Shown here: in pieces, positions 1 through 64,000 of the stretch
Layout: each line of letters begins with the position of its first letter
Position numbering within the stretch: position 1 is the stretch's first letter
NCBI GenBank assembly: GCA_963807605.1
Contig: CAWECG010000003.1
Span: 544,001-608,000 of the forward strand
Length of the DNA stretch: 64,000 nucleotides
Origin: Candidatus Bathyarchaeota archaeon
GTDB taxonomy: Archaea > Thermoproteota > Bathyarchaeia > 40CM-2-53-6 > RBG-13-38-9
Direction of reading: 5' to 3'
Made by a program: the position numbers and the translations under genes
Notes under the pieces: generated by a model
Told to the model about the DNA's origin: nothing
The model's input: the letters and a program-made list of their open reading frames with translations, nothing else
Databases searched by the model: none

Positions 1-1
1 A

Positions 2-67
2 GGAGACGAACTAGTAACCAAGATCGCTGAAGAAGTTGCAGCGCAAATTGACAAACTTCTACTGTGA
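2..67 (+). CDS. 3' end of an upstream CDS (partial, runs off window)
   Basis: Open frame GDELVTKIAEEVAAQIDKLLL*; its TGA overlaps the GTG start of gcvH (GTGA coupling). Confidence 0.5.
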   Translation, partial: GDELVTKIAEEVAAQIDKLLL

Positions 68-534
68 ACCTCATGGAATACTTGGAATTTAAGCTCGACA
101 AATGGACCTTCAAAGTTCCAACGGATCTCCTCTACAACGAGAATGATTGCTGGGCAAGGATTGATGACAACACAGCTACGATAGGCATAACAGATTTTCT
201 CCAAAACCTCATGAGCGACATAGTCTTTGTTGAGCTACCTAAAATAGGCGAAAAGATCGAACAATTCGACGAAGCCGGATCACTAGAATCAACAAAGACC
301 ACACTTGACATAATCTCCCCAGTATCCGGAACAGTTCAAGAGGTAAACGAGGAATTATCCAACGCTCCAGACATCGCAAATACCGATCCGTACGGTAAAG
401 GATGGTTTCTAAAAGTTCAGCTCGCAAACTTCGAATCTGACAGAGAGAACCTGATCAATGCAGAGGCTTACCTGGAAGTCTTGAAAAAGAAGGCTGGCAA
501 AGAGCAGCAGAAACTGAAGAAGATTCCATCTTAA
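64..534 (+). CDS. gcvH: Glycine cleavage H-like lipoyl-carrier protein
   Basis: IGITDF..DIVFVELP, ESTK (lipoyl-Lys), SPVSG, N.DPYGKGW motifs. Confidence 0.9.
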   Translation: MNLMEYLEFKLDKWTFKVPTDLLYNENDCWARIDDNTATIGITDFLQNLMSDIVFVELPKIGEKIEQFDEAGSLESTKTTLDIISPVSGTVQEVNEELSNAPDIANTDPYGKGWFLKVQLANFESDRENLINAEAYLEVLKKKAGKEQQKLKKIPS

Positions 535-617
535 CGCAAAAGGAACATGCGCATTTGATGGAATTCTATAGGTCAATATTCAACGACTGTCAAATGAACA
601 AAAGATTTTGATGGGTT

Positions 618-695
618 TCTGAAATGTGACCACTGTCAACGATGAAAGATTTGTATGAGATGATAAGGGATTGTGAGAAAATTGTTACATTCTAA
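618..695 (+). pseudogene. C-terminal relic of a DsrE-family protein
   Basis: Reads SEM*PLSTMKDLYEMIRDCEKIVTF*, the typical DsrE C-terminus; no N-terminus. Confidence 0.6.
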
Positions 696-782
696 GCACG
701 TCCTCAGATGGCGAATGTATCTGCTAAATCAAGAGAGGTCTGAGAGGTTTTCCACTTCCTGGAGAGAAATTATTGTGTGTGC

Positions 783-977
783 ACACCGCAGGGATACTAC
801 AACATAGAGAGAATGCTTGAAGCAGTCATAAGAAAAGGAGCTAAAGTGAAGATCTGCGGCAGCTGCATAGGTGCTCGCGGCATAGAAGAACTGAAGCTGA
901 TCGAGGGATTAGAGGCAAGCAACAGGGACGAGCTAGCCAACCGGGTGGTGGAGTCCGACAAGGTACTTACATTCTAG
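783..977 (+). pseudogene. C-terminal half of a DsrE/YchN-family protein
   Basis: TPQGYYNIERML..CGSC..ARG..SDKVLTF; N-half missing, starts at RY run TGTGTGTGCACAC (774-786). Confidence 0.7.
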
Positions 978-979
978 GG

Positions 980-1501
980 ATGCGGCTAGATACAATGGAT
1001 CAGGCAAGATTATGCGAGATAGTTTCAAGAAAATTTGAGGGAGCCAATAAACTCGTAGATATTGGTTGCGGAGACGGCTACCTAGTTAGCTGTCTAGCCA
1101 AGAAGCTAGGCAGAAAGATAGTGGGTTTAGACACGGCACTAGAAGGATTCGTCAGGGCGCACAATCAATGCAGAAGATTTGGTGTCTGTGACCTAATCGA
1201 ATGCGTGAAAGGAGACGCTCACGATATGAAGATGTTCGGAAGCAACGAGTTTGACGCCGTGTTATTGGCCTACTCGTTACATCATATGGCCCATCCTGAT
1301 GCGGTATTGAAGGAAGCAAAACGCATTCTGAGACCTAAGGGAAAGATTGTAGTCGTAGAGTATGTTGTTAGGAAGAATAGAAGCAAATGCCACAGATTCG
1401 TGAAGAAAGAGATCAATGACATGATGAAGAGCAGTGGATTCAGAAATACGTTTACACGAGAACTAGAGGAAGCCCTTGTTCTGGCTGAAGCTGAGAAATA
1501 G
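980..1501 (+). CDS. Class I SAM-dependent methyltransferase
   Basis: VDIGCGDG, FDAV, SLHH, RILRPKG motifs. Confidence 0.85.
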   Translation: MRLDTMDQARLCEIVSRKFEGANKLVDIGCGDGYLVSCLAKKLGRKIVGLDTALEGFVRAHNQCRRFGVCDLIECVKGDAHDMKMFGSNEFDAVLLAYSLHHMAHPDAVLKEAKRILRPKGKIVVVEYVVRKNRSKCHRFVKKEINDMMKSSGFRNTFTRELEEALVLAEAEK

Positions 1502-1517
1502 GCCGTGAACATGCCTA

Positions 1518-2138
1518 TTGCAGGATCAAAACGGTGTCAGTGACGTGGAGAAGTTTGTCAGATTCTACGATTCTGAATTTGGCAAGAAGATAACACAGTT
1601 TGAAGCAGAATACATATACAAAGGGTTGAGAAACTGCCGCAAAATTTTGGATGTGGGCTGCGGCATAGGATCCATCGAATCTAATCTTCCACAACTAGAC
1701 ATCATCGGACTAGACAATTCTGAGAACATGCTTAACGTGGCCAAAAAGAGAAATAAGGCCGAATATGCTCAGGGGGATGCAGCGAAGCTTGGATTCAAGA
1801 GCGCCTCCTTTGACGCCGTTCTTTACGTCACAACCCTAGAATTCCTTCACAGCTATCAAAAGGGTATTGAAGAAGCGCATAGAATCTTGAAAACGGGCGG
1901 TGGACTGTTGGCGATGATTCTGAATCCAATATCAAGATATTTCACGAAGCATATTGGTCAAGAGAACTCTTACTTTCTTAAAGTAAGACACAGGGATCCA
2001 AAGGCGATTCAAAGCTATATATCAAATCTCTTCACGGTGAAGACAGAATACCTCTTGGGAATCGACAAGGAAAACATATTCGATTCAAATAATCCAGAAA
2101 CAGCAAGCCTGTATGTTATTAAAGGAAAGAGAAAATGA
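1518..2138 (+). CDS. Class I SAM-dependent methyltransferase
   Basis: ILDVGCGIG, GLDNS, SFDAV, RILKTGG motifs. Confidence 0.85.
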   Translation: MQDQNGVSDVEKFVRFYDSEFGKKITQFEAEYIYKGLRNCRKILDVGCGIGSIESNLPQLDIIGLDNSENMLNVAKKRNKAEYAQGDAAKLGFKSASFDAVLYVTTLEFLHSYQKGIEEAHRILKTGGGLLAMILNPISRYFTKHIGQENSYFLKVRHRDPKAIQSYISNLFTVKTEYLLGIDKENIFDSNNPETASLYVIKGKRK

Positions 2139-2218
2139 CCCTATCAGAGCTAATGGAAGATTTTGGCGCACGCTAGATTCGGCATTCTACTTTAGAAAAT
2201 GCATAGAGAGGACCCTTT

Positions 2219-2557
2219 TTGTTCAGACATGATTCTCTTAGAAAGAGAGCTGAGCAAGTGCTCGGCCTAAAATCGGGCGCAAAGGAGGATCAGGTAACGA
2301 GAGCGTTTCGGCGACTTGCTCTAAAATACCACCCTGATAGATGCATGATGGATTCATGCAACAAAAAGATGCAGCTACTCGTCCAAGCTCGCGATCTCCT
2401 AATGAAGAAGCAATACGATGACTTCGACAATTACAAGCTACTGGAAGACGATGAGTTACTGCTTTCCATCCTTCCAAATGGAATTAAGTTAGACCCGCTT
2501 GCACCTACCTACGAAGAGTGGCACAAGAAACACTTCTATGGTTTTGGAGGAATATAG
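2219..2557 (+). CDS. Small J-domain (DnaJ-like) protein
   Basis: VLGL..AFRRLALKYHPDR (HPD motif). Confidence 0.8.
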   Translation: MFRHDSLRKRAEQVLGLKSGAKEDQVTRAFRRLALKYHPDRCMMDSCNKKMQLLVQARDLLMKKQYDDFDNYKLLEDDELLLSILPNGIKLDPLAPTYEEWHKKHFYGFGGI

Positions 2558-3015
2558 CTCGTGATCCTGATTTCTACATTAATCTCATGGAGGGAAACTG
2601 ATCCCTCTTACAGCAACCGTATTCGCGGACAGCTTTAGGTCGAGCCTAGCAATTCTTTTTGCCTTTTCTAAGACCTCAACCTCATAGGGCAAAGACCGGG
2701 TTAGTTGAACTCTTGCGGTATCGAGGAAAACCACTACGGCAGGGTAGGCTTGCCAAGCTGTCACATCTGAATCGCACGACTTGAATTTCTCTTGTTGGTT
2801 TGTTGGAATGGGATAGTCAAGGCAGTGTAGGGCAGTACACGTTACTCTGCATACTGTCTTACTCGGATTTTGCAGAGCAACTTTATCGTTGGAAAAATGA
2901 AATGTCTATACGTACTAGGGCATCTTTTAGAACCGTCGTACTCGCACAGGATTGTTACGCCGTTACATGTCTGACGGTTTAAATAGATCAATTAGTCATC
3001 AGCTGGACGAGGAAC

Positions 3016-3651
3016 ATGGTCTCTCTTACAGGTTTTATGCATCTTGTACATAGTAACTGGCTGATTGTTGTTCTGTCAATAGTGCTGTTCACGTTCTTTG
3101 TAATCGCTCTCCTGAAACCCTTCAAGAAGCGGAACTGGGCCTCTTTGGGTGTCACCGAAGCTTTCATCGTATCCTTGTTTACTGAGATGTTTGGAGTGCC
3201 ATTAACGATCTTCATCCTAAGTAGCTTCTTTGGTGTACCTCTTCAGCCAGATTACTTGCACGGGCATCTCCTCGCCGCTACCCTTGCGCTCTTGGGTTTG
3301 TGGACACTTGAAACGGGAGTCTTAGTCGTCATGGTAGTCAGCATTGTAATGTTGCTCGTAGCGGCATACTTGGTCGTACAGGGCTGGAGGACAGTATATC
3401 ATGGAAAAGCAGGGCTGGTTACGACGGGCGTGTACGGTCACATGCGTCACCCACAGTACTTTGGCATAATCTTTGGTTCAATCGCCTTTCTCATCCAGTG
3501 GCCGACAATTCCAACCTTGATTATGTTCCCAATACTTGTTGTTTCGTATTATCGTTTAGCAAAGAATGAGGAGAAGGAGATGGTTGAGAGATACGGAAAG
3601 GAGTACCTGGAGTACCAAAGAAGGGTGCCGATGTTCCTGCCGCGCCTCTAA
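3016..3651 (+). CDS. Isoprenylcysteine carboxyl methyltransferase (ICMT/PEMT) family membrane protein
   Basis: LVTTGVYGHMRHPQY, EEKEM..YG.EY..Y..RVPMFLP. Confidence 0.9.
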   Translation: MVSLTGFMHLVHSNWLIVVLSIVLFTFFVIALLKPFKKRNWASLGVTEAFIVSLFTEMFGVPLTIFILSSFFGVPLQPDYLHGHLLAATLALLGLWTLETGVLVVMVVSIVMLLVAAYLVVQGWRTVYHGKAGLVTTGVYGHMRHPQYFGIIFGSIAFLIQWPTIPTLIMFPILVVSYYRLAKNEEKEMVERYGKEYLEYQRRVPMFLPRL

Positions 3652-3749
3652 GAGTGATTGAGTATCAAAGCTTTAGACCAATATCTTTTCTAGATCTAAA
3701 AGACTTCCAGGCACGCGTGTATATCGATCTTCAATTCGTATATCATCTG

Positions 3750-4148
3750 TCACTTGATCTTTTTTATCCGGTGAGCTGGCATCTCCCTATATGTGGCGAC
3801 GCACCTTCGCCTTCCAGCAGGGATTCTCGTAGACGACCATTTCAAAAGCGGCAGAATAGCCGTCCTCAACTTGGCGCCGTCTATTGTTAGGGAGTATTCC
3901 ACCCTCGGAGGTATCTCTGCAAAGCTTTCCCTTTTGATCAATCCTTCTCTTTGAAGCTCTTTGAGCGTGTCCGCGAGGGTTGTTGGGCTAATGCCTTTCA
4001 ATTGATCTATTAGCTGGTTGAACCTAAGCTTGCTACTATTTCCAATAGCGTTAATCAAAAGCAGAGACCACTTCTTACCTATCGTGTCTATGATGCCCTC
4101 CAGGGGGCAGAGGCAGACCTGCTCTGTTTCATTACTTCGTTCGCACAT
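3750..4148 (-). CDS. HxlR-family winged-helix regulator
   Basis: CP..IGKKWSLL..LRFNQL..ISP.TL..LKEL..EIPPRVEYSLT; probable start MCERS. Confidence 0.9.
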   Translation of the reverse strand: MCERSNETEQVCLCPLEGIIDTIGKKWSLLLINAIGNSSKLRFNQLIDQLKGISPTTLADTLKELQREGLIKRESFAEIPPRVEYSLTIDGAKLRTAILPLLKWSSTRIPAGRRRCVATYREMPAHRIKKIK

Positions 4149-4214
4149 AGTTGCTCCGCCACTACATACTTTGTAATTCAAATACTACACTTATTGTAAT
4201 TTAAGACTTGTGAG

Positions 4215-4421
4215 GTGAAGAACATGTGTGATGAATGCATGCCCATGCACTCCTTGTGGAAGACTGGACGCTGCGGCTGCAGGTTCAGGCAGTTCCTATC
4301 GTCTGAGGAAGAAGTTGAAAGCTTAGAAGGTTACAGGAACGAGCTTCAGAGGGAGATTGCAGGAGTAGAACGGAGAATCGAAGAGCTAAACAGAAAAAGT
4401 AGAATACTCATTACATCATGA
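4215..4421 (+). CDS. Small DUF5320-like coiled-coil protein
   Basis: CGCRFRQFLS.EEE..LE.Y..ELQREIAGVE; paralog at 6537. Confidence 0.7.
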   Translation: MKNMCDECMPMHSLWKTGRCGCRFRQFLSSEEEVESLEGYRNELQREIAGVERRIEELNRKSRILITS

Positions 4422-5446
4422 AGCCAACAGCGGTCGCAGGCAAACATAGGCGGACATTGATGACAGGATGGGAGAGAGTAGAAAACGCGATTGAAGCACA
4501 TGATTTGACGAAACGCTTCGGCGATGTAGTGGCAGTCGATGGTGTTAGCTTCGAAGTGGGAAAAGGCAAAGTCTTCGGCTTCCTCGGTCCAAATGGAGCG
4601 GGCAAGACCACAACCATCCGTATGCTTACCGGGGTAACAAAGCCTACGTCGGGTGCAGCCTTAATCTCCGGCTTCAATGTCACAAGCGAGCCAATAAGGG
4701 TGAAAGAGCAGATCGGAGTAGTGCCGGATAACCTTTATGATGAAATGTCGGCGTGGGATAACCTCATCTTCAACGCAAAACTCCACGGCGTACCTATAGA
4801 GCAGAGATCGAGCCGGGCAAAAGAATTCCTTGAACGCTTTGGTTTATATGATAGGCGCAAAGACCGCGTTGGCACTTTTTCAAGAGGGATGAAAAGCCGT
4901 TTAATGATAGCTACGGCCCTAATACACGAACCAGCGATACTCTTCTTGGACGAGCCAACCACCGGACTTGATGTTCAGAGTTCAAGACAGATTCGAGACC
5001 TAGTAAGAGAGCTGAACAGAAAAGGCGCAACAATCTTTCTCACAACTCATTATATCGAGGAGGCAGACCAGTTGTGCCATCGGGTCGCAATCATCAACAA
5101 AGGGAAGATAGTTGCCGTAGATACTCCTGAGAAGCTTAAGGCCACGATTCAAGTGGAGCACACAATTGAAATTTCATTTGAACATGCAGGGGAAATAGTT
5201 GGCGAGCTCAAAAGACTGAGCAATGTCAAGCAGGTGGTTACTGCTGGAGATAAATTCAGGCTGTATGTTGAAGATCCTGCGGAAGCATTGCCATCTATTT
5301 TCGATTTCGTCAACAAGAATCACCTAAGGGTTGTTTCTATCAATACGTTAAGGCCGACACTGGAAGATGCCTTTGTCAAGCTTACTGGCTTACAGCGTGA
5401 AGTCATGGCTATCGAAAAGGAACACGTAAAATCAGCTGGAGGCTAG
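4418..5446 (+). CDS. ABC-2 exporter ATP-binding subunit (DrrA-like)
   Basis: Walker A GPNGAGKTT, FSRGM signature, LFLDEPT, TTHY. Confidence 0.92.
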   Translation: MKPTAVAGKHRRTLMTGWERVENAIEAHDLTKRFGDVVAVDGVSFEVGKGKVFGFLGPNGAGKTTTIRMLTGVTKPTSGAALISGFNVTSEPIRVKEQIGVVPDNLYDEMSAWDNLIFNAKLHGVPIEQRSSRAKEFLERFGLYDRRKDRVGTFSRGMKSRLMIATALIHEPAILFLDEPTTGLDVQSSRQIRDLVRELNRKGATIFLTTHYIEEADQLCHRVAIINKGKIVAVDTPEKLKATIQVEHTIEISFEHAGEIVGELKRLSNVKQVVTAGDKFRLYVEDPAEALPSIFDFVNKNHLRVVSINTLRPTLEDAFVKLTGLQREVMAIEKEHVKSAGG

Positions 5447-5450
5447 AAAA

Positions 5451-6185
5451 ATGGTCAAAGCATTGATTAAAGACGCAAAGATAGCCCTCTACATAGCGGA
5501 GAAAGATGTCAAAATATACTTTCTTAAAGGACCGAACTTGACATTTGGGCTCCTTCTACCAGTGGTCCTCTATTTAGCCTTCGCCATAGGCAAGACCGTG
5601 GACCCAACCTCAGCTGTACCCGGTTTAGTCTCTATAGCATCATTCTTCGGAGCAGGAGCGATTCAAGCCATATCGCTTCCGCTGGAGAGAAGAACAGGAA
5701 CATTCAGTATACTTCTCGCAGCACCTACACGGTTATTCACGATAATTTTTGGAAAAGCCTTGGCAGGCTCTCTCTTTGGGATCGTCCTCTCGTTAGCTTA
5801 TACTATAATCATGATGCCTCTTTCTCAACCATCAAATGTACCCCTATTTCTCATCGGGGTCACACTCTCTTCATTTATGTTCTCCACATTCGGGCTGTTC
5901 TTGTCTGCACCTTTCCGAGATATCCCTCAAGCTATGCCTCCTGCGACTGTAGTGCGTATCGCGATGGTCTTCCTTTGTGGCGTGTTCACACCGATAGAGA
6001 CCATGCCCCCGTCTCTACAAGCTGTTGCATATTCATTACCGCTCACCTATTCAGTGGATGCACTCCGTCAGGCAATGAGCAGCTCCGCAAACATCATGCT
6101 TTTTGTGGATCTCGGAGTTCAAGTCCTCTACTCTATTATCTTCTTAGTCGCCACTACCAAAATACTCGAGAGAACCGTCAAATGA
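5451..6185 (+). CDS. ABC-2 exporter permease
   Basis: About 6 TM segments, ERRTGT, FLCGVFTP..PLTY.VDALR. Confidence 0.9.
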   Translation: MVKALIKDAKIALYIAEKDVKIYFLKGPNLTFGLLLPVVLYLAFAIGKTVDPTSAVPGLVSIASFFGAGAIQAISLPLERRTGTFSILLAAPTRLFTIIFGKALAGSLFGIVLSLAYTIIMMPLSQPSNVPLFLIGVTLSSFMFSTFGLFLSAPFRDIPQAMPPATVVRIAMVFLCGVFTPIETMPPSLQAVAYSLPLTYSVDALRQAMSSSANIMLFVDLGVQVLYSIIFLVATTKILERTVK

Positions 6186-6300
6186 TGTGAAGACCTACGC
6201 TAAAGTAAGTCGCAGATGTAACAGTTTGATTCAAAGAGTGAGTCTGTATGCGCTGACTGACTCTTGACTAATCGAGTATAGCGTGTCCGAAACAATATTG

Positions 6301-6374
6301 TGGCGGGCACAACGGGTTCCGATGCGTCATTGGTGCTGGAACTGATTTCAAAATTCGCAAAGGTTCGGGCCTCG
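6301..6374 (-). repeat. tRNA-3'-end-like sequence plus conserved arm, copy 1
   Basis: Aligns without gaps to 34340-34413 and 18493-18559; minus strand ends ...GCCCGCCA. Confidence 0.7.
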
Positions 6375-6384
6375 AACCGCGCGC

Positions 6385-6462
6385 TTCTTACCTATCGTGT
6401 TTATGATGCCCTCCAGGGGGCAGAGGCAGACCTGCCCTGTTTCATTACTTCGTTCGCACATA
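6385..6462 (-). pseudogene. 5' fragment of a second HxlR gene, cut at CGCGCGC (6378-6384)
   Basis: MCERSNETGQVCLCPLEGIINTIGKK, nearly identical to 4072-4148; homology stops at the CG run. Confidence 0.85.
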
Positions 6463-6536
6463 GTTGCTACGCCACTACATACTTGATAGTCTAAATACTT
6501 CATTTTGTGTATTAAGCTTACAATTAAGTTTGTGAG

Positions 6537-6722
6537 GTGAGAAATATGTGCCATGAATGCATGCCCGCCCATTCAATGCAGAGAATAGGCCACTGCGGCT
6601 GCAGGTTCAGACAATTTCTATCGCCCAAGGAAGAGATCGAGCGCCTTGAAGACTACAAGGAGCAGCTGCAGAAAGAGATCGCAGGCGTAGAGAATAGGAT
6701 TAAGGAATTGAAGAAAGACTGA
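6537..6722 (+). CDS. Small DUF5320-like coiled-coil protein (paralog)
   Basis: Similar to 4215-4421. Confidence 0.7.
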   Translation: MRNMCHECMPAHSMQRIGHCGCRFRQFLSPKEEIERLEDYKEQLQKEIAGVENRIKELKKD

Positions 6723-6734
6723 AGATGGAAGAGA

Positions 6735-7724
6735 ATGGAAAACGCGATCGAAGTCAATGATCTTACAAAGCGCTATGGCGAAGTAATTGCCGTAGACGGT
6801 CTAAGCTTCGAGATAGCAAGAGGTGAAATCTTTGGACTACTTGGACCAAACGGCGCTGGAAAGACAACAACTATCCGCATGCTAACAGGCTTGTCAAGAC
6901 CGACATTCGGAAGTGCTAGGATCGCCGGTCGAGACTGTGTCCGAGAAAGCCTAGCGGTTAAGCAGAGGATAGGAGTAGTTTCAGAGTTGAGCAACCTATA
7001 CAATGAGATGTCCGCATGGGACAACCTGATGTTCATAGGTGAACTCTACGGCGTCGACAAGAATACAAGAACTGAGCGAGCCAAGCAACTCCTTGAACTC
7101 TTCCAACTTTACGACAGAAGAAATGCTCACATGATCGAGTATTCCAAAGGAATGAAACGCAGGGTTCGCATTGCCACCGCACTCATCCACCGTCCGGAGG
7201 TCCTCTTTCTCGATGAACCTACCAGCGGCTTAGACGTCGAAAGCTCCCGGCTTATCCGTTCACTTGTTAGAAGCCTGAATGAGGAAGGCATGACCGTTTT
7301 TCTAACAACTCACTACATCGACGAGGCTGACCAGCTCTGCGACCGGGTTGCCATAATAAAACAAGGGAAGATCATCGCGGAAGATTCGCCTGAAAGACTA
7401 AAGTCATCGCTACAAGAAGACTATATCATTGAGATTGCGTTCGACAGAATCGACTCAGAGGTGGAAACACTTCTTCAAACCGACCCAGCTGTGAAAGATG
7501 TCGAAAAACACGGAGACAAGTATCATGTTCATACAACAACTCCCGACAGCATAATCAAGAAACTGGTCCAGTACGCTGCATCGAATAATCTTGGGATAAT
7601 TAGTATAGATACGAAACAGCCGAGCCTCGAAGATGTTTTTGTAAAGTACACCGGGCTTGATGCTGTTCAGCTTGAGAGGATGGAGCTGCTTCGAGCCGTC
7701 AAGTTAGGTGGTCAACGTGCCTAA
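6735..7724 (+). CDS. ABC-2 exporter ATP-binding subunit (DrrA-like)
   Basis: GPNGAGKTT, YSKGM, LFLDEPT. Confidence 0.92.
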   Translation: MENAIEVNDLTKRYGEVIAVDGLSFEIARGEIFGLLGPNGAGKTTTIRMLTGLSRPTFGSARIAGRDCVRESLAVKQRIGVVSELSNLYNEMSAWDNLMFIGELYGVDKNTRTERAKQLLELFQLYDRRNAHMIEYSKGMKRRVRIATALIHRPEVLFLDEPTSGLDVESSRLIRSLVRSLNEEGMTVFLTTHYIDEADQLCDRVAIIKQGKIIAEDSPERLKSSLQEDYIIEIAFDRIDSEVETLLQTDPAVKDVEKHGDKYHVHTTTPDSIIKKLVQYAASNNLGIISIDTKQPSLEDVFVKYTGLDAVQLERMELLRAVKLGGQRA

Positions 7725-8481
7725 CTCCTTCGCAGGACATCCAACCAAAGTCTTCTCTGACTTTGCGGCCAAGGGAGTCTGCATGGCGAAGAAAGACGCA
7801 AAGTGCTACTACTTCAAACCCCAGATAGCCGGATTCGGCATACTGATACCTGCCTTCATCTACCTCTCCTTCTCACTTGGACGCGAAATTCCACCTAATC
7901 TTTTGATTCCCGGTCTTGTCGGAATGGTCTCTCTTTTCGGCGCTTCCTCTATTGAGGCGATATCCATCCCGATTGAGAAGCAGACCGGCACCTATGAGCT
8001 TCTTCAAACTGCTCCAGTCTCAACGGCGAATGTGATCTTCGGCAAGTCCTTGGCAGGTTCAGCCTTTGGCATCCTGCTCTCACTTGTAACAGCATTCGGG
8101 GCGGCCATCTTGACTGGAGGCGCCATAAACAATCTCCTCCTGTTTGTGATTGCGTTGATTGCGGGGGCTTTTGCTTTCAGTGCTCTTGGAATGTTGGTTG
8201 CTTCCGCTGCGAAGGATATGCCGACCGCCAACATGGCGCTTACCGCTTTGAGGCTGCCTATGGTCTTTATCAGCGGAGTCTTCATACCTACACAAGATCT
8301 GCCGATTCAACTGCGCTTCGTCTCCTATCTGACACCGCTTACCTACATGGTTGATGCGTTAAGAGCGGCTATGAGTGGCCCAGACATTACTTTTGCTGTA
8401 GATGTGGCAGCTCTGCTTGTGTGGGTCGTCGTATTGCAAATGCTAGCAGTCATCGTGTTGAACAAGAAGATGGAATTTTAG
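7708..8481 (+). CDS. ABC-2 exporter permease
   Basis: TM segments, EKQTGT, FISGVFIP..PLTYMVDALR. Confidence 0.9.
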   Translation: MVNVPNSFAGHPTKVFSDFAAKGVCMAKKDAKCYYFKPQIAGFGILIPAFIYLSFSLGREIPPNLLIPGLVGMVSLFGASSIEAISIPIEKQTGTYELLQTAPVSTANVIFGKSLAGSAFGILLSLVTAFGAAILTGGAINNLLLFVIALIAGAFAFSALGMLVASAAKDMPTANMALTALRLPMVFISGVFIPTQDLPIQLRFVSYLTPLTYMVDALRAAMSGPDITFAVDVAALLVWVVVLQMLAVIVLNKKMEF

Positions 8482-8687
8482 TCGAATCGGGGGCGTTTTC
8501 CAGCGCGCGCTAGACTGGTATACATTTCATAGATACTCAAATCCCTTCATCTGAGCGTCGTGGTAAGTGTCTATGTTTACGCCCGCATGCGCGTGTCCCT
8601 ACGCACGGGTGAAAAGCCTAAAAGACTGGAACTTGGGAGGGTAATGCTGGGTCTTAAAAAACGCCATTTTTTGGTGGAGGTCTAGGG

Positions 8688-10691
8688 ATGCGCGAAAAGT
8701 GCGCTCAGCATCAAATAAGGATCCTCCTCTTGACAGCCTTAGTCGTGCTCTTGCTTCTGCCAGGATACACACTGGCCCAGAGGTTGGATTCAGCGTACGG
8801 CAAACACACGATAGTAACTCCCCTTCAGAGAAACCTTGACGCTTACGAACAGGGACCTCTCTGTGTGGGATGCCATAATATGCCGTACCCTCTTCCTCCT
8901 GAGCAGGTGCCACTTTTGGTAACCCGCCCCGCATACGGACCTGTCGATATGGAGGCGGGATTGAAACGGCTAACATATAATTCAGGAAGAAATGTGGGAG
9001 CAGTCTGCAGTCCTAAGGAGAATAAGATAGTCTGGGAGACCGACAGTCTTGGCAACTGGACCATCTGGATAATGAATGACGATGGAAGCGACAAGAAGCA
9101 GTTAACTTCCGAGAATGTGATTAGCGGTTGGCCTTCATGGAGTCCAGACGGCCAACAACTAACATACTGGTCCTATGATCCAACATCAAAGACCACTGAC
9201 ATATGGAAGATGAATAACGACGGAACCTCCAAGGCGAGACTGACAACTGATGGAACCTTCAAAGGCTCTCCACAGTGGAGTCCAAGAGGCGACCGAATAG
9301 CCTACACAGCAAACACGACAGGAAACACGGAAGTATACATCATCAACACCAATGGAACCGGAGAAAGACAGATCACCCACAACCATACATCAACACACTT
9401 TGTAACAACACTCATCACCTGGCACCCAGACGGCCAACGACTATACTATCAAGTAATAACCTCCCCTCTCCCTCCGAATACTTTTCCAACTATAACTGGA
9501 GACGATGTGTTCGAAGAGATATTCGTGGTGAATGTGGACACAGGCTACGAGGCCAATCTGACTCCTCAACTACATGACTATGTTAGAAGCGTAAGCTCAG
9601 ACGGCAAGAAGATGGCCTACATCTCCCTACGCTCACCCAACTACGGCCTCTGGATAATGAATACTGACGGAACCAACCAGACCCGCCTCACCTGGGATGG
9701 TAAGGGTGACAGGGCTCCCAGATTCAGCCCAGACGGCAAGAAAATAGTATACTGGTCAGCGGATTTTGAAATCCCACCCAACATATATATGATAAATGCT
9801 GACGGAAGCAACAAGACATGGTTGAGCACAAGCCCATATCCGAACATGTATCCTTCATGGAGCCCTGATGGCAAAAAGATAATATTCGAATCAAGTAGGG
9901 TCGGCAGCTTCAACATATGGCAGCTCTCACTAGACAGAAAGATAGATGCTGATGTGAGATTCGATGCCTGCCTAGAGAGAGGAGGCAGGGGCATAGCCTC
10001 ATTGACCATCAAGCCAACAGTTAACACTAGCAGCTTGATAAGAGTGGAGAAGGTTGGGCTGCACTTCTACTGGGACGATGATGGTAAGTACATTGAGAAT
10101 TCGAGTTTGGCCCCAACTAATCTCTCTAGCCAGGGTAATGTATTTCAAATCGAATTCTTTGTTCCTGAGAATGCTACGCTGGGGTATCACTTCTACGATG
10201 TCAAGGTTCAGTATTCAGAGGTGAACGACGGGGTTCCCGGTCCGATCAAGGTGTATGAACACTCAGCCGGAGATTTGGAGGTGGGGACCCCAGAACAGGC
10301 ACAATGTGACAGACTTTACGTGGAGCTTGGTGGAAAGCTGGAAGAGCTCCATGGGCAAGCGATAAACCGCTCATTCGCGCTCGGCACCGCTACGTCAGAA
10401 GATACTTTGCCTCTGAAAGGGTACTTCGATTACCTCCGGGGAAAAGACGCAGAATCCTTCCTCAACGCAAACGATGAATTCAACGAAGGAAGATATCTGT
10501 ATCTTGCTGGAGACTATGGTTCAGCTCTATCGCACTTCCAAAGAGTGAAGACTCTTGTCAGTCAGATATCATTAGAATCGATGGGGCAGAGCCCATCCAG
10601 TTTGTCGGTTTTGCTGGCATTATTACCAGTCGCTTTGATCGTAGCCATACTCACCTTCCACATCACGCGAAGAAGAAGAGTAAACCAATAG
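8688..10691 (+). CDS. Secreted, C-terminally anchored TolB-like (PD40) beta-propeller protein with an N-terminal CxxCH motif
   Basis: Signal-like N-terminus, repeated P.WSPDG / W.MN.DG..LT, CVGCH, C-terminal TM followed by RRRR. Confidence 0.85.
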   Translation: MREKCAQHQIRILLLTALVVLLLLPGYTLAQRLDSAYGKHTIVTPLQRNLDAYEQGPLCVGCHNMPYPLPPEQVPLLVTRPAYGPVDMEAGLKRLTYNSGRNVGAVCSPKENKIVWETDSLGNWTIWIMNDDGSDKKQLTSENVISGWPSWSPDGQQLTYWSYDPTSKTTDIWKMNNDGTSKARLTTDGTFKGSPQWSPRGDRIAYTANTTGNTEVYIINTNGTGERQITHNHTSTHFVTTLITWHPDGQRLYYQVITSPLPPNTFPTITGDDVFEEIFVVNVDTGYEANLTPQLHDYVRSVSSDGKKMAYISLRSPNYGLWIMNTDGTNQTRLTWDGKGDRAPRFSPDGKKIVYWSADFEIPPNIYMINADGSNKTWLSTSPYPNMYPSWSPDGKKIIFESSRVGSFNIWQLSLDRKIDADVRFDACLERGGRGIASLTIKPTVNTSSLIRVEKVGLHFYWDDDGKYIENSSLAPTNLSSQGNVFQIEFFVPENATLGYHFYDVKVQYSEVNDGVPGPIKVYEHSAGDLEVGTPEQAQCDRLYVELGGKLEELHGQAINRSFALGTATSEDTLPLKGYFDYLRGKDAESFLNANDEFNEGRYLYLAGDYGSALSHFQRVKTLVSQISLESMGQSPSSLSVLLALLPVALIVAILTFHITRRRRVNQ

Positions 10692-10838
10692 GAGAAAGCC
10701 GAAAACCTCAAGAACTGTAGCCTCTACCTCGCGCGCTACAGAATAACCGAAACGACGACGTCGAGGTGGGTTCAGACTAGAATTGAACTATACAGTGAAA
10801 AATCAATATAGTTCGTCATCCTGAGTAATCCGAATAAG

Positions 10839-11576
10839 ATGATCACTCAAAGCACAGCTCTGATGTTTCTACTTGTGCTCTTGATCAGCCTAACTTTTGC
10901 ACCAAATGTGCAGGCACAGACGACGAGTATTACTAACCTACAATACCCTAACCAGGCAGTATTGCAGAACGGAGTAGCTCATGCAACCGTGACTTATACG
11001 GTTAGTTTTTCCGGTCTTCCCTCGGGTGATATTCTGGCTTTTGGTATCCTTTATGGAGGCACTACAAACTATGTTACGGGATCGGGCACGTCAACGCCTG
11101 ACTCTCCTCAGCCGGTTTTTGCAGGAACAAGGTTTGCTAACTCTGCATTCATCGCAACTCCCCCCGCTTCAAGTTTCGGGACAGAGTCTGTTTCATTCAG
11201 CCTTACATTCAACGCGCCTCAACAGCCCACTCTTATTGCTTTTGCTGTGATAGAGGATAAGACGTTCAAAGTAATTGGCGTGTCCACTGCTGAATCAGAT
11301 TTCACAATTTCTGTAACCGGTCAAGCTGTTCCAACAAACCCGCAAACGACTACAGTCCCGCAAACCACAACGCCTACATCCACACCCACAGAAACACCTA
11401 GTCAAACTCCACCGACAACAGCAACACCTACGCCTACCATAGGACCATCTACCGCTCAACCAAGCTTAGACACCAGTACTCTCGAAATGTTAGCTGGAGG
11501 GGTAATAGTCGTTCTTGTAGTTGCTGGAGTCTTCATCAGAAAGAGAAGGAAAGCCCCCACGAAGGCTTCAGAATAA
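10839..11576 (+). CDS. Surface protein with Thr/Pro-rich linker and C-terminal TM anchor
   Basis: Signal peptide (..VQA), TTPTSTPT repeats, TM followed by RKRRK. Confidence 0.8.
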   Translation: MITQSTALMFLLVLLISLTFAPNVQAQTTSITNLQYPNQAVLQNGVAHATVTYTVSFSGLPSGDILAFGILYGGTTNYVTGSGTSTPDSPQPVFAGTRFANSAFIATPPASSFGTESVSFSLTFNAPQQPTLIAFAVIEDKTFKVIGVSTAESDFTISVTGQAVPTNPQTTTVPQTTTPTSTPTETPSQTPPTTATPTPTIGPSTAQPSLDTSTLEMLAGGVIVVLVVAGVFIRKRRKAPTKASE

Positions 11577-11801
11577 ACTCACCAGTGGAGCTTTGTTTAT
11601 CTTATTACGCATCTTTGCCAAGTTTTCTATCCTGCTAACACTCTCTTCGATTGACGCTAAGCATCAGTCGTCCAGCCTAGCAAGCCTTCAGATTCTAGTG
11701 GTGGGTATCTTTTGATGAGGGCGGCCAAATCTGAACCGCTAGGCACTAGAGTACTAATTGCTGCATCCAGTAAATTCATTTGACCAAGCGCGATGTAATG
11801 A

Positions 11802-11820
11802 TGCGGCCGCCGGGACTTGA
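11802..11820 (-). repeat. tRNA-Gly-like 3' end fragment (att-like scar)
   Basis: Minus strand TCAAGTCCCGGCGGCCGCA = partial T-loop, T-stem and acceptor 3' strand; 16 nt identical to 33441-33456. Confidence 0.7.
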
Positions 11821-11871
11821 TTTGCCAGACATGAATTAGTACTCTAGTTGAATGGTTCAATTTTAGATGCT

Positions 11872-11942
11872 CTCACCAGTTATGGCACACACACAATTCT
11901 AACGTTCAAATTACGACCCTCTCACCAGCTATGGCACACACA
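11872..11942 (+). repeat. Two direct copies of CTCACCAG(C/T)TATGGCACACACA
   Basis: 11872-11894 and 11921-11942; inverted copies at 40965 and 42600. Confidence 0.85.
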
Positions 11943-12096
11943 ATTCCTCCCCTCATGTTGGGGAAAGAATTCCCCAAACCCCTTCTTTATTTTACGGATG
12001 GCTCGCTACGCTCGCTCAGAGATACACACAGCGACGCGCGCTAGATACTCAAATCTTTATGAACGTCTAAAACAAGCCAAAATCTGAGGGATTGTA

Positions 12097-12735
12097 ATGT
12101 TTGTCGGCCACTTCGCTGTGGCGTTTCTGTTAATGTGGCTTTTTCCGAATGTGAATCCACTAGTGCCGCTCATTGGCGTGAGCTTTCCCGATTTGCTTTG
12201 GCCATTCCTTGTTCTTTCAGGAGTCGAGAAAGTTTCTGTGAATCCTGATTCTCCGTTACAGAAGGATCTTAATTTTCTGAGTTATCCTTTCTCTCATTCT
12301 CTGGTCGTAGGGACAGTTATTGCGTCGGGCTTTGGGGTAATCCTCAGTTTGGTATTGGGTCCCTTGTCTGGTGCTGTGTTTGTACTTGCTTCCGCGTCTC
12401 ATTGGATTCTTGACATTTCAGTGCACATGAAAAATCTGCCAGTGACAGGGATGCGCAGAGATAGAAAGGTGGGGTTTGGATTGTGGGGGCGTCCAAAACT
12501 TGCCTTCATCTTGGAATATCTATTCTACGCGGTGATGACATTACTGTTTGTGCCGTCATCCCAAGTTATGGCGATATTGATTCTTGGAGGCGTCTTTCAT
12601 CTGATCAACTCCAACTCATTCTTAGGATTTACGAAGAGGAACCCTACGAGAACACCGAGAGCTTATGCTGGACTGACGTTGTTCGGATTCAGCGCCTTCA
12701 TCCTCGCCTTTGTGCTTGTTATTGGGAAGCTGTGA
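12097..12735 (+). CDS. Membrane-bound metal-dependent hydrolase (YdjM-like)
   Basis: MFVGH, PDLLW, YPFSHSL, SHWILD..H motifs. Confidence 0.8.
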   Translation: MFVGHFAVAFLLMWLFPNVNPLVPLIGVSFPDLLWPFLVLSGVEKVSVNPDSPLQKDLNFLSYPFSHSLVVGTVIASGFGVILSLVLGPLSGAVFVLASASHWILDISVHMKNLPVTGMRRDRKVGFGLWGRPKLAFILEYLFYAVMTLLFVPSSQVMAILILGGVFHLINSNSFLGFTKRNPTRTPRAYAGLTLFGFSAFILAFVLVIGKL

Positions 12736-12756
12736 ATCGAGTCTGAGGAATAAGAG

Positions 12757-13000
12757 ATGGAGGAAAAATCGAAATCCCTTAAACGCGTCTGGCTGGCACT
12801 GGGCCTGCCGCCCGTCTTTTTCCTGCTCCCATAGTCGTCGCGATGGTTTACTTCGGCGCGAAAGGCCAAACCGATCCGGGACAGATCAGCCACTCTGTGG
12901 CCAACTCCATGCCGTATGTTCTCGTCATCATCCAGCCCATTCTGCTCTTCTTCTGTGGCTGGGTCGTCAGTTCACCGACGCCAGCCAAGGTGTACAAACA
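12757..13000 (+). pseudogene. Frameshifted N-terminal relic of a membrane protein (possibly CPBP/CAAX protease)
   Basis: MEEKSKSLKRVWLALGLPPVFFLL, frameshift, then IVVAMVYFGAKGQ..YVLVIIQPILLF. Confidence 0.4.
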
Positions 13001-13112
13001 AAAAGAGGTTATCAATAGATAGATCTTAGGCTATGAAGTGGGGTTGACCTTTGTGCATGTGCTCTGAATACGGACTGGCTTAGGTGGAAGGCTTCGTCTG
13101 GCTGTCTGCGAC

Positions 13113-13397
13113 TTACCGTTTTCGCTTCAATTCTTCATATTCTTTTTCAGTCATTCTCTCCAGAGCAGCTCTTCCTGGAAAAACAAAGACAGCTAAGAAG
13201 TGAAAGAAAAGTCCTACTCCCCATCCCGCAAGTGGAAAAATAAACCATGGAAAACCTCTAGAGGTGAAAAACCAGATGACAAAGAGCAGAGCATTAATCA
13301 CGATATAAACCACAAAATGCCAATAGAACCCGAGTTTTGCTTCTGCACGTCTTCTCGCTTCCTTCCTCAATTCGGCATCTTCCAAGAGTATCCCCAA
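13113..13397 (-). CDS. 2TM-domain protein
   Basis: GFYWHFVVYIVIN..PWFIFP..GWGVGLFFH. Confidence 0.85.
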   Translation of the reverse strand: MGILLEDAELRKEARRRAEAKLGFYWHFVVYIVINALLFVIWFFTSRGFPWFIFPLAGWGVGLFFHFLAVFVFPGRAALERMTEKEYEELKRKR

Positions 13398-13543
13398 CAG
13401 ATAGGCGATCTATATCGTATATAACCTCTGGCACGGCTAACAAGTTATGCCAGAACCACTAGTACAGATCCTAACGCACTCAATTCATAACCGGCAACCA
13501 GACATGAGCGTGCGCATCTGTGTCGCTACTGTTAGAATTAGCG

Positions 13544-13918
13544 CTAGCCCTTAGGTCTTGACGACAGTGCAAGTGCACCGCCAATGATGCCGAGTATCGC
13601 CCCAACAAGGAAGCCGCTCATAGATCCTCCGAAGAGGCTAACGATGGAGAAGACTAGTATCATAGTTCCCCACATGGTACAGCACGCGCGCATGCCGTGC
13701 ATAGCTTCTCCAGGACGAATCTTAAGCATGATGGCGGAAATCAACACGATTATTCCCGATATTAATCCGAGAACCCTCGTTCCTGCCATTGCGGCGTAAG
13801 CTAGCTTCCCCATCGTCCCGATCCCCCACATCGTTGTATAGATGTTGCCCAGAATAATCAAGATCCCCGCAACTAGTGAGATGATAAATGCTGTTGTCAG
13901 CTTCTCAGTTTCTGACAT
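13544..13918 (-). CDS. Small 4-TM membrane protein (DUF4064-like)
   Basis: AFIISLVAGILI..GFLVGAILGIIGGALAL. Confidence 0.75.
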   Translation of the reverse strand: MSETEKLTTAFIISLVAGILIILGNIYTTMWGIGTMGKLAYAAMAGTRVLGLISGIIVLISAIMLKIRPGEAMHGMRACCTMWGTMILVFSIVSLFGGSMSGFLVGAILGIIGGALALSSRPKG

Positions 13919-14120
13919 CTTTTCACCTCTGCAAAGACTTCAACGTACAGAATATATAACCTGACTTCAGTGGTTACTATAGCAGAGCGGGCGCTGCAAT
14001 TTGATTTGTTTGTTCTTTGGAGATTCAACGAAGCCTGTGGATCGGCGAAATTTCATCCTTTGATACGCGCTCGTGTACCAATAAATATCAGAAAGCGGTA
14101 ATATCTTACGCTGATAATGT

Positions 14121-14357
14121 ATGCCTGTAGCGTTTGTCCTAATAAATGCTGAACTTGGAGAAGAGCAGGGTATCCTCAAGGAACTGAGAAGCATCCCCAG
14201 CGTCAAGGAAGCACACTTCGTTTACGGCGTCTACGACATCATCGTCAAAGTCGAAGCAGAGAGTGCGGAGAAACTTAAGGAGATTGTGACAGTCAGGATC
14301 CGAAGGTTACCAGATGTTAGAAGCACCTTAACCATGACCGTGGCTGAGGGCATTTAG
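14121..14357 (+). CDS. Stand-alone Lrp/AsnC ligand-binding (RAM) domain protein
   Basis: AFVLIN..VYGVYDIIVKV..VRSTLT. Confidence 0.9.
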   Translation: MPVAFVLINAELGEEQGILKELRSIPSVKEAHFVYGVYDIIVKVEAESAEKLKEIVTVRIRRLPDVRSTLTMTVAEGI

Positions 14358-14610
14358 AGCCCGCGTGCGTGATTGCTTTTTTGTCTTCAATTCTGAGATC
14401 CACAATTTACTAACAGCAGCGGATCATTTGCAAGTTGCTAGTCAAGAATTAGTTCGTCTCTTTCTTGGAAAGAAATACGATTCAGTTTAACCGCTGGGAC
14501 CATTATTCGGGTTAGATCTGGTAGCAAAGTGGGGTAAATTCTGGAAATTCCCTAAATAGGCTGTGATGCCATGCAGCTAAAAGAACACAGGATGTTGCTA
14601 GCGCGCGCTT

Positions 14611-14694
14611 GTTGATTTGGCAGCTCTGTTGGCATGGATCGTCGTGCTACAGGCACTAGCAATCATCGTATTGAACAAAAAGTCACGGGTTTAG
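14611..14694 (+). pseudogene. C-terminal relic of a third ABC-2 permease, starting at GCGCGCGC (14601-14608)
   Basis: VDLAALLAWIVVLQALAIIVLNKKSRV* versus VDVAALLVWVVVLQMLAVIVLNKKMEF* of 7708-8481. Confidence 0.85.
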
Positions 14695-14773
14695 TTAACT
14701 AGAGGCGTGATATCCAATCAGAAGCACGCTGGCTTGCTTTCGTTCTAAGGTCACGCGCGCGAACCTTATGGAA

Positions 14774-15133
14774 TCAGATTGATGTCCCTACGTACGATAC
14801 TTGTGTTGACTGAAGAGGTGTCTTCCCACTTATCCACTTAGCTTTAAACATTGAGAATCCGGGTAACTGATCTGACATAACAGTCGCATTTGCTTCTCCG
14901 TTAACCAACGTTAGTTTCACATTTTTAGATGAGTCTTTGAAGTGTATGCGACTTTCATTGTTTATTGAGAGTTCCACGACATCATCCCTGGAGGTTGCAA
15001 TCTGGCCTCCGTCGGTCACAGCGGCGACTCGAATTGTCTTTTCAGTTGACCTCTCTATTCCTGGCAAAAATATTACCAGGCGCGTTGCTTCTAGTTCTTT
15101 CTTCTGGTCGGGTTCAGACTTCGTTTTATCCAT
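14774..15133 (-). CDS. Hypothetical beta-rich (Ig-like?) protein
   Basis: MDKTKSEP..; same-length paralog at 40316-40675; related to 27946-28410. Confidence 0.7.
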   Translation of the reverse strand: MDKTKSEPDQKKELEATRLVIFLPGIERSTEKTIRVAAVTDGGQIATSRDDVVELSINNESRIHFKDSSKNVKLTLVNGEANATVMSDQLPGFSMFKAKWISGKTPLQSTQVSYVGTSI

Positions 15134-15172
15134 TATGCGGATCCTTCTAAAGTGATTGCAGCTACGCGCGCG

Positions 15173-15341
15173 TAACCGTTGAAGAGTAGGAGTAATAAGG
15201 CTTCTCATCATCCTTGGTGACGCCTAAGCCTATCAACACATCATCAGCATCAAGGAACCTGTAGAGTTCCTCACAGCTTTCGACCCGCCTCAAACGTTTA
15301 ACAAGCTCAGCCCTGAACATGCCAAGCATGACTGGGTATGG
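15173..15341 (-). pseudogene. Transposase N-terminal relic (DUF772, IS5/IS1182-like)
   Basis: PYPVMLGMFRAELVKRLRRVES.EELYRFL..LG..PY..SST, cut at CGCGCGCG (15165-15172). Confidence 0.5.
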
Positions 15342-15548
15342 GGCTCATCGATCTTCTCATCAAAAACTAGTATACGTCTACATGTTAACCAATAGAATAT
15401 AGCAAGAAGCTCGACCGTATGAATCAGTACTGCCTAGTTAGTGTCGAGAATGGTCTGATAACCCTAAAGACGATACGCAAGTCAGGTTTAACACGCGCGC
15501 GTTCGCGCCCATTCATGTCCTAGTGAGTCTCACTTTTCTTAAAGACAT

Positions 15549-15950
15549 CTAGAGCTTTGATATAGACACCGCAATTTTTGGAGGATTCATCAAAGTATTG
15601 TGGACAGTGCAATGCTTGACCATTCTGATGATTGCCTGCTCCAGATCGGGATTAATGTCTTGTTTTAGGCCTATCCTTGCTTTGACCTCACCGATTCTTG
15701 AGGGGTTTTTGGTCATTTGCCATTCCAAGTCTATTTTCATGTTCTCAGATGGAATTTTGTGGCGGTCACAGAAGATTTTGGCGTAGACTCCTATGCAGCA
15801 GCCTAGTGATGAGGCGAATAATTCAACAGGGGTCATCCCGGTGTCTTCACCTTCTTCCTCAAGAGGCTGGTCTGAGACTATTTGGTGTCCTCTACATTCT
15901 GCATTAAACTTCCAACGCCCTACGTTGGATATCTCTATGCGCATACTCAC
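15549..15950 (-). CDS. OsmC-family protein
   Basis: DQP..GEDTGMTPVELFASSLGCC..CTVHNTL. Confidence 0.88.
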   Translation of the reverse strand: MSMRIEISNVGRWKFNAECRGHQIVSDQPLEEEGEDTGMTPVELFASSLGCCIGVYAKIFCDRHKIPSENMKIDLEWQMTKNPSRIGEVKARIGLKQDINPDLEQAIIRMVKHCTVHNTLMNPPKIAVSISKL

Positions 15951-16076
15951 ATCTCTATCTGGGTAAGTTCACCCTCTATGACCAAAGCAATTCCCCGTGT
16001 CGATTACGTGCCAACGTACCTAATTGGCAGGCAAAGGTGTAACCCCAAGGTCCGTCTCGGCAAATGTCTACGTTTG

Positions 16077-16619
16077 CTAGACCACATCCAGCAGAATTTC
16101 GACAGTCCACTTTGCAGCTTTCCCAACAACATCCGGACACTTATCTGTGTGTCCTCCTGCTTTGTTGAATTCTTCACGTTCCTTGGGATCCCACAAGTTG
16201 TAGGATCTTCCCATGATCTTCGTCTGGACATCTTTGCAGAGGATGCTTCCATATTCTTCTATGAATTTGTCGTGGAGCTTTTTGGAAAGGGTCATACATT
16301 TCTCTCTTTGTCCGAGGTTTGGGAATTCTTCACGACCATATCTTTGACTTATAGCCGCCACACCGCCTGAAAGAGCACCGCACGTTCCGTTTCCTGTGCG
16401 ACCTAATCCTCCAGCCAGTCCATCGATCGCTTTAAAGATCTCCTCGTTTCTTTTTCCTAGAACTTCGCTGAAAGCTGCAAAGACACATTGTGAACAGCTA
16501 CCGTATTCCCTCTCAAAATTGAAACCTAGCTCATAAGCACGTTTCATCAAGTCTTCTTTGTCTGACTTAACCAAACACTTCACCATAGATTGCGTGAGCG
16601 GCAATAGCGTGCTTTGCAA
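16077..16619 (-). CDS. C-GCAxxG-C-C family redox protein
   Basis: CSQC..GTCGALSGG..C..C; paralog at 33602; true start may be downstream. Confidence 0.88.
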   Translation of the reverse strand: MQSTLLPLTQSMVKCLVKSDKEDLMKRAYELGFNFEREYGSCSQCVFAAFSEVLGKRNEEIFKAIDGLAGGLGRTGNGTCGALSGGVAAISQRYGREEFPNLGQREKCMTLSKKLHDKFIEEYGSILCKDVQTKIMGRSYNLWDPKEREEFNKAGGHTDKCPDVVGKAAKWTVEILLDVV

Positions 16620-16682
16620 TTAATGAATATTCCGAATCTACATGTACGATCTTCGATGTTTACCATGGAATGATAAGATACT

Positions 16683-17654
16683 TCAGTTTTGGTATGCCTT
16701 CTTTTTGAAACCTGCTTCCCATAGGAGCCTTTGGCACTGTTCAACTGAAAATCCTCTGCTTCCGATGCTCGATGTATCTCTTGGATTAGGGCCTGTCTCA
16801 GCCCAGATCAGGTTTGCCCCAGCAAGAAGCGACGCCAGGTTCGGTTCATGAGTACAGTGTGCAATTACTGAGTTCCCCATAACTATTCTTGTGATCGCGA
16901 CAATCTTTGCCAAGTCTATCCACTCGATTTCCCCATACTTGCAAAGTGGTGTGCCTGAGGCTGAGGTTCTCCTCATCGCTCCACTAAAGGCCACACCAAG
17001 CTCCTTGCCGAGAAACATCAGGTCAACAATTTCCTCGTCTTGATGTTCTGGACCTATTGGTTCAACGCAGAAGAAGACCTTCAAACCAGCCCTCTTCGAG
17101 TGCGCAATAGTTGCCTTCCTCGTTTCCGGGCTGATCTCTGTATCTTTTCCCTCCCTCAATCTCACTGCATGATAAACCGCTGTAAAGCCGGTGTCTGAGA
17201 GTTCCTGAGCCTCAGCCGACCCAAAATCACCAATATTGGCAACCAGCGGTATTCTTGGAGAAATCGCCTTCCTGACATCTCTTCCAATACTTATGTATTT
17301 ATCGAAGTCAAACCCCGCGGTCGTCATAAGATAGACGGCAGCAGCCCCAGCTCTCTCAAAGTCCTTTGCCCTAACAACAACCTCTTCCTTTCTGAGTTCA
17401 ATGTGTTCCAAAGCAGTGTTTCCGAAAACACAGAAACGACATTTCTTCGGGCATTGCGCATAATCGATCCCTATCTGAGCATGAACCTCACCCACACCAT
17501 CAGACATGTTTCTGGTGAGCCTATTCGCTACAAAAAACAACTCGTACATTTCTGAAGAGTGATGTTCGATCTCAATCAGCCTCAAACATTGGCTTCTCGA
17601 TATCTTCTCTCCAGCAAGAGACCGCTGAAGAATCTCCCTGACATTCTCGGCCAT
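16683..17654 (-). CDS. Radical SAM protein (biotin synthase-like)
   Basis: CPKKCRFC motif. Confidence 0.85.
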   Translation of the reverse strand: MAENVREILQRSLAGEKISRSQCLRLIEIEHHSSEMYELFFVANRLTRNMSDGVGEVHAQIGIDYAQCPKKCRFCVFGNTALEHIELRKEEVVVRAKDFERAGAAAVYLMTTAGFDFDKYISIGRDVRKAISPRIPLVANIGDFGSAEAQELSDTGFTAVYHAVRLREGKDTEISPETRKATIAHSKRAGLKVFFCVEPIGPEHQDEEIVDLMFLGKELGVAFSGAMRRTSASGTPLCKYGEIEWIDLAKIVAITRIVMGNSVIAHCTHEPNLASLLAGANLIWAETGPNPRDTSSIGSRGFSVEQCQRLLWEAGFKKKAYQN

Positions 17655-17741
17655 ATGTATCCGCTCAAGATACTCTACAGGTTTTTAGGCCTCATGCGCT
17701 CCGAGGGCTGTCCGCTTAGAACGCACGCATTCCTTGACTCC

Positions 17742-18116
17742 TCATTCGTTCAGGTGAGATTGGCACAAGCTATCTTCTGTTATTGGAAGGGTCTTGTCCG
17801 TCAGGTACGATTCAATAGCGTCTGCCACAGTTCCGGTGATCCCGCACCGCACCTCGATTCCTAGTTGTCTGCAGGCCGAATACGGACGCATCCCCATACC
17901 GGTTACTAAAATCAAACCGACTCCATTTTCCACAAGCATCCGAACCGTGCCAGCGCATTCAGTGTGTGCCGTGTTCGAAAGTGACTCGACATCCTTTATC
18001 TTCCCACTCTCCAGCTTTACTATCGCGTAAGAATCGCATCGCCCAAAGTGAGGTGATACAAGCGCTCCAAGATTCGCTTGACCGACGCAGGGTACCGCTA
18101 CTGTTCCTTTATTCAT
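17742..18116 (-). CDS. NifB/NifX-family (FeMo-co binding-like) protein
   Basis: VSPHFGRC..GMGMRP; start MNKG at 18116. Confidence 0.85.
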   Translation of the reverse strand: MNKGTVAVPCVGQANLGALVSPHFGRCDSYAIVKLESGKIKDVESLSNTAHTECAGTVRMLVENGVGLILVTGMGMRPYSACRQLGIEVRCGITGTVADAIESYLTDKTLPITEDSLCQSHLNE

Positions 18117-18130
18117 ATCCCTAACCGGGA

Positions 18131-18158
18131 TAGCGAATACATATTCATAACTAATAAA
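18131..18158 (-). promoter_or_regulatory. TATA-adjacent inverted-repeat operator TTTATTAGTTATGAATATGTATTCGCTA
   Basis: 26 of 28 nt identical to 26184-26211; related copies at 22088 and 22112. Confidence 0.75.
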
Positions 18159-18492
18159 TATTTTGAATTGGTAAAGTACATAGCGCAAGCTTAAATTGAG
18201 ATGCGTGTTGGCTAACTCCCGTCCGAGCAGTCTGTTGTTTTGAGCAGTGCGTGCAGGGGATGCCGACGACCCCTCGCTCATGATTTCGCGATAGTAAAAT
18301 AGTCATATATGCCCTGTACAAATACATCAAGCCCTAGGCAGACTCACACATCGACGACAACTGTTACTAAGTTCCATCTCTTTTCTTCCACAACTATTTT
18401 CTGACCTCGATCCTAATTACACATCAACAGAGTGCGCTAGAATCGATTTGGTGATGAGGCGCTCACACGCGCGCGAAACGAACGAAAGGACA

Positions 18493-18559
18493 TGGTGGAC
18501 TGGTCGGGGTCCGCAGCGTTTTCGCTTCTAGAATGGGGTACGAGATTCACTCAGGTTCA
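18493..18559 (-). repeat. tRNA-Ala-like 3' end plus conserved arm, copy 2
   Basis: 52 of 67 nt identical, without gaps, to 34340-34406. Confidence 0.8.
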
Positions 18560-18566
18560 TACGCGC

Positions 18567-18728
18567 CCCCAAGACCAGACGGCCGATAATGACGTCGGGA
18601 CCCGCAAGACCGGCAGTTATTCCCGTTACAGCGAATATGCCTGCGCCTATAATAGCACCTATGCCCACGGCCGTGGCGTCGAATACTCCTAAACTCGGCT
18701 TGAGCTGACCTCTTGAAGGTCTATCCAT
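18567..18728 (-). pseudogene. N-terminal relic of an APC amino-acid permease
   Basis: LGVFDATAVGIGAIIGAGIFAVTG..AGLAGP; ends at ACGCGC (18561-18566). Confidence 0.8.
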
Positions 18729-18780
18729 TCTGTATCCCGAGTCAACGGCTATTTCAAGAATCTTCGCGCTTGAAAACAGG

Positions 18781-19925
18781 TTATGGGCATAGCAATTGGG
18801 AGATGTTCAAAGAGTCTGCTTTGAAGTGGACGTAAACCTTCTTTCCTTCATTCAAGTCAAGATCTTTTAGGGAACTCAAGGTCAGCTCGGACCTTATTGG
18901 AAAACCCACATCTACCAGTACCTTTGCACTGGACTTCATCCGAACTATCTCAACAATTGTCCCTGCGAGGTTGTTGCAGGTGCATCCACACCATTTTTGA
19001 TTCCTGATAACCGGTTCGCATGAGAGGATAACATCTTCAGGCTTGACAGTCACCAGTACCTGTTCTCCGTTCGCATTTCCAACTGAGTTTGCGAGGATCT
19101 CTGTTGCATTTATTTCGATCTTGGCAAGATTAGGTGAATCATGAATGATTCTCCCTTCATAGACATTGAGTCCAAGGAACTCTGCTACAAATCTTGAATT
19201 TGGTTTCTCCAAGACTTCGTTGCGGTGACCAATCTGTTCGATTCCGCCCATTACCCATGACTGCTATTTTATCAGAAAGGGCATATGCCTCAGCCAAGTC
19301 GTGGGTTACATAGATAGATGTTATCCCAAGGATTTTCAGGCGACTCTTAAGCTCGGTTCTCAGGGTTTCTCTGATTTGTGGATCAAGTGCAGCAAGAGGC
19401 TCATCAAGAAGCAAGACTTCCGGATTTGTGGCTGCAGACCTTACAAGGGCGACACGTTGTTGCTGTCCCCCACTGAGCATGTGAGGATGCGACTGAGAAC
19501 GATTCTTGAAGCCCTACAAACTCAAGGAGTAAGTTAGTCTGCTTCTTGATCTCATGCTTGGGTAAGTGCATAGCCTTCAAGCCATAAGATACATTCCCAT
19601 GTACCTTCATATGGGGAAAGAGGGCGTAGTTCTGGAAGACATATCCTATCTTCCGCCTTGCTGGCATCACATGAATTCTGCGTCTCCCCACGCGTCCCTC
19701 AACAAGGACTTTGTCGATGAAGACCTCTCCTTCGTCAGGTTGGCAAAGGCCAGCGATTATGTTGAGCATTGTCGTCTTTCCGCATCCACTGGGTCCCACA
19801 ACCGCGAGAATCTCATTTCTGTTCACATGTAGCATGAGCTTTCTCAGCACCTCTCTGTCCCCGAATCGCTTACAAACTGCCCTAAGCTCAATCACATTCT
19901 TGCACCATGACTCCGGTTCAGCCAC
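18781..19925 (-). pseudogene. modC: Molybdate/tungstate ABC ATPase with TOBE domain, split by two frameshifts
   Basis: Walker A GPSGCGKTT (19404-19925), [14 protein letters not shown] (19157-19480), TOBE (18781-19251). Confidence 0.8.
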
Positions 19926-20129
19926 CTAAGAATGAAAGAAAAGAGAAAGGAACAGCACTATGATTGACATAGCCCTCATTCTATGTTTCATTTTTTTCGG
20001 CCATTAGCAGGCAAACGCCCAGGACGTGCGCGTGGGACGCTGTACAGCCAAGGTTGATAATGCAAGCGTCAGGAAAACTAGTCCTGCCGCGACTTTCATC
20101 TGAGCGTTCTCTAGCACGTTTCATTCATC

Positions 20130-21104
20130 TTAAGGTGTGGCGCCGAAACCGTAATCCGCCAACAACCTTTGGCCTTCCTCTGAAAGCCAGAAGTCTACAT
20201 ATTTCGTTGCCAGATCACGATTGGAGGGATTCTTTATCACGGCCATTCCAAACGCTCCTATTGTGTTGACTGATGAAGGTATCTCGATGTACTGAAGTTT
20301 GGGTCCCACAAACTTGGCTTCAGAAACGAATACGATGCCTGCATCAACGACGCCCAGTAGAACTTTAGTGGTTACACTTGTGACCATGGGCTCATAGGAG
20401 ACAACATTGCTTATGATTTTGTCTCGGTAATGCTCCCATTGTGGCCCTTTGTATCTTGGGTCCGATCTATTTCCCCAAGTTTTCTGGATCTTTGTCAGTG
20501 TCATATTGGTATATGTTCCTACGGGGATTCTCCAAGTTCCCAGAGCAATCTTGGTATTAGGTCGAGTCAGATCCAATAATGAAGTGATGTTTCCTGGATT
20601 GTCAGCTGGAAGTATGACTATGAGCTTGTTGGTTGTGAAATTCCAGTACTGATCATTATCGAGAAGCCCATCTGTCTTCAGTTTCTTGGTCCATTTCGAG
20701 TCGGCGGACATGAAAACGTCGCATGGAAAACCGGAGTATATCTGTGTATAGAGGATATCGGAACTGGCAAAATTGACCATTACTTTGGCATTGTTTTCTC
20801 TTTCGAAGCTCTCCGTCTGCTTCTCCATAACATGGATTAAGCCGCCCGCGGCAAAAACCCGTAATTCTGTTGGAGTTTTATTGGCAGGTTGTTCAGCAGG
20901 TGTCTGGGTCGGTGATGGTGTTGTCAGAGTAATGATGGCGGATGGTGTAGTAGGTGTAGACGTTGTTCCAAGTCTCGACATGTAGGTTGCGGATCCTGCG
21001 ACCGCCGCAACGATAATTATGGCCAACAATATTAGAGTTATGTTACGCTTGCGCTGTGATGTTTTCCCAACATTCGTTTTCTGTTTATCTTGTGTCATTG
21101 TCAC
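20130..21104 (-). CDS. modA: Molybdate/tungstate ABC substrate-binding protein
   Basis: VFAAGGL, NFASS..L, DVFMSAD, VPVG.Y-like, DAGIVF.S. Confidence 0.85.
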   Translation of the reverse strand: MTMTQDKQKTNVGKTSQRKRNITLILLAIIIVAAVAGSATYMSRLGTTSTPTTPSAIITLTTPSPTQTPAEQPANKTPTELRVFAAGGLIHVMEKQTESFERENNAKVMVNFASSDILYTQIYSGFPCDVFMSADSKWTKKLKTDGLLDNDQYWNFTTNKLIVILPADNPGNITSLLDLTRPNTKIALGTWRIPVGTYTNMTLTKIQKTWGNRSDPRYKGPQWEHYRDKIISNVVSYEPMVTSVTTKVLLGVVDAGIVFVSEAKFVGPKLQYIEIPSSVNTIGAFGMAVIKNPSNRDLATKYVDFWLSEEGQRLLADYGFGATP

Positions 21105-21495
21105 TTCACCCTTATTGTAGCACTAATGGCGACAGCCCGCCGCAGTACTAGAACATCGAGATTTCTCTTCACATTACGTCTCCTCCATATCTCTATCCTC
21201 CACATCGTAAGTATGTTATATATAGTGTTTACCGAGTGGCCAATTGTAAGCATAGAAGCTTACAAAAATACCAAAATTCTGTTATTTCAAAGCATTGTTG
21301 CTCATCCAAGACATTAGGTCTCATTTTGGAGAGAGAGTCTCCAGAACGCTTGCGTTCCGTCTTCTGGTGAGCAGCCACGCTATTCCATCGATGCTGGGAT
21401 GTGGGAGAAATCAGTTTGAGCCATAATGCTTAACAGTAGATAGAGCATATGGAAAATTCAGTTGCTCTTTATTCGCAAGACTTGAGGGAGGATGC

Positions 21496-22002
21496 TTGCC
21501 GGAAAACCAAGTTGTAAGTGAAATAACCTACAGGCCAATTGGAATTGTTCATTCTCCATTCAGAGAACCTTACGGTACACCCATACAATCAGTCTCCGCC
21601 CAAAATGCTGAAGGAGTAGTTGAGGTCTTTCCTGAGTATGCTGCAGGGCTGGAGGATATTGATGGGTTCTCGCACATCATTTTGATATATCATTTTCATT
21701 TGTGTAAGAGATTTTCATTGATGGTAAAGCCATTCCTCGATAACCCGTCACATGGCGTCTTTGCTTGCAGGGCACCAGCCCGTCCGAACCCAATAGGAAT
21801 CTCCATAGTGCGACTCACTAGAGTCGAAAAGGAGAGGCTCTACATCCAAGATGTAGACATCGTAGACGGCACACCTCTTCTAGACATCAAACCCTACGTT
21901 CCAGAGTTCGACAACAGAGAAGCAGACAGGAAAGGATGGCTTGAAGGGAATTTGGGTAAGCTCTATGAGACGAAAGATGATGGTCGATTTGCACACTCCT
22001 AA
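21496..22002 (+). CDS. tsaA: tRNA m6t6A37 methyltransferase TrmO/TsaA family
   Basis: PIG.VHSP, GVFACRAPARPNPIG, DGTPLLDIKPY. Confidence 0.92.
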   Translation: MPENQVVSEITYRPIGIVHSPFREPYGTPIQSVSAQNAEGVVEVFPEYAAGLEDIDGFSHIILIYHFHLCKRFSLMVKPFLDNPSHGVFACRAPARPNPIGISIVRLTRVEKERLYIQDVDIVDGTPLLDIKPYVPEFDNREADRKGWLEGNLGKLYETKDDGRFAHS

Positions 22003-22087
22003 GACGTGCAAAGAATTACTTCAAACCCCGAAATCTCTCAAACGTACAACGTCGCGTGCGCCCTAAAATTCGAAATGCTTATATGGC

Positions 22088-22133
22088 GTTATGAATAGCT
22101 ATTCAATTGCAGTTATGAATATACATGCATAAT
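22088..22133 (+). promoter_or_regulatory. Two tandem GTTATGAATA-type operator copies upstream of the DUF5320-CDF-DUF134 operon
   Basis: GTTATGAATAGCTATTCAAT (22088) and GTTATGAATATACATGCATAAT (22112). Confidence 0.7.
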
Positions 22134-22147
22134 CGGAGGTGAGGTAT

Positions 22148-22393
22148 GTGCCGTGTGGAGATGGAACAGGTCCTTGGTGGGCGAAGGAAGGAAATTGCAG
22201 ACACGGAGAATGAAGAAGAGGACACCACTGGAGAAGATCTTCTAGTGAGACAACATTCGAATTAACAGAGCTGACAAAGGAAGAGCAGAGGAAAATATTG
22301 CAGGTCGAGCTTATAGAAATTGATGCCGAAAGACGAAGGGTGGAGAAGAGACTGAAGGAATTGGGGTCATCGGAATCAAAGAATGAAAACTAA
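22148..22393 (+). pseudogene. DUF5320-family protein with an in-frame TGA at 22211
   Basis: MPCGDGTGPWW..E*RRG..LTKEEQRKIL..VEKRLKEL; GGAGGTGA RBS upstream. Confidence 0.7.
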
Positions 22394-23468
22394 CGCAGAT
22401 ATTGCAGTGCGTGTGGCGGAAGAGAGAATATCTATAATGGGTTTAGCCGTGAATTTTGCCCTTTCAGTGGGGAAACTCATCATAGGATTTCTCTCTCAGT
22501 CGACAGCGATTGTGGCTGAAGGATTACATTCCGCAATGGATGTATTCTCTTCAGTAATTAGTTGCGTCGGGATCAGAGTAAGCAAGAAGCCGGCGGACAC
22601 TGAACACCCTTACGGTCATTACAAGGCGGAGGTTGTATCGGGATTCATAATAACAATCATTTTACTTTTGACAGCTGTATGGATACTCTACGAGTCAATT
22701 ACCTCATTCTTGTCGCCAATACAAAAGGTCATTGTAAACCATGTTTCAATTGGAATTATGATAACTTCTGCGATATTGAATGAAGTTATGTATCATGTGA
22801 AAATAAGGAACGGAAAAAAATACGATAGCGTGAGTTTGATTTCAGATGGGATGCATAGCAGAATCGATGTGTTAACCTCTATCACCGTCCTAGTTGGAGT
22901 TGCGGCTTCCCAATATTCCATACGCACAGATTCTATTGCGGCTTTTGTCGTAGGACTCTATATACTCAAGGAGTCTTTCAGCTTAGGCAAGAGGGCAACC
23001 GACTCGCTGTTAGATGTTTCTGCCGGAGCAGATGTTGAAGGTAGAATCAGGGTAACAGCTGCAAAAGAGAAAGTAAAGATAAAAGCTTTGAAAACTCAGA
23101 AAAGGGGACCAAAGATCTTTGCGCAGCTAGACGTAATTCTTCCAGATAATCTAAGAGTTGATGAGGCTTCTTCTATAACCAAGAATCTTGAGCAAAGATT
23201 GGTAGGCAGTATAGAAAACCTTGATTATGTCACTATACAGATAGCTTCACATGAAATAGGGGAGAGTTACTACAGAGGAATCTTTGGGAGAGCCTTCGGC
23301 TGGCAGAGAAGAGGCCGGATGGAGAAAGTGGAAGGTGTGCGAGCACTTGGACCTGGTGGTTATTGCATCTGTCCTAATTGCGGACATAGGATCAAACATG
23401 AAATAGGTATCCCATGTTCATCTCTAAAGTGTCCGAAATGCAACGCTAATCTGACTAGGGAAGTCTAA
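22383..23468 (+). CDS. Cation diffusion facilitator with C-terminal Cys-rich zinc ribbon
   Basis: HSAMD, PADTEHPYGHYKAE, HSRID; tail GPGGYCICPNCG..PC..CPKC. Confidence 0.9.
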   Translation: MKTNADIAVRVAEERISIMGLAVNFALSVGKLIIGFLSQSTAIVAEGLHSAMDVFSSVISCVGIRVSKKPADTEHPYGHYKAEVVSGFIITIILLLTAVWILYESITSFLSPIQKVIVNHVSIGIMITSAILNEVMYHVKIRNGKKYDSVSLISDGMHSRIDVLTSITVLVGVAASQYSIRTDSIAAFVVGLYILKESFSLGKRATDSLLDVSAGADVEGRIRVTAAKEKVKIKALKTQKRGPKIFAQLDVILPDNLRVDEASSITKNLEQRLVGSIENLDYVTIQIASHEIGESYYRGIFGRAFGWQRRGRMEKVEGVRALGPGGYCICPNCGHRIKHEIGIPCSSLKCPKCNANLTREV

Positions 23469-23917
23469 TGCCAAGACCACAGTGTTTCCGGAGAGTCTGG
23501 TTCGAACCAAATTTCACTTATTTCAAGCCAGCAGGAATAAGGATGATTGATTTGGAAGAATCGATCCTCACCGTAGATGAATTCGAGGCCGTTAGACTGA
23601 AAGATTTAGAGGCGTTGGATGAACATGCAGCAGCCAAGAAAATGAACATATCTCAACCTACTTTTAACAGAATCGTTTCCTCAGCAAGAAAAAAAATCTC
23701 TGATGCCATTGTAAACGGAAAAGCAATCAAAATCGAGGGAGGCAACTTCAAACTGGTTCGAGCGCCAAAGAGAAGATTCAGATGCTGTGATTGTGGTAAT
23801 GCATGGGAACTTGCACAGATGCGAGCTCCTTCATTGTGTCCAAAATGCAAAGGCAAGAACATTCAGAGACCTCATACACACGCGAATAGTGCACCGGATC
23901 GTAAACTCTCTCGATGA
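23468..23917 (+). CDS. DUF134 (UPF0251) HTH regulator with zinc ribbon
   Basis: MPRP, YFKP.G, EAVRLKD, ISQPTF.R..SARKKI.DA. Confidence 0.92.
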   Translation: MPRPQCFRRVWFEPNFTYFKPAGIRMIDLEESILTVDEFEAVRLKDLEALDEHAAAKKMNISQPTFNRIVSSARKKISDAIVNGKAIKIEGGNFKLVRAPKRRFRCCDCGNAWELAQMRAPSLCPKCKGKNIQRPHTHANSAPDRKLSR

Positions 23918-24049
23918 AGTTACGCGCGCACAAGAGGTAACCATGCACACCTCTGAAGGAATTAGCTACAGGGTGTCTCGTCGAAGCTTGCTGGCTAGAG
24001 CGTACGCACATTTATTCTTGTAAGAAGAGTACTCTTGACAAGGGGCGAA

Positions 24050-25918
24050 TTATCTTCCCATAGACGGGAAGAGTTCTGGGTTTCCGGGAATGTAGAGAGC
24101 TGCATTATACTCTTCCATGAAGTCAGAGTCGACTGTTAAGTCATAGTAAGTCATCGTCTCAGCGATCTCTTCCGCCTCTGCACGCTTCTTTGCCGATAGC
24201 AGGGCAATATATGCGCCTGCAATTGAACCATTCCCAAGCTGAACCGTTTCTGCCTTTGGAAATTCTGGAAAGAGCCCGAGAGTCGTTGCGCTTCTTTGGT
24301 CTATATATCTGCCAAAGGCTCCAGCAAGATAGAGGTTTTCAATATCACTAACGGTTACACCGATTTTCTTCATCAGAACTGCTACTGAACCGCAGAGGGC
24401 AGCCTTTGAATCCATCAAGTTGTTAATGTCTCTTTGGGTGATCACTATGTCTTTTTGTAGGTCGTTTTCAGAGGTTGGAGACACAACATACTCCAAACCG
24501 TCGATACCTTCCCTTATGAAATCTGATTTCTTTTCTATTATCTTCCCACAGAAGTCAATTATCCCAGACCGGTACATCTCTGCCGCAGCATCTATAATTC
24601 CGGACCCGCATATGCCTCGGGGTTTACGTTCGGGGCCACCAATCACCTGGTAGGTCGATCTTAGAGTCTTCGGTTCTATCTTTATGCGCTCTATGGCTCC
24701 TTCTACAGAGCGGATACCAAATCTTATTCCCCAACCTTCGAAGGCCGGGCCTGCTGCACATGACGTGGAGAGGAGCCAACCTTTACTTCCAATAACGATT
24801 TCCCCGTTCGTTCCCATATCCACTAGAATTGAGATTTCGGTCGATTGACACATTCCAGACGTTAAGACATCGGCTACTGCATCCCCCCCAACAAACCTGC
24901 TGACGTTAGGTAGGCAATACACTGAAGCGTTAGGGTTAGTCGTAATTCCGAATTTTTGAGCCTTACGTTGGATTGGATCTCGTGAAACCTGAACATTTGC
25001 ATTGACAAGATGCAATGGATCTAATCCTGCGAAAAGATATGTCATAACCGTATTTCCTGCGACAGTGAGATCGATTATCTCATCTGGAGCTATGTTGTTC
25101 CGGCTGATGATGGTTTCAACTATCTTATTTATAGTGTCGACAGAGGCTTTCTGTAATCTGTACAAACCTTCACTGCTTCTAAAGACGTAGTCAATTCTTG
25201 AGAGCAAATCTTCTCCATAGTTCAATTGTTCATTGTAACCTGACTCGATATCTATTATGCTGCCATCTCTAAAGTCTACTAGGTATGTTACAATCTTGGT
25301 CGTGCCAAGATCGATAGCTAACCCATAATTCCGCAGAGAAGTATCTCCAATATCGATGTCGACAACCTCAGACTGGCTGGCACACTTGTCCACGGTCACA
25401 GTGAGACCTTCGGCCCCTTGAATTTCCATTTTGTCAAGTTTCAGTAACGCGAGGTCGGAGAAAGGGATCTGTCGTCCGAATACATCTGTTACAAGACTAG
25501 AAATCTTTTGAACGCGTTCCGATCTCTCTTTAAGCTCGGCAAGATTCGCTCTCAGAAATTGCTTCCTACAACATGGGTCAAATTCGACTCTTGAGAAGAA
25601 CGCATTTGTTAGTATTTGTTGTCCTTCGAATCGACTTTCAGGCGGAATAACTACTCTAGTGTCAGCTAGCAATTGAGCCTGGCATGCAAGATGATATCCT
25701 CTAGTGTTATCATCTTGGAAGATGAACTTCTTGTATGAGTCTGATCTTTCGAGTACGTTACCTTCTTCAACAATGACTTTGCATTTACCGCAAGCTCCAA
25801 CACCCGCGCAAACACTTCGAATTTCGACACCAGCTTCTTGCGCTGCCTCTAGAATCGTTGAACCTTTCTTAACATTGACGCGCTTCCCTGTGGGTTGAAA
25901 TTCTACAGTAACCGTCAT
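24050..25918 (-). CDS. RACo/ASKHA (DUF4445) reductive activator of corrinoid proteins with N-terminal 2Fe-2S
   Basis: CAGVGACGKC, IDLGTT, FVGGD, DMGTNGE, AAGPAFEG, GICGSG, LAGAFG. Confidence 0.92.
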   Translation of the reverse strand: MTVTVEFQPTGKRVNVKKGSTILEAAQEAGVEIRSVCAGVGACGKCKVIVEEGNVLERSDSYKKFIFQDDNTRGYHLACQAQLLADTRVVIPPESRFEGQQILTNAFFSRVEFDPCCRKQFLRANLAELKERSERVQKISSLVTDVFGRQIPFSDLALLKLDKMEIQGAEGLTVTVDKCASQSEVVDIDIGDTSLRNYGLAIDLGTTKIVTYLVDFRDGSIIDIESGYNEQLNYGEDLLSRIDYVFRSSEGLYRLQKASVDTINKIVETIISRNNIAPDEIIDLTVAGNTVMTYLFAGLDPLHLVNANVQVSRDPIQRKAQKFGITTNPNASVYCLPNVSRFVGGDAVADVLTSGMCQSTEISILVDMGTNGEIVIGSKGWLLSTSCAAGPAFEGWGIRFGIRSVEGAIERIKIEPKTLRSTYQVIGGPERKPRGICGSGIIDAAAEMYRSGIIDFCGKIIEKKSDFIREGIDGLEYVVSPTSENDLQKDIVITQRDINNLMDSKAALCGSVAVLMKKIGVTVSDIENLYLAGAFGRYIDQRSATTLGLFPEFPKAETVQLGNGSIAGAYIALLSAKKRAEAEEIAETMTYYDLTVDSDFMEEYNAALYIPGNPELFPSMGR

Positions 25919-26183
25919 AGACCGCTACAACTCTTGCAGTTGACTTCACTGATGTCGAACATACCGGAACCCGCGTTGCACTCAAGATGTTTTGTCATGG
26001 CACAATCCTAACAGGGGCAGACGGAAAGTTTGCAGCTTAACACGCACTATCTGCATCCTTGCGTCTGGGCTTTTTCAACAGTCATATCTTAGACCATTTT
26101 TCTCCATGTAAGTGAGGAGGCCGATTTCTCCTTCGGCGAAGCGCGCGTACAAATCATAGAAAGGTTAGCGCGTTAAACGAAAC

Positions 26184-26211
26184 TTTATTAGTTATGAATA
26201 TTTATTCGTTA
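26184..26211 (+). promoter_or_regulatory. TATA-adjacent inverted-repeat operator
   Basis: TTTATTAGTTATGAATATTTATTCGTTA; matches the reverse complement of 18131-18158. Confidence 0.75.
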
Positions 26212-26219
26212 CTATTGTT

Positions 26220-26445
26220 AAGCCAAGAAGATGTAGATCGGTGAGTCGTTCATTATATACTTCAAACCGATTGGTGTGTCTTTGACGGTGCTGGAACAGT
26301 TTAGCTTGGTAGTCGATAGGCTCGAAGCAGGACGCTCAAGATGTTGGAAGGACAAACACTAGAGGGCTACTTGCAGGTGTATGGAATTCATTGTTTTACC
26401 AGACTCGTGCAAGAAAGCACATGCTACATGACGTAATAAAACAAG
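26220..26445 (+). pseudogene. Degraded DUF134 regulator
   Basis: KPRRCRSV / YFKPIGVSLTVLEQFSLVVDRLEAGR / ARK in shifting frames. Confidence 0.6.
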
Positions 26446-26455
26446 GTGAAGTTAG

Positions 26456-27376
26456 ATGAAAACTGAATGCGAGGGAGAATGTGATTCTTGCGAAGAACCG
26501 GATAATTGTGATGATAATAAAAAACGCATTTACGATGAGCAGAAGATGCTTAAGATCAGAATGGGAAAGGTGAAGCATAAGATAGCCGTAATCAGCGGCA
26601 AGGGTGGAGTTGGAAAAAGCATCACCACCGTCAATTTGGCCATCGCCCTTGCCGGACACAGCCATACTCACGAAGTAGGTATACTGGACGCCGATATTCA
26701 CGGTCCATGTGTTCCTAAGATGCTGGGCATGAGAAGTCAGCGACTTAATGCCGGACCTCGAGGAGTCTTCCCAGCAACCGGTCCACTTGGAGTAAAAGTC
26801 GTTTCAACCGATTTCCTCCTTCCAAAAGACGAAACCCCAGTCATCTGGCGCGGTCCGCTCAAGATGGCAGCCATACGCCAATTCCTATCAGAGATCATCT
26901 GGGGCAATCTGGACTTTCTTCTTATCGATCTTCCCCCAGGAACCGGGGATGAGTCCTTGAGCGTCATGCAGTTACTGCCAGAGATGGACGGTGTAGTAAT
27001 AGTCACAATTCCGTCAGAGGTCTCGCAGATTGTAGTCAAGAAGGCAGTAACCTTTGCTAGGCAATTGAAGATCCCAATAATAGGCATAGTGGAAAACATG
27101 AGCGGGTTCGTCTGTCCAAAATGCGGCGAAGAATCCAACATTTTCAAATCTGGTGGCGGCAGAAAAGTCGCAGAGGATCTAAAGGTTCCCTTCCTCGGAA
27201 GTATACCTCTAGACCCTAGAATCTGCGAGGATTCCGATAATGGCAGACCGTTCATACTGGAGAATCCAAACTCTCCGTCAGCAGGAGCATTCATGGAGAT
27301 CGTTGAGAGAATAGAGACATTTCTAAGAGAAAAGGCGGATGAGCCGGGACCTTCAACCCTTGCAGAATGGAAATGA
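26456..27376 (+). CDS. mrp: Mrp/NBP35 Fe-S cluster carrier ATPase
   Basis: SGKGGVGKS, DADIHGP, WRGP, DLPPGTGD, ENMS..CPKC. Confidence 0.93.
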   Translation: MKTECEGECDSCEEPDNCDDNKKRIYDEQKMLKIRMGKVKHKIAVISGKGGVGKSITTVNLAIALAGHSHTHEVGILDADIHGPCVPKMLGMRSQRLNAGPRGVFPATGPLGVKVVSTDFLLPKDETPVIWRGPLKMAAIRQFLSEIIWGNLDFLLIDLPPGTGDESLSVMQLLPEMDGVVIVTIPSEVSQIVVKKAVTFARQLKIPIIGIVENMSGFVCPKCGEESNIFKSGGGRKVAEDLKVPFLGSIPLDPRICEDSDNGRPFILENPNSPSAGAFMEIVERIETFLREKADEPGPSTLAEWK

Positions 27377-27402
27377 CATCGAATTTTCAAAGGTGAGTCG
27401 AT

Positions 27403-27837
27403 ATGCCGATTAACATGGGAGATGATGTTTTGGTTCATTATACTCTGAAGCTTGAGAGTGGAGATATTATTGAAACGACCCGAAAAGGAGAGCCTTTCTT
27501 AGCCAAGATCGGTTCACATGATCTGTTACCAGAATTAGAACGAGTCCTCATCGGACTGGACAAAGGACATAGAAAGGAGGTCAAGATCCCTCCAAGTAAA
27601 GGGTATGGCGAGAGAAGAGAAGGGCTGCTTCATGAGATTCCCAAATCTAGACTTACAAGCGAACATGAACCTTCCAAGAATATGTTTGTTGACATCTTCA
27701 GTAAAGACGGAAATCGCAGTGTGGTTACCATTCACGATGTAAAGGAAGACTCCGTAGTCTTAGATCTTAACCATCCTCTAGCCGGACGAACTTTAGTGGT
27801 TGACATCGAAGTAGTCGACATATTTCCCGGCGCGTAA
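27403..27837 (+). CDS. Short FKBP-type PPIase (SlyD-like)
   Basis: VHYTL, PP..GYG, DLNHPLAG. Confidence 0.9.
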   Translation: MPINMGDDVLVHYTLKLESGDIIETTRKGEPFLAKIGSHDLLPELERVLIGLDKGHRKEVKIPPSKGYGERREGLLHEIPKSRLTSEHEPSKNMFVDIFSKDGNRSVVTIHDVKEDSVVLDLNHPLAGRTLVVDIEVVDIFPGA

Positions 27838-27945
27838 TATGAGGAATGTAAACCAAGACTCGGCTTAATTCTGGGGGGTTTTAGTTTCCCTGTGTAGTTT
27901 GTAGCTGAAGTACATGTTGCTTAGTGTCATGAGGAGGAAAATGAT

Positions 27946-28410
27946 ATGCGCACGAAACTCACGCCACCAGAGATAAGGAGCATACAACGGGTATTTTCTT
28001 TAGTCCTCCTTATCGCGATTATTCTCGTAGTTTCTTCCAGTCTGTGGTCTGAAGTCAGATTTACAACGCCAAATGAGCAGGGCGCCACCAGACTGATAAT
28101 TGTCCTTGAGCGTGTCCACGTAGGAGTTGGCGATTCCAAAGAAATGACTATAAGAGCAGTTGACCAAGCTGGAGTTGTCGACAAAAGCCGAAATGACCTG
28201 GTGCAACTGAATCTAACCTCGTTGAGCCGTGAAAACACCACTACCAAGCTGAGTGTCAATGAGCTCAGACTGGAAAATGGCTCAGCTAACGTGTATATTA
28301 CAGGTCCCATAGCAGACCTAGTGAAGGTAACTGTAACTTGGAAGGAGGGAAGATCAAAACTTGAGCCTGGAGAAACCCTCATCCAAGTTGGGAGTTTCGA
28401 AGGAACATGA
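27946..28410 (+). CDS. Membrane-anchored beta-rich protein related to 14774-15133
   Basis: N-terminal TM; ATRLII..IRAVD..G..SRNDLVQL..L.NG.A shared with the 14774 protein. Confidence 0.7.
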   Translation: MRTKLTPPEIRSIQRVFSLVLLIAIILVVSSSLWSEVRFTTPNEQGATRLIIVLERVHVGVGDSKEMTIRAVDQAGVVDKSRNDLVQLNLTSLSRENTTTKLSVNELRLENGSANVYITGPIADLVKVTVTWKEGRSKLEPGETLIQVGSFEGT

Positions 28411-28527
28411 TCTACATGCGCGCTTTGGTTCTAGCCTGATCTTGATATCCTAAGAACTTCTAGGCAAATAGGTGATATTGCCGCAACAACGTTAGGTAAG
28501 CAACAAGAGCACTCATCTCTAGAGGTG

Positions 28528-28622
28528 ATGAGACTAGTGATTAGCTTGAGATGTCCCATTGGCGAATGTGTCTTTGAGATAGATGTTCACACCTTCCAAG
28601 AAGCAATCCAAAAGGCTAGAGA
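28528..28622 (+). pseudogene. 5' fragment of a DUF1059-like gene, cut at GCGCGCGC (28623-28630)
   Basis: MRLVISLRCPIGECVFEIDVHTFQEAIQKAR, paralog of 37459-37641. Confidence 0.85.
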
Positions 28623-28741
28623 GCGCGCGCTGCAAAAGTTCTATTGGGGATCACTATAGGCTATTCATAGAAGCATAACCAAGGGCCAAAGCAACTCGTA
28701 AAAGCGTTGAGAACGATGATCTCTTTTTGAAGGCGTGATAA

Positions 28742-29653
28742 GTGATAGGCCAAGACAGGACGATAGAACTTGTGAGTATGTCAAGGCAGCCTATGCCTTC
28801 AGTCGAGAAGCTGAGGGTGACTGTTCTTGTCGAAGATTCAGTGACTATGGAGAAGCCTGATCTGGTAGCCAAACATGGCTTGTCTTTTCTAATTGAAACA
28901 AGCTTCGCAGGCACCAATTCTAGAATTCTTGTCGATGCTGGCCCTCCACCTGACATAGCATTACAGAACGCGGACATAATGGGCGTTAGCTTGCAAAAAG
29001 TAGATGCAATATTCATCAGCCATGGACACTACGACCATGCAGGAGGACTGCTAGAGATTCTGAAGAGCATAAACAAACCGATACCTGTGCTCGCTCACCC
29101 AAGAATCTTCAGCCCCAAGTTTGCTCATAAACCAAATCTGAAGTACATCGGGCTAGGATACGATCCATCATCCATCACGAACACAAGAGGAGCGTTGATC
29201 CTAGCGCGAAATCCGGTCAAAATAATGGATGGTGTAACAACAAGTGGTGAAGTTGCGAGAGAGACCATTTTCGAGAAAGCCGAAGGATTATGGACCGTGG
29301 AGAATGAATGTTTCATGCAGGACGCTGTCATCGACGATCAAGCCCTAATTGTCAATGTCAGTGGCAAAGGTCTTGTTGTTGTAACGGGCTGTGCACACTC
29401 GGGAATCATAAATACGGTTAAACATGTCCAGAAGACAACTGGAATAAACAATGTCCACGCCATCCTAGGAGGCTTACATCTAGCCAATGCGGACGACAAG
29501 AGAGTTCAAACAAGCATAGACGAACTTGTAAGAAACAAGGTTGGGTCTATCTATCCTTGTCACTGCACAGGTTCCAAAGCGATCCATCAACTTCAAGAAA
29601 CCCTAGGATACCGTTGCAAACCTATTCATACTGGAGACATAATCGAACTCTGA
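28742..29653 (+). CDS. MBL-fold metallo-hydrolase
   Basis: HGLS, SHGHYDH, GCAHSG, GGLH, PCHCTG. Confidence 0.9.
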   Translation: MIGQDRTIELVSMSRQPMPSVEKLRVTVLVEDSVTMEKPDLVAKHGLSFLIETSFAGTNSRILVDAGPPPDIALQNADIMGVSLQKVDAIFISHGHYDHAGGLLEILKSINKPIPVLAHPRIFSPKFAHKPNLKYIGLGYDPSSITNTRGALILARNPVKIMDGVTTSGEVARETIFEKAEGLWTVENECFMQDAVIDDQALIVNVSGKGLVVVTGCAHSGIINTVKHVQKTTGINNVHAILGGLHLANADDKRVQTSIDELVRNKVGSIYPCHCTGSKAIHQLQETLGYRCKPIHTGDIIEL

Positions 29654-29719
29654 CTCTGTACACCATAAAGATCAGTCGTATGCGATTAGTTCCGTTAAAT
29701 TGCAAATGAGCGTGATGAA

Positions 29720-30535
29720 GTGCCCGGCCAAATCATTAGGGAATTGTTGGCACATATAGAAAAGAAGATCCCCGACATAGACAACCTGAAAGTATGTGAT
29801 GTCCGCATTGGACTCGGTTACACGGGCGTAAAGTTGAGTACGGGCCAAGCTGGCGTGTGTCACACCTTAGCAGATGAACCAGTTTGTTGCCAGAAAATCG
29901 ACCGTGCCGGAACATTCTCTGGGAGCTTGGCTCTGGAAATCGCTAGATTGGCAGATTCCTGGAAGCTTGGAGAGGCTGTGGTTGGCGTCGCAACCATAAA
30001 CGCTCTTTCCGAGATAGTGCTTCAAACAAGTACTGACAGATATTCGATTACTGAGAACGCAGACTGCACAGATCAAATAGAGATCAACAATGATGATACC
30101 GTAGCGATGGCAGGTTACATCAGACCGTTCATCCCCTTCATTAGAAGCAAAGCCAAGACACTCTACATAATGGAAAGGAATCCAAGAGTGCAGGATGAAG
30201 ACGTATTACCCGACAGTGCATGCTCAGAGATAATTCCAAAAGCTGACATAGTCATCATCACGGGAACTGCAGTCGCAAACGGAACGATAGACACCCTCCT
30301 TGAGCTGTCGAGAAATGCCAGAGAAGTCGCGGTGGTAGGCCCTACTGCAAGTATGATCCCCGACCCCTTATTCAAGCGCGGAGCAACTATGATGGGTGGA
30401 ATCAGCGTCACCAACAGTGAGAGGCTGCTGCAAGTGATATCGGAGGGCGGTGGAGTACCTCAATTCAAGAACGCTTGTAGACAGATGGTGATCAGACCGA
30501 GAAAGGGACGTGCTCTGAATTCACGTGTTAAGTGA
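29720..30535 (+). CDS. DUF364 Rossmann-like (putative heavy-metal chelation) protein
   Basis: GVATINAL, IITGT..NGT, VGPTAS. Confidence 0.85.
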   Translation: MPGQIIRELLAHIEKKIPDIDNLKVCDVRIGLGYTGVKLSTGQAGVCHTLADEPVCCQKIDRAGTFSGSLALEIARLADSWKLGEAVVGVATINALSEIVLQTSTDRYSITENADCTDQIEINNDDTVAMAGYIRPFIPFIRSKAKTLYIMERNPRVQDEDVLPDSACSEIIPKADIVIITGTAVANGTIDTLLELSRNAREVAVVGPTASMIPDPLFKRGATMMGGISVTNSERLLQVISEGGGVPQFKNACRQMVIRPRKGRALNSRVK

Positions 30536-30553
30536 AGCCGAGGATATCAATCA

Positions 30554-30833
30554 ATGTCTCAGAACGAAGATATTTTGGCCTTCGGCCCTGTTCCATCGAG
30601 GCGCCTAGGGCGAAGCCTGGGCATAAACAATATCCCAGCAAAGGTATGCACCTATTCTTGCATCTACTGCCAATTGGTAGAACAACAAGGCTTCGGATTG
30701 ACAGACAACGATTTCATGACCTCGAATCGATATCTGCACAGGTGGAAAAGAAGGTTAACCAATCCAGAACTGCGCAGCAACCCATAGATTATCTCACTTT
30801 CGTCCCTGATGGAGAACCAACTCTAGACGTAAA
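30554..30833 (+). pseudogene. Radical SAM N-terminal relic, frameshifted and cut at GCGCGCG (30834-30840)
   Basis: [27 protein letters not shown], then DYLTFVPDGEPTLD. Confidence 0.85.
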
Positions 30834-30885
30834 GCGCGCGAACCGCGAGTTAACATACTAGGCAACGAAAAGGAGGTGAACACGT

Positions 30886-31029
30886 TTGGCGAAAGATCCC
30901 GTATGTGGAATGAACGTAGATGAGAAGACGGCTAAGATCAAATCAGAATATAGTGGAAAGTCATACTACTTCTGCAATCTGGCATGCAAACAGACTTTTG
31001 ACAAGAATCCGAGTAAATTCACAAAGTAG
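30886..31029 (+). CDS. YHS-domain copper/metal chaperone (not in ORF track)
   Basis: MAKDPVCGMNV..YYFCNLACKQTFDKNP; GGAGGTGA RBS. Confidence 0.85.
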   Translation: MAKDPVCGMNVDEKTAKIKSEYSGKSYYFCNLACKQTFDKNPSKFTK

Positions 31030-31094
31030 AGCTGTAATGAAGCATCACTAGCTAGACAGAGCCTTCTTCTTATATGAAATGGTTATGTTAGATT

Positions 31095-33185
31095 CTAGAG
31101 TTTTGGCTTGAACCTGTTCAGCAGCAGTGAGTTGCTTACCACGGTGACAGAACTGAATGCCATTGCTCCGGCCGCTAGGAAAGGAAGAACATTGTAGATC
31201 TGTGGACCGAAGAAGGGAACCAAGCCTCCTGCAGCAACAGGAATCAGGCCGATGTTGTAGAAGAACGCCCAAAAGAGGTTCTGCTTTATCTTAGCAACAG
31301 TCTTCCGACTGAGTTCTATAGCGGTGACTACTCCTCTCAAATCATCTCTAATGAGGACTACCCCGCTAGTCTCTTTTGCTACATCTGTTCCGCTCCCAAT
31401 TGCAATTCCGAGGTCTGCTTTCGCCAATGCGGGTGCATCGTTGACACCGTCTCCCACCATTCCGACCCTGTTGCCTCCTTCTTTGAGCTTGTCGATGACC
31501 TCCACTTTCTGGTGTGGCAAGACATTAGCGATAACCTTCTGTATCCCGAGCTTCTTCGCAATAGAGTTGGCTGTACGCTCATTATCTCCCGTCAACATGA
31601 CGACCTCGATTCCCATATCTCTGAGTTGTTGAATTGCTTCAACCGAATACTCCTTCAGTGTATCAGCCACCGCAATTAGGCCGACGAGGCGTTCGTCTGA
31701 GGCCTCCATCATCACTGTTTTTCCGTCTTCCTCCAATCGTCTAATCTTTTTTTCAGCAGTCTCGAAGATGATTCCATTTTCCGTCATCAGTGTTCTGTTG
31801 CCCAGGAGAACTCTGTGTCCGGAAATCTCGGCTAAGACTCCTTTCCCAGGGATTGCTTCGAAAGACTCAGCTTCCTCGATTAGCAGTTGTTTCTCTGTGG
31901 CTGCTCTTACTATGGCTTCGCCAAGTGGGTGCTCTGATCCTTTCTCAGCAACGGCGGCCAGCCGCAGAATCTCATCTTCGGGCAGGTCACTTGTTACAGC
32001 TATGTCTGTGACTGATGGTTGGCCTTTTGTCAGAGTTCCAGTCTTGTCGAAGACAAGCGTTTTCACGCGGTGTGCCATCTCAAGGTTCTCTCCTCCTTTG
32101 AAGAGTACTCCGCTTTCGGCTGCTTTCCCTGTTCCAACCATAAGTGCCGCGGGAGTGGCTATTCCCAATGCGCAGGGACATGCGATGACAATGACTGAGA
32201 CAAAGGATAGAAGCGCAAAGTTCAGTCCTATTCTTCCAACGAAATACCAACCTAGGGCAGACGTTGTAGCGATGATGATTACTGCGGGAACAAAATATGC
32301 CGCTATCTGATCTGCTATTCGTTGAATTGGAGCTCTTCCCGCCTGAGCCTCTTCGACCATTTTCACTATATGGGCTAGGACTGTATCCTGACCTATCTTT
32401 TCGGCCCTGATCTTAACCATTCCTGCTTTGTTTGTTGTTGCACCTATGACTTCATCGCCTGTTTTTCTTTCAACTGGCATGCTTTCTCCGGTGATCATTG
32501 ACTCGTCCACCGATGTGTGCCCAGTTACGACTACTGCGTCTACTGGAATCCTCTCTCCGGGTCTTACTGCCAGTTCATCTCCGACAGAGACTTGCTCAAC
32601 CGGAATCTCCGTCTCTTGCCCATTCTTGACCAAGCGGGCCATGGTTGGTTGAAGATCCATAAGACGTCTGACCGCTTCTGACGCCCTGCTCTTGGTGAGG
32701 TGCTCAAGATATCGGCCCATCAGGATGAGAGTTATGATTGCAGCTGACGTGTCGAAATAAGGCATTACCTCCTGTATTGGCAGTATTCTCGGAAAGAAGA
32801 CGACTACAGTGCTGTAGGCCCATGCAGCCGTAGTTCCCAGAGCGATCAGCGTATCCATGTTGCCCATACGTGCCTTGATCGAGTGGTACAAGCCACGGTA
32901 GAACCTGAAACCTATGATGAACTGTATTGGCGTAGTGAGGACGAAAAGAACCAAGAGTCGGACTTGCATAGGCAAAATCTGAAGGTATGTTAGAGCGATC
33001 ACAGGCACTGTGAGGACTACCGAAATGGCCAGAGATATCTTCAGCCGTTTAATCTCACGTTCCGGAGCAATAAACTCGTCAAGACATGATTTGCTGCAGA
33101 AATAGTAGGTTGTTCCACGAACCACTGCCTTAAGTTCCGCAGTTTTTTCATCCACATACATTCCACAGATTGGATCTTTGGCCAT
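31095..33185 (-). CDS. copA: Cu+-exporting P1B ATPase with N-terminal YHS domain
   Basis: TGES, CPCALG, DKTGT, SEHP, GDGVND, YN..P, MAFSS. Confidence 0.93.
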   Translation of the reverse strand: MAKDPICGMYVDEKTAELKAVVRGTTYYFCSKSCLDEFIAPEREIKRLKISLAISVVLTVPVIALTYLQILPMQVRLLVLFVLTTPIQFIIGFRFYRGLYHSIKARMGNMDTLIALGTTAAWAYSTVVVFFPRILPIQEVMPYFDTSAAIITLILMGRYLEHLTKSRASEAVRRLMDLQPTMARLVKNGQETEIPVEQVSVGDELAVRPGERIPVDAVVVTGHTSVDESMITGESMPVERKTGDEVIGATTNKAGMVKIRAEKIGQDTVLAHIVKMVEEAQAGRAPIQRIADQIAAYFVPAVIIIATTSALGWYFVGRIGLNFALLSFVSVIVIACPCALGIATPAALMVGTGKAAESGVLFKGGENLEMAHRVKTLVFDKTGTLTKGQPSVTDIAVTSDLPEDEILRLAAVAEKGSEHPLGEAIVRAATEKQLLIEEAESFEAIPGKGVLAEISGHRVLLGNRTLMTENGIIFETAEKKIRRLEEDGKTVMMEASDERLVGLIAVADTLKEYSVEAIQQLRDMGIEVVMLTGDNERTANSIAKKLGIQKVIANVLPHQKVEVIDKLKEGGNRVGMVGDGVNDAPALAKADLGIAIGSGTDVAKETSGVVLIRDDLRGVVTAIELSRKTVAKIKQNLFWAFFYNIGLIPVAAGGLVPFFGPQIYNVLPFLAAGAMAFSSVTVVSNSLLLNRFKPKL

Positions 33186-33280
33186 TATCGATCCCTTAAA
33201 TCATCGAAGGCAAGAAAAGATCAGCTATATAAAAAGCAAATCTTCTGCGCACTCGATATTCACATCAATAAGGATCGAGC

Positions 33281-33456
33281 TCCCGCGGGCCCGCCATCAA
33301 GTGTAGAACAGCCTAATTTCCCGAACCTGCAGGTTTCGCCGCTAGTGATGGGAATCCCGCCCGGTTCACTACTCAAACAGTCGCTAACATAGATCAAGGC
33401 AGAATTTCCCGAAACTGGAAGATTCACCCCTAGCGGTGTGAGTCCCGGCGGCCGCA
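33281..33456 (+). repeat. Three tandem tRNA-3'-end fragments; the last two share a 45-bp upstream arm
   Basis: TCCCGCGGGCCCGCCA (33281), AATCCCGCCCGGTTCACTA (33353), AGTCCCGGCGGCCGCA (33441); 33315-33359 versus 33403-33447 is 35/45 identical. Confidence 0.75.
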
Positions 33457-33601
33457 CTTCTTGATGGAATTCAGCGCGCGCACTTTCGTTTCTCTATCCT
33501 CTGACTGATTACCCATATAAATGACCTGCGCGTCGGGCGCCCAAGAGTCAAATCCTTGACGTTCACATTCCGCAGGTATCTACGCGTACACACTACCCAA
33601 A

Positions 33602-34165
33602 ATGTTTTTAGAGATTGCTAATGCTACCCTTGGCCAAACAATGCGAATCCGAAAGGGTCTGGTGACATATTTGGTGAAATCAAGCAAAGAAGACTTGATG
33701 AAACGTGCTTATGATTTGGGTTTCAACTATACCAAGGATTATGGAAGTTGCTCACAATGTGCCTTTGCAGCTGTGAGCGAAGTCTTGGGAGGTCGAAGCC
33801 GTGAGATCTTTAAGACGATGGACGGTCTAGCTGGAGGATTGGTCCGTGCAGGAGATGGCACATGTGGCGCCTTGTCAGGCGGAGTGGCAGCGATAAGCCA
33901 AAGGTATGGCAGGGCAGATTTCTCGAATCTTGGAGAAAGAGAGAAGGGCATGGTACTGGGCAAGAAGCTCCATGACCGGTTCATAGAAGAGTTTGGAAGC
34001 GCCATCTGCAAAGATGTCCAGACGAAAATTATTGGAAGGTCTTTCAACCTCTGGGACCCCAAGGAACATGAAGAATTCAACAAGGCAAAGGGAGACAAGT
34101 GCCAAAATGTTGTGGGGAAAACTGCAAAGTGGACTGTCGAAATCCTATTGAATGAAAAAAAATAG
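33602..34165 (+). CDS. C-GCAxxG-C-C family redox protein (paralog)
   Basis: Close paralog of 16077-16619. Confidence 0.88.
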   Translation: MFLEIANATLGQTMRIRKGLVTYLVKSSKEDLMKRAYDLGFNYTKDYGSCSQCAFAAVSEVLGGRSREIFKTMDGLAGGLVRAGDGTCGALSGGVAAISQRYGRADFSNLGEREKGMVLGKKLHDRFIEEFGSAICKDVQTKIIGRSFNLWDPKEHEEFNKAKGDKCQNVVGKTAKWTVEILLNEKK

Positions 34166-34339
34166 TATAGAGGTTTGGTTGTTTAACTCAGCAAGCGCAA
34201 GTAGCACGGCTGAGGGCGCACAACTCGAAAGGGCTTAAGCAATTAGCGCCTAAACACCTAAGCCAATAGCACCGACAGGAAAACGTACCCAATCGAAAAC
34301 TACACAGGAAACTAATTTTCGACACCCTAAGAGTTATTT

Positions 34340-34413
34340 TGGTGGACCGGGCGGGATCCGCAACTTTTTCGGTGCTAGAATTGGTTTCAAAATTCGCGCG
34401 GGTTCAGGCCTCG
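34340..34413 (-). repeat. tRNA-Ala-like 3' end plus conserved arm, copy 3
   Basis: Minus strand ends ATCCCGCCCGGTCCACCA. Confidence 0.8.
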
Positions 34414-34533
34414 CAGGGTTCGGACACGTCGACCTTTGGGATCCGGAAATCTTCTCTATGAAACGGTTCTTGATTGGGTCGTTAAGTGAACGCGCGCGTA
34501 TACTTTTTCATCCTGAGTTCATTCTAAATCCGA

Positions 34534-34692
34534 TTAATGAAGTTGGGAAAGTGCTCCTTTCATCCACAATTTGTAGCGGTCAACACAGTCCTTATCATGA
34601 AAAGCATATTCTTCTCCGTTAATGGTCTCAAAGTAAGGCTCACCGATAATGATATCATCACAAAGGGCACATATCTTTTCCTTCACCATCAT
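34534..34692 (-). CDS. Small TRASH/YHS-like metal-binding protein
   Basis: CALC..GEEYAF...C. Confidence 0.7.
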   Translation of the reverse strand: MMVKEKICALCDDIIIGEPYFETINGEEYAFHDKDCVDRYKLWMKGALSQLH

Positions 34693-35048
34693 CTCACCTC
34701 CTATCAATTGTTCCATCATCACATACGCCATGATAGAGTAATATACTTAACGTTTGTTTGTAATACCTTATTCTAAGCATAATGGCGAACAACATAACTT
34801 TGTCCTACAGTTTGTGCTTTGAACAATTAGAATTTTCCTCACTTCAGTGAAAGTCGATGCGGCACAAGCGTATATGAACTTCAATCGTCCTATGCTCATC
34901 CAAGGAAATATATTACGTCCGGATCGTATCTTGCGCCTGAAGTGGACCTCTCTTCGATGAAGCGCGCGCCGGTGTAGGCCTATTGAATTCATATTCAAAT
35001 AGGCAAAACTTTTAACCTCAAAATTGTAGAGATTGTTTCGGTGAGGAC

Positions 35049-35465
35049 ATGCCCAAGTTTAAGGCTACAGCCAAATGGGTCGGAAATGTTCGTTCAATAG
35101 TGGACAATTCCAGAACACACAGTGTGGTTTGTGATCTAACAACCCCTCAGGGTGGAGACGATACGGGGCCAACAGCCAACGAATTGGCTATAATGGCTTT
35201 AGCAGATTGCGCCGTGACAATATTCGCCGATGTCTGTAAACAGAGCAAAATTGAACTCGTTAAAGTGGAGGCTGTCGCGGAGGCTGAAAAACCTCCTGAC
35301 TCGCCCAAGCTGAGTGGGGTAACCATTAAGACTACAGTTACCGCAAAGGCAAGAAAGGAACTATTAGAAGCTTCTTGGAGGAGAACCGAAGCAAACTGCC
35401 CAGTACTATCCATATTCAGGGAGCCAATACCACTAAAGGTCGAATTCGAAGTCATTCCTGAATAA
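35049..35465 (+). CDS. OsmC-family protein
   Basis: GGDDTGPTA.EL..ALADC..CPV. Confidence 0.88.
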   Translation: MPKFKATAKWVGNVRSIVDNSRTHSVVCDLTTPQGGDDTGPTANELAIMALADCAVTIFADVCKQSKIELVKVEAVAEAEKPPDSPKLSGVTIKTTVTAKARKELLEASWRRTEANCPVLSIFREPIPLKVEFEVIPE

Positions 35466-35711
35466 TTCTACGAGACGACACGTACCTAGGACTCAACCCT
35501 AGAACAACATCTGAATCATTTATGAAAAATGGTGTTGACAACAAAAGGTGAAACACAAGGGCGTCATACCTTTGACGCCATATCTCCGTAACATTTGCGC
35601 CCGCGTATGATGTGCTTTCCTTCCTTGCTGCAGGTACTATGACCTTCAGTTCGGTTGCTGCGATAAGTAATTCGCTCTTACTTGATTCAAACGAAGCCTT
35701 GAATTAGAAGT

Positions 35712-36017
35712 TTGCAGGCGAGATTTGTGAGCGAGAATAACAAAGAGAATAAGGATACTTTTGAGAAGATTGCAAGAGAGTCGAAAAAAGCTAAAGAGTC
35801 TCGCCTCATCGTCTCTGTGACTGGAATTAGCTGCGCCACCTGCACTGTCGCTATAGAGAAACAGGTGAAAAAGATCGAGGGCGTTGGCGCTGTTAAGACG
35901 GCGATAATGCTGAACAAGGTTTTCATAGATTATGACCCGACTCTCATCGACTCAGCTACAATCAGAAAAGCAATAGACAAGACTGGTTACAAAAGCTACA
36001 TGAGCGTGGAGGAATAA
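35712..36017 (+). CDS. HMA (CopZ-like) metal chaperone
   Basis: GISCATC..IE..GV..I.KTGY. Confidence 0.85.
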   Translation: MQARFVSENNKENKDTFEKIARESKKAKESRLIVSVTGISCATCTVAIEKQVKKIEGVGAVKTAIMLNKVFIDYDPTLIDSATIRKAIDKTGYKSYMSVEE

Positions 36018-36033
36018 TGAGCGCCCGTAACGC

Positions 36034-36615
36034 GTGCGCATGCGAGACATTGAAAAATTGACCGCCTCGAAATACCCTTATAATGAAAAGGAGAGGAGGA
36101 GATGGCAGAATCCTGAAGCCATACTAGGAGAAATAGGCTTACGATCCGGTCTAACATTCATTGACATAGGTTGCGGCGATGGCTTTTTCACCATCCCAGC
36201 CGCTAAGATCGTGGGCGAAACAGGGAGAGTCTATGGGTTAGACTCGGATGATGAAGCAATAGATCTTTTGAAGAAAAAGGCCACTGGAGAACGCCTGACA
36301 AATCTAGATTTGAAACTGGGAAAAGCTGAAGAGACAGTCCTATGTGAGGCATGCGCGGACGTGGTCTTCTTCGGTACAGTTCTTCACGACTTTAGAGATC
36401 CAGCCAAGGTATTAATGAATGCGAAGAAAATGGTCAAATCTGACGGACGGCTGATAGACTTAGACTGGAAAAAGGAGTCGATGAAGTTGGGACCTCCACT
36501 TCGAATAAGGTTCAGCCAAGAAGAAGCAATACGACTTATTGAATCGACAGGCCTAAAGATAGAGGAAGTGAAGGAAAACGGCCCCTACCACTACTTGATT
36601 GTGGCCAAATCATAA
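36034..36615 (+). CDS. Class I SAM-dependent methyltransferase
   Basis: IDIGCGDG, VLHD, DWKK..GPP. Confidence 0.88.
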   Translation: MRMRDIEKLTASKYPYNEKERRRWQNPEAILGEIGLRSGLTFIDIGCGDGFFTIPAAKIVGETGRVYGLDSDDEAIDLLKKKATGERLTNLDLKLGKAEETVLCEACADVVFFGTVLHDFRDPAKVLMNAKKMVKSDGRLIDLDWKKESMKLGPPLRIRFSQEEAIRLIESTGLKIEEVKENGPYHYLIVAKS

Positions 36616-36765
36616 CTTGTGCTGGGAGGACTCATGGTCTCCAATCAAATTGGATTCGTTTACGTGCGCTTCGGCGTAGTTGGTTAGTCATTTCATATGG
36701 TTAATCAACTGGGGATAGAGTCGAGGAAGGATGCGCGCCACAGCCCTGAGATGTAGTGAAACAGA

Positions 36766-37317
36766 ATGCTACCCAATTTTTTTACGAGTGGAAAGGTTGG
36801 CATTCTAAAAAGCCGACCACGTATCCTCGGACTTGTTATGGTAATCCTGGTTCTTGCTGGTGGAGTGTTTTATTTCTTTTCGATTCAAGAGCGCCCGCGG
36901 GTTAGTCCACCCAAGTCTGTTTCTCTGACAAAAGAGCAGAAAGAGATTGATGATTTTCTGAAGGAGTATTATCTTGCCTATGGTAATGCATCTCTTACCA
37001 GGCTCATTGTGCTCTTTGACAATGATGCTATCTTGTCTGCTCCTAACGGTGTAGTATACAAAGGATTCTACACTATAAGATCCTATTATGTAGAGGATAT
37101 TGATAGTTTCTGGAACTTTACGATCGATAAGACGGCTTCGACAGTTGAGGTTCGAGGGAACGAAGCGTATGCAACATATAATATTAGAGTTGGGCCTTGG
37201 TACATGGGTGTGACTGAGAGTGTAAAATTCTTCTACAAAGATACTTTTGAATTGAAGAGAGAAGGGGATACTTGGAAGATCACCGCATTGACGATAGAAC
37301 AAACCTCAGCCAGATAA
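36766..37317 (+). CDS. Membrane-anchored NTF2/SnoaL-fold protein
   Basis: N-terminal TM; LF..DA.L..P.G..G..IR; LKREG.TWKI. Confidence 0.75.
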   Translation: MLPNFFTSGKVGILKSRPRILGLVMVILVLAGGVFYFFSIQERPRVSPPKSVSLTKEQKEIDDFLKEYYLAYGNASLTRLIVLFDNDAILSAPNGVVYKGFYTIRSYYVEDIDSFWNFTIDKTASTVEVRGNEAYATYNIRVGPWYMGVTESVKFFYKDTFELKREGDTWKITALTIEQTSAR

Positions 37318-37458
37318 TCGAGTTTCGTTGTCGCCTCACGAATAGAATCACACATACAAATTCGTCACATTAGGAAAAGAGATCTCAGGTCTGAGATAAG
37401 GTCCAGATATACGTGCACGAAACGTTAAGTAAGCATCTGGAGTACGTTGCTAGAGGTG

Positions 37459-37641
37459 ATGAGCTCAGTGATTACTTTGAAATGTCCTATTGGCGGGTGT
37501 GTCTTTGAGATAGATGCTCACACCTTTGAGGAAGCAATTAAGAAGGCTAGAGATCATGCGAAGGCACAGCACAACATGACTGATCTCCCTGCCCACATTA
37601 TAGAGAAAATTGCACAAGCGTTTAAGCCAACAATATGGTGA
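37459..37641 (+). CDS. DUF1059-like small metal-binding protein
   Basis: LKCPIGGC.FE..DHAKAQH. Confidence 0.75.
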   Translation: MSSVITLKCPIGGCVFEIDAHTFEEAIKKARDHAKAQHNMTDLPAHIIEKIAQAFKPTIW

Positions 37642-37718
37642 AGTTGTAGCGACCGCCAGTCTTTTCTTGGCCGACTTGTCCATCATATTGTCAGCCCGGT
37701 TCCATCAAGCTTTTCATT

Positions 37719-40157
37719 TTACAATCCAAATTTCCTGAATGCATAGTACTTGGGGAAATCTACACCTAGTGTGAACAGTGCAGAGAATCCTAGGATGAAG
37801 AGAACTTCATATGATTTGAGTGGTGGAATGATGAGGCCGTAGATGCCCAGTAATGCAAATCCGCCTATGGCAAGTATGCTTGAGATAAGCAGTTCCCTTC
37901 CAGGGCGCGAGTTCCAGAAGTGTCTTCTCTCCCTTACCACGAGCACTCTAAACTGACTTGTGAATATGAGCATTAACATTACGAAGGTCTGGAGTGCCTC
38001 CCAGCCTAGGTGGAAGTAGTTTAAAGCGATGAACACTCCAATCGCACCCTCCACAATTAGCAGCGCGCCAATTACGAGCGACGCCAAAGTGATGTTACGT
38101 ACATTCCACAGATTTGGGCTACTTGTATGCTTTGCATTGTCGGTCGCCAGTGACATTGTCACAAAATCATTTGCGAATAGTAGGAGAACCATCCCCAGAA
38201 GCGAAAGCAAAACCTCATGCAACCAGAAAAATCCCAAGGCAAGTAACCCAACGAACTGTATCACCTTCGCGACCTTGTTTATGACCCACGTCAGCATTCG
38301 TTGATAGATCTGCCTGCTCGTCTTTATCGCATCCAGTATTTCCCTTGTACCCGGTTCGGTTAAGACTATACTCGAAGAAGCCTTTGCGACATCGGTGGAA
38401 TCGCTTACCGCTATCCCGACTTCTGCTTGCTTGAGTGCTGGCGAATCATTGACTCCATCACCCGTCATTCCTACTATGTATCCTCTGGATTGTAGAAGTT
38501 TCACAATCCTGTACTTGTCTTCGGGGTATATCTCAGCCAGACCATCGTTCTCCTCAAGAATTCTTGCCTGCTCGCTTTCGGTTAGGTCTTTAAGATCCGA
38601 AATCTTGTAGATCTTGTCCCCAATGGACACCTGACGGGCTATCTCCTTGGCTATGGCGATATTGTCACCTGTAAGCATCCTCGGTCTTACTCCGGCCGCT
38701 TTCAGTTCTTCAATCATGACTTTTGAGTCTGGTCTGGGTGGATCAGCGAGTGGTAGTAACCCTACAAGCCTAAGATTATTCATGTCGTTAAGTTCTGATC
38801 TGGCAATTGCGAGGGTCCTATACCCTTTCTGAGATAGCTCTTCCACTGTTCTTTTCGCTTTTTCCCGAGTTTCTTCGTCGATCCCCTTGCACAGAGACAT
38901 TATTACTTGTGGTGCACCCTTTACGGCTCGGAACCGTTCCTTCTTGGCTTCGATGATTGCTTCCGATCGCTTGGTGGATGGGTCGAAAGGCGTAAACGAA
39001 ATCTGTCTGTATGCGCTGGAGTCTATGCCCAATGCTCGGGCATATTCAATTACCGTTAGGTCGATCACATCTTTGCTTTCTTCTTTGGACGCTAAACTCG
39101 CTATGGCAGCAACGTCCTCTTTCTTATATCCAGCAAAGGGTATGGGATCGGTAACTGACAATTTGTTCTGCGTTATTGTACCCGTCTTATCGAGACAAAG
39201 TATCTCCATCGAAGCCGCATCCTCGATTGAATCAAGTCGTGTGACGAGAACCCCCTTCTTAGCAAGCTCTGTTGCACCGACGGCTAACACCACAGCGAAA
39301 ACTGCGGGTAAGGCAACAGGAACAGCTCCCATGAGGAAAATTAAGGCAAGAGTTAGTATGATTAGAATGTCTGAGTGTGCCAGTATAGCATCTACCGCCA
39401 CAAAGACCAGTGCTGCGATGCTCACATACATCATGTATTTGACGACGGCCATCATTATTTGCTCTTGATGCGAGCTCGGTTTGGCTATCTTGACTAGTTC
39501 GGCAGTCTTTCCAAAGTATGTATTGATGCCCGTGTTGAGCACAAGACACCTCGCTTCTCCTCGTTTCACTATGGAACTTGAGTAAACGATTCCTGAGTCA
39601 TGCACACTTACTGGAAGAGATTCGCCTGTCAGGGCTGACTGATCAACGGAAACTTGACCATTGACTATCTTGGCATCAGCTGGAACCAGATCTCCGGATC
39701 CAACTCCGATAATGTCTCCGGGGGCGATCTCTCTTGCGTCTTTTGTCACCCATTCTCCATTCCGCAAGACTCTGGCTTTAATGGCGAGTCTTTTCTTTAG
39801 GAGGTCTAACGTTCTCCGCGCATTACGTGTATGTACAAAGCCTATCGAAACGTTAGTCGTAAGCAGGCCAAAAATTATCGCAGCCTCAAGATAGTGATGC
39901 AAGGCGTATGAAAGTGCGAAAGTCAATTCTAATAGCCAAGGCAAAGGGCCCCAGTAGCGCGACAAAAAGTCAAGAAAGGGATTTCGCTGCTGCTCGATTA
40001 CTTCATTATACCCGAACTTTTCAAGCCTATTCCTGGCTTCAGATTCGGTAAGACCATTCACCGACGTTTCAAGCAGCTTGATTGTGTCTTCGATCGTGAG
40101 CTGCTTATATTCCGATGTCTTTTTGACTTCTTTCATAGCTGACATGTCTGTCCTCAA
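37719..40157 (-). CDS. P3A-type plasma-membrane H+-ATPase
   Basis: DQSALTGES, VPVALP, CLDKTGT, KGAP, DPPR, TGDGVND, NDF. Confidence 0.92.
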   Translation of the reverse strand: MRTDMSAMKEVKKTSEYKQLTIEDTIKLLETSVNGLTESEARNRLEKFGYNEVIEQQRNPFLDFLSRYWGPLPWLLELTFALSYALHHYLEAAIIFGLLTTNVSIGFVHTRNARRTLDLLKKRLAIKARVLRNGEWVTKDAREIAPGDIIGVGSGDLVPADAKIVNGQVSVDQSALTGESLPVSVHDSGIVYSSSIVKRGEARCLVLNTGINTYFGKTAELVKIAKPSSHQEQIMMAVVKYMMYVSIAALVFVAVDAILAHSDILIILTLALIFLMGAVPVALPAVFAVVLAVGATELAKKGVLVTRLDSIEDAASMEILCLDKTGTITQNKLSVTDPIPFAGYKKEDVAAIASLASKEESKDVIDLTVIEYARALGIDSSAYRQISFTPFDPSTKRSEAIIEAKKERFRAVKGAPQVIMSLCKGIDEETREKAKRTVEELSQKGYRTLAIARSELNDMNNLRLVGLLPLADPPRPDSKVMIEELKAAGVRPRMLTGDNIAIAKEIARQVSIGDKIYKISDLKDLTESEQARILEENDGLAEIYPEDKYRIVKLLQSRGYIVGMTGDGVNDSPALKQAEVGIAVSDSTDVAKASSSIVLTEPGTREILDAIKTSRQIYQRMLTWVINKVAKVIQFVGLLALGFFWLHEVLLSLLGMVLLLFANDFVTMSLATDNAKHTSSPNLWNVRNITLASLVIGALLIVEGAIGVFIALNYFHLGWEALQTFVMLMLIFTSQFRVLVVRERRHFWNSRPGRELLISSILAIGGFALLGIYGLIIPPLKSYEVLFILGFSALFTLGVDFPKYYAFRKFGL

Positions 40158-40315
40158 GCATTCTATGGTAGCACGCGCTAGAAGATAGGATACACAGAAG
40201 AAGAACTCAAGTTCCTGAAGGAGCGAATCTAGGTTTCGGTTGTGGTAATCCCGTCGATCTCGCTTTTCTAAGAGAGGGTCAGACTGTTAGCGCGCGCTGC
40301 GCGTATCCTCTGAAA

Positions 40316-40675
40316 TCAGTGTGATACGCCTACGTGTGTTACCTGTATTGACTGAAGAGGTGTCTTCCCACGGATCCATCTAGCTTTGAAGATTGAGACT
40401 TCAGGTAACTGATCTGATATAACCGTCGCATTCGCTTCTCCATTAATCAGTTTGAGTTGCACATTTTTTGATGAGCCCTTGAAGCGCATGCGTCATTCAT
40501 TGTTTATTGAGAGTTCCACGGTGTCATCTCTGGTCGTATCGATCTTTCCGTCGTCGGTCACAGCGGCGACTCGAAGTGTCTTCTCAGTCGACTTCTCTAT
40601 TCCTGGCAAAAATATTACCAAGCGCGTAGCTTCGGGTTGCTTTTTCTCTGTGGGTTCGTGCTTCGCTTTATCCAT
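40316..40675 (-). pseudogene. Paralog of 14774-15133 with one in-frame TGA (40493-40495)
   Basis: Same 360-bp length; NE*RM versus NESRI. Confidence 0.85.
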
Positions 40676-40842
40676 TTTGTGGATCCCCTTAAGATGACTT
40701 ACAGTTGCATGTAGTTACAATACAACTATTCTGCATTTGAATTTAGTGAGCGCTGGAACCTCAGCCGCTTTCTCAGGTCTATCCTATCACCCGCGTGCTA
40801 GTCAAAAATTAGCGTAATCTAGAATATAACTATGAGCGTGCG

Positions 40843-40963
40843 TTATATGGCATCATTGTCCCACCACTTACATCGTATCAGGCCCTCTTCGTATTAGGGT
40901 TCTTAGCATTATCCACTTTGGTTCTAATTCTTTTCCAGGTTTCACGTCTATAGAAGATTCGGA
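40843..40963 (+). pseudogene. C-terminal relic of a second H+-ATPase, starting at GCGTGCG (40836)
   Basis: LYGIIVPPLTSYQALFVLGFLAL versus IYGLIIPPLKSYEVLFILGFSAL of 37719-40157. Confidence 0.8.
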
Positions 40964-40964
40964 T

Positions 40965-40987
40965 GTGTGTGTGCCTTAGCTGGTGAG
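40965..40987 (-). repeat. 23-bp repeat GTGTGTGTGCCTTAGCTGGTGAG
   Basis: Matches 42600-42622 and the reverse complement of 11872/11921. Confidence 0.8.
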
Positions 40988-41094
40988 CACACACACTAAC
41001 ATAATCTAACGGTTCAAATCTGGAGGCTCTCCAGCTATGGCGACGACGACGAACGGTTCACTACGCTCACCAAGGGACAGGACACGGGATTTTG

Positions 41095-41400
41095 CTATTG
41101 AGAGTTGTTGCCTTCCCGGTCTTCATCTTCCAGAACTTCTATAACCTTTTCGACAATCTTCGGTCTTGCGTGTATTCTGAATTCGAAGTGGGCTGGCGGA
41201 AAATTATGTTGAGTGATGGTTCCATTCACCGAATAGTCTTGCTCTTTCTCTGGAAATCTTACGTAGACAGGTGAGAATTTCCGTAATACAAGATCGTTTC
41301 CCAATATATCTGCCCAAGCTAACCGACACAGTCTCCTCCCCCCCAACAGAGGCAGATGCCGTGAAAACTCAATAAGCTTTTGCTCAGTCGTGCAGAGCAA
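41095..41400 (-). CDS. Hypothetical protein downstream of the MFS gene
   Basis: ORF overlapping the MFS stop; no motif recognised. Confidence 0.4.
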   Translation of the reverse strand: MLCTTEQKLIEFSRHLPLLGGRRLCRLAWADILGNDLVLRKFSPVYVRFPEKEQDYSVNGTITQHNFPPAHFEFRIHARPKIVEKVIEVLEDEDREGNNSQ

Positions 41401-42580
41401 GAGTAACAGGTAATAATAGGATGAATGCTCCTCCGGCCAGAAGAAAGGTATTCTTGATGTTGATCAGCTCTATCAATCTGCCAGCCAACAGGGGTCCGAT
41501 GGTATAGCCTAGGTCTTTGAAGGTAGCTATGGCTCCTGTCATAACGACTTTGTCCTTACGCATGATATCAGACATTCTTGAATACAATGCGATGAAAATC
41601 ATCGTGTAACTTATCGTGAAAGCCGTCACGACTGCTATTATGTAGTAGAAGTTGCTTGACAATGGAATCAAGATCCCTGTCAGTGTAGTCAACGCGATCG
41701 CTGACGTCAGCGTCTTGCGGATTCCGTGACGATCTATTAGGTTCCCCATTGGCAATTCAAGGCCGACGGCAGGTAACAAGGCGATTGTGAGTATAACGCC
41801 AATCAGAGGAATAGAGATTCCTTCATGGTTAAGAAAAATCGAAAGGAAAGAATAGTAAACGTTGATCAGGGCATAGAACACAATTATTAGGAATGTGGTC
41901 TTTATGAATCGGTTATTGCGCATGTAGCCTGACAGTTTAACCATTTGAACTTTCAACGGTGCTCTCTCAGGTTTAGGCGTCTCCTTTAGGTAGAGTGAAA
42001 CTACGACAAATGCGGTCAAGCTTGTCAAGCTGAGCACATAGAATGGCAGGAAGAAAGAAAGAATGGAGATAAAGCCTCCTACAAAGGGTGATAATGCTGA
42101 AGCGAGATCATTCATGCTGGAGAAGAATCCGACCTCCTTTCCTTTGGCACGTTTGTCAGTGTACCCGAGAATATAGGCCCATGAAGTCAGCCAGAGGAAA
42201 GAAGATGCAATTCCCCTAGCGATGCTCACCAACAGTAGCAGGGGAAAGCTGTTAGCCATGGGATAGAACAGTGCGAGGCCAGAGTAGACAAGCAACACAA
42301 TCTGCAGAACCCGTTTGATATTCATCCTAACTTCTATAATGCCGAAGGGAATATTGAGAAAGATCCCTGCCATAGTTGTAAGTGAAAGGACAAGGCCGGT
42401 CAAGAACGAGTTTCCAGTCACATTGTTTACGTATATCGAGAATACTGGAGATGTCACGCCCCAACCGAAAGTGTAAATGAAGAACGCAACTGAGATGGGG
42501 AGGAATACTCTCCGGAAACTCCTGATGTGACGTAGGTCGCTGAACTCTTTGAACATGTCGACTACATTCAGCGCGAGCAT
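41384..42580 (-). CDS. MFS transporter
   Basis: About 12 TM segments, G.LIDRHG.RK, GYTIGPLLAG. Confidence 0.88.
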   Translation of the reverse strand: MLALNVVDMFKEFSDLRHIRSFRRVFLPISVAFFIYTFGWGVTSPVFSIYVNNVTGNSFLTGLVLSLTTMAGIFLNIPFGIIEVRMNIKRVLQIVLLVYSGLALFYPMANSFPLLLLVSIARGIASSFLWLTSWAYILGYTDKRAKGKEVGFFSSMNDLASALSPFVGGFISILSFFLPFYVLSLTSLTAFVVVSLYLKETPKPERAPLKVQMVKLSGYMRNNRFIKTTFLIIVFYALINVYYSFLSIFLNHEGISIPLIGVILTIALLPAVGLELPMGNLIDRHGIRKTLTSAIALTTLTGILIPLSSNFYYIIAVVTAFTISYTMIFIALYSRMSDIMRKDKVVMTGAIATFKDLGYTIGPLLAGRLIELINIKNTFLLAGGAFILLLPVTLALHD

Positions 42581-42599
42581 TAAAGAATTGCTTGGTTAC

Positions 42600-42622
42600 G
42601 TGTGTGTGGCCTAGCTGGTGAG
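42600..42622 (-). repeat. 23-bp repeat GTGTGTGTGGCCTAGCTGGTGAG
   Basis: Direct repeat with 40965-40987, flanking the MFS module. Confidence 0.8.
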
Positions 42623-42785
42623 GGGGATATAGATAACTGGCTGTTTGGTGTGGTCATGTGGATACGAGTTTTTGACGTGGATATCCACGCGGACATTTCT
42701 GGGATGAAGTGGGTATATTAGCGTGCACCTAACTGTTATTTATTCCACTTCGTACAAATCAATACTAGAAGATTAAGGCATTACT

Positions 42786-43076
42786 ATGAAGGCACTTCTC
42801 GACACAAACATTGTAATACATCGTGAAACAAGTATTCCTTTACATAAAGGCATTGGACATCTCTTTCGTTGGATTGACAATCTAAACTATATGAAATGTA
42901 TCCATCAAGTAACTGTTGATGAAATAAACAAACTGAAGAATGAAGAAAAACTAAGGATTTTCTATTAAATTACAGAGCTACAACATTCTCCCTACAACAG
43001 CGCCTCTAAATCCTTCAGTACATTCGATCTCCAAGAAACACGATTTCAACGAGAAAGATGTCAATGACACCAAGCC
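42786..43076 (+). pseudogene. PIN-domain protein N-terminal relic
   Basis: MKALLDTNIVIHRE; frameshift near 42965; continues KLQSYNIL..DVNDT; ends at CGTGTATAC. Confidence 0.7.
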
Positions 43077-43098
43077 TCGTGTATACTATGGTTTTGCT

Positions 43099-43932
43099 TT
43101 GTCTTCTGGACGACTGGCAACTGGAGTCTTCGACATTTTTGCCCGACAGATCTTGGAAGAATTGAAAGCAAATAATCGTGCAAAAGAAAATTTCGCTCTA
43201 GAGGTTCTTGGAAGGATCGATGGAAATATTGCGAGGACTAATTTGGCTGAAGCGCTGCTTAGTTCTGTTATCACGATGATACCTAAAATAGGGCTATCTT
43301 CGGAACCTATTGTTTTTGAAACTCTTAGGGAATGTGGGAACAGCCTCTCAGAAGCACAAAAGGAGACTGTCATGTCACACCTCAAGAAGTTTATTGATGG
43401 GGGAGTCCAAGAAATAGTCTTCCTCATTGGGCACCTAGGTGCCTACCTTAGGATGACTCCGCCTGCATCACTACGACATCTGATCGAAAGCTACAGGCGC
43501 AGGAACCTGCAGGAAAAGCAGCAGATCCTCTCAGCGGCTCAACCCCAAGTTAGTGCCATAGATGAAACAAGTCGATTGCAGATTCTGGAAGGTCTAGCCG
43601 ATCATATTAAAGGTGCTAATCTTAATGACGCACGGTTCGCCTTGAAGGTCATTAAGGAAAATGCTTCGGTGTTCCCCACCGAAGAGGAGAAGAAAAGAAG
43701 CTTCTTCAAGATTCTCCTCGAGCGTGTTGGGGATGACCAATGCCAAGTGCGAAAGGAGACCTTGATTCTGATAGGAGAGATGATGGACTTCTGGAAGGAA
43801 GACAAAAAATTCGTTCGAGAGATAAATGAGAAGCTTCGAGTTTGGGTTGAGAATCCTTTGCTGTCAGAGACCGCCAAAGGAGTATCTGTTAGCCTAAATG
43901 AAGGAGATTTACCTAAAGGCGTTGCTCAATAG
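43099..43932 (+). CDS. Alpha-helical HEAT/ARM-like protein, probably 5'-truncated
   Basis: Helical, Leu-rich; D..QVRKE.L..IG HEAT-like unit; no clear start. Confidence 0.55.
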   Translation: MSSGRLATGVFDIFARQILEELKANNRAKENFALEVLGRIDGNIARTNLAEALLSSVITMIPKIGLSSEPIVFETLRECGNSLSEAQKETVMSHLKKFIDGGVQEIVFLIGHLGAYLRMTPPASLRHLIESYRRRNLQEKQQILSAAQPQVSAIDETSRLQILEGLADHIKGANLNDARFALKVIKENASVFPTEEEKKRSFFKILLERVGDDQCQVRKETLILIGEMMDFWKEDKKFVREINEKLRVWVENPLLSETAKGVSVSLNEGDLPKGVAQ

Positions 43933-44108
43933 ATATGTGAAACATAACAAAGGATTCCCGTAGTTGTGTAAGGCGTGACAAAGGAATTATTTGTTTTCAG
44001 TCAAGCAAAATCCCAGGCTATCCTGGAATTGCGAAATTAGATACGGATTCTTTGTTACTGGCACGTCGTGGTGGGTTCTGGTTCTGTTATAGTTGTACCG
44101 AATTCTGA

Positions 44109-44194
44109 CCCTACATGTGTAGGGATGGTTTAAGTATAGAGTAAGTTACCTACATGTAGGCAGTGCTTATAAATAAATTGAATTGCCTACATAT
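44109..44194 (+). promoter_or_regulatory. CCTACA-based palindromes around the promoter of the AbiE-like pair
   Basis: CCCTACATGTGTAGGG (44109), perfect CCTACATGTAGG (44149), half-site CCTACAT (44186), TTATAAAT at 44167. Confidence 0.65.
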
Positions 44195-44214
44195 CTGTCG
44201 AGGTTCGGTCAGCC

Positions 44215-44817
44215 ATGTTAATGAGGGGTAGAAAACGGGAACGTGTTCTGAGAGTGCTGCTCAATGAGCCTGACGGCATCCTCACTAAGTATAAGATAGC
44301 AAAGCTTTCGGAATGCTCGCGTGAGTGGGTCATAGAATTTCTCAGGAAACTCGAAGAACAAAGCCTCGTCGAGGAAACCAAGATTCACGACTATAACAAG
44401 CTCATAGAATACTGGAGCCGGGTTCGATTGAAGCCTGAGCATAGAGACTATATGCTCAGAGAACCTCTTGAACTTCTCCGGAAGACAGAGCTCAAATATG
44501 CATTGACCAGCTATCAGGCGGAGAATCTAGTCCAACACTACCTCTTCCCATCACGTACCGACCTCTATATTCTACAAGAGGAACTGACGAAATGGCACAA
44601 AGCGATAGTCGCTGGAGGTGGCCTGGTGGGCAAAGGTAACCTCCGTCTACTCATCGCAGACAGACACGTATTCTATAAGGTCTCTAGGATTCAAGAGTTG
44701 ACAGTAGTCTCCTTGCCGCAACTTATTGTTGACCTTCTTGCGGAAGGCGGTCCCTGTGTAGACGCTGCACAACTTCTACTGGAAAAGGTGAGCAGGCAAA
44801 CTGTACCAACCTTATGA
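44215..44817 (+). CDS. wHTH regulator / AbiEi-like type IV antitoxin
   Basis: N-terminal wHTH; YALT.Y.A..D.YI; VVSLPQLIVDL...GG...AA. Confidence 0.7.
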   Translation: MLMRGRKRERVLRVLLNEPDGILTKYKIAKLSECSREWVIEFLRKLEEQSLVEETKIHDYNKLIEYWSRVRLKPEHRDYMLREPLELLRKTELKYALTSYQAENLVQHYLFPSRTDLYILQEELTKWHKAIVAGGGLVGKGNLRLLIADRHVFYKVSRIQELTVVSLPQLIVDLLAEGGPCVDAAQLLLEKVSRQTVPTL

Positions 44818-44839
44818 AGTTGAGATCTCACAGAATTAC

Positions 44840-45592
44840 ATGCAGACCGTCATCTCCAAGCTCAGAGAGCCGGTATGCGTACTTGGAGGCTGGGCCGTAT
44901 ATCTAACGGTAGGAGAGAATTTCAAGCGAGAGCATGGAAGAGACTACCTAGGTTCAAGAGACATAGATATTGGCTTTCATATTGAGAGGGACTGGAGAAG
45001 GACTGAGATGGAGAACTCCAATTTGGCCCTCGCCATCATAACGCTGAAAGAGATGGGTTTCGAGCCTCTCAGTTTCAGATTCGTCAAACACTTCCATGCA
45101 GACACCAAGTAAGAACTGAAAGGAGAAAACGCAAGAAAGACACCTTCATATGAGATGTTCGATCTGTTCGTGGATCCTGTGGTTGACTATATTCATCCAG
45201 AGACCCGTGAAATCTTCGGCTTTGTTCCTATAGATGAGCCTTTACTCAAACATGCATTAGTCGGACAAGAGTTCCGGATCATAGAGCTTTTTAGCAGGAA
45301 GGTTCTCCTTCCTCTTGCACACGTCCTGTTGGCAACCAAAATCAAAAGTGTAGGTCAACGGGACAAGGAGCATAAACGAGTCAAGGATATAGCTGATATC
45401 TATGCACTGTCATGGTATTCCGATAAATCACTAGCATCATTGAGAACATCTGTTGCATCGATGATCCCTTCTCAAGAGACTAAGGTAGTAGTCGCAAGTT
45501 TTACAAAAGATGACCTGAACGCTGTGTCTAACAGTCTGGGCATAGAATCTCATCAAATTCAACGAGTCCTAAACGAGCTTAAGTCTGTATGA
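44840..45592 (+). pseudogene. AbiEii-like nucleotidyltransferase interrupted by an in-frame TAA (45110-45112)
   Basis: LGGWAV..SRDID, LATK, KRVKDIADI; the two ORFs are in the same frame. Confidence 0.75.
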
Positions 45593-45607
45593 TGAGCCTA
45601 TACTACT

Positions 45608-46309
45608 TCATGGTTGAGAATAAGTCGGCCACAATGCTACGATGAATGGTTCGCCTACATCTGCCAAATGAAATATTGAGTAACCTACTGGAAGAGCCGG
45701 AGCGATCTTCGAGAATTCGCTTCCAAGAACCCTACCTATCGTGTCAAGGTCTCCTCCATACTTGGTTCTGAAATGAATGCTGACGTTCATTGACGATCTC
45801 ATGACTGGGTCAAAGTCACTGATCTTCAGACCATTATCTCCCTTATAGTGTCCAATCGCTTGTGGTCGCACACCAGAAAACGCCATGAGCGAAGCCGCCA
45901 CCCTAGCATCCAGACTACAAGCCCTGAAAAACTTTGACAGCTGCTCAGCAACCGGCACCTGCTCATCTATCAGAGTGGGGAAATCACCAAGACTAGTGAT
46001 CTTGATATACGCTCGCACATCAACACGGTTATGAAGTAACCATGACTTGAGAGCCTTAACGACACTCTCAATGTAGCTACCCGCATGCCCCCTCCCCTCC
46101 ATCTCCGTCACAACATCCATCAAAAGATTGGTAGCATCCTGCTCACTCATCCTTGCAAGCTCACAAAAAGACGTCCCCCGAGCGGCACATAAAGAACCCA
46201 CACGCCTCAAGTAGACATCCGCGGTAATCCTGCTACCACGCGCCAAATTATCGTACCATCTGCGAATCACTGGATCATCCAACAAATGGCGATACTTCGA
46301 TTTCAACAT
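45608..46309 (-). mobile_element. Truncated tyrosine integrase fused in frame to a foreign C-terminal tail
   Basis: RRWYDNLARGS.ITADVYLRR, SGVRP (first catalytic Arg), GLKISDF; no HxxR/Tyr; next to a tRNA 3' end. Confidence 0.8.
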
Positions 46310-46397
46310 GACACATTTATCATATCGCCTTTTAAACGACCCAGCCTCCAAATTCGGCTGCGACCCAAAATCGAGAGAGGGCCCTGAACCCAGATCG

Positions 46398-46495
46398 TGG
46401 TGGGCCGGGAGGGATTTGAACCCTCGACCACCTGCGTGTCAGGCAGGTATCCTAAGTATCCTGCATCTAATACATCCAGACTAGACGACCGGCCC
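46398..46495 (-). tRNA. tRNA-Val(GAC) with a ~20-nt D-loop intron and encoded CCA
   Basis: GGGCCGG acceptor, CCTGC-CTGACAC-GCAGG anticodon arm, GAGGGTTCAAATCCCTC T-arm, ACCA. Confidence 0.93.
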
Positions 46496-46650
46496 ACAAT
46501 TTGCGGGTAAAAGATGCTTCCTTGGCATATTTAACATTCGCATCGCCAAGCTCTCTGGATTCCTTATCCGACGCAAGAGCTCAGGCTGGGAGAATTACTA
46601 TGCCACGAGGCGCATCCAGATGTCTCGTGTCTTTAACAGAAAACGATTCT

Positions 46651-46839
46651 TCAGACGATTCTGACACGGTTAATTTTCTTGTTCTGCCAAGAGTAGCTTC
46701 TCATCTGGCTTGTTAGACCGTAACCGCACGCCGCACATCTTCTCTTGCTCAGGCTGTATGAATGCCTTCCACACCTTCGGCAAGTTATGTGCGACTTGCC
46801 TTTGCTTCTCTTGCCCATTGAAGGTGTGCCTTTGGTCAT
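46651..46839 (-). CDS. rpl37e: 50S ribosomal protein L37e
   Basis: [22 protein letters not shown]. Confidence 0.97.
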
Positions 46840-46920
46840 GATTCTATCTCCTATTCAATCACTGACGGAGGTGCTATGGTACTGATGGATATGTGGTCGA
46901 TTCTCTCTTGGTTCTATTCT

Positions 46921-47160
46921 TCATCGATTTGGTGGGGGACTGATCAGCACGACGTTATCCCCTCTGATGATCAGGGTCCCAAGCTTCTTTGCCTTGTCAA
47001 CCTCTGTAATGTCCTCAGCGTCCTCCATTACGAGATTCATGTGCTGATCGAAACTGTACAGCTTGCCTCTGACGGTCTTTCCCCCTTTCAATTGAACGAG
47101 AACGACCTTGTTGAGGCTCTCTTCAAAGATCTTGGTAGCCATCTCAGACATGGCGTTCAC
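46921..47160 (-). CDS. Sm-like (Lsm/SmAP) protein
   Basis: [17 protein letters not shown]. Confidence 0.95.
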
Positions 47161-47230
47161 ACTTTCCAGAGTCTACCTTTAAGGGTTTGAGTGCGTCATT
47201 TAAGGATTATCTTCAGGTCTTGGTGGAAAC

Positions 47231-47716
47231 TTGTCAAGTCGAAGACGTATGCTGAGAAAAAGCGAAATCAAGTCCCTGCTCGCAGAACTTTCACAATTTA
47301 AGGATGTTCTGAGCTTCGACGAACGAAATACCAAACTTGAAGTTGTAGAAGTTGGTGACCAAAGGATCTTTCTTTTCGACGGTAAGCCATTCCTCTTTGG
47401 GGCTGAAGGAAAACTCTTCCCAACGTTGTTCTTTGAACCTTACATCTTTTCGGCGCCAAAGATCGTCGTGGATATGGGTGCGGTCCCGCACGTCTGTAAT
47501 GGTGCGGATGTGATGGCTCCGGGCGTCCGGAACGTATCAGGTATTTTTTCTGAGGGAGCTTTCGTCGTTGTCACGGATGAGTTACATAGGAAGTCCATTG
47601 CGCTTGGAAGAGCCCTGTTCAACTCTGAACTTCTAGCCAAAACTAGTCGCGGGGCAGTCGTTGAGATACTTCACTATGTTGGTGATGAGATCTATAATAT
47701 TTCGAAGACTATTTAG
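47231..47716 (+). CDS. PUA-domain RNA-binding protein (MCT-1/Tma20-like)
   Basis: VDMGAV..V.NGADVMAPGV..HYVGD. Confidence 0.92.
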   Translation: MSSRRRMLRKSEIKSLLAELSQFKDVLSFDERNTKLEVVEVGDQRIFLFDGKPFLFGAEGKLFPTLFFEPYIFSAPKIVVDMGAVPHVCNGADVMAPGVRNVSGIFSEGAFVVVTDELHRKSIALGRALFNSELLAKTSRGAVVEILHYVGDEIYNISKTI

Positions 47717-47778
47717 CCAGAGTTTTCTGTACTGAGCATAACTTCGTGAGAAAGAAGGAATGGCCTGTTAGTCTATAT

Positions 47779-49698
47779 CTATCTGAGTCTTATTGTCTCC
47801 AAGTTTTCTGGCGCCGTAGTCCTAATCTTGAAAAGTGCTGAGAGCACTCCCGCGATTTGGTCGCATTTTCTATATTCGCCGTGATTAATTATGACTCTGG
47901 AGGGTTTGGAGGATATTCTCCTTACAAACTCGATTATCTGATTTCTATCTGAATGTCCAGAGAATCCTTCAAGGGATTCTACAGTCAGGTTTAGTTTGAC
48001 TGCTTCAAACTTGCCTTTGGGACCGATGAGGTTTATGTCTCTGACACCGTTCCTTACTCTACTGCCGAGTGTTCCCTCAATCTGGTAGCTGACAAAGATC
48101 AGTGTGTTCTTCTCATCTGATCCCATGAGTCTGAGATAATCTATAGCAGGGCCGCCCTCGAGCATCCCTGATGTGGCAAGTATGACTGAAGGGCCTCCGC
48201 CGACAATTCCCTCGCGCTCACTTGGATGATTGACATTAACAAAGAAGTCTGACTGGAATGGGTTTACGTCTTGGTGAAGTATCTTGTCCCTTATCTCTCT
48301 TGAGAGATATTCTGGATAAGCGGTGTGGATTGCTGTTGCCTCAGAGATCATGCCTTCGATGTAGATCGGCGCTTCCATCAGAGCGCCGCTCTTCATATGG
48401 CTGTCCAAGACCATCATTATCTCTTGGGCTCTTCCCACCGCCGGCATCGGGATGAGTACCTTTCCGCCACGTTTGAAAGTCTCATTTACCGTTGATACAA
48501 GTCTAGCCTCAACAGTAGCCCTGCTCGGCATAATGTCTCCTTGGCCGCCGTAAGTGCACTCCGTGATCAGGGTCTCTACTCGCGGGAAGACTGTGGTTGC
48601 GGGCTCCAAGAGCGCAGTCTTTCCAAATTTGAAGTCACTAGTGTAGACTATGTTGTGGAGGCCTTCGCCTATGTGGAGATGTATTATCGACGAGCCTAGA
48701 ATGTGGCCTGAATTGTGGAGAGTCAGTTTCATGTCTGGTGCGACGTCAGTCACGACTCCGTACTTTAGCGGTATCGTGTGCATGACGACTTCGCGGACAT
48801 TCTTCTGGTCGAAGGCAGTGTAGCCTCCCTCCCTGTTGGCTACGTCCAAGGAATCTAGCTGAAGGAGTGTCATCAGCACGGATGTCGGCTCTGAGCAATA
48901 GACGGGTCCATCATAGCCATACTTGTAAAGGAAGGGCACAAGACCGCAATGGTCAAGATGTGCGTGAGAGATTATTACAGCGTCCAGTTTGTCTATACCA
49001 AATTCGTCCAGATCGAGTCTCGGATACGCTCTGGTCGAATCCCCTGAACCAGGGTTGATTCCACAGTCGAGGAGGACTGTGCTTTCGTTCGCTTCGACCA
49101 TTATGCATGAACGACCGACCTCGCGTGAGCCCCCTAAAGGTGTAATCCTGACACTGCTTGCTTTGCTTATTGTTGGCCTGAATATTCGCTCGCCAACATC
49201 TCTTAGGATTCGGCTCCTCTCCTCGCTCTCGGTGTATGTCATATGTCTCATTGTAGCGATGATCTTTGAGGGGAGGGGTGGAGCCCGTAAGACTCGGGGT
49301 CGCCATCCCGTAGCCTTGATGACTTCTTGGAGTATGACCCCATCCTTCCCGATGGCTAGGCCTGGTTTTTTGGCTTCGATTATGACTTCTCCTAGGCTGG
49401 GGTCGAAATTTGCCGATGTGATCGCGGCCTCGGCAGGGATGAGTTTCTTGATTGTATCTTCAGCCTCTTTCTCAGGCATCCTAATGGACGAGTCGGAACG
49501 GATGACAATGCGCTTGTGGAGAAGATTAACAATGTCTGTTACAACATGGCTCTGTTCAACGAGGAGGTTCACGTTCTTGACGTATATCGCGAGCCGAGGG
49601 CCCTCAAACTCGATCCTGGTAACCTCTGCTTCCTTGGGCATATTCTCCAATATCGCAGTCATTATTTTCGAATGTGTACTATTGAGGCTCTTGGGCAC
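47779..49698 (-). CDS. fttA: Beta-CASP ribonuclease aCPSF1 (termination factor FttA)
   Basis: KH domains, SHAHLDH, GHILGS, GFSGHSD; adjacent to psmB. Confidence 0.95.
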   Translation of the reverse strand: MPKSLNSTHSKIMTAILENMPKEAEVTRIEFEGPRLAIYVKNVNLLVEQSHVVTDIVNLLHKRIVIRSDSSIRMPEKEAEDTIKKLIPAEAAITSANFDPSLGEVIIEAKKPGLAIGKDGVILQEVIKATGWRPRVLRAPPLPSKIIATMRHMTYTESEERSRILRDVGERIFRPTISKASSVRITPLGGSREVGRSCIMVEANESTVLLDCGINPGSGDSTRAYPRLDLDEFGIDKLDAVIISHAHLDHCGLVPFLYKYGYDGPVYCSEPTSVLMTLLQLDSLDVANREGGYTAFDQKNVREVVMHTIPLKYGVVTDVAPDMKLTLHNSGHILGSSIIHLHIGEGLHNIVYTSDFKFGKTALLEPATTVFPRVETLITECTYGGQGDIMPSRATVEARLVSTVNETFKRGGKVLIPMPAVGRAQEIMMVLDSHMKSGALMEAPIYIEGMISEATAIHTAYPEYLSREIRDKILHQDVNPFQSDFFVNVNHPSEREGIVGGGPSVILATSGMLEGGPAIDYLRLMGSDEKNTLIFVSYQIEGTLGSRVRNGVRDINLIGPKGKFEAVKLNLTVESLEGFSGHSDRNQIIEFVRRISSKPSRVIINHGEYRKCDQIAGVLSALFKIRTTAPENLETIRLR

Positions 49699-49732
49699 GT
49701 ATTCTCACTTGAGCGAAACAGAATAGAATGGG

Positions 49733-50428
49733 TTAGGCCTTGGGTGCGAGTATCTTCTTTTCTTCCTCGCTAAGCTCTTTGTAGCCTTCTTTGGTGACTA
49801 CTGAGATGTCAAAGCTGTCACCGCTGGCCGCATCCCTCTTCATAGCTGCGCCTACGGCCTTCAAGATAATGGGAATAGCCTCCTTGATCAACAGGCCCTG
49901 TTTGAATTGGGATTCAAGGACGCCATAAGCTATCGGTGAGCCGGATCCTGTGGATACGCAAGTCTCCTCGGTCACGCTCCCCAGCGGATCTAGAGCAAAG
50001 ATCCTTGGGCCAGTAGCGTCTACTCCTCCTATGAGGGCTTGGAGTATAAACGGCGCAAGCCGGGCCGAGAAGAGTATGTTGGCAACCAACCGCGCAGCGG
50101 CACTGACAGGCATAACGGCTTCATTCTGCAAGTGGTAGAGTTCAGCGTTCGCCTTTAGGATATCAACCATCGCCTGAGCGTCTCCGACGGCACCAGCAAT
50201 CGTCATTGCAAGATGCTCGGCAACTGGGTAAACCTTCTTGGCATGCTTATGAGCTATGAAGAAACCCATAGTCGCTCGAGTATCGGTCGCGAGAATGACT
50301 CCGTCTTTGCAGACAACACCTATTGTCGTCGTACCTTTAGCAATCTGTTTCTCAAAGTCCACTGGTCCGGGATACATATATGGATGGCCTCGATAAGTTT
50401 CCAAGCAGGTTGTAGCAGAATCGCGCAA
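49733..50428 (-). CDS. psmB: Proteasome beta subunit (catalytic)
   Basis: KG|TTTIG, GSGS, RDAASG; true start probably downstream. Confidence 0.95.
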   Translation of the reverse strand: MRDSATTCLETYRGHPYMYPGPVDFEKQIAKGTTTIGVVCKDGVILATDTRATMGFFIAHKHAKKVYPVAEHLAMTIAGAVGDAQAMVDILKANAELYHLQNEAVMPVSAAARLVANILFSARLAPFILQALIGGVDATGPRIFALDPLGSVTEETCVSTGSGSPIAYGVLESQFKQGLLIKEAIPIILKAVGAAMKRDAASGDSFDISVVTKEGYKELSEEEKKILAPKA

Positions 50429-50441
50429 GAAGTCTTGGCGA

Positions 50442-50945
50442 TTGCTATCTCACAACCTCAACGACCTAAAAAAAGCTTTCGTGAGAGATAAGTCGATGGT
50501 GCAGAAAGTCACGCTCATAGGCGAAAGACAAGCTCGCATAGGATTCAGATTTTTGTTCGAAGGCGTCGCTGATATTTGTTCAAGATGTGAGGTCAAGAAA
50601 GTATGTCTAGGAAATCTTGAACCAGGAAGGCTCTACGAGGTCAACAAGGTCTTGAGAAGGAGATTCCCCTGCCTCTTGCATTCTGAAGATGCAGTTGTGG
50701 TTCAGGTCGAAGAGCCGCCTTTGGAGACAGCTGTTCAGGCTCGAATCGCAGTCAATGAGGCGTTGGTAACATACTCCAAGGATAATTGCAGAAACATCTC
50801 CTGCGAATACAGAAGAAAATGCTTTCCGCTGGGCCTAGCTGAAGGCGACAGATGCAAGGTGGTCAAGGTTGAGGGGCTGCTGCCGTGTCCACTGAGGGAG
50901 CAGCTTCTTTTGGTTTTGCTTCAGCGACAGTCGAAGGCTTCTTGA
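50442..50945 (+). CDS. UPF0179 family protein
   Basis: VTLIG..C..C..C..LEPGRLY..C.LH; start probably MVQK. Confidence 0.85.
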   Translation: MLSHNLNDLKKAFVRDKSMVQKVTLIGERQARIGFRFLFEGVADICSRCEVKKVCLGNLEPGRLYEVNKVLRRRFPCLLHSEDAVVVQVEEPPLETAVQARIAVNEALVTYSKDNCRNISCEYRRKCFPLGLAEGDRCKVVKVEGLLPCPLREQLLLVLLQRQSKAS

Positions 50946-51618
50946 AGACCTCGACAAATACCACTCTAGCTATCTCAGGCATAAGCTTCTGTATGTCATT
51001 TGAGATCACTCTCTTTGCTACCTGTAAACCTTCGATAAGGAAAGCCTCGTCAGGGATCTCAACCTTACACTCATTCTCAGATAGGGTTAGGTTGAATTTC
51101 TCAGGAACAGGGGTTGGCATCCGTCGATGGATAAGCGCCCTAATCTTCTCCTCAGTCGATTCCAGTGTCTTCTCCAACTTGAGATTGTAGACTAGTGTCT
51201 TGCCCGCGAGAGGATGGTTGAAGTCTACTTGAACTCTTCCGGCTCCGACGGACCTGACAAGAGCTGATCTACCGTCTATCTCTATCCGAGAACCTGGAAC
51301 GGGCGTCATCTTTTCCTTGTTGAATCGTCTAATTGGTACGAGCTTCATCTTTGAGGGGTCTCGTAGGCCATAGCCCTTCTCAGGAGGAACTTCGACAGTA
51401 AGATCTTTGCCGACCTCAAGGTTGGTCAGGGCCTCATCGAGTCCTTTCGGTACCCACCCTTCACCAACGACAATAAACTGAGGTTCGTAGATATTTTCAC
51501 TGCGATAAATATTCGCCTCCTTCGCGACGGTCTCCAGAGTTGTGTCAATTGTCTCGTTACTCTCCTTTATCTTGGAGGTGTAGTTGATCAGTGCAAAGTC
51601 CCCTTTTTTCAGCGACAT
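50863..51618 (-). CDS. Long-type archaeal FKBP PPIase
   Basis: GLDEAL, PPEKGYG.RD, VDFNHPLAGK. Confidence 0.93.
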   Translation of the reverse strand: MSLKKGDFALINYTSKIKESNETIDTTLETVAKEANIYRSENIYEPQFIVVGEGWVPKGLDEALTNLEVGKDLTVEVPPEKGYGLRDPSKMKLVPIRRFNKEKMTPVPGSRIEIDGRSALVRSVGAGRVQVDFNHPLAGKTLVYNLKLEKTLESTEEKIRALIHRRMPTPVPEKFNLTLSENECKVEIPDEAFLIEGLQVAKRVISNDIQKLMPEIARVVFVEVFKKPSTVAEAKPKEAAPSVDTAAAPQP

Positions 51619-52025
51619 CTAGTACACCTGAAAGTTATCATAAAGGCAAACTCGCCACTTATTAATGCTACTTGTGATATTCACGTGCATGCGCACAGCC
51701 GGGTTAACAAAATAAGGCTCCACTCTCTATGGTCGAAGATAATGTCCGGAGAAGATTCAACAAGTTGACGGTAACGTTCCTCGATCTCTCTTAATGCTCT
51801 AGTTCTCTCCTCAACTAGCTCCTCTAAACTCTCGGCCTTTGACACTCAATGGTCCCTCGTGTCATCCTATCTTCCGTCTCAATTAATATGGTTAAGGATG
51901 ATGGGTGACAAGAAGTTGTTTCATCAAGGATTTCTGTTTTCGTTACGCACATGCACTTTGATTCTCGAGGTTTGGACCTTGTTAATTTCACTAGGGTCTC
52001 TCTTATGCGCGTGCAGCCTCTGTCC

Positions 52026-52580
52026 TCAACTGGCTAACTCTACGATCTCGCTGACTCTGAAGCAGAGGACGCCGTCCTCCCGGTAGAGGGAGCCGCGGGC
52101 GGTGAATCTTGCATCCTTCTTGAGCAGGTTTGACGGCCCTTCGAAGTCCGAAGGCAGCATTCTGGCTCTCCATTTATCGTTTATCCATGCAACGACTTTC
52201 CCAGGGTAGACCTTCTCAATGACCACCTTGAATAGATCTTTCGGGCCGCTATCGCCTCTGGATTCCTTCATTGCCGAGGTCGCGGTGACCGACGCTATGC
52301 GTTCCCATCCAAGCCTGATAGCGTGCCCTGAATCTTCAAGCCTGTTTACAGCGGCCGTCACGACATTTGGAGATATCCCTTCTTGGGTCAACTTGCTCAT
52401 CAAGTCCTCTATCATGATGCCCCTCCCTCCAGCTTTCATTAATTCAGTCAGAAGCTTTCTCGATACCCGCTCGACTTCTGCAAGAAACTTCTTTCCCTCA
52501 TCCTCGACAGCGATCTTGAATTGGACTCCAACATATGACCCCGCTTTTCTCTCCAGATCTTGGAGTTCCTCAACTGTCAA
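52026..52580 (-). CDS. wHTH plus OB-fold-like protein, possibly the frameshifted C-terminus of Hef
   Basis: Frame stays open upstream into the end of the helicase gene (PLIRLGSKPDPSPLTVEEL). Confidence 0.6.
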   Translation of the reverse strand: MTVEELQDLERKAGSYVGVQFKIAVEDEGKKFLAEVERVSRKLLTELMKAGGRGIMIEDLMSKLTQEGISPNVVTAAVNRLEDSGHAIRLGWERIASVTATSAMKESRGDSGPKDLFKVVIEKVYPGKVVAWINDKWRARMLPSDFEGPSNLLKKDARFTARGSLYREDGVLCFRVSEIVELAS

Positions 52581-52590
52581 GGGCGAAGGA

Positions 52591-54174
52591 TCAGGCTTCG
52601 ACCCGAGACGAATTAGCGGTTCTTAGGTTTTGATTGAGTGACCTTGTGACCTTTCGCATCTTCTCAACCCTTCTCTTGCTGGCGTACAAGTAGGCGATGT
52701 CGAAAGTGTCCTTTGCAGCCAAGATAACGGCCCTTCCCGCTGCCTTCCGCCCTGTTCTTCCACGCCTCTGTATGTGTCGTATCTCGCTTGGAACAGGTTC
52801 GTAAAATATCACGAGGTCAACGCTGGGTATGTCCAGCCCCTCTTCGGCGACACAGGTCGCAACTAGGATCTTGGTCCCTCCGGATTCGAAGTCTCTGAGC
52901 ATGTTCGATTGTTCATCTTGGGTGAGACCGACATCCTCGTATTTCGTGGCCTGGCCGACAAACCTCTCGACCCCTACGACCAGATCATTCCTCAATCGCC
53001 TAACCAAGTTTGTGGCTGTGTCTCTGTATTGTGTAAAAACAATTACTCTTGAACTAGGGTTTCTGCGCAGCTGGTCTTGGATCTCGTCAACCAGTAACTT
53101 GACTTTGGGATGGGGAATTTTTCTAAATCGTTTAAGATTGCTCTTGAAGTCTATGTACTGCGGGTTGTTGATTATGGTCCTGTAGCTTCTCTTGGAATGG
53201 TCAGCAGATTCGATCTTCTCCAGAAAGGTTGCCAGTGTATCGATTCCCTGAGTTTCCAATAGCTCCAGCGCATGAAATAGGGTAAGTGCAGATGATTGAG
53301 CCACAATGGCACTGTAGATGGGGCCTTTTTCAGAAGGGGTACCCCGCTCAATCTTGTCCCTTAAGGAATGACCAATCTCCAAGAGGTCTCTTCGTGTTGC
53401 GCGGTCTATGCTCTTCTGCAGATGGCCCATCCTTCTAAGCCAACTCAACCTCTCATCGAGGAGTTGCCTGATGTTCTGTCTTAGTATCCGGTATTCCTGA
53501 GGTAGGTCGACGTATCTCCATTCAACCTGGACCGGCTTGATGTAGGGTATGACGTCAATGTCCTCTTCGGATCTATACTCGATCTGTTCAACGAATAGGG
53601 CTCTGCAGACCTCTTCGACGCGTTCTTTGTCCGCGCCTGGGCTGGCGGTCGTTCCGAGGATTATCGGCCAGGGCGATCGTTCCAGGTACTTCTTCGCAAC
53701 GTAAGTGTATGCGTAATCCTTTGTGGCCCGATGGCATTCGTCAAAAACCATCAAGCTGAACTCTTTCACATCAATATAGTTCCGCATGAGGTCGTTTCTT
53801 ACAACTTGGGGCGTTGCAAATATGATTCGGGACTTGCCTTTCCAGATGACCTCTCTTTCCATGTTGCTGGTTTTACCTGTCAGGGCAACAGCTTCGTCTT
53901 CTGGTATCTTAAGAATCTCTAGGAAGGATTCTCGGTGTTGCAGGACCAAAGGTCTCGTAGGCGCCATCAGGAGGATGCGTGTCTGTTTGTAGTTATAGAG
54001 GAAATGAGCAGCCACAAGAGCTGTTATGACAGTCTTCCCGAGGGCTGTTGGCAGAACTACGAGGGTATTCCTCAGAGATGCCCTGGCAGCGATGTTTTCT
54101 TGGTAGAGCCTGCGCTCTGTATGTTCCAATCTTACAAGTAGTCTTCCGTCATCTCCATCAGTTTTTGAATCCAA
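52591..54174 (-). CDS. hef: Hef/FANCM-like SF2 helicase (no ERCC4 nuclease domain in this ORF)
   Basis: LPTALGKT, DECH, TASPG, EEGLDIP, QRRGRTGR. Confidence 0.9.
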   Translation of the reverse strand: MDSKTDGDDGRLLVRLEHTERRLYQENIAARASLRNTLVVLPTALGKTVITALVAAHFLYNYKQTRILLMAPTRPLVLQHRESFLEILKIPEDEAVALTGKTSNMEREVIWKGKSRIIFATPQVVRNDLMRNYIDVKEFSLMVFDECHRATKDYAYTYVAKKYLERSPWPIILGTTASPGADKERVEEVCRALFVEQIEYRSEEDIDVIPYIKPVQVEWRYVDLPQEYRILRQNIRQLLDERLSWLRRMGHLQKSIDRATRRDLLEIGHSLRDKIERGTPSEKGPIYSAIVAQSSALTLFHALELLETQGIDTLATFLEKIESADHSKRSYRTIINNPQYIDFKSNLKRFRKIPHPKVKLLVDEIQDQLRRNPSSRVIVFTQYRDTATNLVRRLRNDLVVGVERFVGQATKYEDVGLTQDEQSNMLRDFESGGTKILVATCVAEEGLDIPSVDLVIFYEPVPSEIRHIQRRGRTGRKAAGRAVILAAKDTFDIAYLYASKRRVEKMRKVTRSLNQNLRTANSSRVEA

Positions 54175-54428
54175 ATTCAGATCAGCATAACAGAAACTCG
54201 TTAAAGTGCTGCAAACGCAATGTTGAGATGGGATTCATCCCATTCGTTTTTACTAAGCCAATCCGCAACCAGGGTCTCTTGCGTGAAAGAGTTCTAGAGT
54301 AGATGACTGTTTATCTCTCGATCAAATCCTCTTGACTGATTCCCATTGACGCTCTTCCTCTCGACTCTGCAAGTGAGATTCGTCAACTACACCACGAGTC
54401 TAACAGATAGGGGTCTGTGAGGTGACTA

Positions 54429-55613
54429 CTAATAGGGCAGTAATTTTTGTATGTAGTCCGCATACTCTTTGAATTTCTCTAGGGAGAATTCGACGTGAAT
54501 CAGGTGATCTGCACCTGGAATGTAACCTCCCATCTCTTTCAGTATCGGAAGTTTGGAATCCACTTCCTTCCTCATGGCTTCACCTCCCTTGGCGAGTTCC
54601 CTCTTGTCCAAGTTGCCGATGAGGAAGAGCTTGTTACCATACTTCTTTTTGATCTCAATGGCATTCATATTGCAGTTAACTTCTAATGGCCATAATCCTG
54701 TTATTCCTGATTCAATCAGCAAGTCCAGCATAGGATTGATGTTACCGTCGCTGTCCACCATTATCCTGTCGATCTTATTCTTCTTCAGAAAGCCGGTTAG
54801 ATTCTTGTAGTGTGGAAGGCAGTATTGTCTGAAGAGTTTCGGGGACATGTTTGGGCCGTGTTTCTCAGCCATGTCCTCCCACCAAAATACCATGTCGATA
54901 CGATCCTTGAGTGTCTCCACGGCTTCCCGTACAGTCTCCCTTATGTAATATTCCCAGTGTTCTGCCATGTCATTTATCAATTCTGGATCTTTGTATAGCG
55001 CGATGTTGAAAGGAGCTATTCCCATCAGTTCTGCTCCAAAACCGTAGAAGCCGTTGAACCGCATCATGGTTATTCCTTGTTGGTAGTTTTCAAATTGAGA
55101 GAGGTAATCGTCTTTGTGCCAGTCCTTGGGGTATCTCCTTGGATCTTTAGGATTCAGCAGTTTCTTGTACTCTCCCCAAGTCTCTTGATCCTTGACGGGA
55201 AACTCTGTGAACATAGGCATGCTGTACCATGTTCGTCCTTCACTCTTGATACGCTTCGCGATTGCGCCGGTTTCTGTCCGCATCGTGACGTATCGATCGT
55301 CTTCTCCTATGATCTTCTGTTTGAATCGAGGTAACGGTCCTACATCAAGCGGGACCACGCACCCGTAGTAGCTCTGACAACCAAAGTATGAATAGGCATC
55401 GAATCCTTTGACGGCTGGCCAATTGTATAGGTTTGTACCGCCTCTTCCCATTTCCCACTCTATTGCGATGACCTTGTCCGTTGGAAGCCCTTGTCTGAAC
55501 CAAGCCATGATTGTCTCATCGAACATGCTCTCAAGCCATGGGAGAACGTCGGGCTTGCGGTGGTTTAGTACCGCGTTGATTCTTCCTCGAGGCGTCATTA
55601 GCCAGTCACCCAC
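54429..55613 (-). CDS. Uroporphyrinogen decarboxylase / MtaA-CmuA family corrinoid methyltransferase-like protein
   Basis: EDMA...GP..SP, DSDG, GNLDK, GGYIP..DH; coupled to the corrinoid protein gene. Confidence 0.85.
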   Translation of the reverse strand: MGDWLMTPRGRINAVLNHRKPDVLPWLESMFDETIMAWFRQGLPTDKVIAIEWEMGRGGTNLYNWPAVKGFDAYSYFGCQSYYGCVVPLDVGPLPRFKQKIIGEDDRYVTMRTETGAIAKRIKSEGRTWYSMPMFTEFPVKDQETWGEYKKLLNPKDPRRYPKDWHKDDYLSQFENYQQGITMMRFNGFYGFGAELMGIAPFNIALYKDPELINDMAEHWEYYIRETVREAVETLKDRIDMVFWWEDMAEKHGPNMSPKLFRQYCLPHYKNLTGFLKKNKIDRIMVDSDGNINPMLDLLIESGITGLWPLEVNCNMNAIEIKKKYGNKLFLIGNLDKRELAKGGEAMRKEVDSKLPILKEMGGYIPGADHLIHVEFSLEKFKEYADYIQKLLPY

Positions 55614-56242
55614 TTCTTGCAGATCTCTAAACCCTCGATAGCATCTAGAGCGGCGGCGTCCACGCCGACTTCTTGTGCAAACTGCTTGGTGACAGCATTG
55701 CCTCCTATGATGACCTTCACCTTGTCTCTTATACCAGTCTCCTTCAATCCATCAAGCACAATCTGGACCTCTGGCAGGGTTGAGGTCAGGAGTGTGGACA
55801 TGCCCACTATGTCAGCACTGATCTTCTTTGTCTCTTCGACGAATGTCTTCGGGTCTACATCGACGCCGAGATCATGAACCTTGAATCCTGAGAACTGGGC
55901 CATCATGCCAAAAATATTCTTTCCAATATCATGCATATCGCCTCTTACAGTGCCCAGCAAGATAGTCCCTTTCTGCACGAGTTCATTGCTCTTCATATGT
56001 GGTCCTAGTACGCCGAATAGGTTGGTCATGATCTCTCCAGCGTAGAGAAGTTCAGATAGGAAATATTCTCCCTTCTCATATCTGGCCCCTACTTCATCCA
56101 ATCCCTTTTTGAGGCCTTTCTCAATGATTTCTGCAGCAGGGCATCCTTGCTTGAGCGCTTTTTCAACTTGTTTTCTGATCTCGTTTATTCCTTCGAGATC
56201 CGAGATAGATTTTGAGATTTCTTCGAGAGTAGAGTTAGTCAT
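55598..56242 (-). CDS. Corrinoid (B12-binding) protein, MtaC/MttC-like
   Basis: GDMHDIGKN, DLGVDV, S.LLT, IIGG. Confidence 0.93.
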   Translation of the reverse strand: MTNSTLEEISKSISDLEGINEIRKQVEKALKQGCPAAEIIEKGLKKGLDEVGARYEKGEYFLSELLYAGEIMTNLFGVLGPHMKSNELVQKGTILLGTVRGDMHDIGKNIFGMMAQFSGFKVHDLGVDVDPKTFVEETKKISADIVGMSTLLTSTLPEVQIVLDGLKETGIRDKVKVIIGGNAVTKQFAQEVGVDAAALDAIEGLEICKKWVTG

Positions 56243-56385
56243 TTGCTTGTCCCAACCGTTGGTTTCAAATTGACTTTGATAAGCCTTTCTCGCATGTGCC
56301 TTCATTCAGCTTCGAAGTCCGATTATCTGATCAGCAACATCGGATTGACTTGTCTGAATTTCTCTCTCGATTCTTTATAGTTGGA

Positions 56386-57048
56386 TTATGTTATGCGAAA
56401 TCTGGCTAAGCTCACCTGTACCTTATCATTTAGCTCGATCCTCGCGTATCCCCCATTGTAGGCTGGGCCTGGGTTGACTAAGATAGTGTCTGCAATTCTA
56501 TCGATTCCCTGTGCCTCGTGGATGTGCCCGCAAACGACCAGTATGGGTTCTTTAGTTTCGATGAATCTTCTTACAGAGTAACTTCCTGCGTGAATTCCTG
56601 ATCTTGTCAGGTCAAGCTTGGTATTTTTCGGCGGAGAATGTGTCAGCAGTATGAGCCCTCCTTCTCGACATGTTCGAATGGCTTGGTTCAAGAGATGTTC
56701 CGCCTCTTCTTCCGTAAACTCGAATGGAGTATTGAAGGGGGTGTTTATGGAGCCACCCAGGCCGACTAGGGCGTATTCGCCGCAGCCTATGCAACGGCCG
56801 TGAAGGTTCTTGAGACCGTTTCCAGTCCAGCTGGAGAGTCGGGGCGAATCCATATTTCCGGGCACGAAGTAGACAGGCGCCTTTGATTTGCCTAGGATCT
56901 CTAGAAGCCTCAGCGCCTCGCGGAGATCACCATGCGAAATGTCGCCTACCACAAATACTGCATCGGTAGATTCAGCTGCTATTGTCTCGGCGGCGGCTAA
57001 AGCTGCACTTTCACTTCTATGGAGATCTGTTAGAGCGACTATCCTCAA
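56386..57048 (-). CDS. Calcineurin-like metallophosphoesterase
   Basis: DLH, GD, GNMD, HSPP, GHIHE, NPG. Confidence 0.9.
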   Translation of the reverse strand: MRIVALTDLHRSESAALAAAETIAAESTDAVFVVGDISHGDLREALRLLEILGKSKAPVYFVPGNMDSPRLSSWTGNGLKNLHGRCIGCGEYALVGLGGSINTPFNTPFEFTEEEAEHLLNQAIRTCREGGLILLTHSPPKNTKLDLTRSGIHAGSYSVRRFIETKEPILVVCGHIHEAQGIDRIADTILVNPGPAYNGGYARIELNDKVQVSLARFRIT

Positions 57049-57145
57049 AGTTCTCTCCCGGGTGTCTTCGTCTTAAGCTGTAAATTCTCACCTACGGGTT
57101 CTTCATAAATCCGTTCAGCCATAGAATGTTGAAGGCAATGGAAGT

Positions 57146-57964
57146 ATGACATTGATTGGTATCTTATCCGACTTTGGATTAAGAGATTCTTATGTGGCGC
57201 AGATGAAAGCTGCGATCCTTACCATCTGCCCATCGGCGACAATCGTCGACATAAGTCATGAGGTTGAGAAATACAATATTCAACAAGGTATGTTTGTGTT
57301 GGCCTCCGCGGTTCCTTGCTTTCCAGCGGGGGCCATTTTCCTCGCAATAGTAGACCCCGGGGTAGGCGGGGCAAGAAGACCTCTGCTTTTCGAGACTCAA
57401 AAGAGCGAGCTAGTTGGCCCAGACAACGGTTTGCTTGCTCTTGCAGCGGAGAAGGAAGGGATCGTCAATGTCTACCATCTCACTAAATCTCAGTATTTTG
57501 CGGATAATATCTCATCGACCTTTCAAGGCAGAGATATCTTTGCGCATGTGGCAGGTCATCTTGCTAACGGTGTTTCACCATCCATGATGGGCCCCCAAAT
57601 TCATGACTATGTTCGATCTGGCTTCTCTTCACCGAAAATTAGAAAAAGTGAAATCCAAGGTGTGGTCGTTCACGTAGACAGTTTTGGAAATATTGTGACC
57701 AACATAGATGCCCGGCTTATGGAGCGTCAAAAAATGGCGTTCGGAAGCAGAATCAGACTAAGAATTGGAATTGGTGCAAGAGAGATCACTTACTGCAAGA
57801 CATACTCTGATGCTGGTCTAGGCGAGTTGTTGGCAACGATCGGTGGCCATGGTTTTCTTGAGTTAGCTGTGAATAAGGGTAGTGCCGCGCGACTGATTGC
57901 ATTGGATGTTGGAGATGCGATAATCATTCAGAGTGGGGGTTGTCAGTCCGCGAGAGCATCCTGA
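57146..57964 (+). CDS. SAM hydroxide adenosyltransferase (chlorinase/fluorinase, DUF62)
   Basis: SDFG..D.Y, VDPGVG..R, GPDNG, STF.GRD, D.FGN. Confidence 0.92.
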   Translation: MTLIGILSDFGLRDSYVAQMKAAILTICPSATIVDISHEVEKYNIQQGMFVLASAVPCFPAGAIFLAIVDPGVGGARRPLLFETQKSELVGPDNGLLALAAEKEGIVNVYHLTKSQYFADNISSTFQGRDIFAHVAGHLANGVSPSMMGPQIHDYVRSGFSSPKIRKSEIQGVVVHVDSFGNIVTNIDARLMERQKMAFGSRIRLRIGIGAREITYCKTYSDAGLGELLATIGGHGFLELAVNKGSAARLIALDVGDAIIIQSGGCQSARAS

Positions 57965-58457
57965 TCCTCTCTACACCATCTATAGAGTCTATGATCTTGC
58001 TTACGCTATCGGGAACTAATTCTTTCCAATTCTGGTTCATCAGGACTCTCCTTCTTATCTCCGTGGCTGAGTAGACTTCACGATCGAAGAATGGTATTTT
58101 CTCAACTCTGACCCCTGCTTCTTTGAAGAGTTGAGAGGTCAAAGGATCGTTGGAGAACACTAAGTCATATTTGTCGACGTATAACGAGACGTGAGCCACC
58201 CAGATCTTATGTACATTGACATCAGGCACGGCTGTAATCTGCACTCGATCGAGGCTGATCTTGGCTTCCTTCAACGCTTCTCGGATCATCAGGACGCGTT
58301 CCCCAGCTGTAAAGGGATTATTCTGAGTGTGACTGTACTGAGCGCTGCCGATAATTATAACAAGTTGATCTGTTCTCTGCAGGACCATCTCGACGACTTT
58401 AAGATGGCCAAGATGAAACGGCTGGAAACGTCCGACGTAGAGTCCCACGATGCCCAA
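57924..58457 (-). CDS. nadM: Nicotinamide-nucleotide adenylyltransferase
   Basis: GRFQPFHLGH, NPFTAGER, SATEIR. Confidence 0.95.
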   Translation of the reverse strand: MGIVGLYVGRFQPFHLGHLKVVEMVLQRTDQLVIIIGSAQYSHTQNNPFTAGERVLMIREALKEAKISLDRVQITAVPDVNVHKIWVAHVSLYVDKYDLVFSNDPLTSQLFKEAGVRVEKIPFFDREVYSATEIRRRVLMNQNWKELVPDSVSKIIDSIDGVERIRMLSRTDNPHSE

Positions 58458-58487
58458 GCTAAGACCTGCCGAAATGGTTGCTGCGCA

Positions 58488-59117
58488 TCAGAAGTATATA
58501 TTCCCTACCGCACCACTTATCGCTTTCCCCTTTGTATGACTGTGCCTAAAGTCGAACAGATAGTTCGATAACACCTTCTCGTCTTCAAATCTAACGCCTT
58601 CACTTTTCAGAATTCCGCGTTTGAGTTGACGCGCCCCCCTGTCTCCCAAACCTGGTATAGAGTAACCTCCGATCTCAAGGCTTGAGTAGACAATTCTGTG
58701 GCATGGAATCAAGAGAGGGTGCCTGTTCGAAGCTAACACTCTTCCGATGGCGCGATATCCCCTCTCGCATCCCAGAGCATGAGCAAGCCTTGAGTAGGTT
58801 GAGACTGTACCCCTAGGAATTCTAAGAAGCATCTTGTAGACGACCCGTTGGAAATCTGTAGCATAGGTCAGGTTGATCTTCGGAATCCGTTCAACATCTT
58901 CTCCACGGAAGAGCTTCCCAACAACCTCCAGTGCAGGATATCCCATTGAATCGTCGCGCTTAGCTTCAAAAGTCCGAGGGATATATCTGGCGATTTGTCT
59001 TAGAACAGTTTTCCTACTCGGTGAGAAGGTTACGGCAAATATCTCGCCGCCACGATTCAATACTACAGCAAGCCAGACACTACCGATTTCGCGCATTGAG
59101 AAGGTAATCAAATTCAT
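58488..59117 (-). CDS. ogt: O6-methylguanine-DNA methyltransferase
   Basis: IPRG...TY, RAIG, IPCHRIV. Confidence 0.92.
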   Translation of the reverse strand: MNLITFSMREIGSVWLAVVLNRGGEIFAVTFSPSRKTVLRQIARYIPRTFEAKRDDSMGYPALEVVGKLFRGEDVERIPKINLTYATDFQRVVYKMLLRIPRGTVSTYSRLAHALGCERGYRAIGRVLASNRHPLLIPCHRIVYSSLEIGGYSIPGLGDRGARQLKRGILKSEGVRFEDEKVLSNYLFDFRHSHTKGKAISGAVGNIYF

Positions 59118-59246
59118 GTACTTTGATACCTCTTGTCATCGAATTTTTCTTTTCTTCCTTTGTCTCAAAAGGTCATCAATATGTTACTCGAATGGCCTTC
59201 ACCCTAATGCTTAGTCTTTTCTATCTGTTATGTAATAGTCTCTATC

Positions 59247-59600
59247 ATGTTTTTTGACGTTACCATCTTCAAGCCAGATGCACGAAAGATATTTGATGCT
59301 GTTGTTCAAGGTTCCTTTGACGAGGCCCGTCATGCCCTAGGAGAATTATTTCCGAAGTATAGTGAGGTTGGAGGTGTTGCGTTTCTCGGGTATACGGAGA
59401 TAGTGAAGGCGTGGATTCATTGTTGTGAAAGAAACGCTGTTCCTCTGAAAGAACTTGATCAACTGAAGCTTATCAAACAATGCTTTGCTCTACCGGAGAA
59501 GACGCTTGAAAAAGAGATCAACGATTTTACCATTAGTGAAGATATAGCGATTCAACATCTACGTGAATTCATCTCTGATTATGAATCTACGAGGGCGTAA
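59247..59600 (+). CDS. Hypothetical protein
   Basis: ORF fills the gap between ogt and rtcA. Confidence 0.55.
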   Translation: MFFDVTIFKPDARKIFDAVVQGSFDEARHALGELFPKYSEVGGVAFLGYTEIVKAWIHCCERNAVPLKELDQLKLIKQCFALPEKTLEKEINDFTISEDIAIQHLREFISDYESTRA

Positions 59601-59691
59601 TGGTTTCAAAGACAACATATTGGCATCACATATTCTAGAAAGCCTTGTCGGACCTGTTGGGACAGTCAAAAATCTCGGAGGAAGAATACTC

Positions 59692-60825
59692 TTGATCGAG
59701 ATTCAAGGCGACATGCTTGAGGGCGGCGGCCAAATCCTCAGACTCTCCACAGCCATCTCAGCCGTAGCGAAGAAGCCGATAAGAATCGTCAACGTCAGGG
59801 CCAAGCGATCTCCTTCGGGATTAAGGGCACAACATCTGAACGCGGTGAAAGCGATAGGCCTCCTGACTGCAGCCAAGATTGAAGGCTTGAATATAGGATC
59901 ACACCAAATTACTTTTGAACCGGGCCCTACTCTGGGTGGAAGATTTGGGGTGGATGTTGGAACAGCAGGCTCAACAAGTCTTGTACTCCAAGCTCTGATG
60001 CCTGTAATGGCCTTTTCTCCAGAAAAGGTCTCCATGGAGATAACGGGTGGAACAAACAACCCGAAGGCTCCAGCCATAGAGTATCTCCAGAACATCCTTC
60101 TGCCGACTATAGGCAGGATGGGGTATCATGGTTCTATTGAGCTTGTGAGGCGGGGATTCTATCCGCGGGGGCAAGGGCTGGTGAGAGCCCACTCCGATTC
60201 GATAGAAGGCTTGCACCCAATCACGCTCACGGAATTCGGAAGTGTAACCAGGATATGGGGGGTCTCCTACAGTTGCAGACTCCCTAAACATATCGTCGAG
60301 AGGATGGCCAGGTCCGCACAAAAACGCTTGGCCCAAGAAGGATACGATGCAGCCGTAGAGTTTGATAGCTTGAAGGAGAACGATTCCAGATGCTCAGTCG
60401 ACCCGGGCTGCGGACTCATTCTCTTCGCCTCACTCTCTTCTGGGGGTCGACTCGGCGGTGATGCTTTGGGGCGACTAGGCAAACCCGCAGAGAAAGTGGG
60501 CGAAGAAGCTGCCTCAAGTCTCCTAGATAGTATTAGGAGGCTGGCACCTGTTGACAAGCATCTTGGCGATCAGTTAATCATCTACGCAAGCTTGGCAGAC
60601 GGGAAATCCAGGATCAGAATCTCTGAACTTACACTCCACACTCTTACCTGCATAGAGGTCTGCAAAATCCTTCTTGGCATAGGTTTTGATGTTGAAGGTA
60701 AACTCGGAGAAACAGCCGAGATATCATGCAACGGCTCCGGTCCAGCTGGCAATTCATGTGTCAACTATCGCGCTTCTGGTACATCCGCTTCCTCCATAGC
60801 ACCTCGCCGGTCTTCATATTCATGA
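59692..60825 (+). CDS. rtcA: RNA 3'-terminal phosphate cyclase
   Basis: EGGGQILR, GLRAQH, GFYPRG.G, VDKHLGDQL; probable TTG start at 59692. Confidence 0.93.
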   Translation: MIEIQGDMLEGGGQILRLSTAISAVAKKPIRIVNVRAKRSPSGLRAQHLNAVKAIGLLTAAKIEGLNIGSHQITFEPGPTLGGRFGVDVGTAGSTSLVLQALMPVMAFSPEKVSMEITGGTNNPKAPAIEYLQNILLPTIGRMGYHGSIELVRRGFYPRGQGLVRAHSDSIEGLHPITLTEFGSVTRIWGVSYSCRLPKHIVERMARSAQKRLAQEGYDAAVEFDSLKENDSRCSVDPGCGLILFASLSSGGRLGGDALGRLGKPAEKVGEEAASSLLDSIRRLAPVDKHLGDQLIIYASLADGKSRIRISELTLHTLTCIEVCKILLGIGFDVEGKLGETAEISCNGSGPAGNSCVNYRASGTSASSIAPRRSSYS

Positions 60826-60985
60826 GCATGGTTACTCTGTGCATTGGAATTATGATGTCCTGACCCTGTTCCTCATAGGTGAACCACGACTTGCCAACCT
60901 GCTTGACCATTGCAGCAGGTATAGTCTTCTCATCGGACGGTGCTCCTCGGTGGATGTAGGTTATCACATAGTCCATCTTGGACAC
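60761..60985 (-). CDS. DUF504 / RNA repair domain protein
   Basis: YIHRGAP..IPMHRV; true start likely further upstream. Confidence 0.8.
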   Translation of the reverse strand: MSKMDYVITYIHRGAPSDEKTIPAAMVKQVGKSWFTYEEQGQDIIIPMHRVTMLMNMKTGEVLWRKRMYQKRDS

Positions 60986-61121
60986 ACGAGAGTCCCAGAG
61001 AATCCTGTTGAAGATGTTCTTCAGAGGTAGGACGGGTTGAACCTCCTTTTTTCACGCCACATCATCAAACTTAAATGGTCGACCTAATAAGATGAATCGC
61101 ACTCTTCGCTGGTGCCAATCT

Positions 61122-61730
61122 ATGTCACAGACTATTCCTTACATCCCGGGGGCTACAACCATAGGGGTTGTCTATCGAGATGGCGTTATCCTCGCTTCTG
61201 AGAGAAGGGTCTCCTACGGATACTTTGTAATGAGCAAGACCGCCAAGAAGGTCTTCAAGATAACTGATACCATTGGTGCAGCCTTCGCTGGACTCGTTTC
61301 GGATATGCAAGTCCTGTCCAAAGAGACAGCAGCATACGCGAATATCTACACCTACGAGAAAGACCGACCGATCTCTGTGAGAGCTACTGCGAAATTGATG
61401 GGGAACTTGCTCTTCCAAAGGAGGATGCTGCCCTACATTACACAGACGATTGTCGCAGGGATCGATGAGGATGGCCCCACGCTCTATGTTCTCGACTTGC
61501 TTGGCTCAGTCATGCAGGACAAGTACGCTGTCGTTGGAAGCGGAACCGAGATCGCCATCGGTGTCATAGAGGAAGAGTACAAAGATAACATGAGCCTGGA
61601 CGAAGCGAGGGAACTCGTCGCAAGAGCTGTAAGAGCCGCGCTTGCAAGAGACTCCGGAAGCGGAGACGGCGTAGACCTTCTCATAATCACGAAGGCAGGA
61701 ACCAAAGAAGACACACTGAAGCTGACATAA
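61122..61730 (+). CDS. psmB: Proteasome beta subunit, non-catalytic type
   Basis: PGATTIG, GSG, RDSGSGD. Confidence 0.92.
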   Translation: MSQTIPYIPGATTIGVVYRDGVILASERRVSYGYFVMSKTAKKVFKITDTIGAAFAGLVSDMQVLSKETAAYANIYTYEKDRPISVRATAKLMGNLLFQRRMLPYITQTIVAGIDEDGPTLYVLDLLGSVMQDKYAVVGSGTEIAIGVIEEEYKDNMSLDEARELVARAVRAALARDSGSGDGVDLLIITKAGTKEDTLKLT

Positions 61731-61777
61731 GGCTGCGGTAATTCCTGTATTGAAGACTGTCGAGAACAGAGACTTTA

Positions 61778-62794
61778 ATGCTCCCAGAGATCACTCGCGA
61801 GATGATCGCCCAGTTTCACGCACATCACGACAGTATTGATCCCCGTTTAGTCAACCTTCTAAGAAGGCAAAAGTATCAGCTCGTAGGCAACCACTCAGCC
61901 GTCAAGAAGTGTCGATGGCTACACAAAAGCCTCGTAGAAGGCAAGGCGTGCTATAAGGCGAAGTTTTACGGGATCAAGTCTCATAGATGCCTTCAAATGA
62001 CCCCTTCAGCAGTCTGGTGCACGCAAAGATGCCTCTTCTGTTGGCGCCTACAGAATGGCGAGGCACATCTCTCCTGGAATAAATCTGCCACTCCAGTCTG
62101 GGATTCCCCAGACAAAATAGTGAATCTATCGATAAGCGCACAGAAGACTATCTTGAGCGGCTATAAGGGACAGATCTCATCTGGTAAGGTCAGGTCAGAG
62201 GTCTACGCAGAGGCGCTGCATCCCCGACATGCCGCGATAAGTCTGACTGGAGAGCCTACGATATACCCACATATCGATGGGCTTCTATCTGAGTATCACC
62301 ATGCAGGGCTCACCACCTTCCTGGTAACCAACGGAACAAGGCCCGAGATTCTGAGCAGTCTAGCCGAAGAGCCTACGCAACTCTACGTCTCACTGTCCGC
62401 ACCGAATCCTGAGAAGTATCAGGCAATATGCAGACCTGCCACAAAGAAATCTTGGTCGAAACTCTTGGAGAGTCTGGAGCTTATCAAGAGTTTCAGCTGC
62501 CCCACAGCTGTAAGAATTACTCTCGTTAAAAGCCTCAACCTCGAAGATTACGATGGCTACGCCAGACTGATCTCAAAGGCTGAACCTACATACATCGAAC
62601 CTAAGTCATACATGTACGTGGGCTATTCAAGGCAACGATTAGGGTTTCTGAATATGCCTACGCATCGTGAGATCTACGAATTCTCCTCAAGATTAGCCGA
62701 ATCGACTGGTTACAGCATCATTGACGAATCCGCTGAAAGCAGAGTCGTTTTGTTGAGCCGGCTGCAAAAACCGATAAAGGTATCATCGGACTGA
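61778..62794 (+). CDS. taw1: 4-demethylwyosine synthase (radical SAM)
   Basis: HSAVKKC.W, CYK.KFYGI.SHRC, CTQRCLFCWR, GEPT. Confidence 0.95.
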   Translation: MLPEITREMIAQFHAHHDSIDPRLVNLLRRQKYQLVGNHSAVKKCRWLHKSLVEGKACYKAKFYGIKSHRCLQMTPSAVWCTQRCLFCWRLQNGEAHLSWNKSATPVWDSPDKIVNLSISAQKTILSGYKGQISSGKVRSEVYAEALHPRHAAISLTGEPTIYPHIDGLLSEYHHAGLTTFLVTNGTRPEILSSLAEEPTQLYVSLSAPNPEKYQAICRPATKKSWSKLLESLELIKSFSCPTAVRITLVKSLNLEDYDGYARLISKAEPTYIEPKSYMYVGYSRQRLGFLNMPTHREIYEFSSRLAESTGYSIIDESAESRVVLLSRLQKPIKVSSD

Positions 62795-62815
62795 ATATTT
62801 GACAAAGGTGATCTG

Positions 62816-63454
62816 TTGCTGCAGAAGTCGGATATCAATATCATCCAGAAGGATCTGGCGATTTTGGATGTAGCAAGAGATGGTGTTTTTGACGTCTCAA
62901 GAATCGCAGTCAGGTTCTCAGGACGAGCTATAGTCGAATTGCACAGAGGTGATCTGAAGAAAGCCCATGAGTATCTTGGGAACGCCGCGTCAGCTCTCAA
63001 AGATCTCGAGAAGATGACAAGAAAAAAGGGAGGGCTCAGGCATTTGGCTAATGTGACTGTGGCCTACCAAGAATATGCTGAGGCCAAACTGCTCTACCAC
63101 ATGATGATCGACGAGAGGATTCTCTCACTAGACGAGGTGGGTGTTGAGATAGAAGCATATTTGCTAGGACTGCTGGATTTTATTGGGGAGCTGCGAAGAA
63201 TGTGCCTTAACTACCTGAGAGCCGGCCAAGTCTCCAAAGCTGAGTATTCACTAAAGGTGATGGAGGAGATATACGAGGACCTCTACTCAATAGACCATAC
63301 CGCCATAATACCTAACTTCAGACATAAGATGGATGGGGCCAGAAGAATCATAGAGACGACAAGAGGTGATGTTGTTACGGAAGTTCGAAGATTATCATTG
63401 GAGACCGCGCTGAAAAATTTCGAAGAGAAACTCTTGAAACGGATAAGGCCCTAA
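62816..63454 (+). CDS. Translin/TRAX-family protein
   Basis: QEYAEA, YLLGLLD.IGELRR, R.K.D..R. Confidence 0.88.
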   Translation: MLQKSDINIIQKDLAILDVARDGVFDVSRIAVRFSGRAIVELHRGDLKKAHEYLGNAASALKDLEKMTRKKGGLRHLANVTVAYQEYAEAKLLYHMMIDERILSLDEVGVEIEAYLLGLLDFIGELRRMCLNYLRAGQVSKAEYSLKVMEEIYEDLYSIDHTAIIPNFRHKMDGARRIIETTRGDVVTEVRRLSLETALKNFEEKLLKRIRP

Positions 63455-63470
63455 AGTGGATGTTCAGGGA

Positions 63471-64000
63471 CTAATCAAGCTCCTTCTTTCTGTAATTGGC
63501 AAGCTTGTCCGCGAGGTGAAGCGGTTCAGGGAACCGGTGTCCGCGAAGGCAATCAATTGTGATTTTCGCAGTTGACTTTAAGCTAACCATGTGTCCGGGC
63601 GAGGCGTATATCGGTTTACCTATCGCTGGCTTAATCGCCCAGCCTAGTACATCACCGTCAGCAAAGAGTGGCTCGGCCGCCCCAACCTCTGTTGGTAGAC
63701 GTTCGTAATGGCCATAGAGTCTAGATCCTGCGACTCCGATTGTCGGCTTTCCCAGCTGAACGCCCACGTGCGACGCGGATCCAAATCTCCTCGGATGAGC
63801 TGTCCCATGAGCATTGATCATGAAGATTTCAGGCTCGATGTCTAGACTATTGATCACCTTTGACATCGGCGGGCCTTCTCTGAACCAAAGGAAGCCAGGT
63901 CGATATGAAAAATCCAATTCGACTATGGTGGACTTCTGTTCAATGACCTCCATGTTCACATAGTTCAAGATGACGCATGCTGCTACCGCTCTGTCATCTG
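63471..64000 (-). CDS. nfi: Endonuclease V (5' end outside window)
   Basis: Y.PG.L.FRE, HG.AHPRR.G.ASH.G, SPGH, PEPL..AD. Confidence 0.9.
   Translation of the reverse strand, partial: DDRAVAACVILNYVNMEVIEQKSTIVELDFSYRPGFLWFREGPPMSKVINSLDIEPEIFMINAHGTAHPRRFGSASHVGVQLGKPTIGVAGSRLYGHYERLPTEVGAAEPLFADGDVLGWAIKPAIGKPIYASPGHMVSLKSTAKITIDCLRGHRFPEPLHLADKLANYRKKELD

Follow-up and report, generated by a model that had tools for sequence, protein, structure and literature searches.

The window analysed here is a 64-kb stretch of the genome of a Bathyarchaeia archaeon of sediment or peat, in which gene modules on mixed strands are interspersed with short runs of alternating C and G, referred to below as cores. 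The core motif is a tiny palindrome, (T)A-GCGCGCGC-T(A), present genome-wide at some of the sites where DNA has been rejoined. The cores of the window and the features associated with them were as follows.

6378..6384, core; breaks an HxlR relic at codon 25 of 132
8503..8510, core; abutted by a gene relic
10730..10736, spacer core
12035..12041, core also present at C1:520809, with divergence directly beyond it (reuse)
13685..13691, CG run inside a coding sequence; the homolog differs by substitutions only
14601..14608, core; joins DNA homologous to C3:304543 to an ABC-permease tail
14754..14761, core shared with a homolog in genome G001, which diverges past it
15165..15172, core; 17-20 nt from an IS1182-like relic
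15189..15411, minus strand, IS1182/IS5-like relic of family B
15494..15501, core; adjoins DNA homologous to C3:841708
18468..18475, core also present at C1:254610 (95% over 176 bp), with divergence past it (reuse)
23923..23929, core directly after a stop codon
26141..26147, spacer core
28415..28423, degenerate core bounding an 8.2-kb block on the left
28623..28630, core; breaks a DUF1059 relic at codon 31 of 60
30834..30840, core; fuses a radical SAM relic, cut at residue 92 of 319, to a 2.38-kb segment
33474..33481, core; joined via TT to 33571 in a related peat contig, which skips 89 bp
34491..34498, spacer core
34962..34969, spacer core
36662..36669, degenerate core bounding the 8.2-kb block on the right
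40290..40297, core; breaks a methyltransferase relic at residue 82 of 276
40836..40843, degenerate core; start of a P-type ATPase tail relic
40895..40901, core-free allele; a 10-bp core replaces these 6 bases in paralog C1:353532
45608..46351, minus strand, tRNA-adjacent tyrosine integrase reduced to an N-terminal relic; aligns with residues 10-199 of a 422-aa paralog
46381..46497, minus strand, tRNA gene with an intron (Val-GAC, read by eye); start of the syntenic core region

The 17 CG runs reported in an initial annotation of this DNA, together with the run at 13685, were all recovered, and no further runs of at least 7 nt occurred in the window. The total of 18 compares with 3.8 expected (maximum of 10 in 200 simulations) under a third-order Markov background trained on the same segment. 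The 17.5-kb core region (46.5-64 kb), described as devoid of runs of 7 nt or more, indeed held only one 6-mer (57886). The run inside the gene at 13685 is probably a chance occurrence.

Genes in the window were cut mid-sequence at cores. Of the relics said to start or stop at a core, those of HxlR, DUF1059, radical SAM, the ABC permease (tail at 14601) and the P-type ATPase (tail at 40836, where the core is degenerate) were confirmed, and those at 8503 and 40290 (the methyltransferase) were added to them. An intact HxlR paralog (3750-4148) has no core at the position matching the 6378 break; C3:304543, the homolog of the DNA at 14601, also lacks one, the permease tail at 14601 corresponding to residues 231-254 of the gene at 7708-8481; and the 2.38-kb segment at 30834 is 99.9% identical to C3:309950, itself without a core. 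The donors of the 28623 junction carry a partial CG run at the matching position. A transposase relic placed at 15165 was borne out in part, in that an IS relic does lie nearby but stops 17-20 nt short of the core. Three further positions proposed as cores did not stand, since 774 is a TG run, 18561 is the end of a tRNA-like fragment and none of them, 43078 included, is a CG run; the APC (18561) and PIN (43078) relics could not be confirmed.

The initial annotation had also proposed that a recombinase or nuclease uses the cores to shuffle cassettes, much as in an integron, in a system next to an integrase and tRNA. Some of this picture holds: cores lie at rearrangement joints, genes break there and certain cores have been reused. 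About 11 non-IS pairs share a core and diverge directly beyond it, a 400-bp segment has cores at both edges in both copies (C3:169056 and C4:12110), and both C3:843415 and a peat contig carry an empty allele of the 8.2-kb block between the degenerate cores, the peat contigs used for comparison being short and of low depth. A core-by-core site-specific system is nevertheless quite improbable: most partner DNAs lack a core, no att arms or hairpins were found around cores (nothing past 2-3 nt, with inverted repeats equal to the null), genes are cut internally, and the origin of the cores would be left unexplained. Nor did a tie to the integrase survive, as this gene is a relic with no match to PF00589 in its ORF, no enrichment of cores near integrases was found, and no duplicate of the tRNA end that would mark an att site was detected. 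The integrase relic is not part of the mechanism considered below.

Genome-wide distribution of the core motif

Cores are not the local island feature that they were first taken to be, as 6 of 59 43-kb bins, the window among them, contain at least 18. The genome holds 447 CG runs of at least 7 nt, with a length peak at 8 and a ~30-fold higher density outside genes, and GCGCGCGC is 17-fold above the whole-genome expectation of a third-order model. CG 8-mers reached 310/Mb in non-coding and 10.5/Mb in coding DNA; CG 4-mers were equally dense in both. AT and AG runs dropped geometrically with length, whereas CG runs peaked at 8 and 12-mers were rare (4 in the genome). No sequence information was found past 2-3 nt of flank, and decayed core copies were transition-biased, which is consistent with birth followed by neutral decay. 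Because cores occur genome-wide and not just beside the integrase, they point to an undescribed repair route rather than to an integron-like cassette system; a search of the open-access literature found no description of the motif in Bathyarchaeia.

Among 61 related genomes, 13 were similarly rich in cores. A 14-mer was found in the 13 core-rich genomes, which represent three families, and once among the 48 others; core copy number ranged from 0 to 83 inside a single genus, g16 (83 copies in G052, 0-1 in G046, G049 and G031), a similar contrast set G050 and G047 apart from G032 and G043 in family f10, and core abundance across independently assembled genomes followed taxonomy. No close strain of the source genome was found (best protein identity 82%), and viral contigs bearing the 14-mer yielded nothing interpretable. 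The motif resembles a linker, and an artefactual origin during assembly or library preparation, for instance from a palindromic linker in chimeras, was considered on that account; it is scarcely credible given the taxonomic pattern across 13 independent assemblies, the decayed copies, the cores common to diverged paralogs, the IS elements inserted in cores and the presence of one core in an independent peat contig.

Full-length copies of IS families B and C (DDE_Tnp_1 plus DUF772) sat in CG runs in 14 of 14 cases, inserted at the centre of the palindrome, and the insertions can be read as having duplicated 2 bp (CG) or 4 bp within a pre-existing run of 6-10 bp, mostly 8. Cores could then be footprints or tips of IS1182/IS5-like elements, with CG insertion followed by imprecise excision or adjacent deletion leaving (GC)4. 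Besides the 14 copies themselves, this origin would accommodate the family B end, which reads CTAG-CGCGC and resembles the preferred flank, and the CG runs that also flank homologs in core-poor G008, G012 and G018. We regard it as unlikely, however. Duplication of CG in a run already 6-10 bp long would leave 12-mers, the rare class, and new cores appeared where the donor had no CG seed. Furthermore, transposase presence did not follow core abundance: core-poor G008 and G012 carry the gene, and no copy was found in core-rich G003, G004, G007, G009, G010 or G013, a comparison weakened by the incompleteness of MAGs, which often lose IS copies.

New cores at rearrangement breakpoints

Between paralogs, 24 of 142 homology breakpoints fell at a perfect core (null, 0.8%), the events being few, not all independent and mostly from within one genome. 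Of the paralog ends, 83% had no perfect core. At 22 of the 24 core breakpoints the core was in one copy only, so that the site was not carried by both partners. A protein-level relic test gave about a 2-fold excess over the null (43 vs 17-29).

Cores arose between ends that had none, at deletions, at tandem duplications and at joins of unrelated DNA. Two-sided new cores replaced 6, 6, 17, 46, 252 and 1,422 bp. At C3:74808, 4 bp gave way to 7 bp inside a gene with flanks 93-99% identical, the direction of change being set by 15 homologs (the extra residue occurs in 1 of 16 aligned proteins), and the donor there, like those of C1:353532 and C3:253659, held no prior target word. At C5:32935, a core joins the copies of a perfect 46-bp tandem duplication. 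Direct repeats of at least 7 bp, of varying length, flanked cores in 5 cases against ~0.6 expected, and joint sizes were variable (6-1,422 bp lost, 7-46 bp duplicated). In an unselected survey of adjacent direct repeats, core-like spacers were found in 2 of 137 (1.2 expected), and the core-filler route is therefore a minority one.

The filler brings an A or TA flank that is often missing in the donor, and it enters via 1-3 nt of microhomology. An A preceded the core in 49 of 62 core-free donor junctions; in 18 cases this A was absent from the donor, which ended in T in 14 of those 18 (p ~1e-5), and the microhomology at joints was to (C)TA-GCGC. Deletions and duplications of variable size with 1-3 nt of microhomology at the joints correspond to what is expected of microhomology end-joining. 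A nuclease cutting GCGC or CGCG and coupled to end-joining, an alternative raised by the initial annotation, fails because several donor ends carry no such site. It has also to be considered that there may be no dedicated filler, and that CG runs, lengthened by slippage at natural GCGC seeds, are fragile (Z-DNA or hairpin), with breaks at their edges being rejoined to arbitrary DNA. One-sided joins, shared-core divergences and donors with partial CG runs, as at 28623, fit this account, but it can yield neither two-sided new cores at seedless sites nor a core between perfect tandem copies, and it predicts neither a length peak at 8 with A...T flanks, when other dinucleotide runs are geometric, nor presence and absence within one genus; we give it little weight.

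A proposed end-joining route with a fixed filler

We consider it probable that cores are filler deposited when broken DNA is repaired by an end-joining route. A polymerase or primase would extend each 3' end, with a short self-complementary sequence, (Y)TA-GCGCGCGC-TA(R) or its TA-CGCGCGCG-TA phase, serving as template or oligo. Such tails would anneal to one another or to a core already in place, allowing unrelated ends to be joined in either orientation, and register slips would give cores of 7-10 nt. Once abundant, cores would be put to secondary use, both in short-homology exchange and as insertion targets of IS1182-like elements, and their placement in spacers and accessory regions would reflect selection against broken genes and not targeting. 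Any single event could alternatively have followed a two-step route, with a core-flanked insert gained and the DNA between its cores then lost. More tentatively, a dedicated end-tailing enzyme, possible in several Bathyarchaeia lineages, might add a fixed self-complementary linker to arbitrary ends.

The leading candidate for the maker of the filler is the replicative primase PriSL or a lineage-specific partner, favoured by elimination and by published Sulfolobus biochemistry; counting against PriSL, almost every genome has PriS, whereas the core trait is patchy. PolB3 is apparently missing from most core-rich genomes and is a weak lead, because it is present in G001, the richest genome, and absent from several core-poor ones as well. 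Ku/LigD did not track the trait, being intact in several core-poor genomes, present in G000 and not found in G001-G004, G007, G009, G010, G013, G050 and G052. Zero-core G005 and G011 carry Cas1 (casposon/CRISPR-type), which was not found in G003, G004, G007 or G010. Profiles of LigD polymerase, an extra AEP primase, PolX and a second ligase did not track core abundance, nor did reverse transcriptase (none in G000); IS110 was not found in G000. Protelomerase (ResT/TelK) likewise failed to track the trait, and its long palindromic arms were not found. [quoted passage not shown] A conserved template locus was not found, the flanks of the 14-mer (1-2 loci per genome) not being shared between genomes.

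The filler signature bears on double-strand break repair in archaea that lack Ku. Filler of fixed sequence would constitute a new type of junction signature, readable from genomes alone, by which end-joining events could be dated and counted in an abundant uncultured class, and it offers a sharp biochemical test for PriSL or a partner. Were an enzyme to add such a universal palindromic tail, it would be a natural universal sticky end by which any two fragments could be joined in either orientation, driving accessory-gene mosaicism without a recombinase; this would be a new route of gene shuffling and possibly a tool. If there is no tailing enzyme, the core is still useful as a rearrangement marker and as a safe-haven site for IS elements.

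Comparison with known systems

In integrons (IntI, attI, attC), small accessory modules are divided by a recurring short word, and the same arrangement is seen here. In contrast to integrons, however, there are no folded attC arms, modules are not co-oriented, genes are cut internally, cores are dispersed genome-wide, and the adjacent integrase is a relic with no intact IntI-type recombinase. Elements of the IS1182/IS5 family are known to target palindromes, as families B and C do here at the palindrome centre, but B and C use existing cores and leave new ones unexplained. Fillers of NHEJ and TMEJ (TdT, Pol mu, Pol theta, LigD) either have random sequence or are copies of local flanks; they share with the cores the extra bases at deletions, short tandem duplications and translocations and the entry by microhomology, whereas here one sequence recurs genome-wide and in three families and Ku/LigD does not track it.

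In S. islandicus, PriSL mediates MMEJ, annealing ends by means of 2-4 GC pairs (PMC12019639), with reported insertions that are mostly 1-2 bp (CC, GGC, CCG) (PMC12019639; PADT, PMC3333859). The Saccharolobus reaction resembles the present case in its independence of Ku, its very short GC-rich microhomology and its insertions at repaired breaks, but no fixed 8-12-bp palindrome has been reported there. HIP1 of cyanobacteria (GCGATCGC) is a highly iterated 8-bp GC-rich palindrome for which methylase-directed point change of near-matches has been proposed (PMC4390886). Like HIP1, the core is a lineage-patchy GC palindrome that is linked to recombination and serves as an insertion site for a repeat element; it differs in being 30-fold rarer in genes, variable in length and in replacing unrelated bases at breaks, the last of which argues against a route by point change.

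Core abundance in the window and among relatives

All 17 alternating CG runs listed by the initial annotation, together with the one at 13685, were located where it had placed them, and its description of the syntenic core region as poor in runs also held, with a single 6-mer detected from 46.5 kb on. Within 1-43086, 18 runs were observed versus 3.8 expected under a Markov-3 model. These cores (palindromic (CG)n runs, mostly 7-10 nt) are not the local island feature they had been taken for: the whole genome of this member of the Bathyarchaeia (2.65 Mb in five contigs, C1-C5) and several relatives are rich in them, with 447 runs of at least 7 nt counted genome-wide and 6 of 59 bins of 43 kb equalling the window stretch in core richness. 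Genome-wide counts for lengths 6, 7, 8, 9 and 10 were 321, 127, 198, 74 and 36, unlike AT and AG runs, which showed a geometric fall-off with length. Based on our own simple gene caller, 8-mer density was 30-fold higher outside genes than inside across the genome, and 4-mers showed no such excess. The flank signal around cores consisted of T, then A, then a weak purine, and nothing else. Genome-wide, 98 of 152 cores followed by TA had a purine next, which yields TAG/TAA stops; this may reflect either the sequence of the template or selection that favours a stop in broken genes.

Among the 61 genomes compared, AGCGCGCGCT was present at 16-119 copies in 13 and at 0-10 in the others, with abundance patchy even inside one genus; the 14-mer form was restricted to the same 13 genomes plus one copy elsewhere. 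One full 14-mer core was also carried by a 2.5-kb circular contig from a viral collection (L343:1-2671), the two ORFs of which had no Pfam match. The proposed tie between the core system and the neighbouring integrase and tRNA was not upheld, since the integrase (45608-46351) is an N-terminal relic, cores showed no enrichment around any of 17 integrase loci, whose surroundings make up 32% of the genome and contain 32% of its cores, and a search for an att duplicate of the tRNA end found none.

Cores mark joints and are made at joints

Cores mark joints. Pairs of low-copy paralogs (≥88% identity) gave 142 ends, of which 24 had a perfect core, versus a null of 0.8%, and 118 had none; at 22 of the 24 core-bearing ends it occurred in one copy only. 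The looser protein-level relic test exceeded its null only ~2-fold. In the window, HxlR, ABC-permease, radical SAM, methyltransferase and ATPase relics are broken at cores, a 2.4-kb segment 99.9% identical to its paralog begins at 30838, within the core at 30834, and an ATPase-DUF364-radical SAM operon continues beyond the 30834 break in a relative. That the cores are an artefact is extremely improbable.

Cores are also made at joints. For several of them, the flanks on either side mapped to one intact core-free locus, with 6, 6, 17, 46, 252 and 1,422 bp replaced, and an ArsC-like gene provided a further replacement, in frame. Fragile slipped runs are an improbable source of cores, as slippage fails to explain two-sided cases in which the intact locus lacks any core or CG seed. 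At C3:74808, 4 bases became 7, the direction being fixed by an extra residue unique to that copy among 16 aligned proteins, and at C5:32935 a core joins a perfect 46-bp tandem duplication. Direct repeats of at least 7 bp, variable in length, flank 5 cores versus ~0.6 expected; core flanks showed no inverted-repeat excess. An A preceded the core in 49 of 62 joints with a core-free donor. In 18 joints this A was missing from the donor, which ended in T in 14 of the 18, often CT. Pairing of ends with a (C)TA-GCGC partner over 1-3 bases would give this pattern. Core spacers were found in just 2 of 137 adjacent repeats in an unselected list, and thus most junctions arise by other means.

Dispersed through the genome in 69 exact copies is a second junction word, CTCACCAGCTA followed by 3 further nt (~14 bp). 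Beside it lie either CA/TG, CGA or CAC runs or relics of 90 bp beginning GGGGATATAG, an arrangement reminiscent of casposon ends. A Cas1 of 402 aa lies at C3:803636. The window also holds tRNA-like sequences adjoining cores, several copies of which occur in two relatives (G001, of the same genus, and G002).

Window positions of the second junction word and of the tRNA-like sequences
11865-11935, second junction word CTCACCAGCTA
40963-41052, second junction word CTCACCAGCTA
42600-42720, second junction word CTCACCAGCTA
18486-18563, tRNA-like fragment/pseudo-tRNA adjoining a core
34335-34421, tRNA-like fragment/pseudo-tRNA adjoining a core

Reuse of cores and insertion sequences

The integron-like shuffling proposed for this region stood in part. 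Cores are reused as exchange points: ~11 non-IS pairs have a core in common and diverge directly after it (including 12035, 14754 and 18468), and an 8.2-kb block bounded by degenerate (imperfect) cores at 28415 and 36662 has an empty allele both in the same genome and in a contig from peat. In another contig, 89 bp are skipped from the edge of core 33474. The part that fell away was a dedicated recombinase; one acting core by core is highly unlikely. Such reuse needs short homology only.

In two IS1182/IS5-like families, 14 of 14 full-length copies lie inside cores. They are best parsed as insertions that duplicated 2 bp (CG) in the middle of a run already in place, which was mostly 8 bp long. 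Descent of the cores from IS tips is unlikely, given that the transposase does not follow core abundance. A distant IS1182-like copy in G018 (L021:1327-2541), a relative with only 5 such 8-mers, has T(GC)4A on both sides. An IS within a CG run in another relative, G008 (L020:1460-2625), is flanked by the 7-bp direct repeat CTAGACT and looks as if the core had first been inserted with duplication. The genome holding the window (G000) also carries an active 1,079-bp IS5-like element (C1:414440-415518 plus 7 other full-length copies) with 8-bp random target duplications, and ~25-30 matches for each of two TnpB-like families.

Candidate mechanism and comparison with known systems

That cores are inserted, the chemistry of their flanks and the variety of junction types were demonstrated; the most likely mechanism, which we favour with some reserve, is an end-joining route that writes a fixed self-complementary filler. 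Ends would be tailed on a short template and the tails would then anneal. No responsible enzyme was identified among the profiles examined. PriSL may be regarded as the leading candidate, because in Saccharolobus it mediates the joining of ends, which it anneals over 2-4 GC pairs (PMC12019639); it leaves the patchy distribution of the trait unexplained. G000 has Ku and LigD, but most core-rich relatives yielded neither, and LigD occurs in core-poor genomes. The G000 cluster for NHEJ (C1:589990-592160), comprising Ku, a LigD polymerase and a split ligase, lies within core-rich DNA. None of PolX, RT, Cas1, extra primases and protelomerase follows core abundance, and an anti-correlation of PolB3 with cores was broken by G001. 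As most of the genomes are incomplete, the absence of an enzyme here means not found. A PolB3-type polymerase was not found in G000, which has PolB1 and PolB2 only; PolB2 is split into two ORFs in three relatives (G002, G003 and G015).

A search of the open-access literature turned up no account of a fixed palindromic filler in archaea. When tested for membership, the core system fell outside both integrons and site-specific recombination systems, and the cores themselves outside IS footprints and Ku/LigD filler. Their behaviour is like that of filler left at microhomology-mediated joints.
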